From IMG/VR virus record IMGVR_UViG_3300030708_003106, positions 1 through 64,000 of that record: a DNA stretch of 64,000 nt, one strand, 5' to 3'. How positions within the stretch are numbered: the first letter of the stretch is position 1; each line of letters starts with the position of its first letter. Below, one piece after another: positions 1 through 64,000 of the stretch. Position numbers and translations under genes: made by a program. Below the pieces are notes generated by a model that was not told where the DNA came from, did no database searches, and worked only from the letters and a program-made list of their open reading frames with translations. The stretch comes from a virus (taxonomy: Duplodnaviria > Caudoviricetes).

Positions 1-3000
1 GGTGATCCAAATGGAGTTGTTTATAGAGATTACACTGCGAATACTGCAGTTCCAAACTTCTCTCACCACAAACTTGCATGTTTTGAATATGCAGATGGAA
101 GGAATCGTACCTTTATCAGAGACGAATTTCTTAATTTTGAGTCGGATCTGACAGATCTCGAAATGTATTATGCTAAGGTTGGACTTGTCTATGGTCAGTC
201 CTCTGGAAGACCTATTGAACCAGACTTCCCAACTAATACTTTAGATATTCAACCAAAAATTGATGAAACGAGAATTGTTGGATCATCAGGTCTTTCTGTA
301 GGTATTACCAGTATTAGATCTGGTGATGGAACTACTCCAAGTAATACAATTACAGTAACTACAAATATTGATGTAAATGGATTAGATGTTGATACTCCCT
401 TTAGAGTTGAAGGTGTTGTTGCTGGTGGATATAATGGTCAATTTGTCGTAAATCAGAAATTATCTTCCACTCAAATTCAATACAAAGTCCAAAATCCTCC
501 AGCAATTGCACTTCCTGCTACTGCTGGTGCATCTTTATCATTACAGTCTGATACAGTAACATCAGCATCACCATATATCTTCAACATCTCTCTGAGATCC
601 GTTTTTGGTATGTGCGGAATGCTTGCTGATGGAGATAAGGTTACTGGATTCAAGTCAATGGTCGTGGCACAGTTCACGGGTATTGGTCTTCAAAAGGATG
701 ATAAGGCATTTGTTGTCTTTAACCAAGATTCTCCACCAACAGGTAATTATGATGACAATACCATTGCTGGTAATGAAACAATAAGTAATAATTCCAGAGC
801 AAGATATAAACCAAAGTATAAGAACTTCCATATTAAGGTTACAAATAATTCAATTATTCAGGCAGTTTCTGTTTTCGCTATTGGATTTGCAGAACACTTT
901 GTAACTGAATCTGGTGGTGACATTTCTATCACCAACTCCAACTCCAACTTTGGTGCTAAAGCACTGGTTGCGGAAGGATTTAAGGCAGATGCATTTGCTC
1001 AAGATGACATTGGATATATTACTCACATCATTCCGCCAAAAGAAATTCCTCTGACCGAAAGTTCTCTTGAGTTTGAGGCAATTGATGTATCTAAGACAGT
1101 TGGTGTTGGTTCTACTGGACAATTATTCTTATATGATCAAACTAACCAAGACGTTCCACCAGAGAATGTTCTTGAGGGATACAGAGTTGGTGCTAGAGAA
1201 AATGATCAAGTAAAACTTCTCATTGGTTCCGATGAATACCAAGCAAGAGTTGTAATGTCTGGATCTCAGACAAGTTCTGAGAAGACTTTTAGTGTTGAAA
1301 GAAATGTATCTGGAATTAATAGTATTGGAAGATACAGTAAAGATGGATTTGATAATGTAATTACATTAAAAAATGCCCATACTTTTGCAAATGGAGAATC
1401 TATTCGTGTTATTAGTGATGATGGTCAACTTCCAGATGGATTAAGTCCAAATACTGTTTACTATGCTATTACTGATACTAATGTTCTGAGTGGACTGACC
1501 ACCAATAGAAATATTAAAATTGCTAAAACGTTCAACGATGCGATTAATGCGGATAATGTCGTAATTAATGAAAAAGGTGGTAATTTACGTGTTGTAAGTA
1601 GAGTTTCTGATAAAAACTCCGGTGATATTGGACACCCAATTCAGTTTGATACCACAAACAATCAGTGGTATGTAAAGGTTTCAACTGCTTCAACTGAAAA
1701 TACGATTTATTCTACAGTAGTCGGACTTGGAGTGGCAAATCTTGGATCAGCAACCCCAAGAACATTCATATCTAGAAAAACTGATAATAGAAACGCAGAA
1801 GATATTCTATACAAACTAAGATATGTAATTCCATCAACAGCAGATGTTTCAAGACCACCTACAGATGGATTTATTTTACAAGAATCTAATACATCAATTG
1901 GATCAACTGATGCGGAAATTCAAACATACTTTGGAACTGGATCTATTACGAATGTAAACCAGCAAAGAAACTTTAAGTTTATTGCAGGTGCTAATTGGTC
2001 AAACCTTGAAGCAAGAATTGATACAGAACTTCCACACAAACTCTCAATTGGTTCTGAAGTCGAAATTATCAATGTCAAAAGTACTCTAAATCCAACTGGT
2101 CTTGGAAATTCTGGATTTAATAGAAATTATTCTGTAACAGGAATTAATAGTGCAAAGCAATTTACCGTTGGTCTTGCAACAAATCCTGGCGCATTTGACA
2201 CTGATACTACATTAAGAACTGTAGATCTTCCTCACTTTAAGAGAAAGAAATTTGATAATACATTCTATACTTATAGAATTAGTGAGTCTCAACAGTACAT
2301 TGCTGGAGAGCAAGATGGTGTATATTATCTGACTGTTCTTAATGCATCCAATTCTCCAACAGTAACACCATTTACTGAAGAAAAATTCTCTCAACCAGTT
2401 AAGAATCTTTTCCCACAAACTGACAGAGATACTCCAAACTCAGATCCAGATGAATCCAAATGTTTCGCATCTTCTGGATTGATTGGTGAAGTTGTTGTAA
2501 ATGATCCTAAGAAGAGTGTAACCAAAGAAACTACAAATAAATTTGTTCGTGATGTTAATATTGGTTTTGGTATAACTGATCTTGCTTCTCAGTCAGGAAC
2601 TGCTCATACAATTTACACTCAAGTAGATCATGGTTTTAATAGAGCTACTAGCTTGAGTATTGTTAATCCTGGTTCTGGATACGGTTCTGGAGCACCAGCA
2701 AATATTTACAATGCAAGATTAGTTGGTGGTGCTAGTGATGGCAAACATGCTACTGCTAAAATTACTGTAAACGGTAGTGGTACAATTACTGCTGTTAAAT
2801 TGATGGATGGTGGTAGTGCATATGGTGTTGGTAATACTTTAACTGTCGCTGGAGTTGCTCAAACAACAGGTTTCTCTGAAGCGGTAGTTCGTGTTGATTC
2901 AGTTTACAGTAATGTCGGAGATACTGTTAAAGTAATTGGTATTTCATCTGAGGGATATTCAAAATTTAATGATCTTTACAGAATTACTAGTGTCACATCA

Positions 3001-5331
3001 GATAGAACTTTTAATGCAGTATCTGTTAATACTAATGTAAACAGATCTGTTTTGGGTCTCGGTGTTACAGCATGTGCTGAGGCATATGGATACTTAACGG
3101 GAGAATCAATAAGAGTTTCTGGTTTAACTTATGATCATACTTCTGGTATTGCAACTGTAACTTCTTCAAATGCACATGGACTTGCTGTTGACCAAAAAGT
3201 TAAATTAACTGGAGCAAATCAATCTCAATATAATGGTGATTTTATTGTTACAGAAATTCTTGACGATTTATCACTTCCTACATATTCATTCTCAGTTAGA
3301 ATTGGTGTAGGAACTGCATCTCCATCCGCAACTGGCACAATCTTTGCTTACAGAGAAGGTGTTTCATCCAATGATGGTATTATCACAGTTGATAATGAAA
3401 ATCTCAATGGAAGAATGGTTGCAAATTATGCAGGTATAACAACTACGCTTTCTGCAACAATTTCAAGTCCATCAGATGAAAACATTTCTCTATCTGGAAT
3501 AGCACAACTCGATGTTAATATTGGAGATTATCTTGCAATTGAAGATGAAATTGTAAGGATTAAAACAACTGTTACGGGATTGAATCCTTTAACTGTTTTC
3601 CGTGGCGTTCTGGGAACAAGAAGAAAGGCACATGCTGCAAATTCAGTTGTCAGAAAGATTTTTATAAATCCTGTTGAATTTAGAAGACACTCGATTATTC
3701 GTGCTTCTGGTCATACTTTTGAATATGTTGGATTCGGTCCTGGTAATTACTCAACTGCATTACCAGATAAGCAAGATAGACAAATCAGTGCAGATGAAGA
3801 ACTCTTAGCACAATCAACTAAGAGAGAAGGTGGAATTAACTTCTACACAGGAATGAATGATAAGGGTATTTCTTACTCTGGTAATAAAAAATTAAGTACA
3901 ATTACTGGAAGTGAAGAAATCTTTGATACTCCTATTAAAACGATCACTGGTGAGGATATTTCAAACGTACCTGCACTTAATGTAATTAGTCCTGTTGAAG
4001 GATCTTTCAGTAGATCAATTCGTGTTGAGGGTGGTGCAGACAACAAGGTTGCATCTGAATTTAATGGTCCTCTGATTGTTAATAATAAGATCACTTCGAA
4101 CTCTCCCAAAGGTATTGAAGCAAATTCATTATTCCTTCAGGGTGATGCTACTGTTTCTAGAAAACAAACTGTAGGAATTTCTACTCCTGTTCTTTCTGGA
4201 AACCCAGGTGATGTTGTTTACTATGCAAATCCAGATGAGGGAGGATATGTTGGATGGATTTATACACAAGCAAATGATTGGAGAAGATTTGGTAATGTAA
4301 GTCTTTCTAAGGATCTTGATATTAACACTCTTGACAAATTGGGAATCGGAGCAACTAGTGTTTTAAATTCTCTCTTAAGAGTTGGTTCTGATATATTCAC
4401 TGTTAATGAAGATGGTGTTGGAATTGGAACTACTGCTTCTGGTTATTCTCTGAACATAATTGGCGATGCCAATATCTCTGGAATGATTACTGCAACTGAA
4501 TTTGTTGGTTCTGGTCAATATTTGACAAACTTAAATGCTGCAGCAACTGGATGGGACAATGCTACTGATGCTCTCTATAATAGTGATTTAAGTAAAAATG
4601 TTGGAATTGGCACTACAGTACCAAGATTTGTCTTAGAAGTTGGTCATATTGGACAAACTACGAAGACCTTCCAAGTAAATGGCAAATCTGAATTTACCGA
4701 TACTCTTACTGCTAATGCAGTGGCAGTTGGTGGAGCATTGACTGCTGTAGGAACTTATACAATTGACAATGTTACTTCAGGATTGATTCGTGCTTCACAA
4801 ATTTCTGTTGGAACTCAAAGTCCTACAGAGTTGGCATCTTTCCAAGTTGGTAGTGGAAGTGATCTTTTAGTTGTTAAGTCAGATGGACATTTAGGAATCG
4901 GCACAACGGCACCAAGAGCAGATGTTGACATTCTTGGTCATGCAAGAATTAGAACTCAGTCTGAAGATGCTAGAACAGTTAATTCTGTTTCTGGTGAAGT
5001 CACTCTTGATCTCAGCTTAGCACAAACTTTCTATGTTGGTGGTGGTGCAGGAAATATTACTGACTTTATTGTTGCGAATCCGCCGCATGGTAGTAGTACG
5101 TTCACTTTAGTTGTGACAAATACAAATCCTCCGAAGAGTATTGCTATTGATTCATTCAAGATGCAAAGTAATGGTGCTGTTGTTGATGTCAAATGGCCAG
5201 GAGGAGTTGTTCCAATTGTAACGAATGCTGCTAATGCCGTTGACATCTATTCATTCAAGATTCTTAACGGTCAAACATTAGAAACTCAAAGAGTTCTCTA
5301 TGGAGTCATCGGAGGTCAAAACTTCTCATGA
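1..5331 (+). CDS. Large tail-fibre/virion structural protein, 5'-truncated
   Basis: Frame is open from base 1 (GDPNGVVY...NFSHHKLACFEYADG) into the 163..5331 ORF. It has GIGT repeats and a C-terminal W-x-GG-x-x-P...D-I-Y-S-F fibre-tip module typical of cyanomyovirus fibres. Confidence 0.8.
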   Translation, partial: GDPNGVVYRDYTANTAVPNFSHHKLACFEYADGRNRTFIRDEFLNFESDLTDLEMYYAKVGLVYGQSSGRPIEPDFPTNTLDIQPKIDETRIVGSSGLSVGITSIRSGDGTTPSNTITVTTNIDVNGLDVDTPFRVEGVVAGGYNGQFVVNQKLSSTQIQYKVQNPPAIALPATAGASLSLQSDTVTSASPYIFNISLRSVFGMCGMLADGDKVTGFKSMVVAQFTGIGLQKDDKAFVVFNQDSPPTGNYDDNTIAGNETISNNSRARYKPKYKNFHIKVTNNSIIQAVSVFAIGFAEHFVTESGGDISITNSNSNFGAKALVAEGFKADAFAQDDIGYITHIIPPKEIPLTESSLEFEAIDVSKTVGVGSTGQLFLYDQTNQDVPPENVLEGYRVGARENDQVKLLIGSDEYQARVVMSGSQTSSEKTFSVERNVSGINSIGRYSKDGFDNVITLKNAHTFANGESIRVISDDGQLPDGLSPNTVYYAITDTNVLSGLTTNRNIKIAKTFNDAINADNVVINEKGGNLRVVSRVSDKNSGDIGHPIQFDTTNNQWYVKVSTASTENTIYSTVVGLGVANLGSATPRTFISRKTDNRNAEDILYKLRYVIPSTADVSRPPTDGFILQESNTSIGSTDAEIQTYFGTGSITNVNQQRNFKFIAGANWSNLEARIDTELPHKLSIGSEVEIINVKSTLNPTGLGNSGFNRNYSVTGINSAKQFTVGLATNPGAFDTDTTLRTVDLPHFKRKKFDNTFYTYRISESQQYIAGEQDGVYYLTVLNASNSPTVTPFTEEKFSQPVKNLFPQTDRDTPNSDPDESKCFASSGLIGEVVVNDPKKSVTKETTNKFVRDVNIGFGITDLASQSGTAHTIYTQVDHGFNRATSLSIVNPGSGYGSGAPANIYNARLVGGASDGKHATAKITVNGSGTITAVKLMDGGSAYGVGNTLTVAGVAQTTGFSEAVVRVDSVYSNVGDTVKVIGISSEGYSKFNDLYRITSVTSDRTFNAVSVNTNVNRSVLGLGVTACAEAYGYLTGESIRVSGLTYDHTSGIATVTSSNAHGLAVDQKVKLTGANQSQYNGDFIVTEILDDLSLPTYSFSVRIGVGTASPSATGTIFAYREGVSSNDGIITVDNENLNGRMVANYAGITTTLSATISSPSDENISLSGIAQLDVNIGDYLAIEDEIVRIKTTVTGLNPLTVFRGVLGTRRKAHAANSVVRKIFINPVEFRRHSIIRASGHTFEYVGFGPGNYSTALPDKQDRQISADEELLAQSTKREGGINFYTGMNDKGISYSGNKKLSTITGSEEIFDTPIKTITGEDISNVPALNVISPVEGSFSRSIRVEGGADNKVASEFNGPLIVNNKITSNSPKGIEANSLFLQGDATVSRKQTVGISTPVLSGNPGDVVYYANPDEGGYVGWIYTQANDWRRFGNVSLSKDLDINTLDKLGIGATSVLNSLLRVGSDIFTVNEDGVGIGTTASGYSLNIIGDANISGMITATEFVGSGQYLTNLNAAATGWDNATDALYNSDLSKNVGIGTTVPRFVLEVGHIGQTTKTFQVNGKSEFTDTLTANAVAVGGALTAVGTYTIDNVTSGLIRASQISVGTQSPTELASFQVGSGSDLLVVKSDGHLGIGTTAPRADVDILGHARIRTQSEDARTVNSVSGEVTLDLSLAQTFYVGGGAGNITDFIVANPPHGSSTFTLVVTNTNPPKSIAIDSFKMQSNGAVVDVKWPGGVVPIVTNAANAVDIYSFKILNGQTLETQRVLYGVIGGQNFS

Positions 5332-6980
5332 GTGAATTATTTCCAAACGTAAATACAACGTTGGATCTTAATGGTCCAACGTTGGTCTTCACCGAAAATC
5401 CTGTCGGACTTACGACAAATCATCGAGGTTCTGTAACACTGTCTGGATTTGCTACTGCAATATTTCCAGAGGGACAGACAGAAAGATCATCAAATACTGG
5501 ATCAATTGTTTATCAGTGGTATAACAATAACGGACCTTTAATCGATAGTATTAACGTAATTGGATCAGCAACTACAAGTCTTACAGTCACAAATCTTTTA
5601 AATCCCATAAACGCCCAAGATCAATTTTTTCTTCGCGCAGACTATATTCCTTCGGCATATGCAAATGGAACAACTGGAAATGCAGTAGTAGATCCGAAAG
5701 ATTCTGACACAGCTATTGTAATTACTGCACCTGAAATATCAGTGTCTGTTGCTACAACTCCAGTAACTACTGCAGAAAACCAAAATGCAACCTTTAACGT
5801 ATCTGCATCTATTACAGATAATAGTGCATTATCATATCAATGGAGAATTGATGGACAAATCATAAATGAACGTGCATATGCTAGTGGCGATCAATCAACA
5901 ACGTATACAGTTACGACAGGGGACATTGATGGACAAAATCTTGGTATTGGAACTTATCTTGTAAATTGCACAGTATCAAATCCAAACGCAATACCTTCTC
6001 AAGTAGTAAGTGATGACATATTACTAAATGTTGTTTCTGCAAGGTCTATACTTGCGTATGAACTAGTAGATTCTTCTTGGAATGGTGGAGGAGTTAAAGA
6101 TTTAGTCAATCAAGGATTCTTAGAATTTGACGCAAATGACTCTGACGAAAGATCTATTGTAATATATCCAACAGAGAAAGATGTTGATGTTCTTATTACT
6201 TTAGGTGGTTCTAAGGGTGATACTAAAAATGGAAATCGTGGTGGTGAGGGTGGATTATCTTCTTTCCGATTAACTTTAAATCAAAATGAAGAATACTTCA
6301 TTAGACTTGGTGTTCCATATTCAGTTGGCGGTAGTAATGATTTTGGTGGAGTTGTTGGTGGGGGAGGAGCATCCATTTTTCATAGAAGAGCAAACCGAGT
6401 TGCAGTCTGCGGCGGAGGCGGCGGTGGTGGACAAAATAATAGAGGTGGTGATGGTGGTGGAGTAAATCTTGCTGGAGAAGACGGTGTAGGAAGAAATGGT
6501 GGAAACGGAGGAGTAAGATTTGATATCGGTGAATTAGATGACGTTGGATCGTATGCAAAAACAGTGAACTTTAATAACACTACATCGTATAGTAATAATG
6601 CAAATAACGTAGTTGGAGGAAAACTTTCAACGTGTACTGTAGGCGATTACTGGGCGAATCAAGGTTATTCTCAATGTCAAAACTTAGGTAATATAAAGTA
6701 TAGAAACTCTAGTGGAACTGAAATTACACAAACCGCACAGATAGATAGAGGTTACAAAGCAGGAGGAAACTTTAGAAGAAATGGCGGAAATGGTAGTGGA
6801 AATCAAGGAGGTGGAGGCGCTGGAGTTGAAGGTGGATCAGCAGCATTATCGGATGGATCCGGTGGTGGAGGTGGATCTGGATATTCTAATGGAGAAATTA
6901 CTATAATTTCTTCAACTGTTGGTGGCAATAATGATTATGGTTATATAAAAATTGAAGATTATGGTAGTACTTTAACATAG
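5328..6980 (+). CDS. Virion structural protein with Ig-like and Gly-rich domains
   Basis: Two Ig-like YQW motifs and a C-terminal poly-Gly region; ATGA overlap with the previous gene. Confidence 0.7.
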   Translation: MSELFPNVNTTLDLNGPTLVFTENPVGLTTNHRGSVTLSGFATAIFPEGQTERSSNTGSIVYQWYNNNGPLIDSINVIGSATTSLTVTNLLNPINAQDQFFLRADYIPSAYANGTTGNAVVDPKDSDTAIVITAPEISVSVATTPVTTAENQNATFNVSASITDNSALSYQWRIDGQIINERAYASGDQSTTYTVTTGDIDGQNLGIGTYLVNCTVSNPNAIPSQVVSDDILLNVVSARSILAYELVDSSWNGGGVKDLVNQGFLEFDANDSDERSIVIYPTEKDVDVLITLGGSKGDTKNGNRGGEGGLSSFRLTLNQNEEYFIRLGVPYSVGGSNDFGGVVGGGGASIFHRRANRVAVCGGGGGGGQNNRGGDGGGVNLAGEDGVGRNGGNGGVRFDIGELDDVGSYAKTVNFNNTTSYSNNANNVVGGKLSTCTVGDYWANQGYSQCQNLGNIKYRNSSGTEITQTAQIDRGYKAGGNFRRNGGNGSGNQGGGGAGVEGGSAALSDGSGGGGGSGYSNGEITIISSTVGGNNDYGYIKIEDYGSTLT

Positions 6981-6988
6981 TATAAATA
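6981..6988 (+). promoter_or_regulatory. T4-type late promoter TATAAATA
   Basis: Exact T4 gp55 consensus in the intergenic region upstream of 7021. Confidence 0.75.
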
Positions 6989-7020
6989 ATAAAAACTAAG
7001 CGGGGGAGAGTGAACCCGAA

Positions 7021-10000
7021 ATGGCAGTAAGTAAGAATTTTGTCGTAAAAAATGGTATTGAGGTTAATGAAAACCTCATTGTGGCAGATTCTATCACAAA
7101 CAGAGTTGGCGTTGGGTCTACAACACCAAATGCAACTCTTGACGTTAAAGGAAAAGTAGCATCAAATACAGCTACTATCACAGATCAGTTCATTGTTGGA
7201 TCATCTGGAACAGTATTTAATGTTTACTCCAATGAAGCAAACATTGTTGGAGGTGGAGATACTGTTATAATTGGCGGAAAAACCAGTATCGATAATTCAT
7301 TAACAGTTGAACAACTAGCTACTTTCAAGTCTTCAGTTGTTATTGATAGTGCTGCAACTCTTAGACTTCCAGTTGGTGCAACAACTGAAAGACCTTCCCC
7401 TGCAGAAATAGGTCAAATAAGATACAATAATACTCTCAATACATTTGAAGGATATGGTGGGGGTAATGTTTGGAATAGTCTTGCTGGATTAAGAGACGTT
7501 GATTCTGACACATTCATCATTGCAGAAAGTATACCGAGTGCAGATGAAGATATTCTATACATTTATAATAAGGGTGTATTATCTGGAACAATTTCATCTA
7601 CTGAGAAAAATTTTGTAGGCGTTGTTTCGGCAAATAGTTACTTAGGAGAAGGTGGCAATTTAACTCTTGGAACTGGAAATACAGATGGCAATTTAGTAAC
7701 ACCTGGCGCACTCAATACATTTACATCTAATACTAAATTAATTGATAGTATTGATGATCTTAATGAATTGGCACTTAATATAATTAAGAATACTACAGTC
7801 ACAGAAGTTGATTTTTCAGCAGATACACTTGCTGGAGGTTCTCCACTTACAGTTACTGCAACAGTAACTCATACTGGCAATGCTGACTTTTATGATTATG
7901 ATTGGGGAGATGGAAATATTGACTACAATCAATCTACTGCTAATAAATCTCATACCTATACTAATCCTCTTGGAGGAGTTTTCAGTGTTGCAGTAACTGC
8001 AAAAGATAGTAGTGGTGCTGGAGCAGGAAGTAGTCAAACTCAGACTAGAAGCAATTATATTACTGTATACACTCCAGATCCTGATGTCACATTTGAACTT
8101 TACAGAACAACCACTGGAGGAACTGCACTTACAGGAAACGATCTATATGTTCTTGAGGGAGAATACCTGTACTTAGATAATAATACTACAAGAACATCAA
8201 ATGGAGTAAGTCCTACATATTCCATAAATTGGGGAGATGAATCTGCTATTTCTCTTGTTAATAGTAATACTGTTGGTGGTGGAGCCAGTGAAAGTGCTCC
8301 TAGACTTGGGCATCAGTGGGTTGAAGGTACAAAGAGCACTGGATTAGATACGATTACTTTAACTCTCGCAACACATACAACTGCTGATCCAGCAATTCTT
8401 CCACTAAGTGGCACAAAACAAATCAAAGTATATGAAGATACTCCAACTTTACCAAATGATTTAAGCACTAAAACTTTACCACCACCAGCAACTGTTGGAG
8501 TACCTGCAAGACTTGCTGTTGGATTTGCCGATAATATTCCAGGTGGAACGAGTTTAACTGCAGGAAATGCTGTAAATAGAGTGACTGGAGTCGCAACTGC
8601 TGGACCTCTTCAATCTTTTGCATATAATGCTGACAGTGGATTTTTACAGGCATTAGTGAATGGAGTAGGTCGTGGTGGAAGAACTCTCACTACTGGTGAT
8701 CAATCTGGAACTTATACCGATTTGATAATTTTCTCCGAACAAGATTATCAACTTTTAGACGCGGATGGTGATGATGTTACACTTGCAAATAGCATTTATT
8801 ATCCTGGATTTGCTAGGGGATTTAAAGCAGGTATTACCAGTTCGTCTTTACCATTTGGTATGAATGGTATGCAACTAACTCATACTGAAAGTGGTAATAC
8901 AAATGTTGCCGAGTTTATGCGTGACTATCTAACAGTAACTCCTACCGTTAGTATTGCATCTGCACAAGTTACTGAGTTAAGTGGATCAAATAAAAGGTTT
9001 GTCTCTGGAATTCCTCACTATAGGACAGGAGATCAAATCAGAGTAAGTGGTTTATCAGTAGACAATTTGACAGGAAATACTTATGCAGATGCTACAAATA
9101 TTATTGAAATTGATGATTCCACGAATTTGGAGGGAACAACTGGAAGTTCAATAACCAATAGTGATTTCAATTATCTCGCAATTAATAATCTCATTTCTCC
9201 AATGTTGACAGGATCAATTCCAAATGCGGGAGTTGGTACAATAACTGGATATGATGTGGGAATTTTGCCTGTTGACATAACTAGTGCCAATGTTAAGTGT
9301 ATCAACAAATTAAAAGTTCGCGCACAAAATAATAATGGATTTGGTTCATATACAAGTGATCTTGTTACTAAAGTTATGGTTCATAATGCGGAACAAAGTG
9401 GAATTAGTGAGATTGCAATTCCTGTCGCTGATGCACTAGGATCAATTTATGATGACGATGGTGTTAGAATCTTTGACTTTAACGCAGCAACCGCAGATAA
9501 TCCATCATTTAATGGATCTACTAATTTCTATACTAACAATCCATATACTGAGTCTTCTGATCCTGGAGTATCAGGAACAAAAGAGGCAACTATTAGATTT
9601 GGCGTCCTGAAGCATGATGTTACTGATTATTCTAATGGATACTTACCAGTAGGACCAGATAGAACTCTTGATACAGGAACTCAATATTTTACTTTTGCAT
9701 TTAGAAGACAATTAGTTGCAAACTTTACTGTAAATATTAATAGTTCTACTGGCATTCATGGTCTTTGGATTGCTGCACCAGGAACTCAAATAGATAGTAC
9801 TAGTGGTTTAAATGGATGGTTAAATGCCAGTGCCACATATGCTGGTTCTGGCGTTCCAGGATCTGGTGCTGGTGGTAATGGAAGTGATGGTTGTGCCTTT
9901 ACTTCTGGTGATAGAGTTACAACAGGATCAGCAATAAATGATGCATTTACATTGACTTTGGGAAGTGAAAATATGAGTAATGCTACTGGTAATGTTGTTT

Positions 10001-10056
10001 TAGTTAGAATTGCCCTAAACACAGGTCAAACCGTATCAAGCCTCAGCATAAGTTAG
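7021..10056 (+). CDS. Tail/virion structural protein with PKD-like domains
   Basis: YDYDWGDG...SHTY and INWGD motifs; LRLPVG...RP...GQIRYN fibre motif. Confidence 0.7.
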   Translation: MAVSKNFVVKNGIEVNENLIVADSITNRVGVGSTTPNATLDVKGKVASNTATITDQFIVGSSGTVFNVYSNEANIVGGGDTVIIGGKTSIDNSLTVEQLATFKSSVVIDSAATLRLPVGATTERPSPAEIGQIRYNNTLNTFEGYGGGNVWNSLAGLRDVDSDTFIIAESIPSADEDILYIYNKGVLSGTISSTEKNFVGVVSANSYLGEGGNLTLGTGNTDGNLVTPGALNTFTSNTKLIDSIDDLNELALNIIKNTTVTEVDFSADTLAGGSPLTVTATVTHTGNADFYDYDWGDGNIDYNQSTANKSHTYTNPLGGVFSVAVTAKDSSGAGAGSSQTQTRSNYITVYTPDPDVTFELYRTTTGGTALTGNDLYVLEGEYLYLDNNTTRTSNGVSPTYSINWGDESAISLVNSNTVGGGASESAPRLGHQWVEGTKSTGLDTITLTLATHTTADPAILPLSGTKQIKVYEDTPTLPNDLSTKTLPPPATVGVPARLAVGFADNIPGGTSLTAGNAVNRVTGVATAGPLQSFAYNADSGFLQALVNGVGRGGRTLTTGDQSGTYTDLIIFSEQDYQLLDADGDDVTLANSIYYPGFARGFKAGITSSSLPFGMNGMQLTHTESGNTNVAEFMRDYLTVTPTVSIASAQVTELSGSNKRFVSGIPHYRTGDQIRVSGLSVDNLTGNTYADATNIIEIDDSTNLEGTTGSSITNSDFNYLAINNLISPMLTGSIPNAGVGTITGYDVGILPVDITSANVKCINKLKVRAQNNNGFGSYTSDLVTKVMVHNAEQSGISEIAIPVADALGSIYDDDGVRIFDFNAATADNPSFNGSTNFYTNNPYTESSDPGVSGTKEATIRFGVLKHDVTDYSNGYLPVGPDRTLDTGTQYFTFAFRRQLVANFTVNINSSTGIHGLWIAAPGTQIDSTSGLNGWLNASATYAGSGVPGSGAGGNGSDGCAFTSGDRVTTGSAINDAFTLTLGSENMSNATGNVVLVRIALNTGQTVSSLSIS

Positions 10057-10071
10057 GAGATTATTTAAAAA

Positions 10072-11805
10072 ATGGCAATTTCAGATTCCCAAAAAGTTGA
10101 TTATCTTTGGAAAAAACTTGGTTATGGTAAAGCAAAGACCGATATAAGTGCTAATAAGCACGCAAATAATGAGTCTATTGCTAGTCCCATACTTATGAGA
10201 GGTGGCAATGTCTGGGCACAATCAGACGAAGTACCTACCGCATTGCCCGCAAGTAGTACAAATCTTGTAACAGTTTATCCAACAACAAACCCAGTAGAAA
10301 CTACTGCGGATGGTACTGCAACATTAAATAGAACTTGGACAACTGGACATACTGATTGGATTCCACCAGAATTTGGTGCAACATATGCAGTAAAAATATA
10401 TCTCCATACTTCTGGAGATGCTGCTAATGCTGCATCAAGTGGAACTCAATTATTTGCTGCTGGTTCTGAAAATAATGACGAATGGTTTTTTGATTATCAA
10501 GCAGGTGTCTTACACTTTATGGGAGATAATCTTCCCCATGGAGTAAGTTTTAGTGGAAAAAGTATTTACGTTAGTGGTGGTAGATACGCTGGTATTCAAG
10601 GCGTAACCGAACTAAATGGTATTGGAATTGCAACTGGTCCACATGATCTTAATGTTCCAGGAACTTTAGTTGGTTCGGCAGTCACTCTATTTGATTTTAG
10701 AGGAGTTGGTGTTGCAACTGTTTATTACGACTCTGGAATTGGAACAGTATTTTTTGAAGGTGCTGGAGAGTCCACTGTTGGTATTGGAACTGAAGCACCA
10801 GCTGATCCAGATGGGGGAGACCTTTGGTATAATGTCATGGATGGCAGAACTTATGTCTACTACGATGAGGCAATCGCTGGAGTAGGCACTGCTCGATTCT
10901 GGATTGATGCGGCACCATTTAACGTTGGTGAAATTGATATTATTAATATTAATGCAACTACTTTAACCGTATCTGGTGCTTCTTCGGTAGGAAATTTTGT
11001 TTCTAGTGGAGCAGCAGAACTCAATAATTTAAGTGTCACTGGAGTTTCTACATTTTCAAATACAGTAGGTTTTACTACAGCTACATTTGCTGATAATAAG
11101 AAAATTCTTTTGGGTGATAACACTGATTTACAAATATATCACGACGGAACAAGAAGCATCATTGATAATCCAAGATTAAATGATTTAAGAATACAGACAT
11201 CAGAGAATATACTTTCTATAACTCATAATGGTGGCATTGAAATTTACAACAATAATAACTCAAGATTTATATCTTCTGATTCTGGAAACACATTACGTGG
11301 ACAATCCGAATTAGATAAGGTTAATATTTCTGGAATTACCACTATTTCCGGTCCAACAAACCTTAATAGTTTAAATGCAACTGGCATATGTACAATATCA
11401 AACCTATCTGCATCTATTCTTACTGTTGATGGATTCCTCAATATTAATGAGGTTACTGAAGTTGTTGGAAACTTAACCGGTGCTGGTGGAGGTGGTGATG
11501 TTACACATGATTTAGAAACCAGTGCATTATGGTATCATACTTCAATTGCAGGTAATTTTACTATTGATGCTACTAATGTACCAACTGAGAATAACAGAGC
11601 AATAGCAATGACTTTGATTTTGGATCAAGGAGTAAATGGATATGTTCCTAGTGGATTTAAAATAGATGGTGTTGCCCAAGTGATCAAGTGGCAAGGTGGA
11701 GTTCAACCAACACCAAGCACACTTAACATAGATACTGTAACATTTACAATGCTTAGAGTAAATAATGCGTGGAAAGTACTCGGACAACTAACTATTTTTG
11801 ACTAA
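10072..11805 (+). CDS. Virion structural/tail protein
   Basis: AGGAG RBS; N-terminus MAISDSQKVDYLWKK; C-terminal WQGGVQP fibre module like that of the first ORF. Confidence 0.7.
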   Translation: MAISDSQKVDYLWKKLGYGKAKTDISANKHANNESIASPILMRGGNVWAQSDEVPTALPASSTNLVTVYPTTNPVETTADGTATLNRTWTTGHTDWIPPEFGATYAVKIYLHTSGDAANAASSGTQLFAAGSENNDEWFFDYQAGVLHFMGDNLPHGVSFSGKSIYVSGGRYAGIQGVTELNGIGIATGPHDLNVPGTLVGSAVTLFDFRGVGVATVYYDSGIGTVFFEGAGESTVGIGTEAPADPDGGDLWYNVMDGRTYVYYDEAIAGVGTARFWIDAAPFNVGEIDIININATTLTVSGASSVGNFVSSGAAELNNLSVTGVSTFSNTVGFTTATFADNKKILLGDNTDLQIYHDGTRSIIDNPRLNDLRIQTSENILSITHNGGIEIYNNNNSRFISSDSGNTLRGQSELDKVNISGITTISGPTNLNSLNATGICTISNLSASILTVDGFLNINEVTEVVGNLTGAGGGGDVTHDLETSALWYHTSIAGNFTIDATNVPTENNRAIAMTLILDQGVNGYVPSGFKIDGVAQVIKWQGGVQPTPSTLNIDTVTFTMLRVNNAWKVLGQLTIFD

Positions 11806-13949
11806 TGCCTATTATCGCGTCTGCTACTTCTGGAAATGCTGCTGGTAGAACACCACCAAGTCCTACTTTTGATGTAGTTGCATCTAGAACCTCTTTAGAT
11901 GAAACAACAGATCAAACAGTAACTTTTAATGTTACAACTACTAACCTTTTAGATGGAACTGTACTATATTACACATTGACTGGAGTGAATGTAAATCAAT
12001 TTGATTTCACCTCAAACTCCACATTTGGTAATTTTACCATTAATAATGATGCAGGATCTTTTTCATTTACAACTACAGAAGATTATTTTACCGAAGGATT
12101 TGAAACCGTTACAATTTCTCTTCGCAGGGGAAGTATTACCGGTCAAATTGTAGATCAAAAAACTGTTGTAATATCTGATTCATCTCAAGATCCAACTTAT
12201 ACTGTCACGCCTTCTTCTACATCAGTAGATGAGGGAAGTTCTTTTACATTTGATGTCACTACCGATAAACCAATACCTGGTTTAGTATACTACACACTTG
12301 ATGGCAGTGGTGCTCTTGGTGCTAATCTTGATGATGATGATTTTGTAACAGTGTCATATGGAATAGTTTCTCTTGATGGAGCAAGTGGGGGAGGTGTTGC
12401 GTCATCAACAACAACTATTAATATAGAGCCTGATTATATCACAGAAGGCACAGAATTATTTGTAATTAATATCAGATCTGGAGGATACACTGGAGGAATA
12501 TATACAACTTCGGAAAGTATTCAAATTAATGATACAGCAGATTATCCAGAAGTTGAAATCTTACCAAGTGCTCCATCTGTAGATGAAGGAAGTAATATAG
12601 ATTTCACATTTACCACAACTGGTGCTCCAATTGGATATACCGTATATTATGCCGTATCTGGAGTTTCAACTGCTGCAGATTTTGATACATCTATGTCAGG
12701 TTCATTTACAATTGATGCTTCTGGAACAAACGTAGTTACATTAACACCAACTCTAGATCAACTTACAGAAGGAAGTGAAACATTTAGTCTTGTAGCTAGA
12801 ACTGGTGCGGCGGCAACTTCATATGTTTTGGGCACTCAATTTGCCCCAACTACGATTAATGATACATCCGTAGATCCAACATATACATGGACTAATGTGC
12901 CATCTTCAATTAATGAGGGATCTCATTTTAGTTTTGGAGTTACTACAACCGATATATTCGATGGAACCGTTTTATATTGGAAAATTATAATGCCTAGTCA
13001 AGCCGCAGACTTTGATGCAATGAATGGATCAGTAACAATTAATAATAATACTGGTACTGTTACTATTCGAGCGACGGATGATCAAACTACTGAAGGTTCC
13101 GAGACATTTTATATGTCACTCTATACAGATTCTTCATTGGATGAACAATATAATGTTGCAAATTCTGCATCTGTAACTATCACTGACATTTCTCAAAATC
13201 CAACTTATAATATAATATCACCATTCTCAACACCAGAAAATGCAGTAGCTATTTCAACTATTAATACTACAGATGTGTTTGATGGAACTACTTTGTATTG
13301 GGAAGTTGCATCTAACACTGGAGCAACATCTGCAGACTTTTCTTCGCCAACTGGTTCTTCTATTGTATCTGTTGCTGATACTTCCATTTTAGGAATTCCA
13401 GGTACAACAACTGTCAGCGTTTCTATTGCACAAGATAATGATAATAATGAATGGGAAGATTATTTTGTTAAAGTATATACCGATTCCGCAAGAACTAATC
13501 TAGTCGCTACTGGTTCAACTATAGGTATTTCTGAACCACAATTTTCCTGGATAAATGCACCAGGATTTGCTGTATATGAAGGAACCACATATGATTTCGA
13601 CTTTAACGCACCAGTTGCAGATGGAACTGTTGTTTACTTCCAAATTAGAAACAGAAGTGAAGAAGGTAGTAGTTATGGAAACTCTTATGATGCTGACTGG
13701 GATCAACCAGATCCTGGACCCGCACCTGGGCAAACTTTCTATCTCAACAACTTGGATGGAGAAATAGTTGTATCAGGTGGAGTCGGAACATGCAGAATTA
13801 AACCAAAGTCTGATTCATCTGAACCAACATGGTTTTATGGTACTGAATATTATCGTCTTGTAATTTGGGATACTAATTCTGGATCAAATTTTAGTCCCTC
13901 ATTCTCTGGTATGGTTCTTGATGGTGGTAAAAAACGAATCTACGATTAA
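11805..13949 (+). CDS. Repeat protein with 5-6 Calx-beta/Ig-like units
   Basis: Recurring S-x-D-E-G...DGTVLY...DF...D-x-x-TEG-x-ETF units of about 110 aa. Confidence 0.7.
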   Translation: MPIIASATSGNAAGRTPPSPTFDVVASRTSLDETTDQTVTFNVTTTNLLDGTVLYYTLTGVNVNQFDFTSNSTFGNFTINNDAGSFSFTTTEDYFTEGFETVTISLRRGSITGQIVDQKTVVISDSSQDPTYTVTPSSTSVDEGSSFTFDVTTDKPIPGLVYYTLDGSGALGANLDDDDFVTVSYGIVSLDGASGGGVASSTTTINIEPDYITEGTELFVINIRSGGYTGGIYTTSESIQINDTADYPEVEILPSAPSVDEGSNIDFTFTTTGAPIGYTVYYAVSGVSTAADFDTSMSGSFTIDASGTNVVTLTPTLDQLTEGSETFSLVARTGAAATSYVLGTQFAPTTINDTSVDPTYTWTNVPSSINEGSHFSFGVTTTDIFDGTVLYWKIIMPSQAADFDAMNGSVTINNNTGTVTIRATDDQTTEGSETFYMSLYTDSSLDEQYNVANSASVTITDISQNPTYNIISPFSTPENAVAISTINTTDVFDGTTLYWEVASNTGATSADFSSPTGSSIVSVADTSILGIPGTTTVSVSIAQDNDNNEWEDYFVKVYTDSARTNLVATGSTIGISEPQFSWINAPGFAVYEGTTYDFDFNAPVADGTVVYFQIRNRSEEGSSYGNSYDADWDQPDPGPAPGQTFYLNNLDGEIVVSGGVGTCRIKPKSDSSEPTWFYGTEYYRLVIWDTNSGSNFSPSFSGMVLDGGKKRIYD

Positions 13950-13964
13950 TAATAGTAAAAACCA

Positions 13965-13972
13965 TATAAATA
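13965..13972 (+). promoter_or_regulatory. T4-type late promoter TATAAATA
   Basis: Exact consensus, intergenic. Confidence 0.75.
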
Positions 13973-13990
13973 CAAAAAAGTATTGAAATA

Positions 13991-14686
13991 ATGGGACTTA
14001 ATTTTCCAGATAATCCAGGAATAGGAACAGTATTTTTTACTGGTGAATTCTTTTATCGCTGGGATGGAACCAAGTGGAGAAGTTTTTATGAAGGTTCTTC
14101 ACGAGACATTAAAAAAGTTGATACTATCGCTCATTTATTTGATGGAAATAGAACTACTTTCCCTATTAATATAAATGGATCTCCTGGATTTCCTGGACAA
14201 CCAGAGAAGTATCTATTAAATGTTGGTGGCATCACTCAAGAACCATATTCAGCATATTCAATCAGTGAGACACATCCAGCAGAAGTCACTTTTGTAATTC
14301 CACCAAAAAGTGGTCTTACTTTTCATGGATTAAGTTTACAGGGGACATCTCCAAATAGAACCGATACAGTTCTTGATGGCGCTGTCACACCATCAAAAAT
14401 CAGTACTGGCGGACCTTCTTGGAGTGGTCTTGGAACCGTTAATGCGGTTACTTTTTCTGGACTTGGAAATAGATTAACGGGGGTTAGTTCTCAGTTTAAT
14501 GCTGCTGTTGGAATTTCATCTGCAGGTAGTTTTGTTGGCATTGCAACTCAATTAAACTTTATCGGTGCAGGAAATACGTTTGCATTTAGATCGAACGCTC
14601 TTGGTGATGCTACTATTGATATTAGTATTGCTGGAGGTGGCGGTGGTGGTGCTTCAGGAGATATTACTGGTTCATTGTTCTTTTAA
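13991..14686 (+). CDS. Tail-fibre-associated structural protein
   Basis: LNFP...Y-x-WDG-x-KW N-terminal motif and a TQLNFIGAG unit. Confidence 0.65.
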   Translation: MGLNFPDNPGIGTVFFTGEFFYRWDGTKWRSFYEGSSRDIKKVDTIAHLFDGNRTTFPININGSPGFPGQPEKYLLNVGGITQEPYSAYSISETHPAEVTFVIPPKSGLTFHGLSLQGTSPNRTDTVLDGAVTPSKISTGGPSWSGLGTVNAVTFSGLGNRLTGVSSQFNAAVGISSAGSFVGIATQLNFIGAGNTFAFRSNALGDATIDISIAGGGGGGASGDITGSLFF

Positions 14687-14714
14687 TAAATAATAAAAAA
14701 ACTTAGAAAATAAG

Positions 14715-15110
14715 ATGACTCTTCAAAAGACAAAACTGAGTGATGTAATTTCAGTGACAGGAGTCACGACTGTTGGTATTTTTACTGTGGGTCAATCAGT
14801 AACTCCTGTTGGCGTAACGAGTACAAGTTATGTCAAAGGAATTGTAATGCATAATATCGGAATTGGTTCTGTTGTCAGTTCTCTTTACTTTTATCCCACT
14901 GGTGAAAACGTACTTAGTCATGCAAATACTGCTTTTAGAATGGCAAGAGTTGATCTCGCTGAAAGTGAAACATTTTTCTATGAAACAAACTATCCAATTA
15001 CAATGACGGGTAGTGATCGAATAGTTGTAGAGATTTTACCTTCAACTAACGGAGGATCTGGAATCGGAACCGTTGTTAATTTCCAAATTCTTGGCGATAC
15101 AGACATCTAA
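14715..15110 (+). CDS. Small structural protein (about 110-aa fibre-associated module)
   Basis: ORF track; similar to 27353..27685; preceded by AATAAATA at 14685. Confidence 0.65.
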   Translation: MTLQKTKLSDVISVTGVTTVGIFTVGQSVTPVGVTSTSYVKGIVMHNIGIGSVVSSLYFYPTGENVLSHANTAFRMARVDLAESETFFYETNYPITMTGSDRIVVEILPSTNGGSGIGTVVNFQILGDTDI

Positions 15111-15112
15111 AT

Positions 15113-15847
15113 ATGGGCGTAAGAAGTTTTAGAACTGGAACAGGTCAGAAAAAAAATGCTACTGAAAAAGGTATTTACAGAGGTCGCGCTGAATCTTTTC
15201 TTTCAACAAGAAGAACTGGTTTAGCCTCAGTGGTATCCGGCGGCGGTGGTGCATACCAACTAAGAATTCCTTATCATGCATATGGCGTAAATATAGGGTC
15301 TTTTGCGATGGCATATGCTCCAGATTTCTCTACTGCTCCTACTACTATAGAATTTAGTAAAGATGGAGGAAGTCTTATTACCTCCTTTAGTGGACAGCAA
15401 CAGAGCACTAGCGCAGCTGCATGGGGAGAACTTTTAGTTGAATTGCCAGATGATGGAGTAGTTTATTTCTATTACACGTCTGGAAGTGGATATAGGGGCG
15501 ATTTTGCACTAGACGACATAGATATAGAAGATCCTAGAACTTCAACTGTTTTATCTACAATCGACATTGGCGATTCTAATTTTGAAAGAGGTGGTAGTGG
15601 ACAAACTCAGCCTCTAGACCATAATGGAACGTTCCAGGTAGTAAACACAGGCATTAATAATACTATACAAGGTCTCTGGAATTTAGGTAGTAATGGAACA
15701 CCGAGTGGTAATACGGGTCCAACTACTGATCACAATGGACTGCTGTACGGACTTTTCATATTTACTGAAGTTTCAGGAAGTGGAAACACTCCCAATAAAG
15801 TCTATAGTCTAAGAACAACAAATTTAATTTCTGAGTATATTTCATAG
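15113..15847 (+). CDS. MAM-like domain protein (apparently circularly permuted)
   Basis: YHAYG, GDFALDDI and TPSGNTGPTTDH...FIFTEVSG motifs. Confidence 0.6.
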   Translation: MGVRSFRTGTGQKKNATEKGIYRGRAESFLSTRRTGLASVVSGGGGAYQLRIPYHAYGVNIGSFAMAYAPDFSTAPTTIEFSKDGGSLITSFSGQQQSTSAAAWGELLVELPDDGVVYFYYTSGSGYRGDFALDDIDIEDPRTSTVLSTIDIGDSNFERGGSGQTQPLDHNGTFQVVNTGINNTIQGLWNLGSNGTPSGNTGPTTDHNGLLYGLFIFTEVSGSGNTPNKVYSLRTTNLISEYIS

Positions 15848-15848
15848 T

Positions 15849-15856
15849 TATAAATA
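15849..15856 (+). promoter_or_regulatory. T4-type late promoter TATAAATA
   Basis: Exact consensus, intergenic. Confidence 0.75.
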
Positions 15857-15879
15857 TAAAAAAGATCCATTGAAATATA

Positions 15880-17442
15880 ATGTCGGAGCAACAAACAAAG
15901 GCCCAATTAATTAGTACAAATATTTTAAGCGGTGCTCGATTTGCTGGTGTTGTAACTGCAACGGAAGGGATAGATGGCGGCAGTGGAGCAGTCTCTGGTG
16001 CCGATGCAAATTTTACTGGTGATCTTGGAGTATCTGGTGATGCAAGTATATCGGGTGTTGTAACTGCTCAATCATTCAGTGGTGAAGGTTCTGCTCTCAC
16101 TGGATTTACAACTACCTTTATAACAGCAGTTGGTGTTCAGTCAGAAGGAACATCTATTGGTGCTGGTATAACTCAATTAAATTTTGTTGGATCTGGAAAT
16201 ACATTTTCAGTTGATGGAAGCACTGTAAATATTGGCATTAGAGGAAAAGGAGTTGGTATTCAGTCTGGTGGAGTATTAATTGGTACTGGTGTCACTCAAT
16301 TTAATTTCCTTGGAGTTGGTAATAGTTTTGCAATCGTAAATGATACAGTAGAAATAACTGTCGGCGGTTCTGGTCAGCAATCAGGAGATTTTAATTCTGG
16401 AATTTCTAGTAGCGTTAGAGAAGTACTTACTGGAGTTGGTGCTACTATTTTTACAGCTCCTGCTACTCCAGTTAGCGCTAGATATGTTGTTCGTTCTATA
16501 ATGGCAAGTAACGTTGCTGCCGGAACTACAGAAGTAAATATTATTGGTGCTATAGATTACGAAGCTGCTTCTGGTATAGGATCAACAGATAGAAGTTATT
16601 TTGCATATAACGTACCAATTTCGGCAGGAGGTGCTGTAGAAGTTTTACCACAACCAATTGTACTAGGTCCATCGGATAAAGTTTTGATGAGATCGACAGA
16701 TTATACTAGATCTGGAATTAGTACGATTGTTGATGTTCATATGACGATTGAACAACAAGATGATAGTAATTATTTTGGATTTGGACTTGGAGATACTAGT
16801 TTAGCAACGTCAAATCAAACAAAAACTGTCTATACCTCAACAGATCAACCAACTGTATTGCAGTCCATTCGTGCATGTAATAAAACTAATACTGGACCAC
16901 ATTTGATCTCAGTATATACACAAACAGCTCAGCAAACATTCAATATAGTAAGTATCGCAGCTTCAACTACAAATTTAGATTATTATTTTACAGGAAGTGA
17001 TCGTAATGGCACACTAACTGATAATACTGATACTTCTTTTGATGTAAATCAAGGTGATATTCTTAGGTTTGATGTAAGCGAAACTTATTCTAGCCACCCA
17101 TTTTCAATTGTTGATGCATTCGGTGGTGCAGGATTTACGACAGGAGTTACTGGAGCAGGAACATCAATAGTAAGTTGGGATACAACTAATATAACTCCAG
17201 GAACATACAGATATGAGTGTGCAAATCATCCAAATGATATGCGCGGATTCATTTATGTTGCCGCCCAAGCAGAAAATGAAAAACCAAAATATATTGTTAA
17301 AAATTTAATTATTCCAAAATATGCTGTAGTAGAACTTCTTGAACAACCAAAGAGATTAGAAGCAAATATGAGATTAGGTGTAGGAAACTCTACAGGACAA
17401 TCAATACATCTTCAAGTTTCTGGCATCCTAGTATCGGAGTAA
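15880..17442 (+). CDS. Virion structural protein with an inserted cupredoxin-like domain
   Basis: SHPF...PGTYRYECANHPNDMRG; two TQ-x-NF-x-G units. Confidence 0.65.
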   Translation: MSEQQTKAQLISTNILSGARFAGVVTATEGIDGGSGAVSGADANFTGDLGVSGDASISGVVTAQSFSGEGSALTGFTTTFITAVGVQSEGTSIGAGITQLNFVGSGNTFSVDGSTVNIGIRGKGVGIQSGGVLIGTGVTQFNFLGVGNSFAIVNDTVEITVGGSGQQSGDFNSGISSSVREVLTGVGATIFTAPATPVSARYVVRSIMASNVAAGTTEVNIIGAIDYEAASGIGSTDRSYFAYNVPISAGGAVEVLPQPIVLGPSDKVLMRSTDYTRSGISTIVDVHMTIEQQDDSNYFGFGLGDTSLATSNQTKTVYTSTDQPTVLQSIRACNKTNTGPHLISVYTQTAQQTFNIVSIAASTTNLDYYFTGSDRNGTLTDNTDTSFDVNQGDILRFDVSETYSSHPFSIVDAFGGAGFTTGVTGAGTSIVSWDTTNITPGTYRYECANHPNDMRGFIYVAAQAENEKPKYIVKNLIIPKYAVVELLEQPKRLEANMRLGVGNSTGQSIHLQVSGILVSE

Positions 17443-17445
17443 AAT

Positions 17446-19002
17446 ATGGCAAGGGGTATATTCACATTATCTAAAGTAAAAACAAAAAAGATAAAAGATG
17501 AATGGGAAGATCCTAATAATGTTTGGATTTTTCCTGATGGTGGTGGACCCGAATTCAAATTTATTGATGGTACAGTAACTCCTGCTCCTCCTGCCACTTC
17601 TTTGGGTCCATCTTATGATAGAGTAGGTTTTAACGATCTTCGTTATGAATTTCACACTAGTGGACTATTAAGAGGAATATGTTCTACTGATGATCTTATT
17701 TTTTTCGCCACTAGAAGTAATACTGATAGTATTCTAATATATAAAAGAGAAAACCTATTTGTTTGGGATTCCACCAACAACCGTCCTACAATTTCAATAA
17801 ATCCTGATGATTATCCCCCAGGTGGTTTAAGAAAAATAAGTCATGCTGGTGCTGCAGATGATCAGTGGTGGGGTACTTATTTAACAGTTGATGATGTTAA
17901 TGAGAAAATTTGTATTGGTAGTACCACTGGAGCTCATTTGTATAATTATGATGGAACCGGATATGTCAATATAGATAAAGCAGCCACAACTCCTGGAGAC
18001 AATACGCCTTCAGCAGATGGTGGAATTGCTGAGAGCTTTGGACTATATTCTGCTTGCGGAAATGGTAAGGTTGTAATTGGCAATCCATATGAACACAAAT
18101 CATGGAACGCGGGGAGTCTGGGTGGATACAGTGGGAACTGGCCCGACCACGGAGCAGTATATGTTTATAATTTAGATGGAACTGGTGAATTTAAAATACA
18201 ACCCACTTATACTGGACTTGCCATAGATGGCATCATACAGAATCTAGATAATGATCGTGGCACTAACATAAGATTTGGAATCTCTGTAGCTATAGATTCT
18301 AATCGCATTATAGTTGGAGCTGAGGGAATGAACGTACATTCTAGTTCCAATGCCCCAGGGAATAATGGTGCAATTTGGACATATAAACTTGATGGTACTA
18401 ACGAAACGCTTCATTATGGTGAAGATCTTCTTTCAGAGATTGCTGGATGGTCGGGCGCAAAAACCTTTGGTAATTTCACTGGATCTTGGCTTGCTGCAAA
18501 ACATGGAAAAATAATAACAGGAAGTGGATTAGACGATCAACACGGAGAAGGTCAGGGATATGGTGGTAGTGATAGAGACAACACTGGTGTCGTTTATATA
18601 ATAGATGTTCCTAGTCAGACTAGTACAGGAGCTAGTACGATGACAAATATCTTTAGGGATTTTCCCGGCGAGGATGATTTCTTTGGAGTAAAAACGAATA
18701 TTGGCAAAACGGTTTTAAGTTCTGGTATTACTACTACAATGTTTGTGTCTATGGCTCCGTGGGACCGTGAAATTTATTACCACCAACAGGGAGAGAATAA
18801 CTTAAGTAATTCCATATACAATAGTGTCCTGTCTAGCCAGATCACAACCTTTGTTCCCGTTGAGATCTATCTACCACCATTAGATATATCAGACTTTCAT
18901 ATAATAACAGGTCAAAATCATTTGTCTACTGCCACCACCGCTTATGCTAGTAGAATGTACAACGGATCTTCACAAATAATGGATGCTCCTCCCCTTCTCT
19001 AA
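17446..19002 (+). CDS. Propeller-like (FG-GAP-like) putative receptor-binding protein, paralogue 1
   Basis: FG...VVIG-x-P...GAVYVYNLDGT blades; shared N-terminal WIFPDGGG motif. Confidence 0.65.
   Translation: MARGIFTLSKVKTKKIKDEWEDPNNVWIFPDGGGPEFKFIDGTVTPAPPATSLGPSYDRVGFNDLRYEFHTSGLLRGICSTDDLIFFATRSNTDSILIYKRENLFVWDSTNNRPTISINPDDYPPGGLRKISHAGAADDQWWGTYLTVDDVNEKICIGSTTGAHLYNYDGTGYVNIDKAATTPGDNTPSADGGIAESFGLYSACGNGKVVIGNPYEHKSWNAGSLGGYSGNWPDHGAVYVYNLDGTGEFKIQPTYTGLAIDGIIQNLDNDRGTNIRFGISVAIDSNRIIVGAEGMNVHSSSNAPGNNGAIWTYKLDGTNETLHYGEDLLSEIAGWSGAKTFGNFTGSWLAAKHGKIITGSGLDDQHGEGQGYGGSDRDNTGVVYIIDVPSQTSTGASTMTNIFRDFPGEDDFFGVKTNIGKTVLSSGITTTMFVSMAPWDREIYYHQQGENNLSNSIYNSVLSSQITTFVPVEIYLPPLDISDFHIITGQNHLSTATTAYASRMYNGSSQIMDAPPLL
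17500..17598 (+). repeat. 99-bp N-terminal segment shared by three paralogues (copies at 19087-19185 and 20701-20799)
   Basis: 94/99 identical to 20701-20799 by manual alignment. Confidence 0.9.
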
Positions 19003-19022
19003 ATATATAAAGAATATTCTAT
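18995..19022 (+). repeat. 28-bp direct repeat spanning a stop codon and intergenic region (copy at 20603-20630), contains late-promoter-like CTAAATA
   Basis: TTCTCTAAATATATAAAGAATATTCTAT is identical in both places. Confidence 0.9.
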
Positions 19023-19032
19023 CATAATACAA

Positions 19033-20610
19033 ATGTCAGCAGGAGTATTTACTTTAACTGAAGCTAATGAAAAAGCTGTCGAAAATACCTGGGAATCTGC
19101 AGACAACGTTTGGATTTTTCCTGATGGAGGTGGATCGGAATTTAAGTTTGTTGATGGTACAGTAACTCCTGCACCTGCTGCTACTCCAGATGGTCCGACT
19201 TACATAAAAGTAAATATCAGTGGTAATTACGCTTTTCCTACAGGAACTAGTGCGGGCGGATTTGTACGACCAAAAAGGGTAAGAGGAATATACGCAACTG
19301 CAGAGTTTATCTTTTTAGCTGTTAAAGATAATACTAATAGTATTCTAATATACAACAGAAAAAGTTTCTTGCTTTGGGATGCCGCAGATAATTCAATTGA
19401 GATTTCAACAAATATTAATGATTATCCTCCAGGTGCTTTAAGAAAAATAAGTTATGCTAATGCAGAAACTGACGATGCCTGGGGAGATTGCATAACAGTT
19501 GATTCCACTAATGAAAAGATTTGTGTTAGTAGTACTACTGGAGCTCATTTATGGAATTTTGATGGAACTGGGTATGTAAACATAGACAAAGCGGGTACAG
19601 GAACTGGAGGAATTGCCAATGATTTTGGAAGCATATGTGCATGTGGAGATGGTAAGGTTGTAATTGGAAACCCATTCGAAACTGGTCCAGCTCCAGATAG
19701 CGACACCAAATGTGGAGCAGTGTATGTTTATAATTTAGATGGAACTGGCGAACTTAAAATACAACCTAGTACAAATGCTATTAGAAGAGGTAATAGTATA
19801 ACTTACAATTCACATAATCTTGAATTCGGAAGATCTGTATCTATAGGTAGTAATCGTATCGTAGTTGGAGCTCCAGGAGGTTCGCTGACGTGGATACGTG
19901 GTTATAATGGAGAAGTATTTACATATAAGCTCGATGGTACTGGTGAAACTTGGCACTTTGCTGAAGACCCTGATAATGCAACTTTCAATATTGGAGATGG
20001 TGTTACTTCTATGGATAGAGCTGGTCAAAAGGTTGTTGCAAAAGAAGGAAAAATGCTTTTTGGAGCTGGTATTTGTGATGAACAAGCTTATGGTGGAAGT
20101 TTTTTCAATAATCCTGCCGGTAGTGGAGTAGTTTACTTAAGTGATATTCCTGATCAGACAGCTACAGGAGAATATAGAACACAAACGGTAGGAACTTATA
20201 AGGATTGGTCTACTGATGATCTTCTACAGGGATTTCAGATGTTTGGTGATAGTGTCAACGTTGGACTGTGGCGGCGAACTTCTTCAGGTACGTCAAGAAT
20301 ACAGATGATTCTTGCTCCTGCTCAAGACATCCCCTTCGCCAAAAATCCAACTCTTTACTATAATAAATTTTCATTTTACACTGGAGACTTCTCTTCGACC
20401 TCTGCAACGGGGGCAGAATATCAAGGGAGCAGGTCTGATGGTGATACTAGTAATGTAAGAAAAAATGCACCTTTTGATGCCATAGAAAGACATATTTTAA
20501 TAGGAGATGTTTATGATGCTACAGACACCGATGGAACATTAAGGGCAAGACTGATATCTTATGATCAAGATTATGATTGGCAAATAATGGCATTTCCCCC
20601 TATTCTCTAA
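19033..20610 (+). CDS. Propeller-like putative receptor-binding protein, paralogue 2
   Basis: Collinear similarity to 17446..19002. Confidence 0.65.
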   Translation: MSAGVFTLTEANEKAVENTWESADNVWIFPDGGGSEFKFVDGTVTPAPAATPDGPTYIKVNISGNYAFPTGTSAGGFVRPKRVRGIYATAEFIFLAVKDNTNSILIYNRKSFLLWDAADNSIEISTNINDYPPGALRKISYANAETDDAWGDCITVDSTNEKICVSSTTGAHLWNFDGTGYVNIDKAGTGTGGIANDFGSICACGDGKVVIGNPFETGPAPDSDTKCGAVYVYNLDGTGELKIQPSTNAIRRGNSITYNSHNLEFGRSVSIGSNRIVVGAPGGSLTWIRGYNGEVFTYKLDGTGETWHFAEDPDNATFNIGDGVTSMDRAGQKVVAKEGKMLFGAGICDEQAYGGSFFNNPAGSGVVYLSDIPDQTATGEYRTQTVGTYKDWSTDDLLQGFQMFGDSVNVGLWRRTSSGTSRIQMILAPAQDIPFAKNPTLYYNKFSFYTGDFSSTSATGAEYQGSRSDGDTSNVRKNAPFDAIERHILIGDVYDATDTDGTLRARLISYDQDYDWQIMAFPPIL

Positions 20611-20640
20611 ATATATAAAGAATATTCTATTATAGTATAA

Positions 20641-22488
20641 ATGTCAGATCTCAGAGGAGTCATATCTTTAAATGAAGTTATTTCACTTCAAAAAGAATCT
20701 GAATGGGAAGATCCTAATAATGTTTGGATTTTTCCTGATGGTGGTGGACCTGAATTTAAATTTGCTGATGGCACAGTAACTCCTGCTCCTCCTGCCACTC
20801 CTTTAGGGAAAACTAAAATTCATGATATTGTTAGGGGTAGAGCATTCTGTATATCAGACAATGAGGGAATTGGTAGAGCAATTGTTGCAGATCCAGATCC
20901 AAATAGTACTGTACTTGCAATTACTTCTCCAGAAGGAGTTCGTGTTTACAATGGAGATCTTGACATCTTTATAGAACATAGTGATATTCTTGGTGACTAT
21001 GGTGACAGTGGTTATGGTAAGGTTGGTTTCGGTTCTACCGGATATACTTTTATTCCCAGACCAGTTGGAGTAGGATCTACAACTTGGGGATTCTCTGTTG
21101 CAGTAGGAGAAGGAAAGGTTGCTGTTGGAGATAGAGGAGTTAAAACTATAGAGTGGGGAAACCCACGGGATGGAGAAATTCATCCATCAGATACTGTAGG
21201 TAAAGTATATGTGTGGGATTTGGATGGAAGTAATCAAACTGTAATTACTCCAGCCAGCAATCAAGCTGGAGGACAATTTGGACATTCTATTGGTATAGGA
21301 AGTAGTAAAATTTTTATAGGAGCTCCAGCATTTAGCAGTAATTCAGTTCCAAGTGGACAATATGGACATCTCCGTCAAGGAACAGTTTTTAGTTTTAATT
21401 TAGATGGAACAGGGGAAACTAGACTAGATATTCCAACTTCATTAATATACTATCATCAACAATCCTACACTAACGGTGTTTTCGAAAGCAATACTGCGTA
21501 TTTTGGACATTCGCTATGTGTACATCGTGGTCAAGTTTTTGTTGGTGCTCCCTTTGCTGGTCAAGGGTCAGGTTATTATACTCAAGGAAGAGTTCTTCAA
21601 TTTGATGTTAGTGGAACATATAAACATATGTTCTATACATTTAGTATTTCCAATCCATATAACTATGGTGAAAGTTCTAGACAGGATGATCAGGAAGTTT
21701 TTGGTTATTCATTGGCCGCAACTGATGATGAAGTAACGGATGCAACAAATTCATTCAATTTATTTGTTGGAACTCCATATTTTAGGTATACTTCATCATC
21801 TAGGGGATCGGGGATGATACATCGTTTTAGAATTGACTCAAATACTGGAGATTTTGCTCCTATATTAAGACAAGAAGATAATCTGGGACGACCCTATTGG
21901 TCATCCTCACACCTATACAGTGATGATGTTGCATGGGGAATTTCGGAGTACTGGGCGAGACAAGGTGCTCATATGGCATATAATCATAAAGGAGAAGGAA
22001 TTTGCAATATGGGAGATGGGTTCATAGAACTTAGCACATTCAATAGCAGCGTTCGTTCATGGACACAAGACGGTATTACATATCCAGGAACCGTGAGTAC
22101 GCATGATTATTATTCAAATGCTGCAGATACGGATATATTGAGAATGCCTATAGATTTCACTATTGATAATCCCTACATAGTTTCAAATTTTGCTAGGGTT
22201 CCAGATAATGTCGATTGGAATTATGGAAATGGAACAAACGCATTCACTGGTAATAAATGTGCGATTAGTCATGATTTTTATTTTTATGGCACTAATTCTG
22301 AAACAGAAGGTGGTGGTCCTTATTCAGGTCCATCTAGTAATGGATATGATAATGAAACATATTTTAGTGATGGTTTAGGTGGATCAATTAAAGGATATGT
22401 AATTTTAGACCAAATATATAATGATTATCAAATAGACACTAACGGAGAGGGTAGAAAGGTTTTAAAAGAAGTTAGTGCAATACTATAA
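20641..22488 (+). CDS. Propeller-like putative receptor-binding protein, paralogue 3
   Basis: Same N-terminal motif; FGHS...IGAP and FGYS...VGTP blades; divergent body. Confidence 0.65.
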   Translation: MSDLRGVISLNEVISLQKESEWEDPNNVWIFPDGGGPEFKFADGTVTPAPPATPLGKTKIHDIVRGRAFCISDNEGIGRAIVADPDPNSTVLAITSPEGVRVYNGDLDIFIEHSDILGDYGDSGYGKVGFGSTGYTFIPRPVGVGSTTWGFSVAVGEGKVAVGDRGVKTIEWGNPRDGEIHPSDTVGKVYVWDLDGSNQTVITPASNQAGGQFGHSIGIGSSKIFIGAPAFSSNSVPSGQYGHLRQGTVFSFNLDGTGETRLDIPTSLIYYHQQSYTNGVFESNTAYFGHSLCVHRGQVFVGAPFAGQGSGYYTQGRVLQFDVSGTYKHMFYTFSISNPYNYGESSRQDDQEVFGYSLAATDDEVTDATNSFNLFVGTPYFRYTSSSRGSGMIHRFRIDSNTGDFAPILRQEDNLGRPYWSSSHLYSDDVAWGISEYWARQGAHMAYNHKGEGICNMGDGFIELSTFNSSVRSWTQDGITYPGTVSTHDYYSNAADTDILRMPIDFTIDNPYIVSNFARVPDNVDWNYGNGTNAFTGNKCAISHDFYFYGTNSETEGGGPYSGPSSNGYDNETYFSDGLGGSIKGYVILDQIYNDYQIDTNGEGRKVLKEVSAIL

Positions 22489-22496
22489 GATAAATA
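22489..22496 (+). promoter_or_regulatory. Late promoter GATAAATA
   Basis: NATAAATA immediately after a stop codon. Confidence 0.65.
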
Positions 22497-22513
22497 ACTA
22501 AAAAAGTAATACA

Positions 22514-22855
22514 ATGGCGGTCAGTCCTTCAATTAATATCAATATTTTGCAAGGAGCAGATTTTACAGAATCTTTTTTATCAAAAGAAACTGATAATTCT
22601 GCGACAGACTTGACTGGTTATAGTGGTTATTCTCAGTTAAAAAAACATGGGGGCGCAACATCATCTCATGCTTTTACTGTAGGAATCACTAGTGCTACTG
22701 GGGAAGTTGAAATTACAATGACTGGTTCACAAACTTCTAATATTGAACCAGGAAGATATGTATATGATGTGAAGTTAGTTTCTGGTAGTGGAGATATTTC
22801 TCGTCTTGTTGAAGGTATGGCATTCGTAAGTCCTGGAATCACTACTGCGGGGTAA
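22514..22855 (+). CDS. Small Ig-like structural protein
   Basis: QGADF...DLTGY...PGRYVYDV...RLVEG pattern recalled from cyanomyovirus tail regions. Confidence 0.7.
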   Translation: MAVSPSININILQGADFTESFLSKETDNSATDLTGYSGYSQLKKHGGATSSHAFTVGITSATGEVEITMTGSQTSNIEPGRYVYDVKLVSGSGDISRLVEGMAFVSPGITTAG

Positions 22856-22859
22856 TTAA

Positions 22860-23153
22860 ATGGCATTCGTAGTCAGAAAACAATCTACTACAACAAAAAA
22901 GATTAGTAGTCCAGTTCCAGTCACAAGAATGCGTGATGCATTGGATGCTGATTTTGGAACGTTAGATTCTGTTCAAGATGGGAGATTTGTTGCGTTTAAT
23001 TCAACAACAGGAAAATTTAATTTGAATACTGCTGATGATCTTTTTGCTAAAGCAATTGAGGATGGCAGTCTTCCTTCAGGATTTATAACTAATTTGGAAA
23101 ATCAAATGTCATATGATGCACTTATTCCAGACATTGATGGAGGGACTTTCTAA
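22860..23153 (+). CDS. Small hypothetical protein ending IDGGTF
   Basis: ORF track; paralogous to the next gene. Confidence 0.65.
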   Translation: MAFVVRKQSTTTKKISSPVPVTRMRDALDADFGTLDSVQDGRFVAFNSTTGKFNLNTADDLFAKAIEDGSLPSGFITNLENQMSYDALIPDIDGGTF

Positions 23154-23371
23154 TGGCAACACGTATTCAAGACTTTAATGATACAAAATTCACTTCAACT
23201 GAAAACAGATCAACATTACAATATAATTCAACTGATGATAAATTTGACAATAAGAGTCCAGACGAATTTTTAGCATTTGTTCCAATATCTAATACCTTTG
23301 CTGAGTTTGTCGTTAATAATATAGACCTAAATAATTTCACCAATAAAACTATTGATGGTGGCACTTTTTAG
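23153..23371 (+). CDS. Small hypothetical protein ending IDGGTF
   Basis: ORF track; TAATG coupling with the previous gene. Confidence 0.65.
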   Translation: MATRIQDFNDTKFTSTENRSTLQYNSTDDKFDNKSPDEFLAFVPISNTFAEFVVNNIDLNNFTNKTIDGGTF

Positions 23372-23404
23372 CACTTTGAGGTAAAGTTTTCTACAGCGTA
23401 AGAG

Positions 23405-26400
23405 ATGGCAGTTCCTATTCGGTTTAAAAGGGGTAATTATGCGAATTTACCTGCGCTTCAACCTGGGGAGCCAGCATTTACCCTTGATACTAATGAACTT
23501 TATGTCGGTCTAAACTCTACGACAGACGGCAATAAATTTTTTGGTTCTCACAGATATTGGACAAGAGAAACCACAACCACGGGTAGTGGAATTAATCTGG
23601 TTGAAGGTTCGGACAATGGATCTGCATTTTTAACTCTACAAGCACCAGGTTCATTATCAGGAATCACAACATTTACGCTTCCAGGCGTTGATGGTTCGTA
23701 TGGTGGAATATTAATTACTGATGGCGCAGGAAATTTAACTTTTGAAAGTGTTTTACCTGCTATAAATGTTGCTGGAGTATCAACATTCCAAAATAATTTA
23801 AATGTTGGTGGTGATTTAAAGGTTACAGGAACTTCAGAGTTTGTTGGAATTGTAACTTTTAGAGGAGGAACAATTAATCTTGGAGATTCTGATAGTGATG
23901 ATGTTGTAATTGGCGGAGAATTTGCATCCAGTTTAACTCCAACAAATGATGGACAGTATAGTCTAGGTTCAGACTCCAAGAGGTGGAGATATTCTTATGT
24001 AAGAGAAACATTAGATACTAATCAATTAAATGTATCTGGTGTATCCACCTTCGCATCGGCACAATTTACTGATGATGTTAATTTCACTCAAGCAATTAAT
24101 GTTGATGGAGATACTGAACTTGATAATTTAAATGTATCTGGAGTATCTACTTTTACAGGTACTACTAATATTGCAAATCTAAATGCTACTGGACTTAGCA
24201 CTATATCTAGAGTAGAAGCAACTAATATAGTTTCTGGTGGTGCTACATTTACTACTGGTGGGGTTAAGTTTCAAACATTTGCTCAGTTTGCTAATAATCA
24301 ATCGTTATTATTTGGTGGAGGAAATGATTTAGAAATATTCCACGATGGTTTAAATGCTTACATTGTCGATGTAGGTGTTGGAAGCATGTTCATCAGAGGA
24401 ACATCCAGCATTGAACTTGAGAATGATACTGGTAGTGAAACTTATGCACGATTTAATATTGATGGTGCATCTGAATTATATTACGATAATTCTAAAAAAA
24501 TTGAAACTACTGCTGATGGTGTTCGAATCATTGGTGTTACATCATCAACTACAGCAAAAATTGGTGCAGCAACAACATTTACAGAAGACTTAGTTGTTCA
24601 GGGTGATGCAAGAGTTACTGGTATTCTAACAGTTGGAACTAGTTCTATTATATTTGATGGACCAAATAATAGTATCTCTGTTGGTGGAGCTACAACAGTA
24701 AATACCTCTGGTCTTGAAGTTGGAATAACCACAGTTCATTCCACAGGAATTGAAGTTGGTAATAGTTCTATTCATAATAATGGATTTGATATTGGAACAA
24801 CTTCTTTACATGACTCTGGCATAAATGCTGACAACTTAAATATTTCTGGGGTCGGCACTGTAGGTGGTGATTTAAATGTAACAGGTGATGTAATAGTTGG
24901 AAATGTAAATATTTCTGGTGTCATCACTGCATCAACTCTGGATATTAGTGGATCTGTTGACATTGATTTAAATGTACTTGGAAATACTTTCTACGTTGCT
25001 GAGACTGGTAGTAATTCAAATGATGGTGACAATATTAACAAACCATTCCTCACGATTGCACAAGCATTAAGTGTTGCAACTAATGGAGATGTTATTAATG
25101 TTAGTGCTGGAATATTTGAAGAAACTTGTCCTTTAACCGTACCAGCAGGAGTAACAGTTAAGGGTTCTGGACTGAGAGCAACAACAATCAGACCAACAAC
25201 TGCTACAAGGCAGGAAAATATTTTCTTATTAAATGATGCATCAACTCTTGAAGACTTTTCAATCAAGGGTTCATATTACGATTCTACTAATGATACTGGT
25301 TATGCATTCTCATATGCAACTGGTATTGCAATCACAACTAGATCGCCATATATTCAAAGAATAACAGTTTTAAACACTGGTTCACAAGTTACAGCGAGTG
25401 ACCCATATGGATATGATACTCCAGATTCAAATCCATCATCATTCATTGCTGGTCGTGGTGCATTAGTTGATGGATCAAAGGTTACTTCAAATTCATTAGA
25501 AGCAGGAATGCTTTTCAATGAAGTAACATTCTTCACTCCAAATAATACTGGTGTAACTCTTACAAATGGTGCGAGAGCAGAATATCTTAACTGTTTCCAT
25601 TATTTTGCATCACAAGCAATTGTCGGTACTTCTGGAACCGTTGGTATTGCTGGGACTGCAAATGTACGACTGAAGTTTGATAATCCAAGCGTAACACCAT
25701 CAGTCAATCATGTTGTTAAGTTACGCGATGGTGGAGGAACTGTTGTTGCTGTTGGTACAATTACATCATACAACAGCCCATATGCAGAGATTGATGGTAA
25801 AGGTCACGGAACATTTACTGTAGGTGCTGGATCAACTCAAGATATCAAATTCTATCAGTCTGATGGTACAACTCAAACTGGTATTGCAAGTGCAATTAGT
25901 CTTGCTGATTATACTATGTTTGGCGCAGAAATGCGTTCAGTTGGTTGTGCTGTTGAATATGGTTCTCAAGGTGTTGTTGCTGATGGTGTTGGAGTAAAAC
26001 TTAGACTCTTTGCCACTAACTTCAATCATGTTGGATCTGGAAAAGATTTCAGTAATGATTCAACTTTAACAATTCAAGCAAATGAAGTTATTGAAACAAA
26101 CAATGGTCAAGTTTCTTATGTAAGTATTGACCAATCTGGAGACTTTAGAGTTGGTGATGCATTTGTTGTTCAGCAAGAGACTGGTAATGTTTCTTTTGCA
26201 GCAACCACTTACAACTTAGAAACGACTGGAGAATTAACGGTTACTGATGGTGGATCTAATCAATCTGTTATTACGCCAACCAGTGCAACAATTGGTAATT
26301 TACAATTAGCAGCAAATACTTTCTCATCGACGAGTGGTGATATTACAATTGATCCTGCAGGATCAAGTGAAACTAATATAACTGGAAAATTAAACGTTTC

Positions 26401-27349
26401 TTCAGTTGATGTTTCTGGAGATTTAGATGTTGATGGACTTTCAGAACTTGATAATGTCAATGTTGGATCAGCATTAACAGTTGCTGGAGCAGTCGATTTT
26501 AATGGAACTCTAGATGTTAGTGGACTCACAGAACTTGATAATGTCAATGTTTCTAGTGCAATAACTGCAACAGCATTCAGTGGTCCTCTGACGGGTAATG
26601 TCACTGGTAATGTAACGGGAACTGTTTCTGATATTTCAAATCATACTACTGATGCATTATCTGAAGGTAGTACAAATTTATATTATACTAATACAAGAGT
26701 TGATGGTAGAATTTCTGCAGCATCAATTACCGATCTTTCGGATGCAGATCAAGGTGTTGCTACTACGGATAGTCCAACATTTGCTGCTGTTACTGCTCCG
26801 AATTTCAATACAGGTACTTTAGGATCTGCGATTAGAATTTCCTCAAATACCATATCTGGTCCAGCGACATTAACAATTGATCCTGCCGGTGTTGGTGATA
26901 ATACTGGTACAGTTGTTATTGCTGGTGATCTTCAAGTTGATGGAACAACTACAGAAATTAATTCTACTACTTTAACTGTAGATGATAAAAATATTGTTTT
27001 AGCATCTGGTGCATCTAATGATGCAGCAGCAGATGGTGGTGGAATTACACTTGAATCTGGTCAAGGAAATAAAACAATTAATTGGGTTAATTCTACCGAT
27101 GCTTGGACATTCTCTGAACACGTAAATATTGCTTCGACAAAAACTTATATGATTAATGGAGTTAATGTTTTGTCAGCAACAACATTGGGATCGAGTGTTG
27201 TTAATTCTTCATTAACGTCAGTTGGAACACTGACAGATCTCACAGTTACAGGTGCTATAAATAGCAGTACGGCAATCCAAGTAAATGGTGTCAGTGTTCT
27301 TGACACAGCCTCTGGTGATGCAACAGCATTGGCAATCGCTCTAGGGTAA
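23405..27349 (+). CDS. Tail fibre/spike with a pectin-lyase-like beta-helix region
   Basis: N-terminal IRFKRG...GEPAF; FYVAETGSNSNDG...PFLTIAQAL beta-helix cap; C-terminal ALAIALG. Confidence 0.75.
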   Translation: MAVPIRFKRGNYANLPALQPGEPAFTLDTNELYVGLNSTTDGNKFFGSHRYWTRETTTTGSGINLVEGSDNGSAFLTLQAPGSLSGITTFTLPGVDGSYGGILITDGAGNLTFESVLPAINVAGVSTFQNNLNVGGDLKVTGTSEFVGIVTFRGGTINLGDSDSDDVVIGGEFASSLTPTNDGQYSLGSDSKRWRYSYVRETLDTNQLNVSGVSTFASAQFTDDVNFTQAINVDGDTELDNLNVSGVSTFTGTTNIANLNATGLSTISRVEATNIVSGGATFTTGGVKFQTFAQFANNQSLLFGGGNDLEIFHDGLNAYIVDVGVGSMFIRGTSSIELENDTGSETYARFNIDGASELYYDNSKKIETTADGVRIIGVTSSTTAKIGAATTFTEDLVVQGDARVTGILTVGTSSIIFDGPNNSISVGGATTVNTSGLEVGITTVHSTGIEVGNSSIHNNGFDIGTTSLHDSGINADNLNISGVGTVGGDLNVTGDVIVGNVNISGVITASTLDISGSVDIDLNVLGNTFYVAETGSNSNDGDNINKPFLTIAQALSVATNGDVINVSAGIFEETCPLTVPAGVTVKGSGLRATTIRPTTATRQENIFLLNDASTLEDFSIKGSYYDSTNDTGYAFSYATGIAITTRSPYIQRITVLNTGSQVTASDPYGYDTPDSNPSSFIAGRGALVDGSKVTSNSLEAGMLFNEVTFFTPNNTGVTLTNGARAEYLNCFHYFASQAIVGTSGTVGIAGTANVRLKFDNPSVTPSVNHVVKLRDGGGTVVAVGTITSYNSPYAEIDGKGHGTFTVGAGSTQDIKFYQSDGTTQTGIASAISLADYTMFGAEMRSVGCAVEYGSQGVVADGVGVKLRLFATNFNHVGSGKDFSNDSTLTIQANEVIETNNGQVSYVSIDQSGDFRVGDAFVVQQETGNVSFAATTYNLETTGELTVTDGGSNQSVITPTSATIGNLQLAANTFSSTSGDITIDPAGSSETNITGKLNVSSVDVSGDLDVDGLSELDNVNVGSALTVAGAVDFNGTLDVSGLTELDNVNVSSAITATAFSGPLTGNVTGNVTGTVSDISNHTTDALSEGSTNLYYTNTRVDGRISAASITDLSDADQGVATTDSPTFAAVTAPNFNTGTLGSAIRISSNTISGPATLTIDPAGVGDNTGTVVIAGDLQVDGTTTEINSTTLTVDDKNIVLASGASNDAAADGGGITLESGQGNKTINWVNSTDAWTFSEHVNIASTKTYMINGVNVLSATTLGSSVVNSSLTSVGTLTDLTVTGAINSSTAIQVNGVSVLDTASGDATALAIALG

Positions 27350-27352
27350 GAA

Positions 27353-27685
27353 ATGGCAAACACATTCAAAAGTTATACCACTGCCAGTATTGGTCAGTCT
27401 ACATCTACGATTTATACGGTTCCAAGTGGGACTACAACGATCGTTATTGGTATTGCTTTAGCGAATAAACTTAATACAGGTGGTACTGTAACGGCTAATG
27501 TTTTGGTTGATAAGGCATCTGGATCAGATGTTTATATGATTAGAAATGTTGAGTTGTATGATGGTGGTTCTTTTACCTTAGCAGGAACAGGAAAAATAAT
27601 TTTAAACACTGGGGATAAATTGAAAATTTCAGCAAGTGCTAATTTTAGCGTGGATGTCATATTAAGCGTTCTCGAACAAACTTGA
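27353..27685 (+). CDS. Small structural protein (MANTFK type)
   Basis: ORF track; TATAAATA at 27256-27263 upstream. Confidence 0.7.
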   Translation: MANTFKSYTTASIGQSTSTIYTVPSGTTTIVIGIALANKLNTGGTVTANVLVDKASGSDVYMIRNVELYDGGSFTLAGTGKIILNTGDKLKISASANFSVDVILSVLEQT

Positions 27686-27696
27686 GGTAGACATCG

Positions 27697-30600
27697 ATGT
27701 CAGATATGCATATCGGAAAGCAACCAATACGAGCTAATAGTAAATTTTACGACCGAAGTGGTAATGTTGGAGCTGCTTCTTCAATTTTAGTTGCTGCTCA
27801 AAATGGAGAGGTGGAATGGATTCACCCATATGACGCAGGACTACAAGGTCTCCAAGGTACTCAAGGTGTTCAGGGTATTCTAGGAACAGAAGGAAAACAT
27901 CCTGGAGTTGAGCTTGAATTTGATAGTTCAACTAGTACTAGTAATATGAGTAATGGACTGATGAGGTTCAATACCTCTAATCAGTATCAGGCATCGCAAA
28001 TTATCATCAGCAACCAGGATTACCATGGAAATGGAATCTCCGCTTGGGTTAATACTTTTGATGACACCACTAACCCTGGTGATAAAGGGACGTTATGGAT
28101 ATATGGAAGTGATGATGACCAAACTTGGGATACGAATGAATTTATTATTGCTACAGTAACTGATATTACTAGTTACTTTGGTTATAAAGTAATAGATATT
28201 ACAATTAGACAGACAAACTATGGTTTTAGTGATGGTGATCGTGTATTTTTACAATTCTATGCTATAGGAGATCAAGGTACTCAAGGTATTCAGGGCGTTC
28301 AAGGTACTCAAGGCGTTCAAGGCGTTCAAGGTGTTCAGGGCACTCAAGGTATTCAAGGTGTTCAGGGCACTCAAGGTATTCAAGGTATTACTGGAACAGA
28401 AGGACAACACGCAGGAATTCCATATGAATTTAGTACTAGCACATCTAATGCTGATCCTGGCAATGGAAAATTTAGATATAATTCCCAATATACTTGGCAA
28501 ACAACTCGAATTTATATCGACGATCGGGCAGCGGGTGGTGGTGCTGATCTTCAACCTTGGTTGAGAACTTTTGATGATTCCACTGACCCCAATAGTAAGG
28601 GTCATTTAGTAATTTATGGTAGTGATGATGATCAAACTTGGGATTCATATGAACTTCATATTTGGAATATTACTTCTGTAACAGAACATACTGGTTATTT
28701 TGAACTAGCCGTTACTTCTGTTGATACAAATTATTCATTTAGTAATGGTGATATTTGTTTCTTACAATTCTATAGAACTGGTGATAGAGGTCTTCAAGGT
28801 GATGCTGCTAGTGTCCAGGGTATTCAAGGTATAAAAGGAAACCAAGGTGTTTTTGGTATTCAGGGTGATGCTTCTACCGTTCAAGGTCTTCAGGGCACTC
28901 AAGGTAGAACAGGAAACCAGGGTAGAACAGGTATTCAAGGTGATGCATCATCTGTCCAAGGTCTTCAAGGTACTCAAGGCATAAAAGGAAACCAAGGAAA
29001 CTTAGGTATTCAAGGTGACGCAGCATCTGTTCAGGGTCTCCAAGGTATTCAAGGCACAAAAGGAAACCAGGGTATTTTAGGCGTCCAAGGTGATGCTGCT
29101 GAGGTTCAGGGTCTTCAAGGTATTCAAGGACAATTAGGAAACCAGGGTATTTTAGGAATCCAAGGTGATGCTGCTAGTGTCCAGGGTATTCAAGGTACTC
29201 AAGGTGTTATTGGATTCTCCGGAACAAATAACATAATTTGGGAGAGAAGTGCTAATAACATTACTACCAACAGCAGTAGTTGGAAAAGATTTAAATCTGA
29301 TGGAACGAATAATGCTAGTTACTATGATTTCTCTGGTAATGCCTGGTGGTATTTTGGTGGAACTACTAATGTCACCGATTACTTAGATGATTTGCGGTCA
29401 CAAATAAATGGTGGCAGTAAAATGTATATGACCGTCAACAAGTTTGACTGGTCTCAGTACATGGTATATGAAGTTACTGCAATTACATTAAGTGCAGGTA
29501 CTGCTAGTAGTGGATCTTCTGTTTGGAGATTTAGTGTTTCTCATATATCAACACATAACATAACTGGAACAGGAAGTTTCTCATTCACTAACTATGATGA
29601 ATATCATTTCAACTTCCAAGTAACTGGTGCTCAAGGTGCTCAGGGTGTTGACGGACAATATGCAGGTATAGGTCTTCAAGGTCTCCAGGGTATTCAAGGT
29701 AGAACAGGAAACCAGGGTAGAACAGGTGTTCAAGGTGATGCTGCTACTGTTCAGGGTCTCCAGGGTATTCAAGGAAGATTAGGAAACCAGGGAATATTAG
29801 GTATTCAGGGTGATGCCTCTAGTGTCCAAGGTCTTCAGGGTGTTCAAGGTAGAACAGGAAACCAAGGAAACTTGGGTGTTCAAGGTGATGCAGCATCTGT
29901 TCAAGGTTTAACAGGTGTTCAAGGTAGAAGAGGATTCCAAGGACACTTAGGTGTTCAAGGTGATGCTGCTAGTGTTCAGGGTCTCCAAGGCACTCAAGGT
30001 GGAGGAGGAAACCAGGGTACAACTGGTACTGGACTTCAGGGTGACGCAGCATCTGTTCAAGGTCTTCAGGGCATTCAAGGTAGAAAAGGAAACCAAGGAA
30101 ACTACGGCGTTCAAGGTGATGCTGCTACTGTCCAAGGTCTACAGGGTGTTCAAGGCAGAACAGGAAGCCAGGGAATATTAGGTGTTCAAGGTGATGCAGC
30201 ATCCGTTCAGGGTCTTCAGGGTGGTCAAGGTGTAACCGGCGATCAATTTACAGCACAAACTTATACAATTAGTGTTCCAGGAGGATCTGGTGGTGGATAT
30301 TATATTAATGGCGTATCGAGAGATGATCTTTTCCTAATAAGAGGTCAAAGATATGTCTTTGATCAATCATCTTCTACAAATAATAACCACCCAATAAGAC
30401 TTTCTACTACAAGTAACGGAACTCATGCTGGTGGAACTCAATATACTTCTGGATGGACATATACTGGAACAGCAGGTTCAAATGGAGAAGCAGTATTCGT
30501 AGTTCCTTTCGATGCACCAAATACATTATATTATTATTGCGCCAACCACTCTGGAATGGCTGGTAGTGCTAGTATTTCAATCAGAAATTTAAATGCTGAA

Positions 30601-31719
30601 GATCTTCAAGGTATAAAAGGTAATCAAGGAGATGACGGTGTTCAGGGTGATGCAGCATCTGTTCAAGGTCTTCAAGGAAATATAGGAGCAGGTTCACAAG
30701 GTGCTGCTGGACCCCAAGGCAATGCTGCTAATGTTCAAGGTATTCAGGGTCCACAAGGTGTTCAAGGAAATAATGGACTTCAGGGCATTTATGGCGTTCA
30801 AGGTAGAACTGGTGCAGGTAATCAGGGTGCTGACGGATCTCAAGGTATAACTGGTGCTGGATTACAAGGTGATGCTGCTAGTGTCCAAGGTCTTCAGGGT
30901 ACTCAGGGAGATTTTGGTGTCCAAGGTCAAGTTGGACTGCCAGTTAAGAGTGGAGTATATAACATAGTAGTACACAGTAGTCAGAGTTCTTACGGTACAC
31001 CATCAAGTTTACCGAGTGGTAGTTTTGCATTTAATGGTTTCAGAGCATCTTCTACATCACAAGTGTTTGTTTCAGTATTTGATGCTCAGGGTAGAAACTT
31101 TGTTCCTTGGTCAACATCCAATTTCCCTGCTGATTTAGAACTTCAATTCAAGTCTGGAAGTTACTGGACATATTTTAGATTTAAAGCAACCTCTAGAGGT
31201 AGTATCACTCATGGTAGTGGTGGTAATCCATCATTCTATGCAGTCAACGTAAGTTCAGCCACTTATTCAAACACTAATACCCAAATGCATCAGTGGTATT
31301 ATGCAGTTAATGGTAATGGTTCTATTGGTGGCAGTGACCCAGGAACAGGAACTGCTAATGGGTGGTTGATGACTTTTGGACCAGCTCCAGGTCTCCAGGG
31401 TGTTCAAGGTGGTGAAGGTCCTCAAGGTGGCACTGGTCTTCAAGGTCTTGATGGTTTTGGATTACAAGGTTCTCTTGGTATTCAAGGTATTCAAGGTACT
31501 GATGGAACAGGATTGCAGGGTATTCAAGGTGCAGATGCATCTGCAATTGCTGCACAAGGAGCTCCTGGACCTCAAGGTTTGACTGGTGCTGGTTCTCAAG
31601 GTGCAATAGGTACTCAAGGAGATGCAGCATCCGTTCAAGGTATTCAAGGTCCATCAGGATCTGTTGGAGGAGATACAGTTTCAACTCCTCTCGCTATTGC
31701 TCTTGCTGCCGCGTTGTAA
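27697..31719 (+). CDS. Collagen-like (Gly-X-Gln) fibre protein with globular inserts and a cupredoxin-like domain
   Basis: Long G-X-Q runs interrupted by DAASV; NHPIRL...[10 protein letters not shown]; C-terminal LAIALAAAL. Confidence 0.85.
28783..30240 (+). repeat. Degenerate tandem repeats of about 75 bp/25 aa ([25 protein letters not shown]), interrupted at about 29215-29625
   Basis: Visible caaggt/cagggt periodicity. Confidence 0.85.
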
Positions 31720-31722
31720 TCC

Positions 31723-31730
31723 GATAAATA
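31723..31730 (+). promoter_or_regulatory. Late promoter GATAAATA
   Basis: NATAAATA, intergenic. Confidence 0.65.
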
Positions 31731-31760
31731 AAAATAATCAAAAAGACTGTGTTCTGATAA

Positions 31761-34700
31761 ATGGCAAAGAAATTAATCTATAATTATGCATTTGACGCTT
31801 CTGCACAGACAATCACCTTAACTGGTTTATATACTCTCAGAACGTTAATTCTGATTACCAATGTCACTGATGGTGCCATTATCTATAATTTTGCCGATGC
31901 CAATACTGGAGGCACTACATCATATGATGCTGATAATAATGAAACTACAATTACATTAGAATACAACACTACCTCAATGAGTGATAGTGATGAAATTCAA
32001 ATTTTAGTTGATGAACAAGAAAATAAAATTGATCCTGGAGAATCTATATTAGACCCAGTTCACAAAATGAGGGTTTCAAATCCTCAAAACTTGATTGATA
32101 CAGATTTTGAATATGGTCTACAACCAACTAAATGGGAAACAATTGAATTAGTAGATAATATTCCTTCTGTATATACTAGAGATTCTGGTGTATCTATTGG
32201 ACAAATTAATAGAGTTACAACCATTGCAAATTCTAATTATATAACAGTATTTACTGGAGTTGCTCATGATTTGGCAGTTGGTGATCCAATTGAGGTACAA
32301 GGCACAACTTCAAGAACTGCAAATGGTAAATATGTTGTAACAACAGTTGCATCAGATACTTCATTTATATACAAGGCACGATCTGTTCAATCATCTTCCT
32401 CTGATATTAGAACAGCGTATACAACAGTTATTCCTGGTTCTTTCTTTACAGGTTCGGATATTGTTTTTAACTTATATGATGGGATAAAAACTGATGGTGG
32501 AAGTCCATCTACTCTAACTATATCTGCAGACTATAAACATGGTCTCATTAATGGAACTAGTGTTTATCTTAGCAATACTGTAGGTAAGAAAGAGTTTACA
32601 CTTAATAATACATCTTCAAATGCTGCTGATGGATCTCCCACGATTGATCCAACAGATGAAAGTTTATACATAGACAATCATAATTTATATACGGGACAAA
32701 AAGTATTTGTAACTGCACAAACAGGAGGCATATTACCTACCGCAGCTACAGGTGCTCCACCACCAGCTGGCGAAGAAGCATTGAATAATGTTTGGACTCA
32801 TGCAAGTAATGCTATTCAAACTATTAAAGATCAGATCAACGCTGATGGCAATGATGCTTATCTTGCTATGGAAAATAATGTTTCAACTTCATTATACTAT
32901 GCTCGGGGTAATTATACAACAGTAACTGCTAATGGATTAGCAAACAAATATCAGCGAATGATCTATGGGCATTATGGCAACTTTAGATCACCTAATTATC
33001 TTAGTATATCTAACCAGAATAGCACTCAAGTTATAGCAAATTATAATTTCACTCAACATCAATTTACTCCTTCGCAACTTTATACAGGTCAAGTTGTTGA
33101 TTATGGGGCGTTGGGTGCAAAAACGGGAGGATCTGATCCAATTAGTGGATCTTTTGATGGAGTATTTCTTGCCAAGTTTAGTGCATTTGAATACTTAGGA
33201 AGTTTACCTTATGCTTTAACAATATACCAAATTCCAGAACCTAATTTATGGGCTAATGGAGCTAGAATAATTTGGAGAGAAACTGATTATTATAGTATGT
33301 ATGGAGGAACTTCCAATTATCGCTCACTTGATACGCGTGAACAACAATCAACAAAACAAATTTTATCAAATGGATGGCAATACTCATATTACTGTGCGGA
33401 ATACAATGCAAGATATGGATTACCTGGTTATATTGGAATGACCATCCACTTAGAAAATACTAATTGGTCAGGATATTTTTCAAATAATGTGAATTGGAGA
33501 TGGAACTATCAAAATAGTATGGTCCCTCTGACAGCACAGTTATATAACCAACATGGTGGATCATACCTTATAAAAACTTTAATTCCTTATCATGATGGAA
33601 GTACTTCTTATAGCACTAGTTACTTTGCAGCTAGTAATGCTTCGTATTTAACATACGCCCAAATAGCAAATAATATTGCATCTGAAATTGCTAACAATAT
33701 TGCTTTTGGTCAATGGCAAAATACCGGCACTGGAAATCAAAATACAGCCTTTGTTACAAATAAAGGTACTAATAGAATTACATTAAGTGATGCTAATAAT
33801 AATGCCTTTAATTTTTCGACTAATGGACAAGGACCCATTTTAGTAGAGACAGAACAAGTTGCTGGAGTTCATGATGATTATTATGCATTAACGGGAGCTG
33901 CAGCAACCTCATTTACTCTACAGGGGTCTGGAACAATACCAGCTAGAGAACTTGAATTTACCAATAGTGATGTAATTGAAGATGGTGGCGAATATTACAT
34001 AAAAATTAGTGGTCATGGTTTAGGTGATGGATCTATCGTTACATATAGTGTAGTCACTGGATCTGCTCCTGGAGGTCTTACTGGAGGAAATCAATATTAT
34101 GCAATTGTTATTGATTCAGATTATATACAATTAGCAGCAACTCAAAGTGAATGGTCAGGAAACATAAATGCTATAACTGGAACTCAGGGAGTATCTTCAA
34201 CATATAAATTATTTGTATTCTCTGTCAGCGGAAGAGTTGCATCTACAGGAACTATTGCAATAGCATCAAGTGATAGTAAAGTTGTAGAGGGAACTTCTAC
34301 TAAATTCTCATCGACTTATAAAATTGGAGATAGGTTTAATATAGTTTCCTTTGGTTCAACTGTAAACCAATTTGTCAGTAGAGAGATTACATCAATTGTT
34401 AGTGATACGTCTTTGGCTTTAGATGGTGGGGTTGGATTTGTTACAACTGGAGCATCTCATTATGTTGACACTAAAGTCAATGTTAGAGCAGATGGAACAT
34501 TCCTTCATAGACCATTTGATGGTGGAGTTGACATTACTGCTGGAAGTTCGCCAGATTCTCAAATTGTTAGACAAACTAGAAAATACTTTAGATATCAGTC
34601 AGGTAAAGGTATTCAATGCTCGATGGCAATTAACTTTAATCCATCAAGGCAAGTTCTTTCTATAACAGGAAGCGGAACAAATGCAACCGTAACAACAGAA

Positions 34701-36719
34701 TATCCTCATGGATTAACCACTGGAGATACTGTTAGTATTACTGGAACAGAAGAGCATATATCACTTACGCCTACTAATGCTGCATATGATTCAGCAACTG
34801 GACTTTTAACCATTACCGTCAATGGTCATGGAATTTTAAAAGGTGAATTTATAACTCTTGAAGAAGATTCAATTACATTTACATGCGCTAAAGATGGACA
34901 TGCAACAAACCATCCATATCCACGTTCTACTGATCCAGCTGGTGGTAGAGAGCGTCTTAAAGTCTTATCAGTGACAACAAATACATTTGTTGTTGATGTT
35001 GGCACCTCAACATATGTTGGAGCACATACTTTTGTTAGTGCTGATGCAAATGCAGTCACTCATATTGACACCAGTAATGCATATAATGGAACCTTTGAAG
35101 TCACATCTGCTACAGATTTCACATTTGGTTATACTACTGACGGAAGTGTGGTCCAAAATAATCCAAAAGGATTTGTTGATTATGTTATTTCTGGATATAA
35201 GAATGCAGGTATTCGTGCTGGATTATTTGATTTCCAAAATGGATTCTTCTTTGAATATGACGGAAAATATCTGTATTGCGTAAGAAGATCTTCAGTTCAA
35301 CAAATTCCAGGCACAGTTCAAGTTATCAATAGGAGTAATATTATTAATGGCACTGATACCAAATTTACTGATAATTTAATAGCTGGAGATCGAATTGTAA
35401 TACGTGGTCAAACTTATAAAATTACTAGTGTAGAATCAGATACTTCTATACACGTACAACCAGCATATAGGGGAACATCAAATAGAGGAGTTGTTGTTAC
35501 AAAAACAATAGATACGAGAGTTCCACAGCATAGGTGGAACATCGATAAATCTGATGGCAGTGGTCCTTCTGGATATATTTTAGATATTAATAAGATTCAG
35601 ATGGCATACATGGATTATTCTTGGTATGGTGCTGGAAAGATTCGTTTTGGATTTAAAGATACTTATGGTCATGTTAAGTATGTTCATGAGTTTATTCATA
35701 ATAACAAACTTAATGAGGCGTATATGAGATCTGGAAACGTTCCAGCTAGGTATGAAGTATACAATGAAGATGCTTCCCCTACATATGTGCCATCATTGTT
35801 CCACTGGGGTACATCTGTAATTATGGATGGTGGTTTTGATGATGACGATAGTTACTTGTTTACGGCATCAGGTAATACACTCACATTTACTAATGGTGAC
35901 GCATCTACTGCCGTAACTTCTGGAGGATCAACTCTGGTTTCAAGTGGATGGGGTAGATATAGAACTTACTATGTCAAAATACCATTTGCAACTAGTGATA
36001 GTTCAAAGTTCCAAACAGGTATTCCACTGTTTACTGCCGATAGTGTATTGAATGGACAACCAGTTGATTTTACATCATATAGTAGCACCAGTTTCGATGT
36101 CCATATCCTTATTTCTAGTGGATATAGTGCTCCAGTAGCATATCCGTCAATTTCTGGAGGAACAACTGTGAGCATTGGTGCTCAAGTGGTCGGCACTACC
36201 GGAATTGATCTTAATTCTAATATTCCATTGATTAGTGTTAGACTTGCTCCATCAGCTGATAATAATATCATTGGCGATCTTGGCGAAAGAGATATTGTCA
36301 ATCGAATGCAATTAAAAATGAGAGAACTTGGTATTTCTGTTTCTCATGATGCTAACATTAGTGTCATTTTGAACGGTTCTTTAAGTAATCTCACTTATGC
36401 AAATGTTGGATCGCCATCACTTTCTCAGTATGTTGCACATGAAGCGGGCGATACAGTAGATGGAGGAACAGTCGTCTATCAGTTTAGAGCATCTGGTGGT
36501 TCTGAAGACGCCGAAGGAAAACGATTTGTTTCTTCGACGCAATTTGATTTATCTGGATTAGTTGATTTGGGTAATTCTATTCTTGGTGGAGATGGAGTAT
36601 TCCCCAATGGTCCTGATATTATTACAATCGCAGCATCGGTTATTAACACCGCTGAAATTGACTCTACTTCTTCATTCCAGGTTGCATCTAGAATTTCTTG
36701 GGCAGAATCTCAGGCATAA
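31761..36719 (+). CDS. Large virion structural protein
   Basis: DTDFEYGLQPTKWE, RQTRKYFRYQSGKG and DYSWYGAGKIRFG motifs recalled from cyanomyovirus structural proteins. Confidence 0.75.
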   Translation: MAKKLIYNYAFDASAQTITLTGLYTLRTLILITNVTDGAIIYNFADANTGGTTSYDADNNETTITLEYNTTSMSDSDEIQILVDEQENKIDPGESILDPVHKMRVSNPQNLIDTDFEYGLQPTKWETIELVDNIPSVYTRDSGVSIGQINRVTTIANSNYITVFTGVAHDLAVGDPIEVQGTTSRTANGKYVVTTVASDTSFIYKARSVQSSSSDIRTAYTTVIPGSFFTGSDIVFNLYDGIKTDGGSPSTLTISADYKHGLINGTSVYLSNTVGKKEFTLNNTSSNAADGSPTIDPTDESLYIDNHNLYTGQKVFVTAQTGGILPTAATGAPPPAGEEALNNVWTHASNAIQTIKDQINADGNDAYLAMENNVSTSLYYARGNYTTVTANGLANKYQRMIYGHYGNFRSPNYLSISNQNSTQVIANYNFTQHQFTPSQLYTGQVVDYGALGAKTGGSDPISGSFDGVFLAKFSAFEYLGSLPYALTIYQIPEPNLWANGARIIWRETDYYSMYGGTSNYRSLDTREQQSTKQILSNGWQYSYYCAEYNARYGLPGYIGMTIHLENTNWSGYFSNNVNWRWNYQNSMVPLTAQLYNQHGGSYLIKTLIPYHDGSTSYSTSYFAASNASYLTYAQIANNIASEIANNIAFGQWQNTGTGNQNTAFVTNKGTNRITLSDANNNAFNFSTNGQGPILVETEQVAGVHDDYYALTGAAATSFTLQGSGTIPARELEFTNSDVIEDGGEYYIKISGHGLGDGSIVTYSVVTGSAPGGLTGGNQYYAIVIDSDYIQLAATQSEWSGNINAITGTQGVSSTYKLFVFSVSGRVASTGTIAIASSDSKVVEGTSTKFSSTYKIGDRFNIVSFGSTVNQFVSREITSIVSDTSLALDGGVGFVTTGASHYVDTKVNVRADGTFLHRPFDGGVDITAGSSPDSQIVRQTRKYFRYQSGKGIQCSMAINFNPSRQVLSITGSGTNATVTTEYPHGLTTGDTVSITGTEEHISLTPTNAAYDSATGLLTITVNGHGILKGEFITLEEDSITFTCAKDGHATNHPYPRSTDPAGGRERLKVLSVTTNTFVVDVGTSTYVGAHTFVSADANAVTHIDTSNAYNGTFEVTSATDFTFGYTTDGSVVQNNPKGFVDYVISGYKNAGIRAGLFDFQNGFFFEYDGKYLYCVRRSSVQQIPGTVQVINRSNIINGTDTKFTDNLIAGDRIVIRGQTYKITSVESDTSIHVQPAYRGTSNRGVVVTKTIDTRVPQHRWNIDKSDGSGPSGYILDINKIQMAYMDYSWYGAGKIRFGFKDTYGHVKYVHEFIHNNKLNEAYMRSGNVPARYEVYNEDASPTYVPSLFHWGTSVIMDGGFDDDDSYLFTASGNTLTFTNGDASTAVTSGGSTLVSSGWGRYRTYYVKIPFATSDSSKFQTGIPLFTADSVLNGQPVDFTSYSSTSFDVHILISSGYSAPVAYPSISGGTTVSIGAQVVGTTGIDLNSNIPLISVRLAPSADNNIIGDLGERDIVNRMQLKMRELGISVSHDANISVILNGSLSNLTYANVGSPSLSQYVAHEAGDTVDGGTVVYQFRASGGSEDAEGKRFVSSTQFDLSGLVDLGNSILGGDGVFPNGPDIITIAASVINTAEIDSTSSFQVASRISWAESQA

Positions 36720-36722
36720 ATA
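36715..36722 (+). promoter_or_regulatory. Late promoter CATAAATA
   Basis: NATAAATA overlapping the stop codon, upstream of the enzyme cluster. Confidence 0.55.
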
Positions 36723-36742
36723 CAGTATAATGATTTGTTTGA

Positions 36743-37747
36743 TTGATTTTTTTAATGGAGAATTTTGTAAAACACTGTATTGATAATGGTGGGATCATTA
36801 AACCTCTTATTATTCCAGCAGAAATCACAAACGGAACGGGTTTATTTAATCCAAGTATTTTAAATGACAATGGCACACTACTAGTTAATGTGCGCCATTG
36901 TCAATATACTTTATATCATTCAGAACTCAATAATTACGAACATCCTTGGGGTCCTCTGCTCTATCTAAACCCCGATGATGATAGAACTTTAAGAACTACA
37001 AATTATATTGGCATCTTAGATGACAATATGGTTTTAGATAATATACGAAGAGTTGATACTACCTCTCTTGACAAAGAACCTTTGTGGGAATTTGTTGGTC
37101 TTGAAGATGGTAGATTAGTAAAATGGGATGGAAAATATTACTTAACAGGTGTCAGAAGAGATGTTGATCATATTGGCACTGGAAGGATGGAATTATCAGA
37201 AATTGATATTCAAAGAGATAAAGTAACTGAAGTAAAAAGATCTAGAATTCCAGCCCCTCCACCAGACAGAAGTTATTGCGAAAAAAACTGGATGCCAATT
37301 TTGGATAGACCTTTCCAGTATATAAAATGGAGCAATCCCGTTGAAGTTGTAGAAGCTAATATAAAAGAAGAAAACAATATACAATGTAAAACTTTATACC
37401 ATGGAACTTTTGACAATTCACCAAAAATCAAAGATATTAGAGGTGCTTCACAAGTAATTCCTTATAAAGATGGATATCTAGCAGTTCAACATTTAACTGT
37501 TTTGTATAGAAGTAAGACTGATAGGAAAAATGGAACATATCGCCATCAATTAACTTATTGGGACAAAGACTGGAATGTAATTAAAAGATCTCCTATCTTT
37601 TCTTTCATGGGAGCAAAAATTGAATTTTGTTGTGGAATGTGTGAACATAAAGGATACTATTATATTACTTTTGGATATCAAGACAACGCTGCTTATGTTG
37701 TTAAAGTTCCAGAAAAAGTATTGGGAGATTTTATAAATGGAAAATAA
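36743..37747 (+). CDS. Five-bladed beta-propeller glycosidase/phosphorylase-like protein (GH130/GH43-like)
   Basis: FNPSI, GLEDGRL, EKNWMP, IEFCCG and FGYQD motifs. Start may be the ATG at 36755. Confidence 0.65.
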   Translation: MIFLMENFVKHCIDNGGIIKPLIIPAEITNGTGLFNPSILNDNGTLLVNVRHCQYTLYHSELNNYEHPWGPLLYLNPDDDRTLRTTNYIGILDDNMVLDNIRRVDTTSLDKEPLWEFVGLEDGRLVKWDGKYYLTGVRRDVDHIGTGRMELSEIDIQRDKVTEVKRSRIPAPPPDRSYCEKNWMPILDRPFQYIKWSNPVEVVEANIKEENNIQCKTLYHGTFDNSPKIKDIRGASQVIPYKDGYLAVQHLTVLYRSKTDRKNGTYRHQLTYWDKDWNVIKRSPIFSFMGAKIEFCCGMCEHKGYYYITFGYQDNAAYVVKVPEKVLGDFINGK

Positions 37748-39686
37748 ATTTTTACATGAATATCTTGCTGATCCAGAAAATCCAATCACTAATTACAATC
37801 TTGCGGTAAGATATTATAAAATAGATCAAACAGCAGCTGCTGTGACATATTTTCTTAGATGTGCAGATAGAACCAGTGATCTAGATTTAGCATATGAATG
37901 TTTAATTCATATGGGAGATTGCTTTGCTGCTCAAGGTGAGAGAGAAACTCATACAAAATTCATGTATGAACTTGCATTGTCAACTAAATCAGATAGACCA
38001 GAAGCATATCAAAGAATATGTGACATGGATATAAGTGCAAAAAACTTTTCATCTGCACATAACTATTGTAAATTTGCATTAAAAATTTGCAACTTTGATT
38101 CTCCAAATTTTAAATTTTATAAAACACCTCATAGAAGTCTAAAAACATACTTTGAGATTGAAGAAGCGCATAGTGCCTGGTGGACAGGAAAGCATCAAAA
38201 GGCAGCAAAATTATTCAATACATTAAACCAAAAAGATTATTTGACGGAGGAAGAAAAAATGTTAGTAGAAACAAATATAAAAGAAATTCAAAAAACTACT
38301 GCTTGGCATGATCCATTACCATATACAAAAGATCAGTGGGAAAAAATTAGATATAAATTTGCAGGATCACACCTTCTAGAAAAAAATTATGCACAGGTAT
38401 ATCAGGATTTATTCGTCCTTTGTATGCTTGATGGAAAAAGAAACGGTTGCTTTTTAGAAGTTGGTGGGGCAAGACCTTTCTTTGGAAATAACACTGCATT
38501 ACTAGAACTCGAATATGATTGGACAGGAGTATCTTTAGAACTAGAATCAAATTTTGCAGAGGAATATAGAGCACAAAGACATAAAACAACAATGTTTTGT
38601 GTAGATGCTACGCAAACTGATTATAGTCAACTTCTTGGTACAATGTTTGCAGACAAAACTATTGATTATTTGCAATTGGATATTGATCCTCCAGATGCAA
38701 CTTATGATGTTTTGATGAAAATACCATTTGATGAGTATAAATTTAGAGTTATTACATATGAGCACGACTATTATGCAGATCCAACAAAATCATATAGAGA
38801 TAAGTCTAGAGAGTACTTAAGATCAAAGGGATATGTTTTAGTTGCAGACAATATTTCCCCTGATGAAAATTGTCCTTTTGAAGATTGGTGGGTTCATCCA
38901 GATTTGGTGGATAAAAATATATTAGCATCTATGACTCTAGTAGATGGAGAAACAAAATATGCAGAAGATTATATGTTCCCAGGGGATCCATTATTTTCTC
39001 ATTTAATGAATATGCAGCAAGCATCAAATGGGGAAGAAACTTTTGCTGAAATTATTGATGTGACCCCAGCAAAAACGGAGTTTGGATTCAATAAATCACA
39101 ACAAAAAACTATGTGGATTATTGATAATTTCTATGATGACCCAGACTCTGTTAGAGACTTTGCACTTAAGCAAAAATATTTTGAAGGTGGATGGGGTAGA
39201 GGATTTATCGGAAGAAGAAGTGCAGAGCAATTTCTATTTCCTGGATTGAAGGAAAAATTCGAACAAATTATGGGAGAAGAAATAACTGTATGGGAAGAAC
39301 ATGATATGAACGGAAGATTTCAAAATGCAGTTGGTGGGGAACCACTTGCATATCATTGCGATTCTCAAAAATGGGGTGGAATGTTATATCTAACTCCAGA
39401 CGCTCCATATCAATGTGGAACTACATTATATGCACATAAAAAAACTAGAGCTAGAAATTTCTTCCAACAAGGTTGGGGAGATGCATGGTCGGCAGATCCG
39501 GATGAAATATATTCTGGAGGAGTTCATTGCGACGGAACTCATTTTGAAAAAGTAGATGTTTGCGGAAATGTTTACAATCGTCTTTTCATTTTTGATGCCA
39601 GCAATATCCATTCTGCTTCAGAATACTTTGGATCAAATATGAATAATGGAAGATTGTGGCAAATGTTCTTTTTTGACACTAAATAA
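37737..39686 (+). CDS. Fusion of TPR, FkbM-like SAM methyltransferase and 2OG-Fe(II) oxygenase domains
   Basis: TPR-like helices (RPEAY); FLEVGGA...IDYLQLDID...ITYEHD; IIDNFY...HCD...YNR...H...R facial triad. Confidence 0.75.
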   Translation: MENKFLHEYLADPENPITNYNLAVRYYKIDQTAAAVTYFLRCADRTSDLDLAYECLIHMGDCFAAQGERETHTKFMYELALSTKSDRPEAYQRICDMDISAKNFSSAHNYCKFALKICNFDSPNFKFYKTPHRSLKTYFEIEEAHSAWWTGKHQKAAKLFNTLNQKDYLTEEEKMLVETNIKEIQKTTAWHDPLPYTKDQWEKIRYKFAGSHLLEKNYAQVYQDLFVLCMLDGKRNGCFLEVGGARPFFGNNTALLELEYDWTGVSLELESNFAEEYRAQRHKTTMFCVDATQTDYSQLLGTMFADKTIDYLQLDIDPPDATYDVLMKIPFDEYKFRVITYEHDYYADPTKSYRDKSREYLRSKGYVLVADNISPDENCPFEDWWVHPDLVDKNILASMTLVDGETKYAEDYMFPGDPLFSHLMNMQQASNGEETFAEIIDVTPAKTEFGFNKSQQKTMWIIDNFYDDPDSVRDFALKQKYFEGGWGRGFIGRRSAEQFLFPGLKEKFEQIMGEEITVWEEHDMNGRFQNAVGGEPLAYHCDSQKWGGMLYLTPDAPYQCGTTLYAHKKTRARNFFQQGWGDAWSADPDEIYSGGVHCDGTHFEKVDVCGNVYNRLFIFDASNIHSASEYFGSNMNNGRLWQMFFFDTK

Positions 39687-39706
39687 CCCCTAGACATGAG
39701 AGTATT

Positions 39707-40567
39707 ATGAATAAACCTTGGTCGGTTACAGATTGTCCAACTTTAGAATTTACAACTTCAATCGACGTTAAAACTGGATGCGTCGTTGATTGTGTTTATT
39801 GTCCACAGAGAACCTTACAGGGATCATATAAAGGTAAAAAATTTCTTGAATTAACTGAATTTAAGCAGGTAATTGACAAACTACCACAAGAAATAAGAGT
39901 TACTTTTGCTGGATTTACTGAACCTTTTTTAAATCCACGTTGTACTGATATGATTCTCTATGCATCCGAAAAAGGGCATGAGATTTCAGTATTTACAACT
40001 GGAATTGGTATGACAGTAAGAGATTGGAATAGAATAAAACATATTCCTTGGGCAGGACAACCAAATGGTGGATTTACTTTACATGTACCTGATGATGATT
40101 TAAGAGCAAAACATCCAATTACTGATAAGTACATCAATTTACTTGAAACAATTTACATGTCATGGAGAAGAGGAGAACTTCATCGTAATTTTAATGTTAT
40201 GAGTATGGGAAAACCTCATCATAGAGTAAAGCACCTTTGGGATAATCCAACTCAGTCTCAGATGTGGTCGAGGTCTGGAAATCTTTTTCATGAGGCAATT
40301 CTAAAACCAGAATTGATGAATAGAAAAGATGAATGGAAGTCGGTATATCACGGAGAGAATGATATGACATGCGGATGTGTAGAAGAACTATATCACAATG
40401 TCATGTTGCCCAATGGTGATGTTTCTTTATGTTGTATGGATTATGGACTAAAGCATATTCTTGGGAATTTATTCGAGCAAGAGTATGAAGATGTTGTACC
40501 AAAAATGAATACTTGTTTTGACCTATGCAGATTTTGTGAAAATGGAAAAGCACCGACTCAAGAATAA
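39707..40567 (+). CDS. Radical SAM protein with SPASM/Twitch-like C-terminus
   Basis: CVVDCVYC (CxxxCxxC); PNGDVSLCC...LGNL...CRFC. Confidence 0.85.
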   Translation: MNKPWSVTDCPTLEFTTSIDVKTGCVVDCVYCPQRTLQGSYKGKKFLELTEFKQVIDKLPQEIRVTFAGFTEPFLNPRCTDMILYASEKGHEISVFTTGIGMTVRDWNRIKHIPWAGQPNGGFTLHVPDDDLRAKHPITDKYINLLETIYMSWRRGELHRNFNVMSMGKPHHRVKHLWDNPTQSQMWSRSGNLFHEAILKPELMNRKDEWKSVYHGENDMTCGCVEELYHNVMLPNGDVSLCCMDYGLKHILGNLFEQEYEDVVPKMNTCFDLCRFCENGKAPTQE

Positions 40568-40570
40568 ATA
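40563..40570 (+). promoter_or_regulatory. Late promoter AATAAATA
   Basis: NATAAATA overlapping the stop codon. Confidence 0.55.
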
Positions 40571-40596
40571 TATTACACAACCCAAGATATTTTAAA

Positions 40597-41250
40597 ATGT
40601 CACCTATTAGATCAAAACCATTTGGAACTAAAAGTGCTGGACAACAAACTACAAAAGTTTTAGATGGGAAAATGAGAACTTTTTCTAGTTCGATTGATGT
40701 AGGAAATTTTGCACAAGTTCCTACAATTTCATCTGGAGCGGACCTTGTAGTTAGATATATGACATCTGCACTATGGCAAAGTTCTACCAACGTAAATAAC
40801 CCTTCATTTGGGATTGGAGCTAGTAATGCCATAACAGGGGAATCTAATAGTCAGAACATGCACAATAGTGATGCATATTACATTGTTGCAGTAAATAAGA
40901 TGTGCAGAATACATTATGATCTCACTATTTCTAGTGAAAATAATTATGACTGGGGATATTTTACATTATCTGCAAAATCTACAAATTATACTCCTAATAA
41001 CATAGGTCCTGCTACTGGATCACCAAAAAATATACAATTTAGTAGAATCTCTGGAAGTTCAATACGTACTGGATCTGTTGATATGGATAGTTGGAGAACA
41101 CTCAACAGTCATAGTGACGATTATGATTTAGGTTTTGATGGAGATGAAGGAGAGATGCTGGTTGTTGTAAGGTACAGGAAAGATGGTAGTGCTAATAGTG
41201 GAGATGATAAATTTACTATCAATTCTCTCTATTTTGAGGATCTTCCATAA
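40597..41250 (+). CDS. Hypothetical late protein, probably a beta-sandwich virion protein
   Basis: ORF track; SSENNYDW...YRKD motif. Confidence 0.6.
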   Translation: MSPIRSKPFGTKSAGQQTTKVLDGKMRTFSSSIDVGNFAQVPTISSGADLVVRYMTSALWQSSTNVNNPSFGIGASNAITGESNSQNMHNSDAYYIVAVNKMCRIHYDLTISSENNYDWGYFTLSAKSTNYTPNNIGPATGSPKNIQFSRISGSSIRTGSVDMDSWRTLNSHSDDYDLGFDGDEGEMLVVVRYRKDGSANSGDDKFTINSLYFEDLP

Positions 41251-41267
41251 GGATCTTTAAGATAAAT

Positions 41268-41298
41268 TTCTGAAGCCTCCAAAGTGTCCTAGTTATAT
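41268..41298 (+). repeat. 31-bp cassette element R1, with hairpin extending to 41310
   Basis: TTCTGAAGCCTCCAAAGTGTCCTAGTTATAT; AAAGTGTCC pairs with GGACACTTT. Confidence 0.9.
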
Positions 41299-41313
41299 CA
41301 GGGACACTTTTTG

Positions 41314-41412
41314 ATGTCAACTACTGAAAAATTAATTTTCATTGGATCATTTTTATGGATGATGCAATGGGGAACCCGTGTGACTTTGCTTGCGATCAAT
41401 GCTCTCTCTTGA
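41314..41412 (+). CDS. 32-aa hydrophobic peptide
   Basis: Manual translation MSTTEKLIFIGSFLWMMQWGTRVTLLAINALS, directly after R1. Confidence 0.55.
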   Translation: MSTTEKLIFIGSFLWMMQWGTRVTLLAINALS

Positions 41413-41866
41413 ATACTCAGGATACAACTATAGCAAAAATCGTTGCGAAAGTATAGTTCAGTGGTTTGTAGATAAGTATCTGCCACGACACAAACTAGAA
41501 ATTGTTGTACATCATCGCGGATTAGTTCGTGAAGGTGTATATGGTTGGTGTACTGTCCTTGATTGTGATTGGAGACCAAGAGCATTTGAAATCGAACTAC
41601 ACAATCAGATGAATATTGATGATTACACCAGCACCCTCTTACACGAACTCTGGCACGTTTATCAACATGTCAAGGGTAATCTGAAGGATAAGGGTGAAAA
41701 ACGCTTCTGGAAGGGCATAGACCACTCTGATACGGACTATTCTAATCAACCATGGGAACTTGAAGCAAGAGAAATGGAAAGGAAACTTTATTATTGCTAT
41801 TTGGGTCTTGGACCCGAATCTTTTGGTCATGGCACACCATTTCCCAATCGCTTGACAGCATCCTAA
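41399..41866 (+). CDS. HExxH zinc-metallopeptidase-like protein
   Basis: TLLHELWHVYQH...PWELEA. Confidence 0.75.
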   Translation: MLSLEYSGYNYSKNRCESIVQWFVDKYLPRHKLEIVVHHRGLVREGVYGWCTVLDCDWRPRAFEIELHNQMNIDDYTSTLLHELWHVYQHVKGNLKDKGEKRFWKGIDHSDTDYSNQPWELEAREMERKLYYCYLGLGPESFGHGTPFPNRLTAS

Positions 41867-41880
41867 AAACCCACTAGAAT
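41852..41880 (+). promoter_or_regulatory. sigma70-type promoter
   Basis: TTGACA-17-TAGAAT. Confidence 0.75.
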
Positions 41881-41904
41881 ACCTTTGTCGAGGTTAATCA
41901 AACT

Positions 41905-42108
41905 ATGACTTCTATTAAAACTGATTTTATTTGTGTAAAACCTAGGTCCTCTAAGGCAAAAAATAGGTTTGCAAATTTGATGAATAACCTCCACTCTTGT
42001 CGTATTGAGAAACGTAAAGATGGTAAATTATTCCTTGCTTCTATCAGTGGTAAATACTTTTTTTGGATGAATGAATCATCTGACGACCACTGGGAGGTTA
42101 TTAAATGA
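41905..42108 (+). CDS. Hypothetical protein
   Basis: ORF track; GAGG RBS. Confidence 0.7.
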   Translation: MTSIKTDFICVKPRSSKAKNRFANLMNNLHSCRIEKRKDGKLFLASISGKYFFWMNESSDDHWEVIK

Positions 42109-42302
42109 AAGATCAGAACAGCATCGAAGACACTGAAACTAAACAAGATAAATGGAATCGAGGTCTTGACATTTTTATTGAAAGTGTCTTAGAGCCAGAT
42201 TCTGATTTGAGAGCGTGTGCTCATAATCAAAGATGCTATCATGAATTGATGGATGTTCGTCAAGATGTTTTGGATTATCTCAAAACTAAAAGATGGAACT
42301 AA
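42105..42302 (+). CDS. Hypothetical protein
   Basis: ORF track; GGAGG RBS. Confidence 0.7.
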   Translation: MKDQNSIEDTETKQDKWNRGLDIFIESVLEPDSDLRACAHNQRCYHELMDVRQDVLDYLKTKRWN

Positions 42303-42430
42303 AGAATCCTACTATCCCTATATTAATGTTTTTGGGTGTAATTTTTTGCACCCTTTGTGTTATTGTAGCAGGATACTTCCATGGGAACATGCACCTTATC
42401 ACCACACTTAAAAATGCTGCCGCTTCTTAA
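42293..42430 (+). CDS. 45-aa membrane peptide
   Basis: Manual translation MELKNPTIPILMFLGVIFCTLCVIVAGYFHGNMH... Confidence 0.55.
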   Translation: MELKNPTIPILMFLGVIFCTLCVIVAGYFHGNMHLITTLKNAAAS

Positions 42431-42680
42431 CATTTTTCTTGCTGTAACTTTATGGGTTCAGGTTCCTCAATGGAATGATGACTGGAGTAACTGTGCCGTA
42501 GATGTTCCCGATACATCTTGCCATTGGTATATTGTTCAGGCAGATAATACTTTTGGTGAAGGATTTGATTGGGAGACTGCACCATGGTATAGTATTGAAG
42601 GTCTGCAAGATATTGCAGATTTGCATGATCAAGTCCTTTCTGAAGGCAATCAGTACACTGTAGAATCTCTTCAAAAATGA
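42414..42680 (+). CDS. Hypothetical protein
   Basis: Part of track ORF 42381..42680; internal ATG preferred because of the upstream gene. Confidence 0.6.
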   Translation: MLPLLNIFLAVTLWVQVPQWNDDWSNCAVDVPDTSCHWYIVQADNTFGEGFDWETAPWYSIEGLQDIADLHDQVLSEGNQYTVESLQK

Positions 42681-42835
42681 ACCTCACTCTCCAAGAAGTA
42701 GACCACCTTATCAAAGCACTAGAAACAATGTCATCTTATGATATTGCCCGTGCTAGAGAAGCAGTTGTGAATGGTGTGTCAGATCACCCTGAATTGATTC
42801 AAAAACTAAAAGATTATCGTCTTCGTCTCACTTGA
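42677..42835 (+). CDS. 52-aa hypothetical protein
   Basis: Manual translation MNLTLQEVDHLIKALE...; fills the gap with an ATGA overlap. Confidence 0.6.
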   Translation: MNLTLQEVDHLIKALETMSSYDIARAREAVVNGVSDHPELIQKLKDYRLRLT

Positions 42836-42836
42836 C

Positions 42837-43298
42837 ATGAAAGAATTTGATTATGAACTTGATTACAAATCACTTGACTTCACAGATGCAGAAACTCGCA
42901 AACTTTATCGTATTGGAAGGGGAGAACAAGGGGTTCTATTGGTACGCCCTTATACAAACGATATTTGTGCTCATTGGAGATTTGTAGATGAAGAAACGTC
43001 TATTAAATCTTCTCATAAAATATACGAAATGTTCTGTGAATATAAACAACGGAAAGATTTCATTGGAATGGACATGGCAAGAAAATTCCTTGAGATGGGA
43101 TTTACCCGTGCAAGACGGTATGCCAATCACTCTTCGGGACGCAAATATGCAAAAGACAGGAGTATATTACCCATTGAGTCCGATTGCCTCACGTCTGAGA
43201 AATCAAGATCAGCAAAAGTATTCAAGGAAGTAAGAGATAAAGCTGCATATGATTCGGAATATGTTACAATGAGAAAAGAATGGAGATCTAAGGAATAG
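42837..43298 (+). CDS. DUF4385-like conserved protein
   Basis: YRIGRGEQGVL...GMDMARKFLEMGFTRARRYANH. Confidence 0.8.
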   Translation: MKEFDYELDYKSLDFTDAETRKLYRIGRGEQGVLLVRPYTNDICAHWRFVDEETSIKSSHKIYEMFCEYKQRKDFIGMDMARKFLEMGFTRARRYANHSSGRKYAKDRSILPIESDCLTSEKSRSAKVFKEVRDKAAYDSEYVTMRKEWRSKE

Positions 43299-43300
43299 TC

Positions 43301-43516
43301 ATGACTCAACTAATTGATCCATCTGATCCACGTTATTTTACAAAGACTTCTGAGGGTCTATACGATAGGCATCATTATAAAGTTATATCTAAAGAAGGTG
43401 ATACTGTTGTAGTTGACAACTGGCAAGATGCCTTTCTCATATGGTGGAATAAAAAAGATTTTCTTTCTCATGTGGAGGTTTTAGATCCACCAAAAGGAGG
43501 AAAAGGATTTGCCTGA
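43301..43516 (+). CDS. Hypothetical protein
   Basis: ORF track; C-terminal KGF. Confidence 0.65.
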   Translation: MTQLIDPSDPRYFTKTSEGLYDRHHYKVISKEGDTVVVDNWQDAFLIWWNKKDFLSHVEVLDPPKGGKGFA

Positions 43517-43817
43517 CATTAAATATCATGATGCTTTTCCATGGAGGTTAGTGAATGGTGACACAATATGCCATTTTGAGTGCAGAGAACACTTGCAGAA
43601 ATACTTAGATAGATATAAACTGAAACCTAGAAACTGTAGCATTACACATAAAGATGGAAAACCCTTTGAATCCCGTGAAAAACACAAGAGAAACGTGGAG
43701 TCGTCAACATCAAAGAAAAATAACGGAAGTTCAAGTGCAGTTCGCAAACGAAAATCCAGCGTGGATTCCACTCGAAACACTTCTAGCAATTCAAAACGTA
43801 AGAAAAATGGAAAGTAG
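43509..43817 (+). CDS. Hypothetical protein with basic tail
   Basis: ORF track; TTG start after AGGAGG. Confidence 0.6.
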   Translation: MPDIKYHDAFPWRLVNGDTICHFECREHLQKYLDRYKLKPRNCSITHKDGKPFESREKHKRNVESSTSKKNNGSSSAVRKRKSSVDSTRNTSSNSKRKKNGK

Positions 43818-43819
43818 TC

Positions 43820-44002
43820 ATGTATGAAGAGCTAAATTGTTTTGAGGAAGCACTTAAACATTTTGGAACTAGAGTTGAAATCATCTGTGCTATGGAATAT
43901 TCCAAAAGATTGTCTTCCGAAGATGCATATCAAATGATCAAGGAAGAACTTAAGGAGGTTAAAAAATGCAGGAAAAAATTCAATCAGAAAGAGAATTGTT
44001 GA
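43820..44002 (+). CDS. Hypothetical protein
   Basis: ORF track. Confidence 0.65.
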   Translation: MYEELNCFEEALKHFGTRVEIICAMEYSKRLSSEDAYQMIKEELKEVKKCRKKFNQKENC

Positions 44003-44117
44003 CTTCTCTTGAATGGTATGATCTTTGGTTACATGAACCAGATGATCGACCTCTTGCAGAAATTTGGAGAGAAATGGATGAAATTGAATCTCTCACCCCA
44101 TTGCCACCTAAAGAACA

Positions 44118-44549
44118 ATGAAAACTAAAGCACTTTTACTTTCAACTCTATTATTCTTGCCTCTACCTGCATTTGCTGGCGGTCCAGTTTTTAGGAGAGG
44201 TAATCATAATCATGGACAAACGAATGTCTATGAAGAATGCTTTAGACATGTAGAGAAATATACTCCAGGACACTACAATAGTCGGGGTCAATATGTTCGT
44301 GGGCAAGTAAGAGTTACGAGAGAAAGTGTTCCTTGTGGATATGCTCCTAGGAGAAATTATCATGTCCCCAGTCACTATCAACGTAATGAACCTATAGACA
44401 ATAATGATTGCTCAGGTGGTACAGCTGTGGGTGCTTTGTTAGGTGGTGGACTTGCAGGATTTGGATCTAGAGGTAAAGATCGCTGGTGGGCGATTCCTGC
44501 TGGAGTTGTTGGTGGTGCCATGGTGGGATGTCAGATTGATGGTGGTTGA
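44118..44549 (+). CDS. Signal peptide plus glycine-zipper membrane protein
   Basis: Signal-like N-terminus; GTAVGALLGGGLAG...GVVGGAMVG. Confidence 0.75.
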   Translation: MKTKALLLSTLLFLPLPAFAGGPVFRRGNHNHGQTNVYEECFRHVEKYTPGHYNSRGQYVRGQVRVTRESVPCGYAPRRNYHVPSHYQRNEPIDNNDCSGGTAVGALLGGGLAGFGSRGKDRWWAIPAGVVGGAMVGCQIDGG

Positions 44550-44550
44550 G

Positions 44551-44581
44551 AACTGAAGCCTGCAAAGTGTCCCTGTAGTGT
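44551..44581 (+). repeat. 31-bp cassette element R2
   Basis: AACTGAAGCCTGCAAAGTGTCCCTGTAGTGT. Confidence 0.95.
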
Positions 44582-44598
44582 AAGCACCACTCAAACAC

Positions 44599-45033
44599 AT
44601 GGGAACCCGCTCTCGCATCGGTATTCAACTCAAAGACGGCAGTATTCTGAGTTCTTATCATCACTGGGATGGATATCCTGAGTGGTTGGGTCGCATCCTC
44701 ACCACACATTACAACTCCCGCGAACAAGCAGCGGAACTGATTGATGGTGGTGACATGTCATGTGCATGGACAAAAGATCGCTGGACTGGTAAACAACTTT
44801 CTGCTTATGTGACTGAGCAGAAAGAAGCAGAAGAGTATGGTCCTCAGTATTATTCTGGACGCGGTGAAGATTGCCCTCCTCGTCTTGATGACAACATTGA
44901 GAAATTCCTTACAGATGGTGAAGAATATGGTTACATCTTTGAAAATGGTGAATGGAAGTGCTATGATACTAAAGACTGGTCCGATACATATAAGGAGCAG
45001 ATTTCCATTCCTGAAGGAGCATTGGCAGTATGA
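44599..45033 (+). CDS. Conserved phage hypothetical protein
   Basis: MGTRSRIG...YHHWDGYP motif. Confidence 0.75.
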   Translation: MGTRSRIGIQLKDGSILSSYHHWDGYPEWLGRILTTHYNSREQAAELIDGGDMSCAWTKDRWTGKQLSAYVTEQKEAEEYGPQYYSGRGEDCPPRLDDNIEKFLTDGEEYGYIFENGEWKCYDTKDWSDTYKEQISIPEGALAV

Positions 45034-45221
45034 TTGATAGAGGTTTTCTGACAGAAATGTCTCATGATGATAAAGAACGTCTGTCAGAAGACTGTGAGGA
45101 TTATCTTTTACATAGGAACATCCCTCTTTATTCTGATTCGTATGATAATATCATCATACATGCAATTAAAGAGGGATATCAATTACAACGTTTTGATCGC
45201 TTCGTAAAAAAACCACAATGA
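45030..45221 (+). CDS. Hypothetical protein
   Basis: ORF track; ATGA overlap. Confidence 0.6.
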   Translation: MIDRGFLTEMSHDDKERLSEDCEDYLLHRNIPLYSDSYDNIIIHAIKEGYQLQRFDRFVKKPQ

Positions 45222-45337
45222 CTGAAAAAGAACTCAAGCAAATGGAAATCGTTGCAGAAGAATTTTGGGCAGAGGTTGAATCCGAAGCGGAACGACTTGA
45301 AGTCACGGTTGATTACTATCTTGCTGAATTTTACTGA
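45218..45337 (+). CDS. 39-aa acidic peptide
   Basis: Manual translation MTEKELKQMEIVAEEFWAEVESEAERLEVTVDYYLAEFY. Confidence 0.6.
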   Translation: MTEKELKQMEIVAEEFWAEVESEAERLEVTVDYYLAEFY

Positions 45338-45537
45338 TGGAAGAAGAAATCAAACCGAAAAGAATCAAAGATGAGAAATTTCTGCTACTAGCAGCAATCA
45401 ATCAAGTAGAAAACATTATCAACCTGACAGAGGAAAATGAATACAAACAATTCATTTATATGCACCTCAATTCAGTTTATTATGAACTAAAGCGCCAGTT
45501 GACTAATCTCACAGACCAAAGTAAAATTAAGGAGTAA
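45337..45537 (+). CDS. Hypothetical protein
   Basis: ORF track. Confidence 0.6.
   Translation: MEEEIKPKRIKDEKFLLLAAINQVENIINLTEENEYKQFIYMHLNSVYYELKRQLTNLTDQSKIKE
45499..45527 (+). promoter_or_regulatory. sigma70-type promoter
   Basis: TTGACT-17-TAAAAT. Confidence 0.65.
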
Positions 45538-45548
45538 ACTAACCGAGG

Positions 45549-45791
45549 ATGATGACTCAAAAGTATTTCTACATTGTTGACCACTTTGTTCCTTTTCCTT
45601 CTAGTGAATATGGTGGTGTTTGGAATGTGATTGCTGAAAGTGACGAAGATTGTTTTAATCTTATCACCGATAGTGATGATGGATTTAATCAACAGTATTA
45701 TGGAAACCTTCGTGAAAACATTCTAAAGTCTCGCACTTATGCCTTGGCAGAAGATGTAGAATCTACTATTGTTGAGGAATTTACTACATGA
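45549..45791 (+). CDS. Hypothetical protein
   Basis: ORF track; PFPSSEYGG motif. Confidence 0.7.
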   Translation: MMTQKYFYIVDHFVPFPSSEYGGVWNVIAESDEDCFNLITDSDDGFNQQYYGNLRENILKSRTYALAEDVESTIVEEFTT

Positions 45792-46021
45792 AACCTGACA
45801 TGGTTCTAAGTTGGAAACAACATCTTCGGGATGGTAATGTATGGAGGGTGAATGTAGAACTCCCTATGCAAGATGTTCCTGGAGGTGATGTAACATTCTA
45901 CAATGTAGATGTATATGTAGTGTCACCAACTCAAGAACTGGCGCAATATATTGTGTCTACAATGTATTCTGAATATCAATCTATTTCTGTTGATGATGAA
46001 CCAGTTAGAATTGCCCCCTGA
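45788..46021 (+). CDS. Hypothetical protein
   Basis: ORF track. Confidence 0.65.
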   Translation: MKPDMVLSWKQHLRDGNVWRVNVELPMQDVPGGDVTFYNVDVYVVSPTQELAQYIVSTMYSEYQSISVDDEPVRIAP

Positions 46022-46301
46022 TTTTCCTCATGAACCACCTGAAAACTACACTTACGAAGTTAAAGAATTCCGACGCAACATTTTATCTATTTGGTGTTGC
46101 AATCATGCTGAATTCTCTTACAACGGCGGTGCTGTTTCAAAAACTATCTGGGGGTTCTACAATGTCAAACAGCGTACCTACATTGCTCCCATCAATTCAA
46201 AAAAACCTGGAAAAGTAGTAGATATTTCTAATACTCGTCCCTATACTGCGATGCAACTCAACTTGAATCCTTTAATGCAATGTCTTATGTCCCCCGATTA
46301 G
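45993..46301 (+). CDS. Hypothetical protein
   Basis: Track ORF 45951..46301; internal ATG preferred. Confidence 0.65.
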   Translation: MMNQLELPPDFPHEPPENYTYEVKEFRRNILSIWCCNHAEFSYNGGAVSKTIWGFYNVKQRTYIAPINSKKPGKVVDISNTRPYTAMQLNLNPLMQCLMSPD

Positions 46302-46567
46302 ATGATTATGTTGTATGGAATGACTCTCTAGGAAGAGTTATTAAAGGATGGGTGTATTTTGTTTCTGACAGTTACATTACGATTGAGGTTGGTGTAAAAT
46401 GTAAAGATGAAGAAAACATCAAAGATTGTCCTATTCATAAGAAAACTCACTGCCTAGTCTTATGTTTTCCTGAGAATTGGCATGAGTTGGAATATGTAAA
46501 AAATCGAAGAGATATTGACATTGATCAATATAAATCTCAAGAAGGTAGATATATTGATCCTCAGTAA
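46280..46567 (+). CDS. Hypothetical protein
   Basis: ORF track. Confidence 0.65.
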   Translation: MSYVPRLDDYVVWNDSLGRVIKGWVYFVSDSYITIEVGVKCKDEENIKDCPIHKKTHCLVLCFPENWHELEYVKNRRDIDIDQYKSQEGRYIDPQ

Positions 46568-46571
46568 ATTA

Positions 46572-46602
46572 AACTGAAGCCCCTAAACTGTTTTATTATT
46601 GT
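46572..46602 (+). repeat. 31-bp cassette element R3
   Basis: AACTGAAGCCCCTAAACTGTTTTATTATTGT. Confidence 0.9.
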
Positions 46603-46615
46603 AAGCACACCACTT

Positions 46616-46750
46616 ATGGACTGGTACGACGACATTCAAGTTGAAGAACTTCAAAACTTTGATCACATTGAAGAAGATCTCGAAGATTTGATTGAAGACA
46701 ATCAAAATTTCAACATGAAAGAATACCTCAACTCCAACATTGATTACTGA
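46616..46750 (+). CDS. 44-aa very acidic peptide
   Basis: Manual translation MDWYDDIQVEELQNFDHIEEDLEDLIEDNQNFNMKEYLNSNIDY (15 D/E). Confidence 0.65.
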   Translation: MDWYDDIQVEELQNFDHIEEDLEDLIEDNQNFNMKEYLNSNIDY

Positions 46751-46751
46751 A

Positions 46752-46973
46752 ATGAACTTCCCTACTCAAACTGTCAACGTTTTGCCTCACATGAATGAAC
46801 TCCGAGAGACTTGGAGGCGTCAAGATTTTCGATTTACTAAAGAGCAACAAGAAGAATATGATATGCTAAAGCAAGCACGAGCAGAACGAGTTAGGTGGTT
46901 TTATGAAACTGGACGAGTTCAAGTTGGTCCCAAAGTGACAAAAGAAAAGGAAATTGAATCTGAAGACAGTTGA
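46752..46973 (+). CDS. Hypothetical protein
   Basis: Track ORF 46740..46973; internal ATG preferred. Confidence 0.65.
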   Translation: MNFPTQTVNVLPHMNELRETWRRQDFRFTKEQQEEYDMLKQARAERVRWFYETGRVQVGPKVTKEKEIESEDS

Positions 46974-47028
46974 GATACTGTCCATAACCACTTGACTTAA
47001 CGTTCATTATCTCCTATTATACTAAATA
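46965..47028 (+). promoter_or_regulatory. Stacked regulatory site: palindrome, sigma70 promoter and late-like promoter
   Basis: GACAGT-6-ACTGTC (46965-82); TTGACT-17-TATTAT (46992-47020); ACTAAATA (47021-28). Confidence 0.65.
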
Positions 47029-47052
47029 ATAGGAGATTTTTTCCTGTCTAAA

Positions 47053-47559
47053 ATGAAAACCTTTGCTGAATTTGTTGCAGAAGCATATGATAAGGATGTC
47101 ATGGGATCTTCCCAAATCCGTAAGCAAGGAGAGGGTGGAAGAGTTGGTGCTAATAGAAAGAAAACAGAACCAGAAAAGCGTAGAATGAAAGCAGCGGGTG
47201 GTGGAAAAATGGTCCCCGCAAAAGATTACAAACCCCGCAAAGATATTGGTTCTCAAAGGCAAAGATCTACAAGAGAGCAACAACCAACACAGGAAAGAGG
47301 ATCTGCTGCATTATCAGCAAAAGAAGCACAACGCAAGGCATATAGAGAAAGAAAGGCAAGAGAATCGGGTGCAAAGACTAAATCTGCATCAGAACTTCTG
47401 TCTAAGAAATCTGCTAAGAAAGTAAATCCTAACTATAAACCACAAAAAGCATCTGGATATACTAGAACCGAGAGACAGAAACTTCAGAGAACTGGCGATA
47501 GAATTATTCGCGACATTCGTAAGGGTAAAGACAAACCAGCATCTGCATACGAAAACTAA
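47053..47559 (+). CDS. Basic protein with a T4 capsid-targeting-like N-terminus (putative internal protein)
   Basis: MKTFAEFVAE compared with the T4 internal-protein CTS MKTYQEFIAE; K/R rich. Confidence 0.65.
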   Translation: MKTFAEFVAEAYDKDVMGSSQIRKQGEGGRVGANRKKTEPEKRRMKAAGGGKMVPAKDYKPRKDIGSQRQRSTREQQPTQERGSAALSAKEAQRKAYRERKARESGAKTKSASELLSKKSAKKVNPNYKPQKASGYTRTERQKLQRTGDRIIRDIRKGKDKPASAYEN

Positions 47560-47589
47560 ACTGAAGCCCCTAAAGCGTCTCAGTAGTGT
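47559..47589 (+). repeat. 31-bp cassette element R4, with hairpin extending to about 47599
   Basis: AACTGAAGCCCCTAAAGCGTCTCAGTAGTGT; GTCTCAG pairs with CTGAGAC. Confidence 0.95.
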
Positions 47590-47613
47590 CTGAGACCGCC
47601 TGCAAGACCTCTG

Positions 47614-47655
47614 AAACAACCTCTAGGTATATTTGTACTGCTGAGGTTGTTTTTT
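47614..47655 (+). terminator. Intrinsic terminator-like hairpin
   Basis: AAACAACCTC/GAGGTTGTTT stem followed by a T run. Confidence 0.65.
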
Positions 47656-47656
47656 A

Positions 47657-47685
47657 TTGACAGGCAATTCTGACTCTGCTAAACT
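47657..47685 (+). promoter_or_regulatory. sigma70-type promoter of the R-M pair
   Basis: TTGACA-17-TAAACT, then AAGGAG RBS. Confidence 0.75.
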
Positions 47686-47706
47686 ACTATTTTAAGGAGA
47701 CCACCG

Positions 47707-48240
47707 ATGGGAGTTTCACAACTTTCCGAAATCGTTGCTCTCGGTTTTGAAGAACTCATTGCTGAGGGTGACACAAGGGAAATTGGCAAGTTTCTTGCAT
47801 TTCCAACCGAACGTATCATCGCCCCGCAATGGTTGCGCGAAGAATGTGGAATCGAAAATGATAAATCTCCCGATGATCTTGATGGTCAGCAGGAAAAGTA
47901 CGATAGACTTTCTTCAAAAGGTCTGCGTATTCAAGTTAAGTATCGTGGAGGAAATACTCTCCACATGGAACAAACTCGCCGCACTACTGGCAAAAATGCA
48001 AACAATGGTGCTAAGAATGGGCAGGTTCGCTATGCAGTGAACTCGTTTGATGTTATACTGTTTATTATCCCCAAAGGTCACGAAGATATTTCAAAGTGGG
48101 AATATCTTGCTATTCCTAGTTGTGAACTTGAAGATAAAAATATGCCTGGATATTGTGTAGGTTCTGTTCCTGCTGCTGTCCGTAAAAAGTACACTGGTCG
48201 CGCAAAGGAGGTTCTGGTTGCTCTCAACAATGCTGAATGA
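47707..48240 (+). CDS. Putative PD-(D/E)xK restriction endonuclease
   Basis: YD...RIQVK...Y...FDVILF pattern; overlaps the methyltransferase gene. Confidence 0.55.
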   Translation: MGVSQLSEIVALGFEELIAEGDTREIGKFLAFPTERIIAPQWLREECGIENDKSPDDLDGQQEKYDRLSSKGLRIQVKYRGGNTLHMEQTRRTTGKNANNGAKNGQVRYAVNSFDVILFIIPKGHEDISKWEYLAIPSCELEDKNMPGYCVGSVPAAVRKKYTGRAKEVLVALNNAE

Positions 48241-49177
48241 ATATACAATCGGTGACAGTAGAGAACTACTGAAAGAAGTTGATGCAAACTCGGTGGATCT
48301 AATTTATATTGATCCACCATATTGCACTGGCAGAGACTTCTATCACTTTGATGATCGATTCAAATCGAGTGCAGATTATCGTGAATTGTTGATGCGTCCT
48401 TTATTGGAAGAATGTCATCGTGTTCTGACTGATTGTGGCAACATTGTTGTGCATGTAGAACCTAAGATCTCTCATCATATTCGCATTGTCCTTGATGACG
48501 TATTTGGTGAGAATAGATTTAAGAATGAGATTGCTTGGGTTTCTGGCGGCAACCACAAATCAAAAAAGCAACTGCAACGCAATCATGATACGATCATTGT
48601 TTATCAGAAAGGAAAAGAATCCATCTATAATGCAGAGCACAAAGAATATGATGAGGATACTGTAAGGAAGGCAAAGATCTGTCCAATTCGCAAAAAGAAA
48701 TACAATACATCTGCACTTGTTAATCGTCAACCAAATGTTGTATCTCGCCCTAATTTGAGATATGAATGGAATGGTAATCATCTCCAGTGGCATGTATCAA
48801 AGGAGAGGATGCAGATGCTTCATGATGATAATCGATTAGAATATTCTCCTAACACAGGTATTCCTAGAGTCAAGAAGTATTTGGATGAAATGGATGGAAT
48901 CCCTGTCAAAGATGTATGGTCTGATGTAAAACAGATTCAGGGAAATGAGAAGTTAGATTATGCAACTCAAAAACCTGTTGCACTCTTAAATCGCATACTT
49001 CGCATGTTCAGTAACAAAAACTCTATTGTTCTTGATCCTTGTGCTGGATCTGGTACAGTAGGCAGAAGCGCCAGACAGACAGATAGAAATTACATTTTAT
49101 TTGATCTTAACACTGAAGGCAAAAAACTATTTGAAGAATCAATTAAAAATCCATTGCTCGACGCAATGGTCAGTTAA
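48218..49177 (+). CDS. DNA N6-adenine/N4-cytosine methyltransferase, beta class
   Basis: IDPPY precedes TQKP and VLDPCAGSGT; AAGGAGG lies 6 nt before the TTG start. Confidence 0.9.
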   Translation: MLSTMLNEYTIGDSRELLKEVDANSVDLIYIDPPYCTGRDFYHFDDRFKSSADYRELLMRPLLEECHRVLTDCGNIVVHVEPKISHHIRIVLDDVFGENRFKNEIAWVSGGNHKSKKQLQRNHDTIIVYQKGKESIYNAEHKEYDEDTVRKAKICPIRKKKYNTSALVNRQPNVVSRPNLRYEWNGNHLQWHVSKERMQMLHDDNRLEYSPNTGIPRVKKYLDEMDGIPVKDVWSDVKQIQGNEKLDYATQKPVALLNRILRMFSNKNSIVLDPCAGSGTVGRSARQTDRNYILFDLNTEGKKLFEESIKNPLLDAMVS

Positions 49178-49180
49178 ATT

Positions 49181-49211
49181 AACTGAAGCCCCTAAAATGT
49201 CCTAGTAATAC
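49181..49211 (+). repeat. 31-bp cassette element R5
   Basis: AACTGAAGCCCCTAAAATGTCCTAGTAATAC. Confidence 0.95.
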
Positions 49212-49224
49212 TGATACGCCCTAG

Positions 49225-50415
49225 ATGATTACACTTCGCCCACATCAGGAACGCATCACAAATCGTATGCGTGACTACAACAAAGGTCAGATTATTGTTC
49301 CTACTGGTGGTGGTAAAACTCTCACCATGATTGTTGATACTCGGGATCGTCATGATTCTATCAACAATGGAACCACTACCGTTGTTGTTGCTCCGCGTAT
49401 TCTGCTGGCAGAACAACTGTGCAGCGAATTTATGGAGGTTATTGATACTGCTCACACACATGTAATGCATGTTCATAGTGGAGAAACTTCATATTTCTCT
49501 ACAACAAAGGCAGAAAAGATCAATCTATTTGTAAATACCGCTAGAACTGCTGGTGAGAATGTAATTATCTTCACCACTTATCATTCTTTGCATCGTTTGC
49601 AGGAGGCAGATATTGAAGTCAATACGATCTACTTTGATGAAGCGCATAATTCTGTGCAGAGAAACTTTTTCCCTGCTACGGAATACTTTGCTGCTGATTC
49701 TGATCGTTGCTATTTCTTCACTGCTACTCCTAAACATTCTCTTACTGTTTCTAAACCTGGGATGAATGATTTTGCTGTTTATGGTCAGGTTCTGGCAAAT
49801 GTTCCTGCTCCTGAACTAGTTGAAGGTGGTTACATTCTTCCTCCCAAAGTTGTAGTCAAGTCGCTTCCTTTGATCAAAGGTCGCAAAGTCATGTATGCTG
49901 AAGATGCTGATAATTTGATCGAAACTATTGATGAGAACAACATCGACAAGACTTTGATTTGTGCTCGCACTACGAAGCAGATTGTGGGTCTTCTTTCTCA
50001 GTCTGATTTCTGTGCTGAACTTGCTCAGCGTGGATATTCTTGGATGACGATCACATCGAAGACTGGTGCAATCATTGATGGTAAGAAAGTCAATCGTGAG
50101 CAATTCTTTGAGACTCTGAACACTTGGGGCAAAGATCCTGAGAAGAAGTTTGTTGTCATTCACCACAGCATTTTGTCTGAAGGCATCAACGTGAGTGGAC
50201 TTGAAGCAGTTATTTTCATGCGTAACATGGATTATATCGGCATCAGTCAATCTATCGGTCGTGTGATTCGTTTGGGTGGCAAGTCTAAGACCTTTGGTCT
50301 AGTTTGCATCCCAACTTATGATTCTGTTGGTATTTCTACTGCTCGCAAAGTTCAGGCAGTTGTTGATGTTGTATTCAACAAAGGTGAACCCGCTATTTCT
50401 GAGATTCGTCGATGA
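49225..50415 (+). CDS. SF2 DEAH helicase/translocase (type III Res-like)
   Basis: LRPHQ, PTGGGKT, DEAH, TATP, LSEGIN, QSIGRVIR. Confidence 0.9.
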   Translation: MITLRPHQERITNRMRDYNKGQIIVPTGGGKTLTMIVDTRDRHDSINNGTTTVVVAPRILLAEQLCSEFMEVIDTAHTHVMHVHSGETSYFSTTKAEKINLFVNTARTAGENVIIFTTYHSLHRLQEADIEVNTIYFDEAHNSVQRNFFPATEYFAADSDRCYFFTATPKHSLTVSKPGMNDFAVYGQVLANVPAPELVEGGYILPPKVVVKSLPLIKGRKVMYAEDADNLIETIDENNIDKTLICARTTKQIVGLLSQSDFCAELAQRGYSWMTITSKTGAIIDGKKVNREQFFETLNTWGKDPEKKFVVIHHSILSEGINVSGLEAVIFMRNMDYIGISQSIGRVIRLGGKSKTFGLVCIPTYDSVGISTARKVQAVVDVVFNKGEPAISEIRR

Positions 50416-50651
50416 AACTAACACAAACTAAGAGCAGCATACTAGAACCCAAACCAGTAGAAGAGGGATTCCTGGTGGGAAAATATGAAGACCCATTGTG
50501 TTATGCTGCTGTGCCAATTATGGGAAGTAATACACAACTAGCAATTATACATCGAGGGAGAGTTATTAAAGAGTGTCGCAATCGTCAATCAGCAATTAAC
50601 TTTATTGAGAAGCATCGTAAGGGTAAATCTGTAGCAAAACTTCCCATTTAA
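50412..50651 (+). CDS. Hypothetical protein
   Basis: ORF track; ATGA overlap. Confidence 0.65.
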   Translation: MKLTQTKSSILEPKPVEEGFLVGKYEDPLCYAAVPIMGSNTQLAIIHRGRVIKECRNRQSAINFIEKHRKGKSVAKLPI

Positions 50652-50654
50652 CTA

Positions 50655-50685
50655 AACTGAAGCCCCTAAACTGTCCTAGTAGTAT
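50655..50685 (+). repeat. 31-bp cassette element R6 (supplies the ATG at 50684)
   Basis: AACTGAAGCCCCTAAACTGTCCTAGTAGTAT. Confidence 0.95.
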
Positions 50686-51577
50686 GAAGAACACTCATTT
50701 GCAACATCCTGAAGATTCTATTCTGACTGGAGACCTTTCAGTTCTTGATTGGTTCGGTGAGTCGGATAGTATTATCAGCACCAAAATGGATGGCGCTCCT
50801 GCTATTGTTTGGGGCACAGATCCTGCGACTGGTACATTCTTTGTTGGCACTAAATCTGTCTTCAACAAAGTAAAAATCAAAATCAATCATTCACATGAAG
50901 AAATTGACAAGAATCACGAAGGCAAAGTTGCTCGTATTCTTCATGCTTGCTTTGATTGTTTGCCTCGCACTCAATCCATTATTCAGGGTGATTTTATTGG
51001 GTATGGTGGTAGTGATACTTTTCGCCCCAATACGATTACTTATGTCTTCCCTCAAATAGTATCGGAAGATATTATTATTGCACCTCATACTTTGTATTTT
51101 GGTGTTGATCTGCGAACTGTAAAAGCAGCACCTTTGACTAACAAACTGATCAGCACTGATTCTTGTTTGTTTGTCCAACCTGAAGTTTCTTTGCATCCTC
51201 ATCGTGAAGATTTGGTAGATGTTTGTGCATTTGCCAAGCAAATGTCTACTCTATGTGAGTTTGTCACTCCAAACAAAGCAACAAAAATCAAAAAACATAT
51301 CAATGACTGCATCCGTGGGGAAAACTACATTGATGAAGATGAAATTGCAGAAAAATTTGATTGTGACATCAACTTGATCCGATTGTGGAAGTTGGTTGCA
51401 TCTATCAAGGAAGATTTGTTCTGCTTCATTGATGAGTGTGATGACATTGGTTGTTTGATTGGTGAAGAAGTTACATTGCATGAAGGTTATGTCATCACCA
51501 ACAAATATGGCATGTTCAAGGTTGTTGATCGTGAGGAGTTTTCCCGTGCAAACTTTATCATGGAAAAGACTTGGTAA
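50684..51577 (+). CDS. Conserved phage protein with ligase-type nucleotidyltransferase motifs
   Basis: TKMDG (KxDG), QGD, HEGYVI, FKVVDR. Confidence 0.6.
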   Translation: MKNTHLQHPEDSILTGDLSVLDWFGESDSIISTKMDGAPAIVWGTDPATGTFFVGTKSVFNKVKIKINHSHEEIDKNHEGKVARILHACFDCLPRTQSIIQGDFIGYGGSDTFRPNTITYVFPQIVSEDIIIAPHTLYFGVDLRTVKAAPLTNKLISTDSCLFVQPEVSLHPHREDLVDVCAFAKQMSTLCEFVTPNKATKIKKHINDCIRGENYIDEDEIAEKFDCDINLIRLWKLVASIKEDLFCFIDECDDIGCLIGEEVTLHEGYVITNKYGMFKVVDREEFSRANFIMEKTW

Positions 51578-51581
51578 TTAA

Positions 51582-51612
51582 AACTGAAGCCCCTAAACTG
51601 TCCTAGTTACAT
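51582..51612 (+). repeat. 31-bp cassette element R7 (ATG at 51611)
   Basis: AACTGAAGCCCCTAAACTGTCCTAGTTACAT. Confidence 0.95.
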
Positions 51613-52000
51613 GAGCACTGATTCCATGACCACTCAATCCTTCGCTGACTACGTTGCCACGCAAGATGCACGCAACACGATTCAACTTAACGTGCGTAAG
51701 TATACGCTGATGTTGTGTGATGCTCTGCTGGACAATTTCAAGTCCCGCAACAATCGCAAGGATAGTGGTTACAAATTCTACATTGAAGAAGGTCGCAAAT
51801 ATCATAAAATTATCATGGAAACTGGTGGAAACTCCCGCAGTGTTCATGCCTTTGTTGATAAGAAGACTGGTGATCTGTATAAAGCAGCATCATTCAAATC
51901 TCCTGCCAAAGGAGTACGTTTCAACCTTTGCATCATCAGTGATCGTGAATGGTTGCTGGAAAATGCTGACTGGGCAGGTGGATACTTGTACGCTCGTTAA
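51611..52000 (+). CDS. Conserved phage hypothetical protein
   Basis: GRKYHKI...SVHAFVDKKTGDLYKAAS...PAKGVR motif. Confidence 0.75.
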   Translation: MSTDSMTTQSFADYVATQDARNTIQLNVRKYTLMLCDALLDNFKSRNNRKDSGYKFYIEEGRKYHKIIMETGGNSRSVHAFVDKKTGDLYKAASFKSPAKGVRFNLCIISDREWLLENADWAGGYLYAR

Positions 52001-52004
52001 TTAA

Positions 52005-52035
52005 AACTGAAGCCTCCAAAGTGTCCCTATAGTAT
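52005..52035 (+). repeat. 31-bp cassette element R8 (ATG at 52034)
   Basis: AACTGAAGCCTCCAAAGTGTCCCTATAGTAT. Confidence 0.95.
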
Positions 52036-52213
52036 GAGCACAACTAAAATGACAATCACCGAACGCAATCAACAACTCTTCGATCTTCGTAAAAAACTTG
52101 ATCAGAAGAAAATGGAGATGGCATGGATTGAAACTCAAATCATGGCAGTTAATGCACAATATGATCGTGAGAATCGTGAAACCCCATTGTTCGATGAAAT
52201 GTTCGGAGGTTGA
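52034..52213 (+). CDS. 59-aa hypothetical protein
   Basis: Manual translation MSTTKMTITERNQQLF...PLFDEMFGG. Confidence 0.65.
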   Translation: MSTTKMTITERNQQLFDLRKKLDQKKMEMAWIETQIMAVNAQYDRENRETPLFDEMFGG

Positions 52214-52423
52214 TTGATGCAATTCCAAATTACTGAAATCGAATTAGATTTTGAAGATTCTCAAGGTGTTCTATCTCATAATGAACAAACTGAAATTGTT
52301 GATGATTTAGTTGGTCACATCTGGGAAGCAGATGATGAAGATGATCTCATTGAAGAAATCACATGTGCATCAGGTTGGTGTGTCAAATCCATCGATTTTC
52401 GTTATGCTCTAAACGCATCTTAA
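52214..52423 (+). CDS. Acidic hypothetical protein
   Basis: ORF track; WEADDEDDLIEEIT. Confidence 0.7.
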   Translation: MMQFQITEIELDFEDSQGVLSHNEQTEIVDDLVGHIWEADDEDDLIEEITCASGWCVKSIDFRYALNAS

Positions 52424-52424
52424 A

Positions 52425-52613
52425 ATGAAAACAACAACTGCAACTTATTCAATCACAGTTACAACTGATGAGGGTACACTATCATTTTTGAGGACAATGC
52501 CCACACGTCCAAAAACATCTAAGGGCATTAAAGCACATAATACTAGATTGGAAAACTATGCCATGAAGCAGTATCCAAACTGGAAAGAAATCGACGTTAA
52601 ACTATTGCCATGA
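52425..52613 (+). CDS. Hypothetical protein
   Basis: ORF track. Confidence 0.65.
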   Translation: MKTTTATYSITVTTDEGTLSFLRTMPTRPKTSKGIKAHNTRLENYAMKQYPNWKEIDVKLLP

Positions 52614-52780
52614 GTAACATCGAAGATGTAACAAACTCTCCCAAAGATTGGGAAGACTTTTGGTACAATTCCGAGTCAGATGGACAGGAATTTGAGAAAC
52701 TTCCCCCATACCTTGAAGCAGTCTTAGGACTCTCAAAATACCCTGCTGATTGTAAACGCGAATCCCCACTTTCAGAATGA
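52610..52780 (+). CDS. 56-aa hypothetical protein
   Basis: Manual translation MSNIEDVTNSPKDWEDFW...; ATGA overlaps on both sides. Confidence 0.6.
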   Translation: MSNIEDVTNSPKDWEDFWYNSESDGQEFEKLPPYLEAVLGLSKYPADCKRESPLSE

Positions 52781-52944
52781 TCACTAACAAAGCACAAATG
52801 CTCAACGTCATGTCAAAATGTGACGGTGCAGATACACTCACCCGAGAGGAAAAGTTTCAAGTCTTTTGTAATGTTTGCGACAACATGTTGAAAGAAGGTA
52901 GAATTAGCAAAGCAAATCACAAGCGTTGGACTAACATTTGGTAA
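52777..52944 (+). CDS. 55-aa hypothetical protein
   Basis: Manual translation MITNKAQMLNVMSKCDG...RWTNIW. Confidence 0.6.
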   Translation: MITNKAQMLNVMSKCDGADTLTREEKFQVFCNVCDNMLKEGRISKANHKRWTNIW

Positions 52945-52946
52945 TT

Positions 52947-53171
52947 ATGAAAGTTGATACAATAGGCAGGATTATTGGTTCAGTTCTTGTAATCGTTGCC
53001 TATTTTGTTATTTTACACATTGATCTCACATTTGGGGTGACATTAAACTTCATTGGTGATGCAATTTCCATTCCATTCTTTATACGAACAAAGTCCTGGG
53101 ATGTTGTCATTATGTTAGTTTTCTTATTGTGTATTTCTTCCAGTAAATTATTTGGGTTTGGTTTATCATGA
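52947..53171 (+). CDS. Small multi-pass membrane protein
   Basis: Three hydrophobic segments; ATG inside track ORF 52938..53171. Confidence 0.65.
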   Translation: MKVDTIGRIIGSVLVIVAYFVILHIDLTFGVTLNFIGDAISIPFFIRTKSWDVVIMLVFLLCISSSKLFGFGLS

Positions 53172-53308
53172 AATGCGAAGTAAAGTTGTACGTTGCAGGA
53201 AAAGTTTTCGCTGAGGAAGTATATGCGAAAGATTATCAAGAGGCAAGGGAAGTTGCATTAGCACGCAATCCTAATGCAAAAGTAATAGGAGTGACAGCAA
53301 AGTTCTAA
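53168..53308 (+). CDS. 46-aa hypothetical protein
   Basis: Manual translation MKCEVKLYVAGKVFAEEVYAKDYQEAREVALARNPNAKVIGVTAKF. Confidence 0.65.
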   Translation: MKCEVKLYVAGKVFAEEVYAKDYQEAREVALARNPNAKVIGVTAKF

Positions 53309-53316
53309 GGATTAGA

Positions 53317-53347
53317 AACTGAAGCCTCCAAAGTGTCCTAGTAGTAT
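53317..53347 (+). repeat. 31-bp cassette element R9 (ATG at 53346)
   Basis: AACTGAAGCCTCCAAAGTGTCCTAGTAGTAT. Confidence 0.95.
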
Positions 53348-53561
53348 GAAGACCACTCAAATGCAAATCAGCACCGCTTTCACTGATGCTTTGGAGTCCA
53401 TGTCTGGGTTCTTTTATGAAATGAATCCTGATCTGGATATGTGCTACGATTATGTTTGCGAGATTGCAGAAATTGATTCTTTCGTTGACAATAAAGAAGC
53501 ATGGGATATGTTCTATGAAGCATGGGAAAAGGTTGCTGAGGAGAACTTTATCGATGTCTGA
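53346..53561 (+). CDS. Acidic hypothetical protein
   Basis: ORF track. Confidence 0.65.
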   Translation: MKTTQMQISTAFTDALESMSGFFYEMNPDLDMCYDYVCEIAEIDSFVDNKEAWDMFYEAWEKVAEENFIDV

Positions 53562-53775
53562 TTCTATCAAAACTTATCCACTTTTTTCTGAACTTATGAG
53601 CATTACTAATCCTTACGTTGAAAATCTTGTCGAGATGGGATATGATCGAAAAGACGTAGAAACGGCGTCTACGATGTTTCAAAAGAAAACGTTTCCATAT
53701 ACAATTCACGGTCGCACTTATCAGACCGAAGAAGAATATAATGAAGCGATTCACGAGTTTATGAATGGCATGTAA
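53554..53775 (+). CDS. Hypothetical protein
   Basis: Track ORF 53452..53775; internal ATG preferred. Confidence 0.6.
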   Translation: MSDSIKTYPLFSELMSITNPYVENLVEMGYDRKDVETASTMFQKKTFPYTIHGRTYQTEEEYNEAIHEFMNGM

Positions 53776-53789
53776 TTCAGAGGTTTAAT

Positions 53790-53820
53790 AACTGAAGCCC
53801 CTAAAGTGTCCCAGTAGTAT
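53790..53820 (+). repeat. 31-bp cassette element R10 (ATG at 53819)
   Basis: AACTGAAGCCCCTAAAGTGTCCCAGTAGTAT. Confidence 0.95.
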
Positions 53821-53992
53821 GAACAACACTCAAGAAACCAAATTCCTTCTCTATGGTCAATTCCATCGCGCAAATGGTTGGATTATGAACGACTGTTTGG
53901 GTTACATTAAGGCAACAGAACAAGAGGCAATCGATACATGTAAGCGCCTCAATCCTAACTTTGTCATTCAATCTATCACCATCGAAAAATGA
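53819..53992 (+). CDS. 57-aa hypothetical protein
   Basis: Manual translation MNNTQETKFLLYGQFHRANGW...; ATGA overlap with the next gene. Confidence 0.65.
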   Translation: MNNTQETKFLLYGQFHRANGWIMNDCLGYIKATEQEAIDTCKRLNPNFVIQSITIEK

Positions 53993-54273
53993 ACTACACT
54001 CTCTGGCATCTCCAACAACGTGTCAACAAACTGATCGAACAACAAGGTGAAGATGCACATTGTGCGGCATGGATTTACACCAAGGAAGATTGTTTTTTGA
54101 CTGATGATAATGGTGAGCAGGAATATCCATGTGATGAACATCCTGAACTTGCTGAACGTATCTTCAATGATGTTGGAAACATTGATTACATCTACACTGT
54201 CATTCAAGAGTGTGTGGATGAAGTAACTGAAGAACAATATATGGCATATCAACAAGAACTTTCAGAGGTTTAA
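53989..54273 (+). CDS. Acidic hypothetical protein
   Basis: ORF track. Confidence 0.7.
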   Translation: MNYTLWHLQQRVNKLIEQQGEDAHCAAWIYTKEDCFLTDDNGEQEYPCDEHPELAERIFNDVGNIDYIYTVIQECVDEVTEEQYMAYQQELSEV

Positions 54274-54274
54274 T

Positions 54275-54305
54275 AACTGAAGCCTCCAAAGTGTTTCTAT
54301 AGTAT
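54275..54305 (+). repeat. 31-bp cassette element R11
   Basis: AACTGAAGCCTCCAAAGTGTTTCTATAGTAT. Confidence 0.95.
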
Positions 54306-54334
54306 AGGCACCGATTCATTTTTCTTTTCTTCAC

Positions 54335-54607
54335 ATGCAAGTCACTAATTCTGCTGTCATTGTTGATTACTTCCCCGAGGCATTTATTGCTGAGTCTTGT
54401 GAGAAGAAAGGTGTGAAAGTTGTTGTCAAACGTTTCATCCGCCGCGTTAAGTTTCGTGCTACTGGTCAAAAATCTTATAGCACAGTTCTTGGTATTGAAG
54501 CAAAATATGATTGGCAAGCGCGTATTGCTAAAGGTGCAGAAGTGACTGACTTTAACACTGAAAAAATGCCTCGCTCTGAGTTCATGCCTCTTGCATGTGT
54601 GGGGTGA
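54335..54607 (+). CDS. Hypothetical protein
   Basis: ORF track. Confidence 0.7.
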   Translation: MQVTNSAVIVDYFPEAFIAESCEKKGVKVVVKRFIRRVKFRATGQKSYSTVLGIEAKYDWQARIAKGAEVTDFNTEKMPRSEFMPLACVG

Positions 54608-54610
54608 TTT

Positions 54611-54796
54611 ATGTCACTGATCAAACTTTATCTTCACAACAAAATGATGGACCGACTTGAAATGTTGACTCAACGTGAACAACTTATGGAGGACATTGAT
54701 TGTATCATTGAATCAAACTTTGGAGAGGTTGAATATAAAGATGATGTAATTCGTCAACTGTGTGATGCAGTCTGCAAAAACTTTCCAACCGACTAA
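54611..54796 (+). CDS. Hypothetical protein
   Basis: ORF track. Confidence 0.6.
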   Translation: MSLIKLYLHNKMMDRLEMLTQREQLMEDIDCIIESNFGEVEYKDDVIRQLCDAVCKNFPTD

Positions 54797-55032
54797 TGTC
54801 TTTCGTTTCATTTTCCACCGATCCAAACATCATGAACCAAGAGCAACTTAACAGACTTAAAGAGAACTATGCCAACCTCATTGTTGATGGGATGGATATG
54901 GATACTCTCGTTCAATTCGCACTTGATAGTCTCATGAATGATATGGAAAAATGGGATGAAGTAGATGTTAAAGAAGAAGTTCTTTATTTGTATGATGATG
55001 AAACTTGGAAAGATCTTCAAGAGTCAGTGTAA
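54796..55032 (+). CDS. Acidic hypothetical protein
   Basis: ORF track. Confidence 0.65.
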   Translation: MSFVSFSTDPNIMNQEQLNRLKENYANLIVDGMDMDTLVQFALDSLMNDMEKWDEVDVKEEVLYLYDDETWKDLQESV

Positions 55033-55106
55033 CTTACCGAGGTTTTCCGAGTAGCGCAGCGTTCCGGATTTTTTGATCATAAGTATCAATCAACCTCAGT
55101 AATACT

Positions 55107-55137
55107 AACTGAAGCCTGTAAAGTGTCCCTATAGTGT
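55107..55137 (+). repeat. 31-bp cassette element R12
   Basis: AACTGAAGCCTGTAAAGTGTCCCTATAGTGT; GTGTCC pairs with downstream GGACAC. Confidence 0.95.
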
Positions 55138-55166
55138 AAGGACACACAATCCCAACACTTTTCCAA

Positions 55167-55514
55167 ATGCGTAAGATCGAATCCCAAATGTGCCAAGCAG
55201 TTCAGTCTAACAAGAACTGGAGTTCTGGTAACACTACGGTTACGATTGATGAGGAAACTAATACTTCCTCTGTTTATCTTCACGGCAATCTGATTGCTAC
55301 TGTGACAGATAATGACATGACCATTTATGATGGTGGTTGGCAAAGTAACACCACTAAGTCGCGATTGAACGCTCTGTGTGATACTTTCTGTGTTGATGGT
55401 GAAGGTGTTTTCCAGGAGAATTTCGCCTGGTATGTGAGGAAGTTTGTAGGTGCAATTAACGGACAATCTAAGTTCGTCATCGAAACTTTTTCCAACGGTT
55501 ACATCTTTGCCTGA
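55167..55514 (+). CDS. Conserved phage hypothetical protein
   Basis: VYLHGNLIA...GWQSNTTKSRLNAL motif. Confidence 0.75.
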   Translation: MRKIESQMCQAVQSNKNWSSGNTTVTIDEETNTSSVYLHGNLIATVTDNDMTIYDGGWQSNTTKSRLNALCDTFCVDGEGVFQENFAWYVRKFVGAINGQSKFVIETFSNGYIFA

Positions 55515-55636
55515 GTCTTAACTTACATCTAGGCAGTACAGAATTGGGAGACTGATTCACAACGTAAGACCTAGTTTAACCAAGTGCTGAGTAACACTAT
55601 AAACTGCTCACATTTCACTCTAATTTACATCAACTC

Positions 55637-55783
55637 ATGTCTAAAGAAGTTCTCATCGGTATGCTGAAAATTGCTCAGAACGGTGATCAAATGCTTCAAA
55701 TTCTTGACAGCATTACTGACACTGAAAAGGAGAGTATTTCCTCTGATGCAGTAGACTTCAGCGGTCAACCTGTCAACTTCTGA
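55637..55783 (+). CDS. 48-aa hypothetical protein
   Basis: Manual translation MSKEVLIGMLKIAQNGDQMLQILDSI...; followed by a terminator. Confidence 0.6.
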   Translation: MSKEVLIGMLKIAQNGDQMLQILDSITDTEKESISSDAVDFSGQPVNF

Positions 55784-55787
55784 TAAT

Positions 55788-55818
55788 AAGAAAGGGGCGC
55801 TAAAAATGCCCCTTTTTT
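55788..55818. terminator. Intrinsic terminator, possibly bidirectional
   Basis: AAGAAAGGGGCG-CTAAAAA-TGCCCCTTTTTT. Confidence 0.8.
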
Positions 55819-55998
55819 GCTATTATACATAAAGATTACCCTTTTTTTATATTAAAAATGTATTAAAAAATGTATTTACGTTGTTTGTATCGTGTTTAAC
55901 ATTGTTGGAAATGGAGTTACTTAGCAGTGTCTTCGTAGTTACTCTGGGGCGTATTTGTAGTGATTTTAATGCTCTCAGACGTTGTGATCTAAGCGAGC

Positions 55999-56027
55999 AG
56001 TCTATCACGAACGCGCAGAAATGTCAA
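55999..56027 (-). promoter_or_regulatory. Minus-strand sigma70-type promoter
   Basis: TTGACA-17-TAGACT on the minus strand. Confidence 0.55.
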
Positions 56028-56102
56028 CCGGGCGGAGATAAGTTTTACCAGGGATTGACAACACAAAACTATCAGACTTGCTAATAAATACTGAGAGGAT
56101 TA

Positions 56103-56131
56103 TTGACAGTTCCTCTCTGTTATTCTATACT
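56103..56131 (+). promoter_or_regulatory. sigma70-type promoter
   Basis: TTGACA-17-TATACT. Confidence 0.8.
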
Positions 56132-56160
56132 AGTAAAGTATCACTCAGGGAGTCTCACAA

Positions 56161-56334
56161 ATGCCGACAGTCTATCACCAGTCTCAAAAGAGTAAGTATC
56201 GCATCACTCTGGAAATTGAAGCATTAGCAGACTTCGACCCTCATCAGATTAACTGGGAGAAGTTGTTCAAATTGGAAGGCAATGAGTCTTGTGATGCGTA
56301 TATCGAAGACCTGTCAAATCCTGGTCGTTGGTGA
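56161..56334 (+). CDS. 57-aa hypothetical protein
   Basis: Manual translation MPTVYHQSQKSKYRITLE...; GGAG RBS and upstream promoter. Confidence 0.7.
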   Translation: MPTVYHQSQKSKYRITLEIEALADFDPHQINWEKLFKLEGNESCDAYIEDLSNPGRW

Positions 56335-56359
56335 TAGATTGTCAGTGGTGGGTGATAGT

Positions 56360-56390
56360 AACTGAAGCCTGTAAAGTGTCTCAGTAGTAT
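56360..56390 (+). repeat. 31-bp cassette element R13 (ATG at 56389)
   Basis: AACTGAAGCCTGTAAAGTGTCTCAGTAGTAT. Confidence 0.95.
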
Positions 56391-56643
56391 GAACATCACT
56401 TCGACAGACATGACCGCTCAAACTTACAACGGTTGGGCAAATTATGAGACCTGGAATGTTGCTCTGTGGTTGGGAAATGATGAGACTATGTATAACTTTG
56501 CCCGTATGTTTGCAGAGCATGGTTATAAGTCTCTGTCGCACCAGTTAGTAGAAACTTTCGGTGCAGTTACTCCTGATGGTGTGTATTGGAAGCACGCTGA
56601 TCTGAATATCAATGAACTGAATGAAATGTTGGAAGAACTCTGA
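56389..56643 (+). CDS. Conserved phage hypothetical protein
   Basis: YNGWANYETWNVALW...TPDGV motif. Confidence 0.75.
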   Translation: MNITSTDMTAQTYNGWANYETWNVALWLGNDETMYNFARMFAEHGYKSLSHQLVETFGAVTPDGVYWKHADLNINELNEMLEEL

Positions 56644-56661
56644 TACTTAAGAACACGGGGG

Positions 56662-56690
56662 TTGACATCAGTTAGTCCCCGTATTATAAT
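56662..56690 (+). promoter_or_regulatory. Perfect-consensus sigma70 promoter overlapping a hairpin
   Basis: TTGACA-17-TATAAT; ACGGGG/CCCCGT stem at 56655-56682. Confidence 0.85.
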
Positions 56691-56891
56691 CAGAGAGTAT
56701 CAGTGAAACGGCAGTGTTTTGGGGGCGTTGTTGATGCGTTGCGGCGGGCGTTGCGTATATAAAAACGCCTAACTACCCTAACCTACAGAGGTGACAATTC
56801 GCGAGAGATATATTTAAATATAAAAAAATTTCCGGAGTAAAAATCGCCTTCTGTAGGGTTGATAGATAAAAAAAATCCGGAGTAAAAAATA

Positions 56892-57080
56892 ATGCAATCA
56901 AAGGTTTATCACATTTACGCAAAGCAAGAGTGTTTATATAATTGTTTGACGGAAGAACAATTTAATAAGGTATGGAAAACCCTCAAAGGTATGGTTGGTC
57001 TGATGAAGACTGATTACACCATTGAGGATTTGTCATATGAGGAGTTAACCGTACAGAAAGGAGAGGAAGCAAGTTATTGA
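56892..57080 (+). CDS. Hypothetical protein
   Basis: ORF track; GGAG RBS. Confidence 0.7.
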   Translation: MQSKVYHIYAKQECLYNCLTEEQFNKVWKTLKGMVGLMKTDYTIEDLSYEELTVQKGEEASY

Positions 57081-57105
57081 CAATGTATAGATAGACTGTT
57101 AAAAT
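57077..57105 (+). promoter_or_regulatory. sigma70-type promoter
   Basis: TTGACA-17-TAAAAT. Confidence 0.75.
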
Positions 57106-57128
57106 TGAACTGAAGTCAATTCAAAGTT

Positions 57129-57899
57129 ATGGCAAAAGGATTTACTGTAAAGGCAAAACCGCCTGCGAAGAAAGAAGAAGCAGAGTGGGACATTGCCGCG
57201 ATTAAGGAACGTATGCGAGGAAAGACAATTGTATTTTGTCTGCCTGGTCGTGGATGTTCATATACTTTTCTAAAGAATTTCGTACAACTGTGCTTTGATA
57301 TGGTACAGAATGGTATGAGTATTCAGATCAGTCAAGATTACTCTTCTATGGTTAATTTTGCCCGTTGTAAGTGTTTGGGTGCGAATGTACTTCGTGGACC
57401 AAAGCAAATTCCTTGGGATGGTAAACTGGAATATGATTATCAGTTGTGGATTGATAATGACATTGTATTCAACTCAGAAAAATTCTGGCAATTGTGTGAT
57501 CTTGCAATCTCTGAAGACGGCACAGAACGTGAAGTAGCTGCTGGGTGGTATTCCACAGAAGATGGTCACACAACCTCAGTAGCACACTGGTTGGAAGAAG
57601 ATGACTTCCGTAAGAATGGTGGAGTGATGAATCATGAAACTATGGATACAATCACCAAGCGTAAGAAACCATTTACTGTTGATTACACTGGATTTGGTTG
57701 GGTACTGATCAAGAAGGGTGTCTTTGAGAACTTGGAGTATCCATGGTTTGCTCCTAAGATGCAAGTCTTTGAATCTGGTCAAGTTCAAGATATGTGTGGT
57801 GAAGACGTATCATTCTGTCTTGATGCAAAGGAAGCAGGTTTTGAAATTTGGTGCGATCCTCGGATTCGCGTTGGTCACGAAAAAACTCGGGTTATTTGA
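57129..57899 (+). CDS. Glycosyltransferase-like (GT-A) conserved protein
   Basis: WIDND (DxD), TGFGWVLIK, GEDVSFC, VGH. Confidence 0.75.
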   Translation: MAKGFTVKAKPPAKKEEAEWDIAAIKERMRGKTIVFCLPGRGCSYTFLKNFVQLCFDMVQNGMSIQISQDYSSMVNFARCKCLGANVLRGPKQIPWDGKLEYDYQLWIDNDIVFNSEKFWQLCDLAISEDGTEREVAAGWYSTEDGHTTSVAHWLEEDDFRKNGGVMNHETMDTITKRKKPFTVDYTGFGWVLIKKGVFENLEYPWFAPKMQVFESGQVQDMCGEDVSFCLDAKEAGFEIWCDPRIRVGHEKTRVI

Positions 57900-57914
57900 T
57901 AGGAGATTATTACA

Positions 57915-58055
57915 ATGGCAAAAAGCATGATGAAAGGTGGGAGTTATGTCCCCGGAAAACCGAAAAAAACTCGTCAAGGGTCATCACAACATACCCTGCT
58001 TTCCGCGACTTCTCGTAATAAAGCAAAGAAGAAATATCGTGGACAAGGTAGGTAA
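57915..58055 (+). CDS. 46-aa basic protein ending KKYRGQGR
   Basis: Manual translation; AGGAG RBS. Confidence 0.7.
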   Translation: MAKSMMKGGSYVPGKPKKTRQGSSQHTLLSATSRNKAKKKYRGQGR

Positions 58056-58078
58056 ATAAGTAAAGTTACATTAATTTA

Positions 58079-58747
58079 ATGGCGGCACTTATTTGTAATC
58101 TTCCTTCAGTAGAAGTATGGGTTAGAAAAGAATATCTAACAGATCATCAAAGTGGTCATGGAGAATTCGTAAAAGGCGTCTGGGTTTCGGCAAAGTCGAT
58201 TCCTGGGCGCACTTTTTATTTTGAGACGTATTTACCTGAATATGCAGCGATGTATGATAAACTACCTATCAGCGCGTTTCTCTCGTCTCCGACGCTTCCA
58301 GACCCCGATATGGACCTTCCTAACCTACAGTTCTGGAACTGTATGGATTATGGTGTAGTTTCAGTTACGAAGCAATTTATTGGTAGTATGGATTATGAAC
58401 TATATACAAGAGACTTTGGAATTCAGAAAGGAACTTATATCTGTACTTTAGATAATTACCATCAAGATCCAGATGTAATTGACTATGCAACAAGCGAAAA
58501 TCCTGCTGAGCACAAATCACATAATCTGATTGAATTAGATAATGGACAATACGCACTCTATCCTAATAACAGAATGCGTATTTTTGATAATAGTTTGACT
58601 CCTGTTGATCCAAAGATGCCCGACTTTAAGGTTTCAACACAATATTATCAAGTTGAGAATGGATTTGAGCGTCTTGGAATGGGTAGAGAGGACGAATACT
58701 TCTGGAAAACTGCAAAAGAAAGAGAAATTGCTGAAGAAGATTCTTAA
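58079..58747 (+). CDS. Conserved cyanophage hypothetical protein
   Basis: ORF track; NLP...VWVRKEYL and YPNNR motifs. Confidence 0.75.
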   Translation: MAALICNLPSVEVWVRKEYLTDHQSGHGEFVKGVWVSAKSIPGRTFYFETYLPEYAAMYDKLPISAFLSSPTLPDPDMDLPNLQFWNCMDYGVVSVTKQFIGSMDYELYTRDFGIQKGTYICTLDNYHQDPDVIDYATSENPAEHKSHNLIELDNGQYALYPNNRMRIFDNSLTPVDPKMPDFKVSTQYYQVENGFERLGMGREDEYFWKTAKEREIAEEDS

Positions 58748-58800
58748 TTAAGGGATAGCAACCCCTTAAAAAGTTCTGATTTACCAATCAGGAGAACCAA

Positions 58801-59085
58801 ATGGGCAATTCACCAGTGGACAGAGATGTAAATTACATGAAAGAAACCTGGGGAACAGTCGAATTAATTACGGACTATCATTCTATGACACCAAACAATG
58901 ACTTTTTAGACAACTTAGGTAATCATCAACATCAAAAGATGCTTCGTGAAATTTCAAATGATGATTTAACACCTAAAAAACATGATTTTAAAGTGCAAAA
59001 TGAATTGCATGAAAAGATTCGTAATGATGATGATTATGATGATTGGGAATATGGAACTGAACCAATTCCGCTCAATGAATTTTGA
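58801..59085 (+). CDS. Hypothetical protein
   Basis: ORF track; AGGAG RBS. Confidence 0.65.
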   Translation: MGNSPVDRDVNYMKETWGTVELITDYHSMTPNNDFLDNLGNHQHQKMLREISNDDLTPKKHDFKVQNELHEKIRNDDDYDDWEYGTEPIPLNEF

Positions 59086-59096
59086 TCCAAATCCTT

Positions 59097-59104
59097 GATA
59101 AATA
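59097..59104 (+). promoter_or_regulatory. Late promoter GATAAATA
   Basis: NATAAATA upstream of the baseplate genes. Confidence 0.65.
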
Positions 59105-59125
59105 AGTATAAATTGCTGTATTTTA

Positions 59126-59527
59126 GTGCCTCTAGAAAGAGTAAGTCAGGGTTTTAAAGATATTAGTATGACTTTTCAGAGAAATCCTCTGAATGGAGAT
59201 CTGCTTGCTCTTAAGAATGAGTCTGCAATAGCGCGTTCAATTCGTAATATTGTTTTTACAGTACCCGGAGAGAAGTTTTTTGATCAGACCTTTGGGTCTA
59301 GAATCACTGCTTCTCTCTTTGAAAATATAGATGATATATCTGCTATTAGCGTTGCGGATGAAATACGTGAATCGATCACTCGTAATGAACCAAGAGTGAA
59401 TTTAATATCAGTGAATGCCTATCCAAACCCAGATCAGAATTCATTTGATGCTGTTATTTTATATGACATCATTGGAGCGGACGTTCCACCACAAGAATTA
59501 CAATTTGTTTTGCAACCAACTAGGTAA
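59126..59527 (+). CDS. gp25: Baseplate wedge subunit gp25
   Basis: AIARSIRNIV...PGEKFF...FGS...EPRV; located before gp6. Confidence 0.9.
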   Translation: MPLERVSQGFKDISMTFQRNPLNGDLLALKNESAIARSIRNIVFTVPGEKFFDQTFGSRITASLFENIDDISAISVADEIRESITRNEPRVNLISVNAYPNPDQNSFDAVILYDIIGADVPPQELQFVLQPTR

Positions 59528-59529
59528 AA

Positions 59530-61632
59530 ATGACACTAGTCAACTTTTCTAACTTAGATTTTGACCAAGTAAAACAATCCTTGGTCGAGTATCTTAAGTC
59601 AAACTCTAATTTTACAGATTATGACTTTGAAGGATCCAATCTTTCAACGATTTTAGATGTACTTGCGTATAATACGTACATCACTTCATATAATGCAAAC
59701 ATGGTTGCAAATGAAGTATTCATTGATAGTGCGACATTAAGAGAAAATGTCGTATCTTTAGCAAAAAATATCGGATATTTACCTCGTTCTAGAAAGGCAG
59801 CAACTGCGGTTATAAGTTTCTTCGTTGATACTACTTCAATTACACCAACTCCAGCAAGTATTACCCTTAAAAAAGGTCCTGTAGTGACTTCTACTTCTGG
59901 ATTTGGTAATCAATCACGTATTTTTTCGATATTAGATGATATTACAGTTCCAGTTTTCAATGGAATTGCTACATTTAATGATATTAGAGTTTATGAGGGA
60001 TCTCTTTTAACATCCAATTTTACATATTCTACTAGAACTCCCAATCAAAAGTTCATTTTACCAAATAGTGGTGTTGATACTGACTTAATTTCGGTCACTT
60101 TAAAGAACAATCAACAGTCAACATCTCAAACTAAGTATAGTTTGCAGCATAAACTGTTAGATGTGAAAGCAGATTCGAAAGTTTACTACCTACAAGAGAT
60201 CGAAGGCGAAAGATATGAACTATTTTTTGGTGATGGCATCTTTGGTGAGAAGTTAAAAGAAGGAAATTTCATAACTGCCAATTATATCGTATCTAATGGT
60301 GATGCAGCTAATGGAATAAATCAGTTTAATTTCTCTGGAAATGTTTCATATACAAGAAATGGAGAAAATTACATTGTAACCTCGGGCATTTCCCTTGTAA
60401 CAACGATCTCTCCTGCTACTGGTGGAGAAAATATTGAATCTGTAGAGTCGATTAGGAAGTATGCACCTAAAGTTTATGCAACTCAAAACAGAGCGGTCAC
60501 ATCTAATGACTATGAAACTCTAATTCCTTCTCAAATCTACCCTCAAACGGAATCAATATCAGTTTTTGGTGGAGAGGAGTTGGTTCCGCCTCAATATGGA
60601 AAGGTTTTTATTAGTATAAAACCAAGAACTGGAGATTTTCTCTCAAATTTGTCGAAGCAAGACATAAAAAATAAGTTAAGAAAGTACGCTGTTGCTGGAA
60701 TTGTCCCAGAAATTCTAGATTTGAAGTATTTGTTTATTGAAATTGATTCAAAAGTTTATTTTAACTCAAATTTAGCACCATCTTCAGCATATGTTTCCGA
60801 TTTAGTTCAAACTAATGGAAATAAGTATTCAGAATCAACAGAATTAAACAGATATGGTGCAAGATTTAAGTATAGTAAGTTTTTAAAAGTTCTTGATGAC
60901 AGTCATGAATCAATTACATCGAATATTACGACTGTAAGTATGAGGAGAGACTTAAGAGCAGTCTTAAATTCATTTGCTGAGTACTCAATTGGTTTTGGTA
61001 ATGAATTTTATGTTAAATTCCAAGATGGATACAACATAAAATCATCTGCTTTTAAGATTGCAGGAATTCAAGATGATATTTACTTCTCTGACATCCCAAA
61101 TCCTGGCGGATCGACAGGATCTTTATTCTTTTTCACTCTACCATCTGAAAATTCTCAAAGTCCCACTATCGTAAGAAGAAATGTAGGTGTAGTTGATTAT
61201 GTTAGAGGAATTATTACTTTAAATCCAGTTAATATTTTGGGTGGAAAAGTAAAAGATGGACAAACTATTATTGAAATATCAGTTTCTCCAAAATCTAATG
61301 ATGTTGTCGGATTACAGGACTTGTATTTGCAGCTAGATATTAGTAACAGTAATTTTGAAACTATTGTGGATGAAATTTCATCTGGATTAGATCCTTCGGC
61401 ATCAAATTATGTTGTCTCTTCTAGTTATCCAAACGGAAATTTGGTACGCTCTGGAGGACGTTCTAGTGTAATAACCACCGCTGCCCCTTCTACTACCGCA
61501 CCAACAACAAATCAAGCAGTTTCTAGCACTGTTTCCACTTCAGGTGGTTCAGGTTCATCTTATTCTACTCCAGTTTCCACTTCAGGTGGTTCAGGTTCTT
61601 CGAGTTCAGGTTCTTCGGGTTCATCTTACTAA
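59530..61632 (+). CDS. gp6: Baseplate wedge subunit gp6
   Basis: LDFDQ...FTDYDFEGS...LAYNT; FGDG; QNRAVT-x-x-DY. Confidence 0.95.
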   Translation: MTLVNFSNLDFDQVKQSLVEYLKSNSNFTDYDFEGSNLSTILDVLAYNTYITSYNANMVANEVFIDSATLRENVVSLAKNIGYLPRSRKAATAVISFFVDTTSITPTPASITLKKGPVVTSTSGFGNQSRIFSILDDITVPVFNGIATFNDIRVYEGSLLTSNFTYSTRTPNQKFILPNSGVDTDLISVTLKNNQQSTSQTKYSLQHKLLDVKADSKVYYLQEIEGERYELFFGDGIFGEKLKEGNFITANYIVSNGDAANGINQFNFSGNVSYTRNGENYIVTSGISLVTTISPATGGENIESVESIRKYAPKVYATQNRAVTSNDYETLIPSQIYPQTESISVFGGEELVPPQYGKVFISIKPRTGDFLSNLSKQDIKNKLRKYAVAGIVPEILDLKYLFIEIDSKVYFNSNLAPSSAYVSDLVQTNGNKYSESTELNRYGARFKYSKFLKVLDDSHESITSNITTVSMRRDLRAVLNSFAEYSIGFGNEFYVKFQDGYNIKSSAFKIAGIQDDIYFSDIPNPGGSTGSLFFFTLPSENSQSPTIVRRNVGVVDYVRGIITLNPVNILGGKVKDGQTIIEISVSPKSNDVVGLQDLYLQLDISNSNFETIVDEISSGLDPSASNYVVSSSYPNGNLVRSGGRSSVITTAAPSTTAPTTNQAVSSTVSTSGGSGSSYSTPVSTSGGSGSSSSGSSGSSY

Positions 61633-61649
61633 GTCTGTAAAATATTAAA

Positions 61650-64000
61650 ATGTCAGAAAAAAGAGTACAACTTAACAATATTGTTAAAAGTCAACTTCCC
61701 AATTATGTTAGGGATGAGTTTCCTCTAATTGAGGAATTTTTAGAGCAATACTACATTGCTCAAGAATTTCAAGGTGCTCCTGTCGATTTAATTCAAAATA
61801 TCGACAAGTATATAAAAATTGATGAGACAACAAATTTAACAGAATCTGCTTTTATTGGTGTAGGAATTGATGAATTTGATGAAACAATAACTGTAAGTGG
61901 TTCTCTTTCTCCCCAAGGCACAAGAGGATTTCCTGATTCATATGGTCTTTTGCAGATTGGTGATGAAATTATTACATATACGGGAAAAACTGACTTTTCA
62001 TTTACAGGTTGTATAAGAGGTTTTAGTGGAGTAACTTCATTAAAAGATGATTTTAATACTGATCAATTAGTATTCAAAACTTCAGAATCCTCTAGTCATG
62101 AATCTGGTTCAGAAGTAAAAAATCTGAGCGTTTTATTTTTAAAAGAATTTTTACAAAAGACAAAACGTCAAATACTTCCTGGCATCGAAAATAAATCTTT
62201 TAATGAAGATTTGAATGAAAAATTATTCCTAAAGAATGCTAGAGATTTTTACCTCGCTAAGGGTACAGATAGAGGTTTTGAAATTTTATTCAAAGCTTTG
62301 TATAATGAAGACGTAAAAATCGTTAAACCATCTGAACTTTTAAGTACTCCATCCAACGCACAATGGAGAGTAACTAATGATTTGGTAGTCGAACCCATTT
62401 TTGGAGATCCAGAAAAACTCCAAGGATCAACTCTTTTTCAAGATCCATATGGCAGCAAAATCAATAAAGCATATGGACCAATTACTTTTGTTGAAAAGAT
62501 AAATGTTGGAGCTGGACAAACATATTACAAACTCGTATTTGATGCAGGATATAATAGAGACATTAGAGTTTCTGGATCGATTTATGGAGATTTCCAGGTA
62601 CAACCAAAAAGTAAAGTCATAGGTAAAGTATCAGCTGGTTCGTCTGCAATTATAGTAGATTCTACTGTCGGTTTTGAATCTGATGGAGAATTATATCTGA
62701 ACTATGAAGATAATACTGTTGGAATTATTTCATACAGATCAAAAACGCTTAATCAATTTTTAGATTGTACAAATATAAATTCTGATATTCCAGATTCTAC
62801 ACCTATTGGTATTAATACTTTTGCGTATGGAACTGCTTCTTTTGATGACAACGAACTTATTGAAGTTAGAATTAATTCTGTTCTTTCTGATCTAGAAGTA
62901 ACTGAAAATGCATATCTCCAAGGAAGAGGAGATACTGCGAAGATAAAAACATTTGGTGTAGATGATGATTCATTTAAGGCAAAGAATTGGTTATATAATG
63001 TTTCTCCATCGTATAAAGTAAATACTTTTAATTTACTCGATTCTTCGGATAATACTTATAATCTCAATTTAAATGTAAATCATTACTTCTACTTGGGTGA
63101 TGGAATTGAACTAATCTATAGTAATGGACAAAAGAAAACTGCAACTGTAATTGGAATCCCATCTGGTAAATCAATTACAGTTCGTGGGCAAGGACAACTT
63201 TCAGAAAATCTTACTTATACCGTCAAAAAGAGTATACGTAGAGTAACTTCAAATAGTTTTGTAAATGCTTCGATTTACACAGCTAATATTCAAAACTTAT
63301 ACAGAAGTAAGAAGAATAAAGATAATTACTTAGTTGCATCTGGATCTTTACCAAACTACAATTCTCAACCAATTGTAACTACTAATAGGTCTATCACTTT
63401 TTCAGGAACATTTATTGGAGATGAACTCACCATCTCACCATTAGATCATGGATTCTATACAGGAGATGCTGTATATTATACTTCAAATGGAAATTCATCC
63501 TTATTTGATGATGGTCTTTACTTTGTAGAAAGAGTTAATAGAAATACAGTTAAATTTGCATTAAGTAGATCTAATCTTTATAATTCAAAATATATTACTT
63601 TTGAAAATTCTGTCACGATTTTAAATAATACGATTACTCCATTTGATTTAAAGAATAAAACTTTAACATCTCAAAAGATTCTTAGAGAAATTAATCCACC
63701 AAATGAAACTACATTACCCTCTACAACTAATCCAGGATTCACTGGAATATTTGTTAATGGTGTAGAATTATTAAATTATAAATCGGGAGATTCAATTAAT
63801 TATGGAAAAATCGAAAAGATTAATATAACTTCTCCTGGATATAATTATGATGTTGTCAATCCTCCTACTCTAATAGTATCGGATCAGGTTGGAACTGGAG
63901 CTACAGGATATGCTGCATTTTCTGGGGTTCTTAAGGAAATTAGAGTCATTGATCCTGGATTTGATTATATAAGTGCTCCTACTGTTAAAATCACTGGGGG
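61650..64000 (+). CDS. gp7: Baseplate wedge initiator gp7-like, 3'-truncated
   Basis: Manual translation MSEKRVQLNNIVKSQLPNYVRDEFPLIEEFLEQYY...FYLAKGTDRGFEILFKALY; follows gp6 and appears to run off the window (frame not checked codon by codon to the end). Confidence 0.8.
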   Translation, partial: MSEKRVQLNNIVKSQLPNYVRDEFPLIEEFLEQYYIAQEFQGAPVDLIQNIDKYIKIDETTNLTESAFIGVGIDEFDETITVSGSLSPQGTRGFPDSYGLLQIGDEIITYTGKTDFSFTGCIRGFSGVTSLKDDFNTDQLVFKTSESSSHESGSEVKNLSVLFLKEFLQKTKRQILPGIENKSFNEDLNEKLFLKNARDFYLAKGTDRGFEILFKALYNEDVKIVKPSELLSTPSNAQWRVTNDLVVEPIFGDPEKLQGSTLFQDPYGSKINKAYGPITFVEKINVGAGQTYYKLVFDAGYNRDIRVSGSIYGDFQVQPKSKVIGKVSAGSSAIIVDSTVGFESDGELYLNYEDNTVGIISYRSKTLNQFLDCTNINSDIPDSTPIGINTFAYGTASFDDNELIEVRINSVLSDLEVTENAYLQGRGDTAKIKTFGVDDDSFKAKNWLYNVSPSYKVNTFNLLDSSDNTYNLNLNVNHYFYLGDGIELIYSNGQKKTATVIGIPSGKSITVRGQGQLSENLTYTVKKSIRRVTSNSFVNASIYTANIQNLYRSKKNKDNYLVASGSLPNYNSQPIVTTNRSITFSGTFIGDELTISPLDHGFYTGDAVYYTSNGNSSLFDDGLYFVERVNRNTVKFALSRSNLYNSKYITFENSVTILNNTITPFDLKNKTLTSQKILREINPPNETTLPSTTNPGFTGIFVNGVELLNYKSGDSINYGKIEKINITSPGYNYDVVNPPTLIVSDQVGTGATGYAAFSGVLKEIRVIDPGFDYISAPTVKITG

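Follow-up and report, generated by a model that had tools for sequence, protein, structure and literature searches.

The window, the whole stretch of 64,000 nt analysed here, comes from a T4-like cyanobacterial virus and carries a 31-bp element whose copies mark off small phage genes into units. A preliminary description compared this layout with an integron and proposed that each element both drives expression and acts as a crossover point. Is the element a gene-start signal, a recombination site, or both? Our analysis indicates that it is most likely a phage-specific gene-start signal that also marks where blocks of genes are swapped, and that the array is not an integron. The main point, which the preliminary description missed, is that only the first 10 bases are private to the genome, while the rest is a widespread cyanomyovirus signal.

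Thirteen copies head gene groups in the window

All 13 copies lie at the starts given beforehand, on the + strand and in register with zero indels (Table 1). The pattern CTGAAGCC-N3-AAA-N2-GT has 13 exact matches, versus 0.06 ± 0.24 in dinucleotide shuffles; count and register together confirm the described set of same-orientation copies. Fixed in all 13 are C3–C10 (CTGAAGCC), A14–A16, G19, T20, T26 and T29. On the 91,617-bp contig CTGAAGCC occurs 13 times, only inside element copies, versus about 0.5 expected per strand. Scans of both strands of the contig with a position weight matrix, a check that had been proposed, returned no further copy, and the reported absence of the element from the rest of the window extends to the 91.6-kb contig. 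A one-mismatch match at 43620 was rejected as a copy; it belongs to a coding stretch that is also conserved in S-SM2 and Bellamy, and the elements of those two phages are different ones.

Nine copies begin within 10 bp of the preceding + strand stop codon, E4 overlapping it, as had been reported. Elements are placed exactly where adjacent ORFs are not coupled by overlap, and the statement that they head gene groups is borne out. The gene content was also found as described, with a methylase and its unassigned partner ORF, a helicase and a DUF6267 protein with a KxDG-like motif.

Table 1. Element copies, genes, inserts and sigma-70 sites in and around the array
Feature	Position	Strand	Remarks
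E1	41268..41298	+	TTCTGAAGCC variant; left edge of the small-gene region; AAAGTGTCC pairs with downstream GGACACTTT (9–10 bp hairpin, then a T run)
E2	44551..44581	+	No built-in ATG; start codon at 44599
E3	46572..46602	+	Weakest 3' half (CTGTTTTATTATTGT), also in the orthologous copies of S-SM2 and SynMITS9220M01; heads cassette C3
E4	47559..47589	+	Overlaps the stop of ORF 47053-47559
E5	49181..49211	+	Ahead of the SF2 helicase gene
E6	50655..50685	+	Positions 30–32 are the start codon of the DUF6267 (T4-GC71) gene
E7	51582..51612	+	Built-in ATG; lengthens the GC68 gene by 5 codons upstream of its ancestral start
E8	52005..52035	+	Built-in ATG; 5 further codons upstream of the ancestral start
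E9	53317..53347	+	Built-in ATG
E10	53790..53820	+	Built-in ATG; left border of the insert 53818..55115
E11	54275..54305	+	Hybrid element
E12	55107..55137	+	GTGTCC/GGACAC hairpin; heads a gp90-like gene at 55167
E13	56360..56390	+	Last copy; built-in ATG (ORF 56389-56643)
177-aa ORF	47707-48240		Unassigned partner ORF of the methylase
N6/N4 DNA methylase	48230-49177		
SF2 helicase	49225-50415		
DUF6267 protein	50684-51577		KxDG-like motif
Window-specific insert	47640..49180	+	177-aa ORF and methylase, between the E4 leader and E5
Sigma-70-like site	47657-47685		Inside the window-specific insert
Insert relative to SynMITS9220M01	53818..55115	+	Cassette C10 and translocated GC81 cassette C11, bounded by E10/E12
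Perfect sigma-70 consensus sites	56662-56690, 57077-57105		3' of E13

About two thirds of the element is shared among related viruses

The element has two parts: about two thirds is common to many related viruses and about one third is private to each genome. Positions 13–31 (YAAAGYGTCCCTATAGTRT) were found in S-SM2, in SynMITS9220M01 and in over 160 stretches from uncultured cyanomyoviruses, in every case within the same region of small genes, and the shared part continues weakly to about position 44. The copies lie on a single strand at 42.7–57.1 kb in S-SM2 and 36.3–50.0 kb in SynMITS9220M01, and only there. Syn9, P-TIM40, S-PM2, S-T4 and S-SKS1 contain no element copy above background. Among 492 non-redundant copies from the window, two isolates and 118 IMG/VR stretches, A14–16, G19, T20, T26, A27, T29 and T31 are conserved at 96–100%. 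The shared part includes a -10-like hexamer, TAGTRT, with T26, A27 and T31 fitting TAnnnT; an alternative hexamer, YAAAGT (positions 13–18), is spoiled by C18 in most S-SM2 copies.

The shared part also sets the start codon. Positions 30–32 read ATG in 227 of the 492 copies (46%), and the frame of this built-in ATG is open for at least 40 codons in 90%; the two alternative frames stay open in 0.4% and 5%. In 114 of 122 cases the following ATG shares the frame of the built-in one. GTG is avoided at positions 30–32 (12 copies seen, about 82 expected). Where the built-in ATG is lacking, the start lies 16–19 nt further downstream and shows no 3-nt periodicity. The leader contains few G residues and nothing resembling a Shine-Dalgarno sequence.

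Position and hexamer point to a probable early-gene promoter

In Bellamy, Syn9 and P-TIM40, which lack the element, orthologous genes are preceded by GTGGCACA, about 25 nt and a TATAAT-like box. For the genes behind E5, E6, E7 and E11, the Bellamy orthologues all stand behind this GGCACA...-10 arrangement, as does DUF6267 in Syn9 and P-TIM40. Judged by its position and its -10-like hexamer, the element is probably a lineage-specific early-gene promoter or start module whose private box would be read by a putative specificity factor. Each copy would then be the local version of a two-part module of one T4-like cyanomyovirus clade, including S-SM2, SynMITS9220M01 and many uncultured relatives, and would serve the small and presumably early genes that form a block flanked by those for tail fibres and baseplate. 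Of its two parts, the shared one (13–31) would carry TAGTRT and fix the start codon, built in (30–32) or at the downstream distance, and the private part (1–10) would occupy the place of a -35 or activator box. Host RNA polymerase may start at these modules aided by a putative factor that reads the private box, much as with the T4 MotA box or the phage-specific half of T7-group promoters. We slightly prefer a transcription start 5–8 nt after TAGTRT to one at or before the built-in ATG.

Some features speak against a promoter. The element has no -35 box: the earlier statement that it lacks TTGACA was correct, and a sigma-70 scan calls none of the 13 copies. In addition, the conserved start codon of DUF6267, a protein whose N-terminus MKNTHLQHPED is also conserved in phages without the element, lies inside the putative -10 hexamer, so that a canonical start 7 nt downstream could not express the gene from its own copy.

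An element acting at the RNA level, as a translation-start or processing signal within long read-through early transcripts, is the alternative that fares best, though we consider it unlikely. Its shared part would be a ribosome landing site including the AUG, and its box would be grasped by a phage nuclease or RNA-binding protein. The built-in ATG is indeed used, and GTG avoided, as if visible to the ribosome; DUF6267 begins at it, the elements occur exactly where overlap coupling is missing, and a hairpin buries positions 17–23 in a subset of copies. Moreover, no terminator-like site adjoins any of the 13 copies, so read-through between cassettes is expected, but good sigma-70 sites that might feed long transcripts are few in the array and not more numerous than in shuffles. 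Also against an RNA-level role, the copies show neither covariation nor a conserved fold (mean z = -0.67 over 13 copies, with folds varying by copy), no Rfam family matches the element, and no Shine-Dalgarno-like pairing holds across box types. T26, A27 and T31, all invariant, agree with a -10 hexamer in DNA, and relatives have clear -10-box promoters at the same positions.

The private box and its putative reader

Positions 1–10 form the private box, AACTGAAGCC in the window genome, which is invariant within a genome but differs between genomes and falls into about a dozen types. Its identity is 94% within a contig versus 48% between contigs, and 64 of 72 contigs carry a single type, the other eight having mixed arrays. 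The same gene, DUF6267, stands behind at least 12 box types. On trees of neighbouring genes the box supertype changes 18–22 times, compared with a minimum of 4, and box type is largely uncoupled from the gene trees. Box-only swaps, in patches of 13–15 nt, are seen in DNA that is otherwise 88–98% identical (L042/L059 and L060/L066).

Precise swaps of this kind, the mixed arrays and the uncoupling from gene trees would also be expected of a box without a reader, a selfish or neutral 'barcode' on a promoter. Such a box would owe its uniformity solely to gene conversion, recurring often and in short patches among the copies and between co-infecting phages, and cutting of foreign boxes by a nuclease might set this off. 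Neighbouring window copies sharing a variant at positions 11–13 (CCT in E3–E7, TGT in E12–E13) agree with such conversion. However, positions 3–10 are fixed in all 13 window copies while the adjoining 11–13, as well as 21–25, vary (positions 1–2 differ in E1). Across all types G5 (87%) and C9 (99%), the only common bases of the box, are conserved; the boxes stand out as GC-rich in a genome of 37% GC, and their types form a series of single-base steps, as expected for a co-evolving binding site. A readerless box is improbable.

A more specific proposal, which we put forward tentatively and with some doubt, is that a fast-evolving putative specificity factor, phage-encoded or virion-delivered, recognises the private 10-nt box and thereby brings host RNA polymerase to the early genes of its own phage. 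If this is true, the cyanomyoviruses of this clade would fall into about a dozen transcriptional 'compatibility types', and box swapping together with exchange at the shared half would let genes cross types while each genome keeps a single type. The box swaps and the eight mixed arrays show that a foreign box can persist, which weakens the case for a strict need of one box per genome. No protein emerged as a candidate reader: no extra sigma factor was found, and a T7-type RNA polymerase gene is absent from S-SM2, SynMITS9220M01 and the contig; PF00940 has no match at E ≤ 10 in S-SM2 and SynMITS9220M01, with P-SSP7 as the positive control (E = 2.7e-69). Only one cassette is confined to phages with the element; its product is basic and probably disordered, and the tree of this protein is not in line with box type.

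Exchange at the elements is driven by homology

Alignment with relatives places several exchange junctions in or near the elements. Homology with a 98% identical relative (L154) starts at +3 of E1, and homology with L156 stops at +32 of E8. Element 11 of SynMITS9220M01 matches the window to +28 of E10 and resumes from +8 of E12; the two ORFs of the intervening C10 have no match in S-SM2, SynMITS9220M01 or Bellamy. E11 equals E10 in the 14-nt upstream flank and the private box (24 nt identical), while it shares the 3' half and the leader with the GC81 promoter found in S-SM2 and SynMITS9220M01. The 3' half of E4 and about 70 nt of leader are homologous to the S-SM2 helicase promoter and its leader, and at the spot of the window-specific insert S-SM2 and SynMITS9220M01 have other genes. 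Overall, junction positions are scattered in or near the element (+8 to +32, +81).

Cassette order is unchanged in two close relatives (94–98% identical), whose three indels lie off the elements, as do about ten single-ORF indels relative to S-SM2 and SynMITS9220M01. The proposed crossover role thus stands in part, with some synteny breaks and exchange junctions inside the element and many small indels away from it. Recombination is real but homology-driven, with some moves and insertions bounded by elements. Because each module shares 20–45 bp, the modules also serve as seams for ordinary homologous recombination: cassettes move or insert via junctions inside the element, and the private box can be replaced as a 13–15 nt patch.

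The preliminary description saw no recombinase in the window, and tyrosine and serine recombinases (PF00589 and PF00239) were absent at E ≤ 0.1 both from the contig and from the whole genomes of the two cultured element-bearing relatives, S-SM2 and SynMITS9220M01, with controls positive in 13–14 of 14 control genomes. An integron-like system, in which a site-specific recombinase acts on the 31-bp elements to cut cassettes out and insert them, would explain the repeat-bounded units and the cassettes inserted or moved with junctions at elements, but it is largely refuted and highly improbable given the lack of such a recombinase and of an attC-like imperfect palindrome or conserved fold, the position of the element at the 5' end of the unit with a start codon inside, the varying place of the junctions, as homologous exchange would give, and the collinearity of close relatives.

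Comparison with known systems

Integron attC sites are imperfect inverted repeats that fold as single strands and lie at the 3' end of promoterless cassettes, with IntI adjoining the array. The element likewise forms repeats that bound gene units, but it has no integrase and no attC fold, and it lies on the wrong side of the cassette. Promoters of the T7 group (T7, T3, SP6 and K11) combine a conserved initiation part with a phage-specific part matched to the polymerase. This two-part logic, shared and phage-private, recurs in the element, and we take its GTGTCCCTATAG to resemble the SP6 promoter core; however, the element phages examined have no matching type of polymerase, and no T7-type promoter extends as far upstream as the private part. 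In T4 middle promoters, sigma-70 remodelled by MotA/AsiA recognises a MotA box (TGCTT) at -30 together with a -10 box. If TAGTRT is the -10 box, the element would be similar in that a non-sigma box centred near -32 replaces the -35 box and the -10 box is kept. Its box is nevertheless unrelated to the MotA box and varies between genomes, and the 12 bp between box and -10 are invariant as well. T4-like cyanophages lack motA and asiA (PMC5780444).

Halovirus HF2, also a myovirus with intergenic repeats, has repeated elements of 29–58 bp that were shown to be promoters, but its host is archaeal, the promoters are of the TATA-box type, and no two-part structure of private and shared sequence is reported for them (PMC8707807). 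Nearer is the early-gene regulatory element of the T4-like cyanophages Syn9 and P-TIM40, a motif reported to lie upstream of mapped early transcription starts (Doron et al. 2016, ISME J 10:1437). Virus family and kind of gene are the same (orthologues of DUF6267, GC68, GC81 and the helicase), and the cluster headed by our element comprises the same genes in the same place as the cyanomyovirus early cluster, its timing being presumed. Our element differs from it in sequence, in the private box and in start-codon spacing (14–17 nt here versus about 22 nt in Bellamy), and Syn9 and P-TIM40 give only background matches to the shared half.

The closest parallel is provided by the PeSL (promoter-early stem-loop) cassettes of the T4-type phages RB49/phi1, T4/PST and KVP40/nt-1 (Arbiol 2010, PMC2839356; Comeau 2014, PMC4122927). 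Both are short regulatory repeats that occupy the gaps between genes where T4-like myoviruses have hyperplastic small-gene regions; both lead up to a start codon, have their own sequence version per phage or phage pair, and adjoin insertions, deletions and exchanges for which homologous recombination between copies is proposed. The clustering known from PeSL is found here too, in a small-gene region with exchange junctions at E1, E8, E10/E12 and E11. In contrast to PeSL, where a stem-loop (terminator) stands just upstream of a sigma-70-like promoter with -35 and -10 boxes 17 nt apart, the element lacks a stem-loop, a terminator and a sigma-70 -35 box. It has instead a 10-nt genome-private box at the -35 position that is invariant within the genome and can be swapped alone. 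PeSL modules carry a Shine-Dalgarno sequence and a start codon at their 3' end; in the element the start codon is at a fixed distance or, often, inside, and a Shine-Dalgarno-like sequence is not seen in the leader. Mini-circles formed between tandem copies are a further trait of PeSL. We class the element as a new variant among promoter-cassette (PeSL-like) systems.

The repeat array and its genome

The preliminary description reported 13 copies of a 31-bp element, here E1 to E13, most of them close behind a stop codon. Both observations were confirmed: the copies stand where they had been placed, share the + strand and align in a single register; nine start ≤10 bp from the preceding stop, and copy 4 overlaps its stop. 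Exact matches to the core pattern number 13, where shuffled sequence would yield 0.06, and CTGAAGCC is confined to the 13 copies across the whole 91,617-bp contig. Scans with a PWM on both strands detected no further copies.

The window belongs to a T4-like cyanomyovirus (Kyanoviridae). Among cultured phages it is closest to S-SM2, SynMITS9220M01 and Bellamy, with ~80% nucleotide identity in shared genes. The array occupies a block of small + strand genes, with tail-fibre-type genes on one side and the baseplate genes gp25/gp6 on the other. Its nameable genes encode an N6/N4 DNA methylase with a 177-aa partner, an SF2 helicase, a DUF6267 protein, a DUF4385 protein and a cAMP-phosphodiesterase-like protein.

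Coordinates of the element copies and of associated features in the window and in compared stretches (L-numbers)
Feature	Sequence	Position	Strand	Remark
Element copies E1 to E13	window	41268, 44551, 46572, 47559, 49181, 50655, 51582, 52005, 53317, 53790, 54275, 55107, 56360	+	start positions
E1 hairpin	window	41281-41315		perfect, 9-10 bp
Cassette C3 (headed by E3)	window	46616-47559		ORFs of 44, 73 and 168 aa
Pre-helicase hot spot	window	47640-49224		methylase pair; own sigma-70-like site at 47657-47685
Pre-helicase hot spot	S-SM2 (L001)	11431-13205		different 'R/M system' pair
Pre-helicase hot spot	SynMITS9220M01 (L003)	8970-9995		unrelated 341-aa ORF
E9 built-in-ATG ORF	window	53346-53561		71 aa
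ORF overlapping the E9 ORF	window	53452-53775		107 aa
352-aa ORF	S-SM2 record (L001)	119154-120212		
Box-only swap	L042 vs L059	1638 vs 211		identity holds on both sides
Box-only swap	L060 vs L066	6665 vs 5588		identity holds on both sides
GTGGCACA signal	Bellamy (L002)	2915, 6305, 9772, 16020, 17031, 17625		
GTGGCACA signal	Syn9 (L128)	760		
GTGGCACA signal	P-TIM40 (L129)	19295		
GTGGCACA signal	L132, L133			
TTGACA-17-TATAAT, perfect (12/12)	window	56662-56690, 57077-57105	+	just past the last copy
TTGACA-17-TATAAT, near-perfect (11/12)	window	41852-41880, 56103-56131		

A shared half and a private box

With positions 11-31 as the query, S-SM2 showed 10-11 copies and SynMITS9220M01 showed 12, on one strand and in the orthologous region only. 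The first ten bases, AAGGGGGGTCG in S-SM2 and TTACTCACC in SynMITS9220M01, are quite unlike those of the window. Hereafter, positions 1-10 are called the private box and positions 13-31 the shared half. An exact scan of IMG/VR with the shared half as the query retrieved at least 118 stretches; the window's own box type was present in 54. Across 492 non-redundant copies, taken from the window, two isolates and the matches listed, A14-16, G19, T20, T26, A27, T29 and T31 are 96-100% conserved, and the only bases within positions 1-10 common to the box types are G5 and C9. About a dozen box types occur, some joined by single-base steps (e.g. ACTGAAGCC, ACTGAGCC, CTGGGCCC and CTGGGGCC). Boxes on the same contig are 94% identical, against 48% for boxes on different contigs; at those positions of the shared half that vary, the corresponding values are 76% and 64%. 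At least 12 box types precede DUF6267 alone, in every case the type of the genome concerned. A one-mismatch match at 43620, considered as an extra copy at 43616-43644, was rejected, being coding sequence conserved in phages with other box types. The core is spread over hundreds of ocean virus contigs, and the shared half offers a handy metagenome marker for the early region of the S-SM2/SynMITS9220M01-type cyanomyovirus clade.

Positions 11-13 are alike in adjacent copies, with CCT in five consecutive copies (E3-E7), TCC in two (E8-E9) and TGT in two (E12-E13), which may reflect conversion among neighbours or the local spread of a variant. The boxes contain look-alikes of restriction sites (CTGAAG, GGGCCC, GGATCC and CGATCG); these were set aside because palindromes this short and GC-rich should arise by chance. 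The shared half of E1 forms one arm of a hairpin, AAAGTGTCC...GGACACTTT, followed by TTTT. The structure resembles a terminator for the gene just before, probably a late gene, and it overlaps the first element.

The element at gene starts

An ATG occupies positions 30-32 in 227 of the 492 copies among the matches listed, and GTG is strongly avoided there. The frame of this built-in ATG is open for ≥40 codons in 90%, against 0.4% and 5% for the other two frames. In 114 of 122 cases the ATG that follows keeps this frame, mostly at a distance of 15 nt. Where the built-in ATG is missing, the start codon lies 16-19 nt past position 30, and no 3-nt periodicity appears. From the frame data it follows at least that ribosomes see positions 30-32, on the element's own or on read-through transcripts.

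For DUF6267, the N-terminus MKNTHLQHPED is common to Syn9, S-SKS1, Bellamy and the window, and the built-in ATG is the ancestral start of this gene. GC68 and the gene at 52034 have Bellamy orthologues that start at the window's second Met, and here the element adds five codons. The built-in ATG thus affects the annotation of gene starts, giving 5-codon N-terminal extensions in many genes. At E9, the built-in-ATG ORF overlaps out of frame a 107-aa ORF with homologues in S-SM2 and SynMITS9220M01.

A promoter-type reading of the element

Element scans found no copy in Bellamy, Syn9, P-TIM40, S-T4 or S-SKS1. In these element-free phages, GTGGCACA followed after ~25 nt by a TATAAT-like box lies 5' of DUF6267 (Syn9 and P-TIM40) and of several Bellamy orthologues, and the same kind of arrangement occurs in the corresponding region of S-T4 and S-SKS1. 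The ~25-nt gap is often a GC-rich hairpin, the box is TGTATTAT- or TATAAT-like, and TAAAGAGTCAAAGG comes after the -10-like box in Bellamy and S-SKS1. As this signal stands before the same genes, the element is its positional equivalent. T26, A27 and T31 fit TAnnnT, and if TAGTRT, a -10-like hexamer in the shared half, is taken as the -10, the private box falls at about -37 to -28. No terminators or stem-loops were found at the copies, and there is no Rfam family for the element. From these features we read the element as a promoter-type module. The earlier proposal that each copy drives expression is accordingly supported in part, by the position of the element and the TAnnnT fit, and it meets a conflict at the start base: with TAGTRT as the -10, a canonical start 7 nt on would fall downstream of the DUF6267 start codon. 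An alternative, YAAAGT (positions 13-18) as the -10 with the start at R25, draws its attraction from the purine found at position 25 in 97% and fails in most S-SM2 copies, where C18 breaks the hexamer.

Good sigma-70 consensus sites lie mainly beyond E13, and just past this last copy host-type promoters may take over from the element-driven block.

Search for a reader of the private box

T4-like cyanophages are without the MotA/AsiA system of T4 (PMC5780444). A genome-private third on a widely shared core points to a putative specificity factor that would read the box. In S-SM2 and SynMITS9220M01, no T7-type polymerase was detected (positive control P-SSP7), nor any sigma region 4, the sole sigma being the late sigma gp55. 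Clustering of 2,217 ORFs from 115 element-bearing stretches yielded no family tied to one box type, within-type and between-type identities being nearly equal.

Comparing the gene content of S-SM2 and SynMITS9220M01 with that of Bellamy and Syn9 singles out cassette C3, which is present in the first two and in ~40 element-bearing contigs; for two of its three genes, neither Bellamy nor Syn9 gave a match. Its 168-aa protein is very basic, K/R/G-rich and restricted to element-bearing phages, has no Pfam or PHROG match, and has a composition that suggests disorder. Its similarity ranking does not follow box type, and cassette C3 is the one, weak lead to a reader that these searches gave. S-SM2 also carries a 352-aa ORF that is 91% identical in SynMITS9220M01, has no match in Bellamy or Syn9 and is not on the window's contig. 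As S-SM2 and SynMITS9220M01 are both cultured and bear different boxes before the same genes, the question of the reader is testable.

Exchange at the elements

The preliminary description also proposed the elements as crossover points. Gene order relative to S-SM2, SynMITS9220M01 and Bellamy is mostly collinear, and window-specific changes often end in elements. Element 11 of SynMITS9220M01 matches the window up to E10 +28 and again from E12 +8, and the 1.3 kb between these two copies is therefore an insert, made up of a novel cassette and the GC81 cassette. The latter has moved, and its homology starts at +8/+12 of E11, which is a hybrid because its left 24 nt exactly copy the E10 flank and box. 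Homology with the stretch L156 stops at E8 +32, and that with L154 starts at E1 +3. The methylase cassette lies between the E4 leader and E5, where all three genomes differ; this spot is just 5' of the helicase.

Near-identical genes follow different box types between contigs. In two pairs of stretches the box alone is swapped, a 13-15 nt patch differing inside 88-98% identical DNA, and such a swap makes L059 a mixed array. On trees of DUF6267 and the helicase, the box supertype changes 18-22 times, where at least 4 changes are required and shuffled labels give 28-30. The counts are rough, coming from FastTree trees. Exchange occurs inside a shared module of 20-45 bp, in some cases with conversion of the private box alone.

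Against a dedicated recombination system, no integrase or resolvase was found, and cassette order in the window is unchanged in two close relatives, L154 (97.5%) and L078 (94%), whose three indels fall away from elements; ~10 single-ORF indels do so too. Selection for expressible inserts would likewise be expected to leave junctions at gene starts. The crossover proposal is supported in part, by the junctions in E1, E8, E10/E12 and E11 and by the box swaps, with the many indels off elements against it. These cases provide sequence-level examples of reshuffling in the variable small-gene regions of abundant marine viruses.

Relation to known systems

A conserved PeSL- or attC-like hairpin was rejected: the GTGTCC/GGACAC stem occurs in E1, E4 and E12 only, and stems of this type reach only ~2x the shuffled rate in the 492 copies among the matches listed. 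With no conserved attC-like hairpin, and no integrase or resolvase found on the contig or in the complete S-SM2 and SynMITS9220M01 genomes, the integron-like reading of the layout was discarded. The motif strings gave no match in the literature covered. Doron et al. reportedly described an early-gene element in 2016 for Syn9 and P-TIM40, whose genomes are without the present element. Among described systems, PeSL of non-cyanobacterial T4-like phages comes closest. The two have in common their place, their repetition and a link with shuffling; however, the present element is without the stem-loop and -35 features that define PeSL and appears to lack its Shine-Dalgarno sequence, and it has in addition a private box and a start codon of its own, built in.

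Follow-up and report, generated by a model that had tools for sequence, protein, structure and literature searches.

The repeated element and the genes it heads

The window (the 64,000-nucleotide stretch analysed here, part of a 91.6-kb contig) comes from a T4-like Synechococcus cyanomyovirus and carries a 31-nt element repeated at the heads of genes, always in gene orientation. A pattern search returned 15 matches against 0.20 expected by chance, a number that none of the shuffled sequences reached. Thirteen of them are full copies (R1 to R13), all on the + strand and spanning 41268-56390, in agreement with the count of 31-mers in an earlier note on this DNA, and the rest of the contig contains no further copy. 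The matches at 43618 and 49112 are look-alikes and not members of the element, and the box of the former also occurs in S-SM2, a phage whose own box differs.

Six copies contain an ATG beginning at position 30, and each of these ATGs opens a reading frame: R6 (50655-50685; ATG at 50684) heads the gene of a DUF6267 protein of 297 aa, R7 (51582-51612; ATG at 51611) that of a DUF7717 protein, R8 (52005-52035; ATG at 52034), R9 (53317-53347; ATG at 53346) and R10 (53790-53820; ATG at 53819) those of proteins of 59, 71 and 57 aa, respectively, and R13 (56360-56390; ATG at 56389) that of a DUF7249 protein of 84 aa. A second in-frame ATG is located at position 45 in R7, R8 and R9 and at position 51 in R13, and the starts at 50684 and 53819 have no alternative nearby, the next in-frame ATG being at about codon 35 and codon 23, respectively. 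None of the six is preceded inside the element by GGAG, GAGG or AGGA, and in every one of the 13 copies a pyrimidine (position 29) is followed by a purine (position 30); the earlier description of these starts, as lacking a Shine-Dalgarno sequence and following a pyrimidine-purine step, is thus confirmed.

R2 (44551-44581), R3 (46572-46602), R5 (49181-49211), R11 (54275-54305) and R12 (55107-55137) are leadered, with gene ATGs at 44599 (element position 49), 46616 (position 45), 49225 (position 45; a helicase gene), 54335 (position 61; the orthologue of Syn9 gp73) and 55167 (position 61; Kyano_Gp96 family). R1 (41268-41298), which has one mismatch in its box and is overlapped by a dyad and T-run, is followed by ATG 41314 (position 47) of a hydrophobic ORF of 33 codons, whose orthologues in other contigs (32 codons) start at element position 30. 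R4 (47559-47589) is followed by about 118 nt without an ORF start, and the gene that follows (at 47707) is provided with a sigma70-like promoter of its own at 47657.

Private box and shared core

The family sample consists of 687 distinct core copies collected from contigs of uncultured viruses; duplicates were removed on sequence alone, and the copies are not phylogenetically independent. Positions 1-8 of the element form a "private" box, specific to the individual phage genome (more than 20 alleles), while the part common to the family consists of C9 and positions 14-31, with a variable spacer at 11-13. Identity at box positions 2-8 is 0.86-0.98 within a contig versus 0.29-0.46 between contigs, and that of C9 is 0.99 both within and between contigs. 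Some contigs (L025, L127, L132 and L141) mix two box alleles, and the private box is therefore perhaps not strictly required. At the 3′ end lies TAGTRT (positions 26-31), of which T26, A27 and T31 are kept and G28 and T29 are conserved at 80-99% across the family; beyond it, A36 is conserved at 78-87% and is preceded by C.

The core is present in SynMITS9220M01, S-SM2, S-B05, S-B43, RN05-S and RB11-B, and absent from 596 Gb of bacterial genomes except for 63 scattered single chance matches, none of which is cyanobacterial; this absence from cyanobacterial genomes argues against a host-type promoter. A Blast comparison of one window copy with cultured phages found no match for the allele of the window.

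The start codon at position 30

Where present, the ATG at position 30 (ATG-30) is a translated start codon. Positions 30-32 are ATG in 270 of the 687 copies (39%), 250 of which (93%) open a downstream gene in frame, defined as an ORF of at least 35 aa, and A30 and G32 are coupled (odds ratio 28, p 1e-59; 687 copies). Gene starts are evenly spread over the three frames in copies without ATG-30, and the in-frame rule is thus specific to ATG-30. The first gene ATG is at position 30 in 250 copies, at position 45 or later in 388 and between the two in 25, a scarcity of starts at 31-44 that could partly reflect a G-poor constraint and not ribosome geometry. Several out-of-frame ATG-30 copies open mini-ORFs of 6-9 codons, which terminate at the main start (ATGA or TAATG). 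In the DUF6267 family, variation at codons 4, 6, 8 and 9 after ATG-30 is only synonymous, and the Pfam model starts at residue 3; judged from such substitution patterns, the ATG-30 frame is under protein-level selection from codon 2 on. The leaders of the other copies contain 11% G, with a Shine-Dalgarno-like 4-mer in 16 of 340 leadered copies.

Nineteen copies are located 3-13 nt past a GC-rich hairpin with T-run (a strong intrinsic terminator), in the order terminator, element, gene. Fourteen of the 19 are ATG-30 copies, whose message must begin inside the element, although terminators can leak, which is a point against this explanation.

The terminator-adjacent copies also bear on an alternative in which the element acts in RNA. 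A long early transcript would carry it as a processing site or as a signal for Shine-Dalgarno-independent translation, and a nuclease specific to the phage would recognise the private box and cut at 29/30. Repeats on one strand between genes and the conserved pyrimidine-purine step would suit such an element, the private box suggests a sequence-specific reader, and a cut at 29/30 would likewise give messages with a 5′-terminal AUG. However, the 19 copies directly behind terminators have no upstream transcript to process and fit a promoter better, and for starts 15-30 nt downstream the core cannot act as a Shine-Dalgarno sequence. There is also no conserved fold, as a general hairpin or dyad with TAGTRT in the loop was rejected on stem lengths equal to those of a mismatched-partner control, compensating dyads are confined to R1, R4, R12 and their orthologues, a small number of gene-specific cases, and an Rfam search of the element found no matching RNA family. 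This alternative is considered very unlikely. Among 120 assembled metagenome stretches that include the 5′ end of DUF6267, not one terminates at the ATG, a result uninformative on transcript 5′ ends.

A sister architecture upstream of the DUF6267 gene

Sequences 5′ of the DUF6267 gene were also sampled independently of the element, giving 101 distinct flanks. The shared core ends exactly at -1 in 64 of them, which contain 26 different private boxes, while 25 flanks have another architecture, in which [T/C]AnnnT occupies -12 to -7 exactly, compared with 0-3 flanks at each other offset tested, and 12 fit neither. The DUF6267 ATG in this sister architecture is thus separated by exactly 6 nt from the canonical -10 box upstream of it (TAnnnT-6 nt-ATG).

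A putative early promoter with a built-in start codon

The element is likely to be the early-gene promoter of this lineage, phage-only and not of the sigma70 type, with transcription starting at the position-30 purine or no more than about 2 nt from it; both promoter function and the exact start site are what we infer from comparison of sequences. The earlier note had proposed a non-canonical promoter that may produce leaderless mRNAs, and had considered both position 30 as +1 and a start about 7 nt past the element. The non-canonical character is supported, as the "-35" part varies by phage and is never TTGACA-like, and the core is phage-restricted. Leaderless messages are supported by the coupling and frame of ATG-30, selection from codon 2 on, the terminator-adjacent copies and the sister architecture. 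The ATG-30 register, together with the last two lines of comparative evidence, clearly favours position 30 over the later start.

Counted from position 30, the private box would lie at -29 to -22 (here ACTGAAG and flanking bases) and the universal C at -21, while the shared core would comprise AAA at -16 to -14, GTGT at -13 to -10 and TAGT at -4 to -1, closed by R at +1 and T at +2 and followed by initially transcribed sequence that is poor in G and rich in CA up to about +15. Where +1 to +3 is ATG (6 of the 13 copies in the window), the message would be leaderless with that ATG as start codon, and copies without ATG-30 would give a message with a 15-30-nt leader and no Shine-Dalgarno sequence. 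With this start, the boxes are unlike those of sigma70 or gp55 promoters, as the earlier note had stated. The box at the place of -35 is CTGAAG here and TTACTC, GGGGGG, TAGCTC or CTTGGA in other phages, the hexamer at -12 to -7 is TGTCCY and not TAnnnT, and the T4 late (gp55) motif TATAAATA is absent from the element.

The later start would imply a host sigma70-type promoter with TAGTRT as -10, transcription from positions 36-38, and the private box in place of -35 in the manner of a MotA box, so that ATG-30 genes would be translated only from read-through. The geometry given in the earlier note (CTGAAG-17 bp-TAGTRT) is correct, the kept bases T26, A27 and T31 are the key -10 positions, the conserved A36 is preceded by C, and tight gene packing makes read-through possible in arrays. 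On the other hand, G28 and T29 are strongly conserved where -10 boxes are loose, the "-35" box differs between phages, the 14 ATG-30 genes directly behind strong terminators would lack a message, the ATG-30 codons, 93% of them in frame and translated, would lie outside the transcript, and the sister architecture places the ATG of the same gene at +1 of a true -10 box. This reading is therefore regarded as unlikely, but, as TAGTRT fits TAnnnT with the 17-bp spacer and A36 is conserved behind a C, a start near 36-38 is possible for leadered copies.

Ordinary promoters were also claimed for the window. Near-consensus sigma70-type promoters are indeed located at 41852, 56103, 56662 and 57077, but TATAAATA, although present four times (6981, 13965, 15849 and 27256; all on the + strand, within 1-28 kb), does not exceed chance.

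Candidate reader of the private box

The private box may be read by a phage-specified protein and the core by a common component, either a conserved protein of the phages or the host RNA polymerase together with a factor. It is from the genome-private box only that the "unknown phage factor" of the earlier note is deduced. Tentatively, the private box might be the site of a phage-encoded factor that directs host RNA polymerase to a leaderless promoter without -10 and -35 boxes, and co-evolution of factor and box would then have produced the more than 20 distinct alleles among related marine cyanomyoviruses; such a specificity factor would enter with the virion or be synthesised as soon as infection begins.

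Covariation between 306 protein families and 95 allele-typed contigs revealed no reader candidate above general relatedness. T7-like RNA polymerase (PF00940) had no match in the contig, S-SM2 or SynMITS9220M01, nor in the control set, and MotA/AsiA (PF09114, PF09010) had none in the 43%-complete contig, with the control genomes silent too. A search for an extra sigma factor in the complete relatives S-SM2 and SynMITS9220M01 matched only one gp55-sized ORF per genome. The private box as the target of an early-region DNA methylase was rejected, as quite different methylases share one allele.

Comparison with known systems

An element of this kind is probably already known, as Doron et al. 2016 reportedly described a novel early-gene element in the T4-like cyanophages Syn9 and P-TIM40, which is said to be non-host-like and to occur alongside host-like (middle) and TATAAATA-type (late) promoters. 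Both elements occupy the same region, the small-gene block upstream of gp25/gp6; the element-headed genes show positional orthology with the Syn9 gp55-gp93 block, and the window-type element heads orthologues of Syn9 gp73, gp79 and gp90. The two motifs are not identical, as the window core is at background level in both Syn9 and P-TIM40, and the window element is thus a variant; nor was the core found in P-HM2, P-SSM2, S-PM2 or Bellamy. In Syn9, orthologous genes are preceded by a diverged motif (five copies), which includes a hexamer similar to TAnnnT and is followed by leaders of 17-19 nt, and de novo word counts in Syn9 returned the late motif only. Open papers citing Doron et al. 2016 do not give the motif, and no paper linking "leaderless" with cyanophages was found in the open literature.

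Leaderless genes at a fixed promoter distance include lambda cI transcribed from PRM and the TAnnnT-N6-ATG genes of actinobacteria and Deinococcus. The window element shares the fixed distance and the lack of a Shine-Dalgarno sequence, and the sister architecture is exactly TAnnnT-6 nt-ATG, but the element itself differs in its hexamer at -12 to -7. The element resembles promoters of T7-group RNA polymerases in contiguous conservation up to +1 and in a phage-specific part beside a shared initiation part, which has a TA-rich stretch before a purine start, but is longer, with its private part further upstream. T4 middle (MotA/AsiA) promoters offer the idea of a phage-factor box replacing -35 and redirecting the host polymerase, whereas the window box is unrelated in sequence, would serve early and not middle genes, and has no -10 in register.

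The PeSL (promoter-early stem-loop) cassettes of the T4-type phages RB49/phi1, T4/PST and KVP40/nt-1 consist of a near-consensus sigma70 promoter joined to a stem-loop (PMC2839356, PMC4122927; consensus sequences in PMC4122927). They are likewise repeated early-promoter modules heading small genes of unknown function in plastic T4-like regions, and plausible seams of gene shuffling, a likeness based in the window family on mixed alleles and a 24-bp duplication; the window element differs in having no -35/-10 in register, no general stem-loop and a genome-private box. Copies acting mainly as seams for recombination, at cassette boundaries of the integron or PeSL kind and without any part in transcription themselves, would account for their place at the heads of small-gene cassettes, for the foreign box allele in some contigs and for the duplication, which at 53776 and 54261 flanks one cassette. 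The fixed start-codon register, strict orientation and terminator-element-gene layout would nevertheless be left unexplained, and Pfam and PHROG scans of the region found no integrase, making this the most improbable of the alternatives. A role as seam is compatible with promoter function and probably secondary to it.

Implications for cyanophage biology

Few marine viruses are as abundant as the T4-like cyanophages, and, to our knowledge, how their infection programme starts without the known regulators of T4 is not understood. The element offers three handles on this question: position 30 as the predicted site of initiation, leaderless early messages as a predicted class, and a genome-private box that could be swapped between the cultured S-SM2 and SynMITS9220M01 in search of the protein that reads it. 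Gene starts are corrected as well, with the ATG within the repeat as the true start of many small early genes. Should the private box be read as proposed, this would explain how early modules can move between phages yet are homogenised to the resident box, and, if the reader is a phage factor, these highly abundant ocean viruses would hold a natural set of orthogonal early-transcription systems.

The repeat element and its genomic setting

The 31-nt element is a real feature of the window, where its pattern has 15 matches against 0.20 expected. The 13 full copies (R1–R13) all lie on the plus strand at 41268–56390, and no further copies occur elsewhere in the 91.6-kb source contig, which is ~43% complete. 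The 41–57 kb block, syntenic with Syn9 gp55–gp93 and located upstream of gp25/gp6, consists of small genes on one strand, encoding a helicase, a DNA methylase and many DUFs. Among cultured phages, the Synechococcus myoviruses SynMITS9220M01, S-SM2 and Bellamy are closest to the window, matching it at ~80% nucleotide identity in a patchy manner. Long arrays of repeats with 9-nt and 75-nt periods occupy 27800–31700, where they code for collagen-like Gly-X-Y stretches of a large structural gene, and the window further contains a strong terminator with an AT-rich tract after it (55787–55870). In the region 55999–56131, a TTGACA-17-TAGACT promoter on the minus strand and a near-consensus one on the plus strand form what looks like a divergent arrangement.

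As the earlier note had described, the ATG at element positions 30–32 (ATG-30) opens the downstream ORF in six copies (50655, 51582, 52005, 53317, 53790 and 56360), none of which has a Shine-Dalgarno-like sequence, while in all 13 copies position 29 is a pyrimidine and position 30 a purine. In the remaining seven copies the gene ATG is found at positions 45–61, except in R4 (47559), which is followed by ~118 nt without an ORF start (47590–47706) that may give rise to a short non-coding transcript or be the remnant of a cassette; a sigma70-like promoter (47657–47685) precedes the gene at 47707. Weaker conservation continues past the element to about position 45, in coding and non-coding stretches alike.

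Downstream of R1 (41268) is a hydrophobic ORF of 33 codons (41314–41412), and this small membrane peptide is probably the product of a real gene, because its orthologue of 32 codons in contigs L071 and L215 starts at element position 30. Dyad arms flank TAGTRT (positions 26–31) in R1, R4 and R12 (41281–41311, 47574–47597 and 55123–55146) and are preserved by compensating changes in the orthologous copies of SynMITS9220M01 and S-SM2; the dyad belongs to these particular genes, not to the family as a whole, and that of R1, with a T-run behind it, looks like a terminator. The region 43618–43648 resembles the private box (element positions 1–8) with one mismatch and has no core, and is not a decayed copy, as S-SM2, which has a different private box, carries identical bases at the orthologous position.

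A private box and a shared core

Scanning of viral contigs identified 94 stretches with the full element by exact pattern and at least 118 by the downstream core only, with 4–12 copies per contig in many contigs. A total of 687 distinct, phylogenetically non-independent copies (≤3 mismatches to the 18-nt core) were collected, and identity within and between contigs was compared on 60 contigs with at least five copies each. Positions 2–8 are 0.86–0.98 identical within a contig versus 0.29–0.46 between contigs, while positions 14–31 are equally conserved in both comparisons, as is C9 (0.99), which is outside the search pattern. Positions 11–13 vary even inside one contig, and identity falls to background in the flanks. 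This profile argues that each genome has its own distal box, which is maintained by selection and not by copies having arisen recently, and that the proximal core is shared. More than 20 box alleles are present, and the core also occurs in SynMITS9220M01 and S-SM2, before orthologous genes and with a box specific to each phage.

Four contigs (L025, L127, L132 and L141) contain two different box alleles, as if cassettes had recently come from a phage with another box, and such mixing is as expected if cassettes travel together with their promoter. An identical stretch of 24 bases occurs at 54261–54284, where it comprises the last codons and stop of the gene 53989–54273 plus the first element bases, and at 53776–53799 before R10, which has the appearance of a scar left when cassettes were exchanged through recombination at the element. 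The element probably does serve as a recombination seam, in a secondary role.

ATG-30 as translation start

Among the 687 copies, positions 30–32 read ATG in 270, GTA in 218, ATA in 99 and GTG in 19, and A30 is strongly coupled to G32 (odds ratio 28, p = 1e-59), a position outside the search pattern. In 250 of 270 cases, an ORF of ≥35 aa has ATG-30 as its first ATG, while in copies without ATG-30 the gene starts are evenly distributed over the three frames. The 20 exceptions include two or three real genes of 32–33 codons and several mini-ORFs of 6–9 codons that run into the main start (ATGA or TAATG), a translational-coupling layout. In the DUF6267 gene, opened by R6 (ATG 50684), variation at codons 4, 6, 8 and 9 is synonymous only across 36 distinct copies, and the Pfam model starts at residue 3. 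For R7 and R8 (51582 and 52005), the first five codons are a lineage-specific extension, as the PHROG profiles start at the second methionine. Several lines of evidence thus agree that ATG-30 is a real start codon.

Where the message begins

Gene starts fall at position 30 in 250 copies, at position 45 or beyond in 388 and between them in only 25. A GC-rich hairpin with a T-run lies 3–13 nt before 19 copies, 14 of which have ATG-30; a gene placed in this way would be expressed only via a message begun within the 29 nt before its ATG. Among 101 distinct DUF6267 5' flanks sampled independently of the element, the core ends exactly at -1 in 64, with 26 different boxes, while 25 have another architecture, comprising a palindrome, a terminator hairpin and [T/C]AnnnT placed precisely at -12 to -7 relative to the ATG (score 25, versus 0–3 at every other tested offset). 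The latter is the canonical geometry of leaderless genes and precedes the same gene, which by parity suggests that the A of ATG-30 is +1 of the element. The proposal that position 30 is +1 and yields leaderless mRNAs is therefore supported, at the level of sequence, by the start register, the terminator-adjacent copies and this sister architecture.

The sister architecture is present upstream of DUF6267 at L383, L403, L422, L423 and ~20 other metagenome loci, in the order of an inverted repeat of the 7-nt half-site TGTGACA (10-nt spacer), a terminator-like GC hairpin with T-run, TAnnnT, 6 nt and ATG. Its half-site is similar to the shared core of the element, which hints at one reader for both architectures.

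Comparison with ordinary promoters and candidate readers

Counting from a +1 at position 30, TGTCCY occupies -12 to -7. The alternative of sigma70 geometry, where TAGTRT serves as the -10 box, is less supported, as G28 and T29 are conserved far beyond the needs of a -10 box, the translated ATGs would lie outside the message, and the box at the place of the -35 varies from phage to phage. The core was not found in 596 Gb of bacterial genomes beyond 63 scattered single matches, none of them cyanobacterial. Near-consensus sigma70 promoters (41852, 56103, 56662 and 57077) and TATAAATA are also present in the window, so that the element would constitute a third promoter class, as had been suggested. 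A function in RNA processing or translation is unlikely, as some copies come after terminators, the copies share no common fold and Rfam gives no match.

The search for a reader protein gave no candidate. In covariation with the box alleles, no protein family was distinguishable from general relatedness (306 families, 95 contigs), and the early-region methylases do not track the alleles. Only gp55-sized sigma-like matches occur in the complete relatives; no T7-like polymerase was found in S-SM2 and SynMITS9220M01 by a search in which the control genomes were silent too.

Relation to known early-gene signals

Doron et al. 2016 reportedly described a novel element that governs early genes in Syn9 and P-TIM40; such elements are said to be widespread in T4-like cyanophages. 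The core of the present element is absent from Syn9, P-TIM40, P-HM2, P-SSM2, S-PM2 and Bellamy; the Syn9 orthologues instead have a diverged motif, present five times, with leaders of 17–19 nt. In the Syn9 record (NC_008296), the annotated GTG start of gp73 (48608) falls within the early-type motif and is probably placed too far upstream, as alignment with the window orthologue starts at the ATG at 48641. Among described cassette systems, PeSLs come closest; unlike the element, they are sigma70 promoters with stem-loops (PMC2839356, PMC4122927). The element is probably a variant within a known kind of early-gene signal of T4-like cyanophages.
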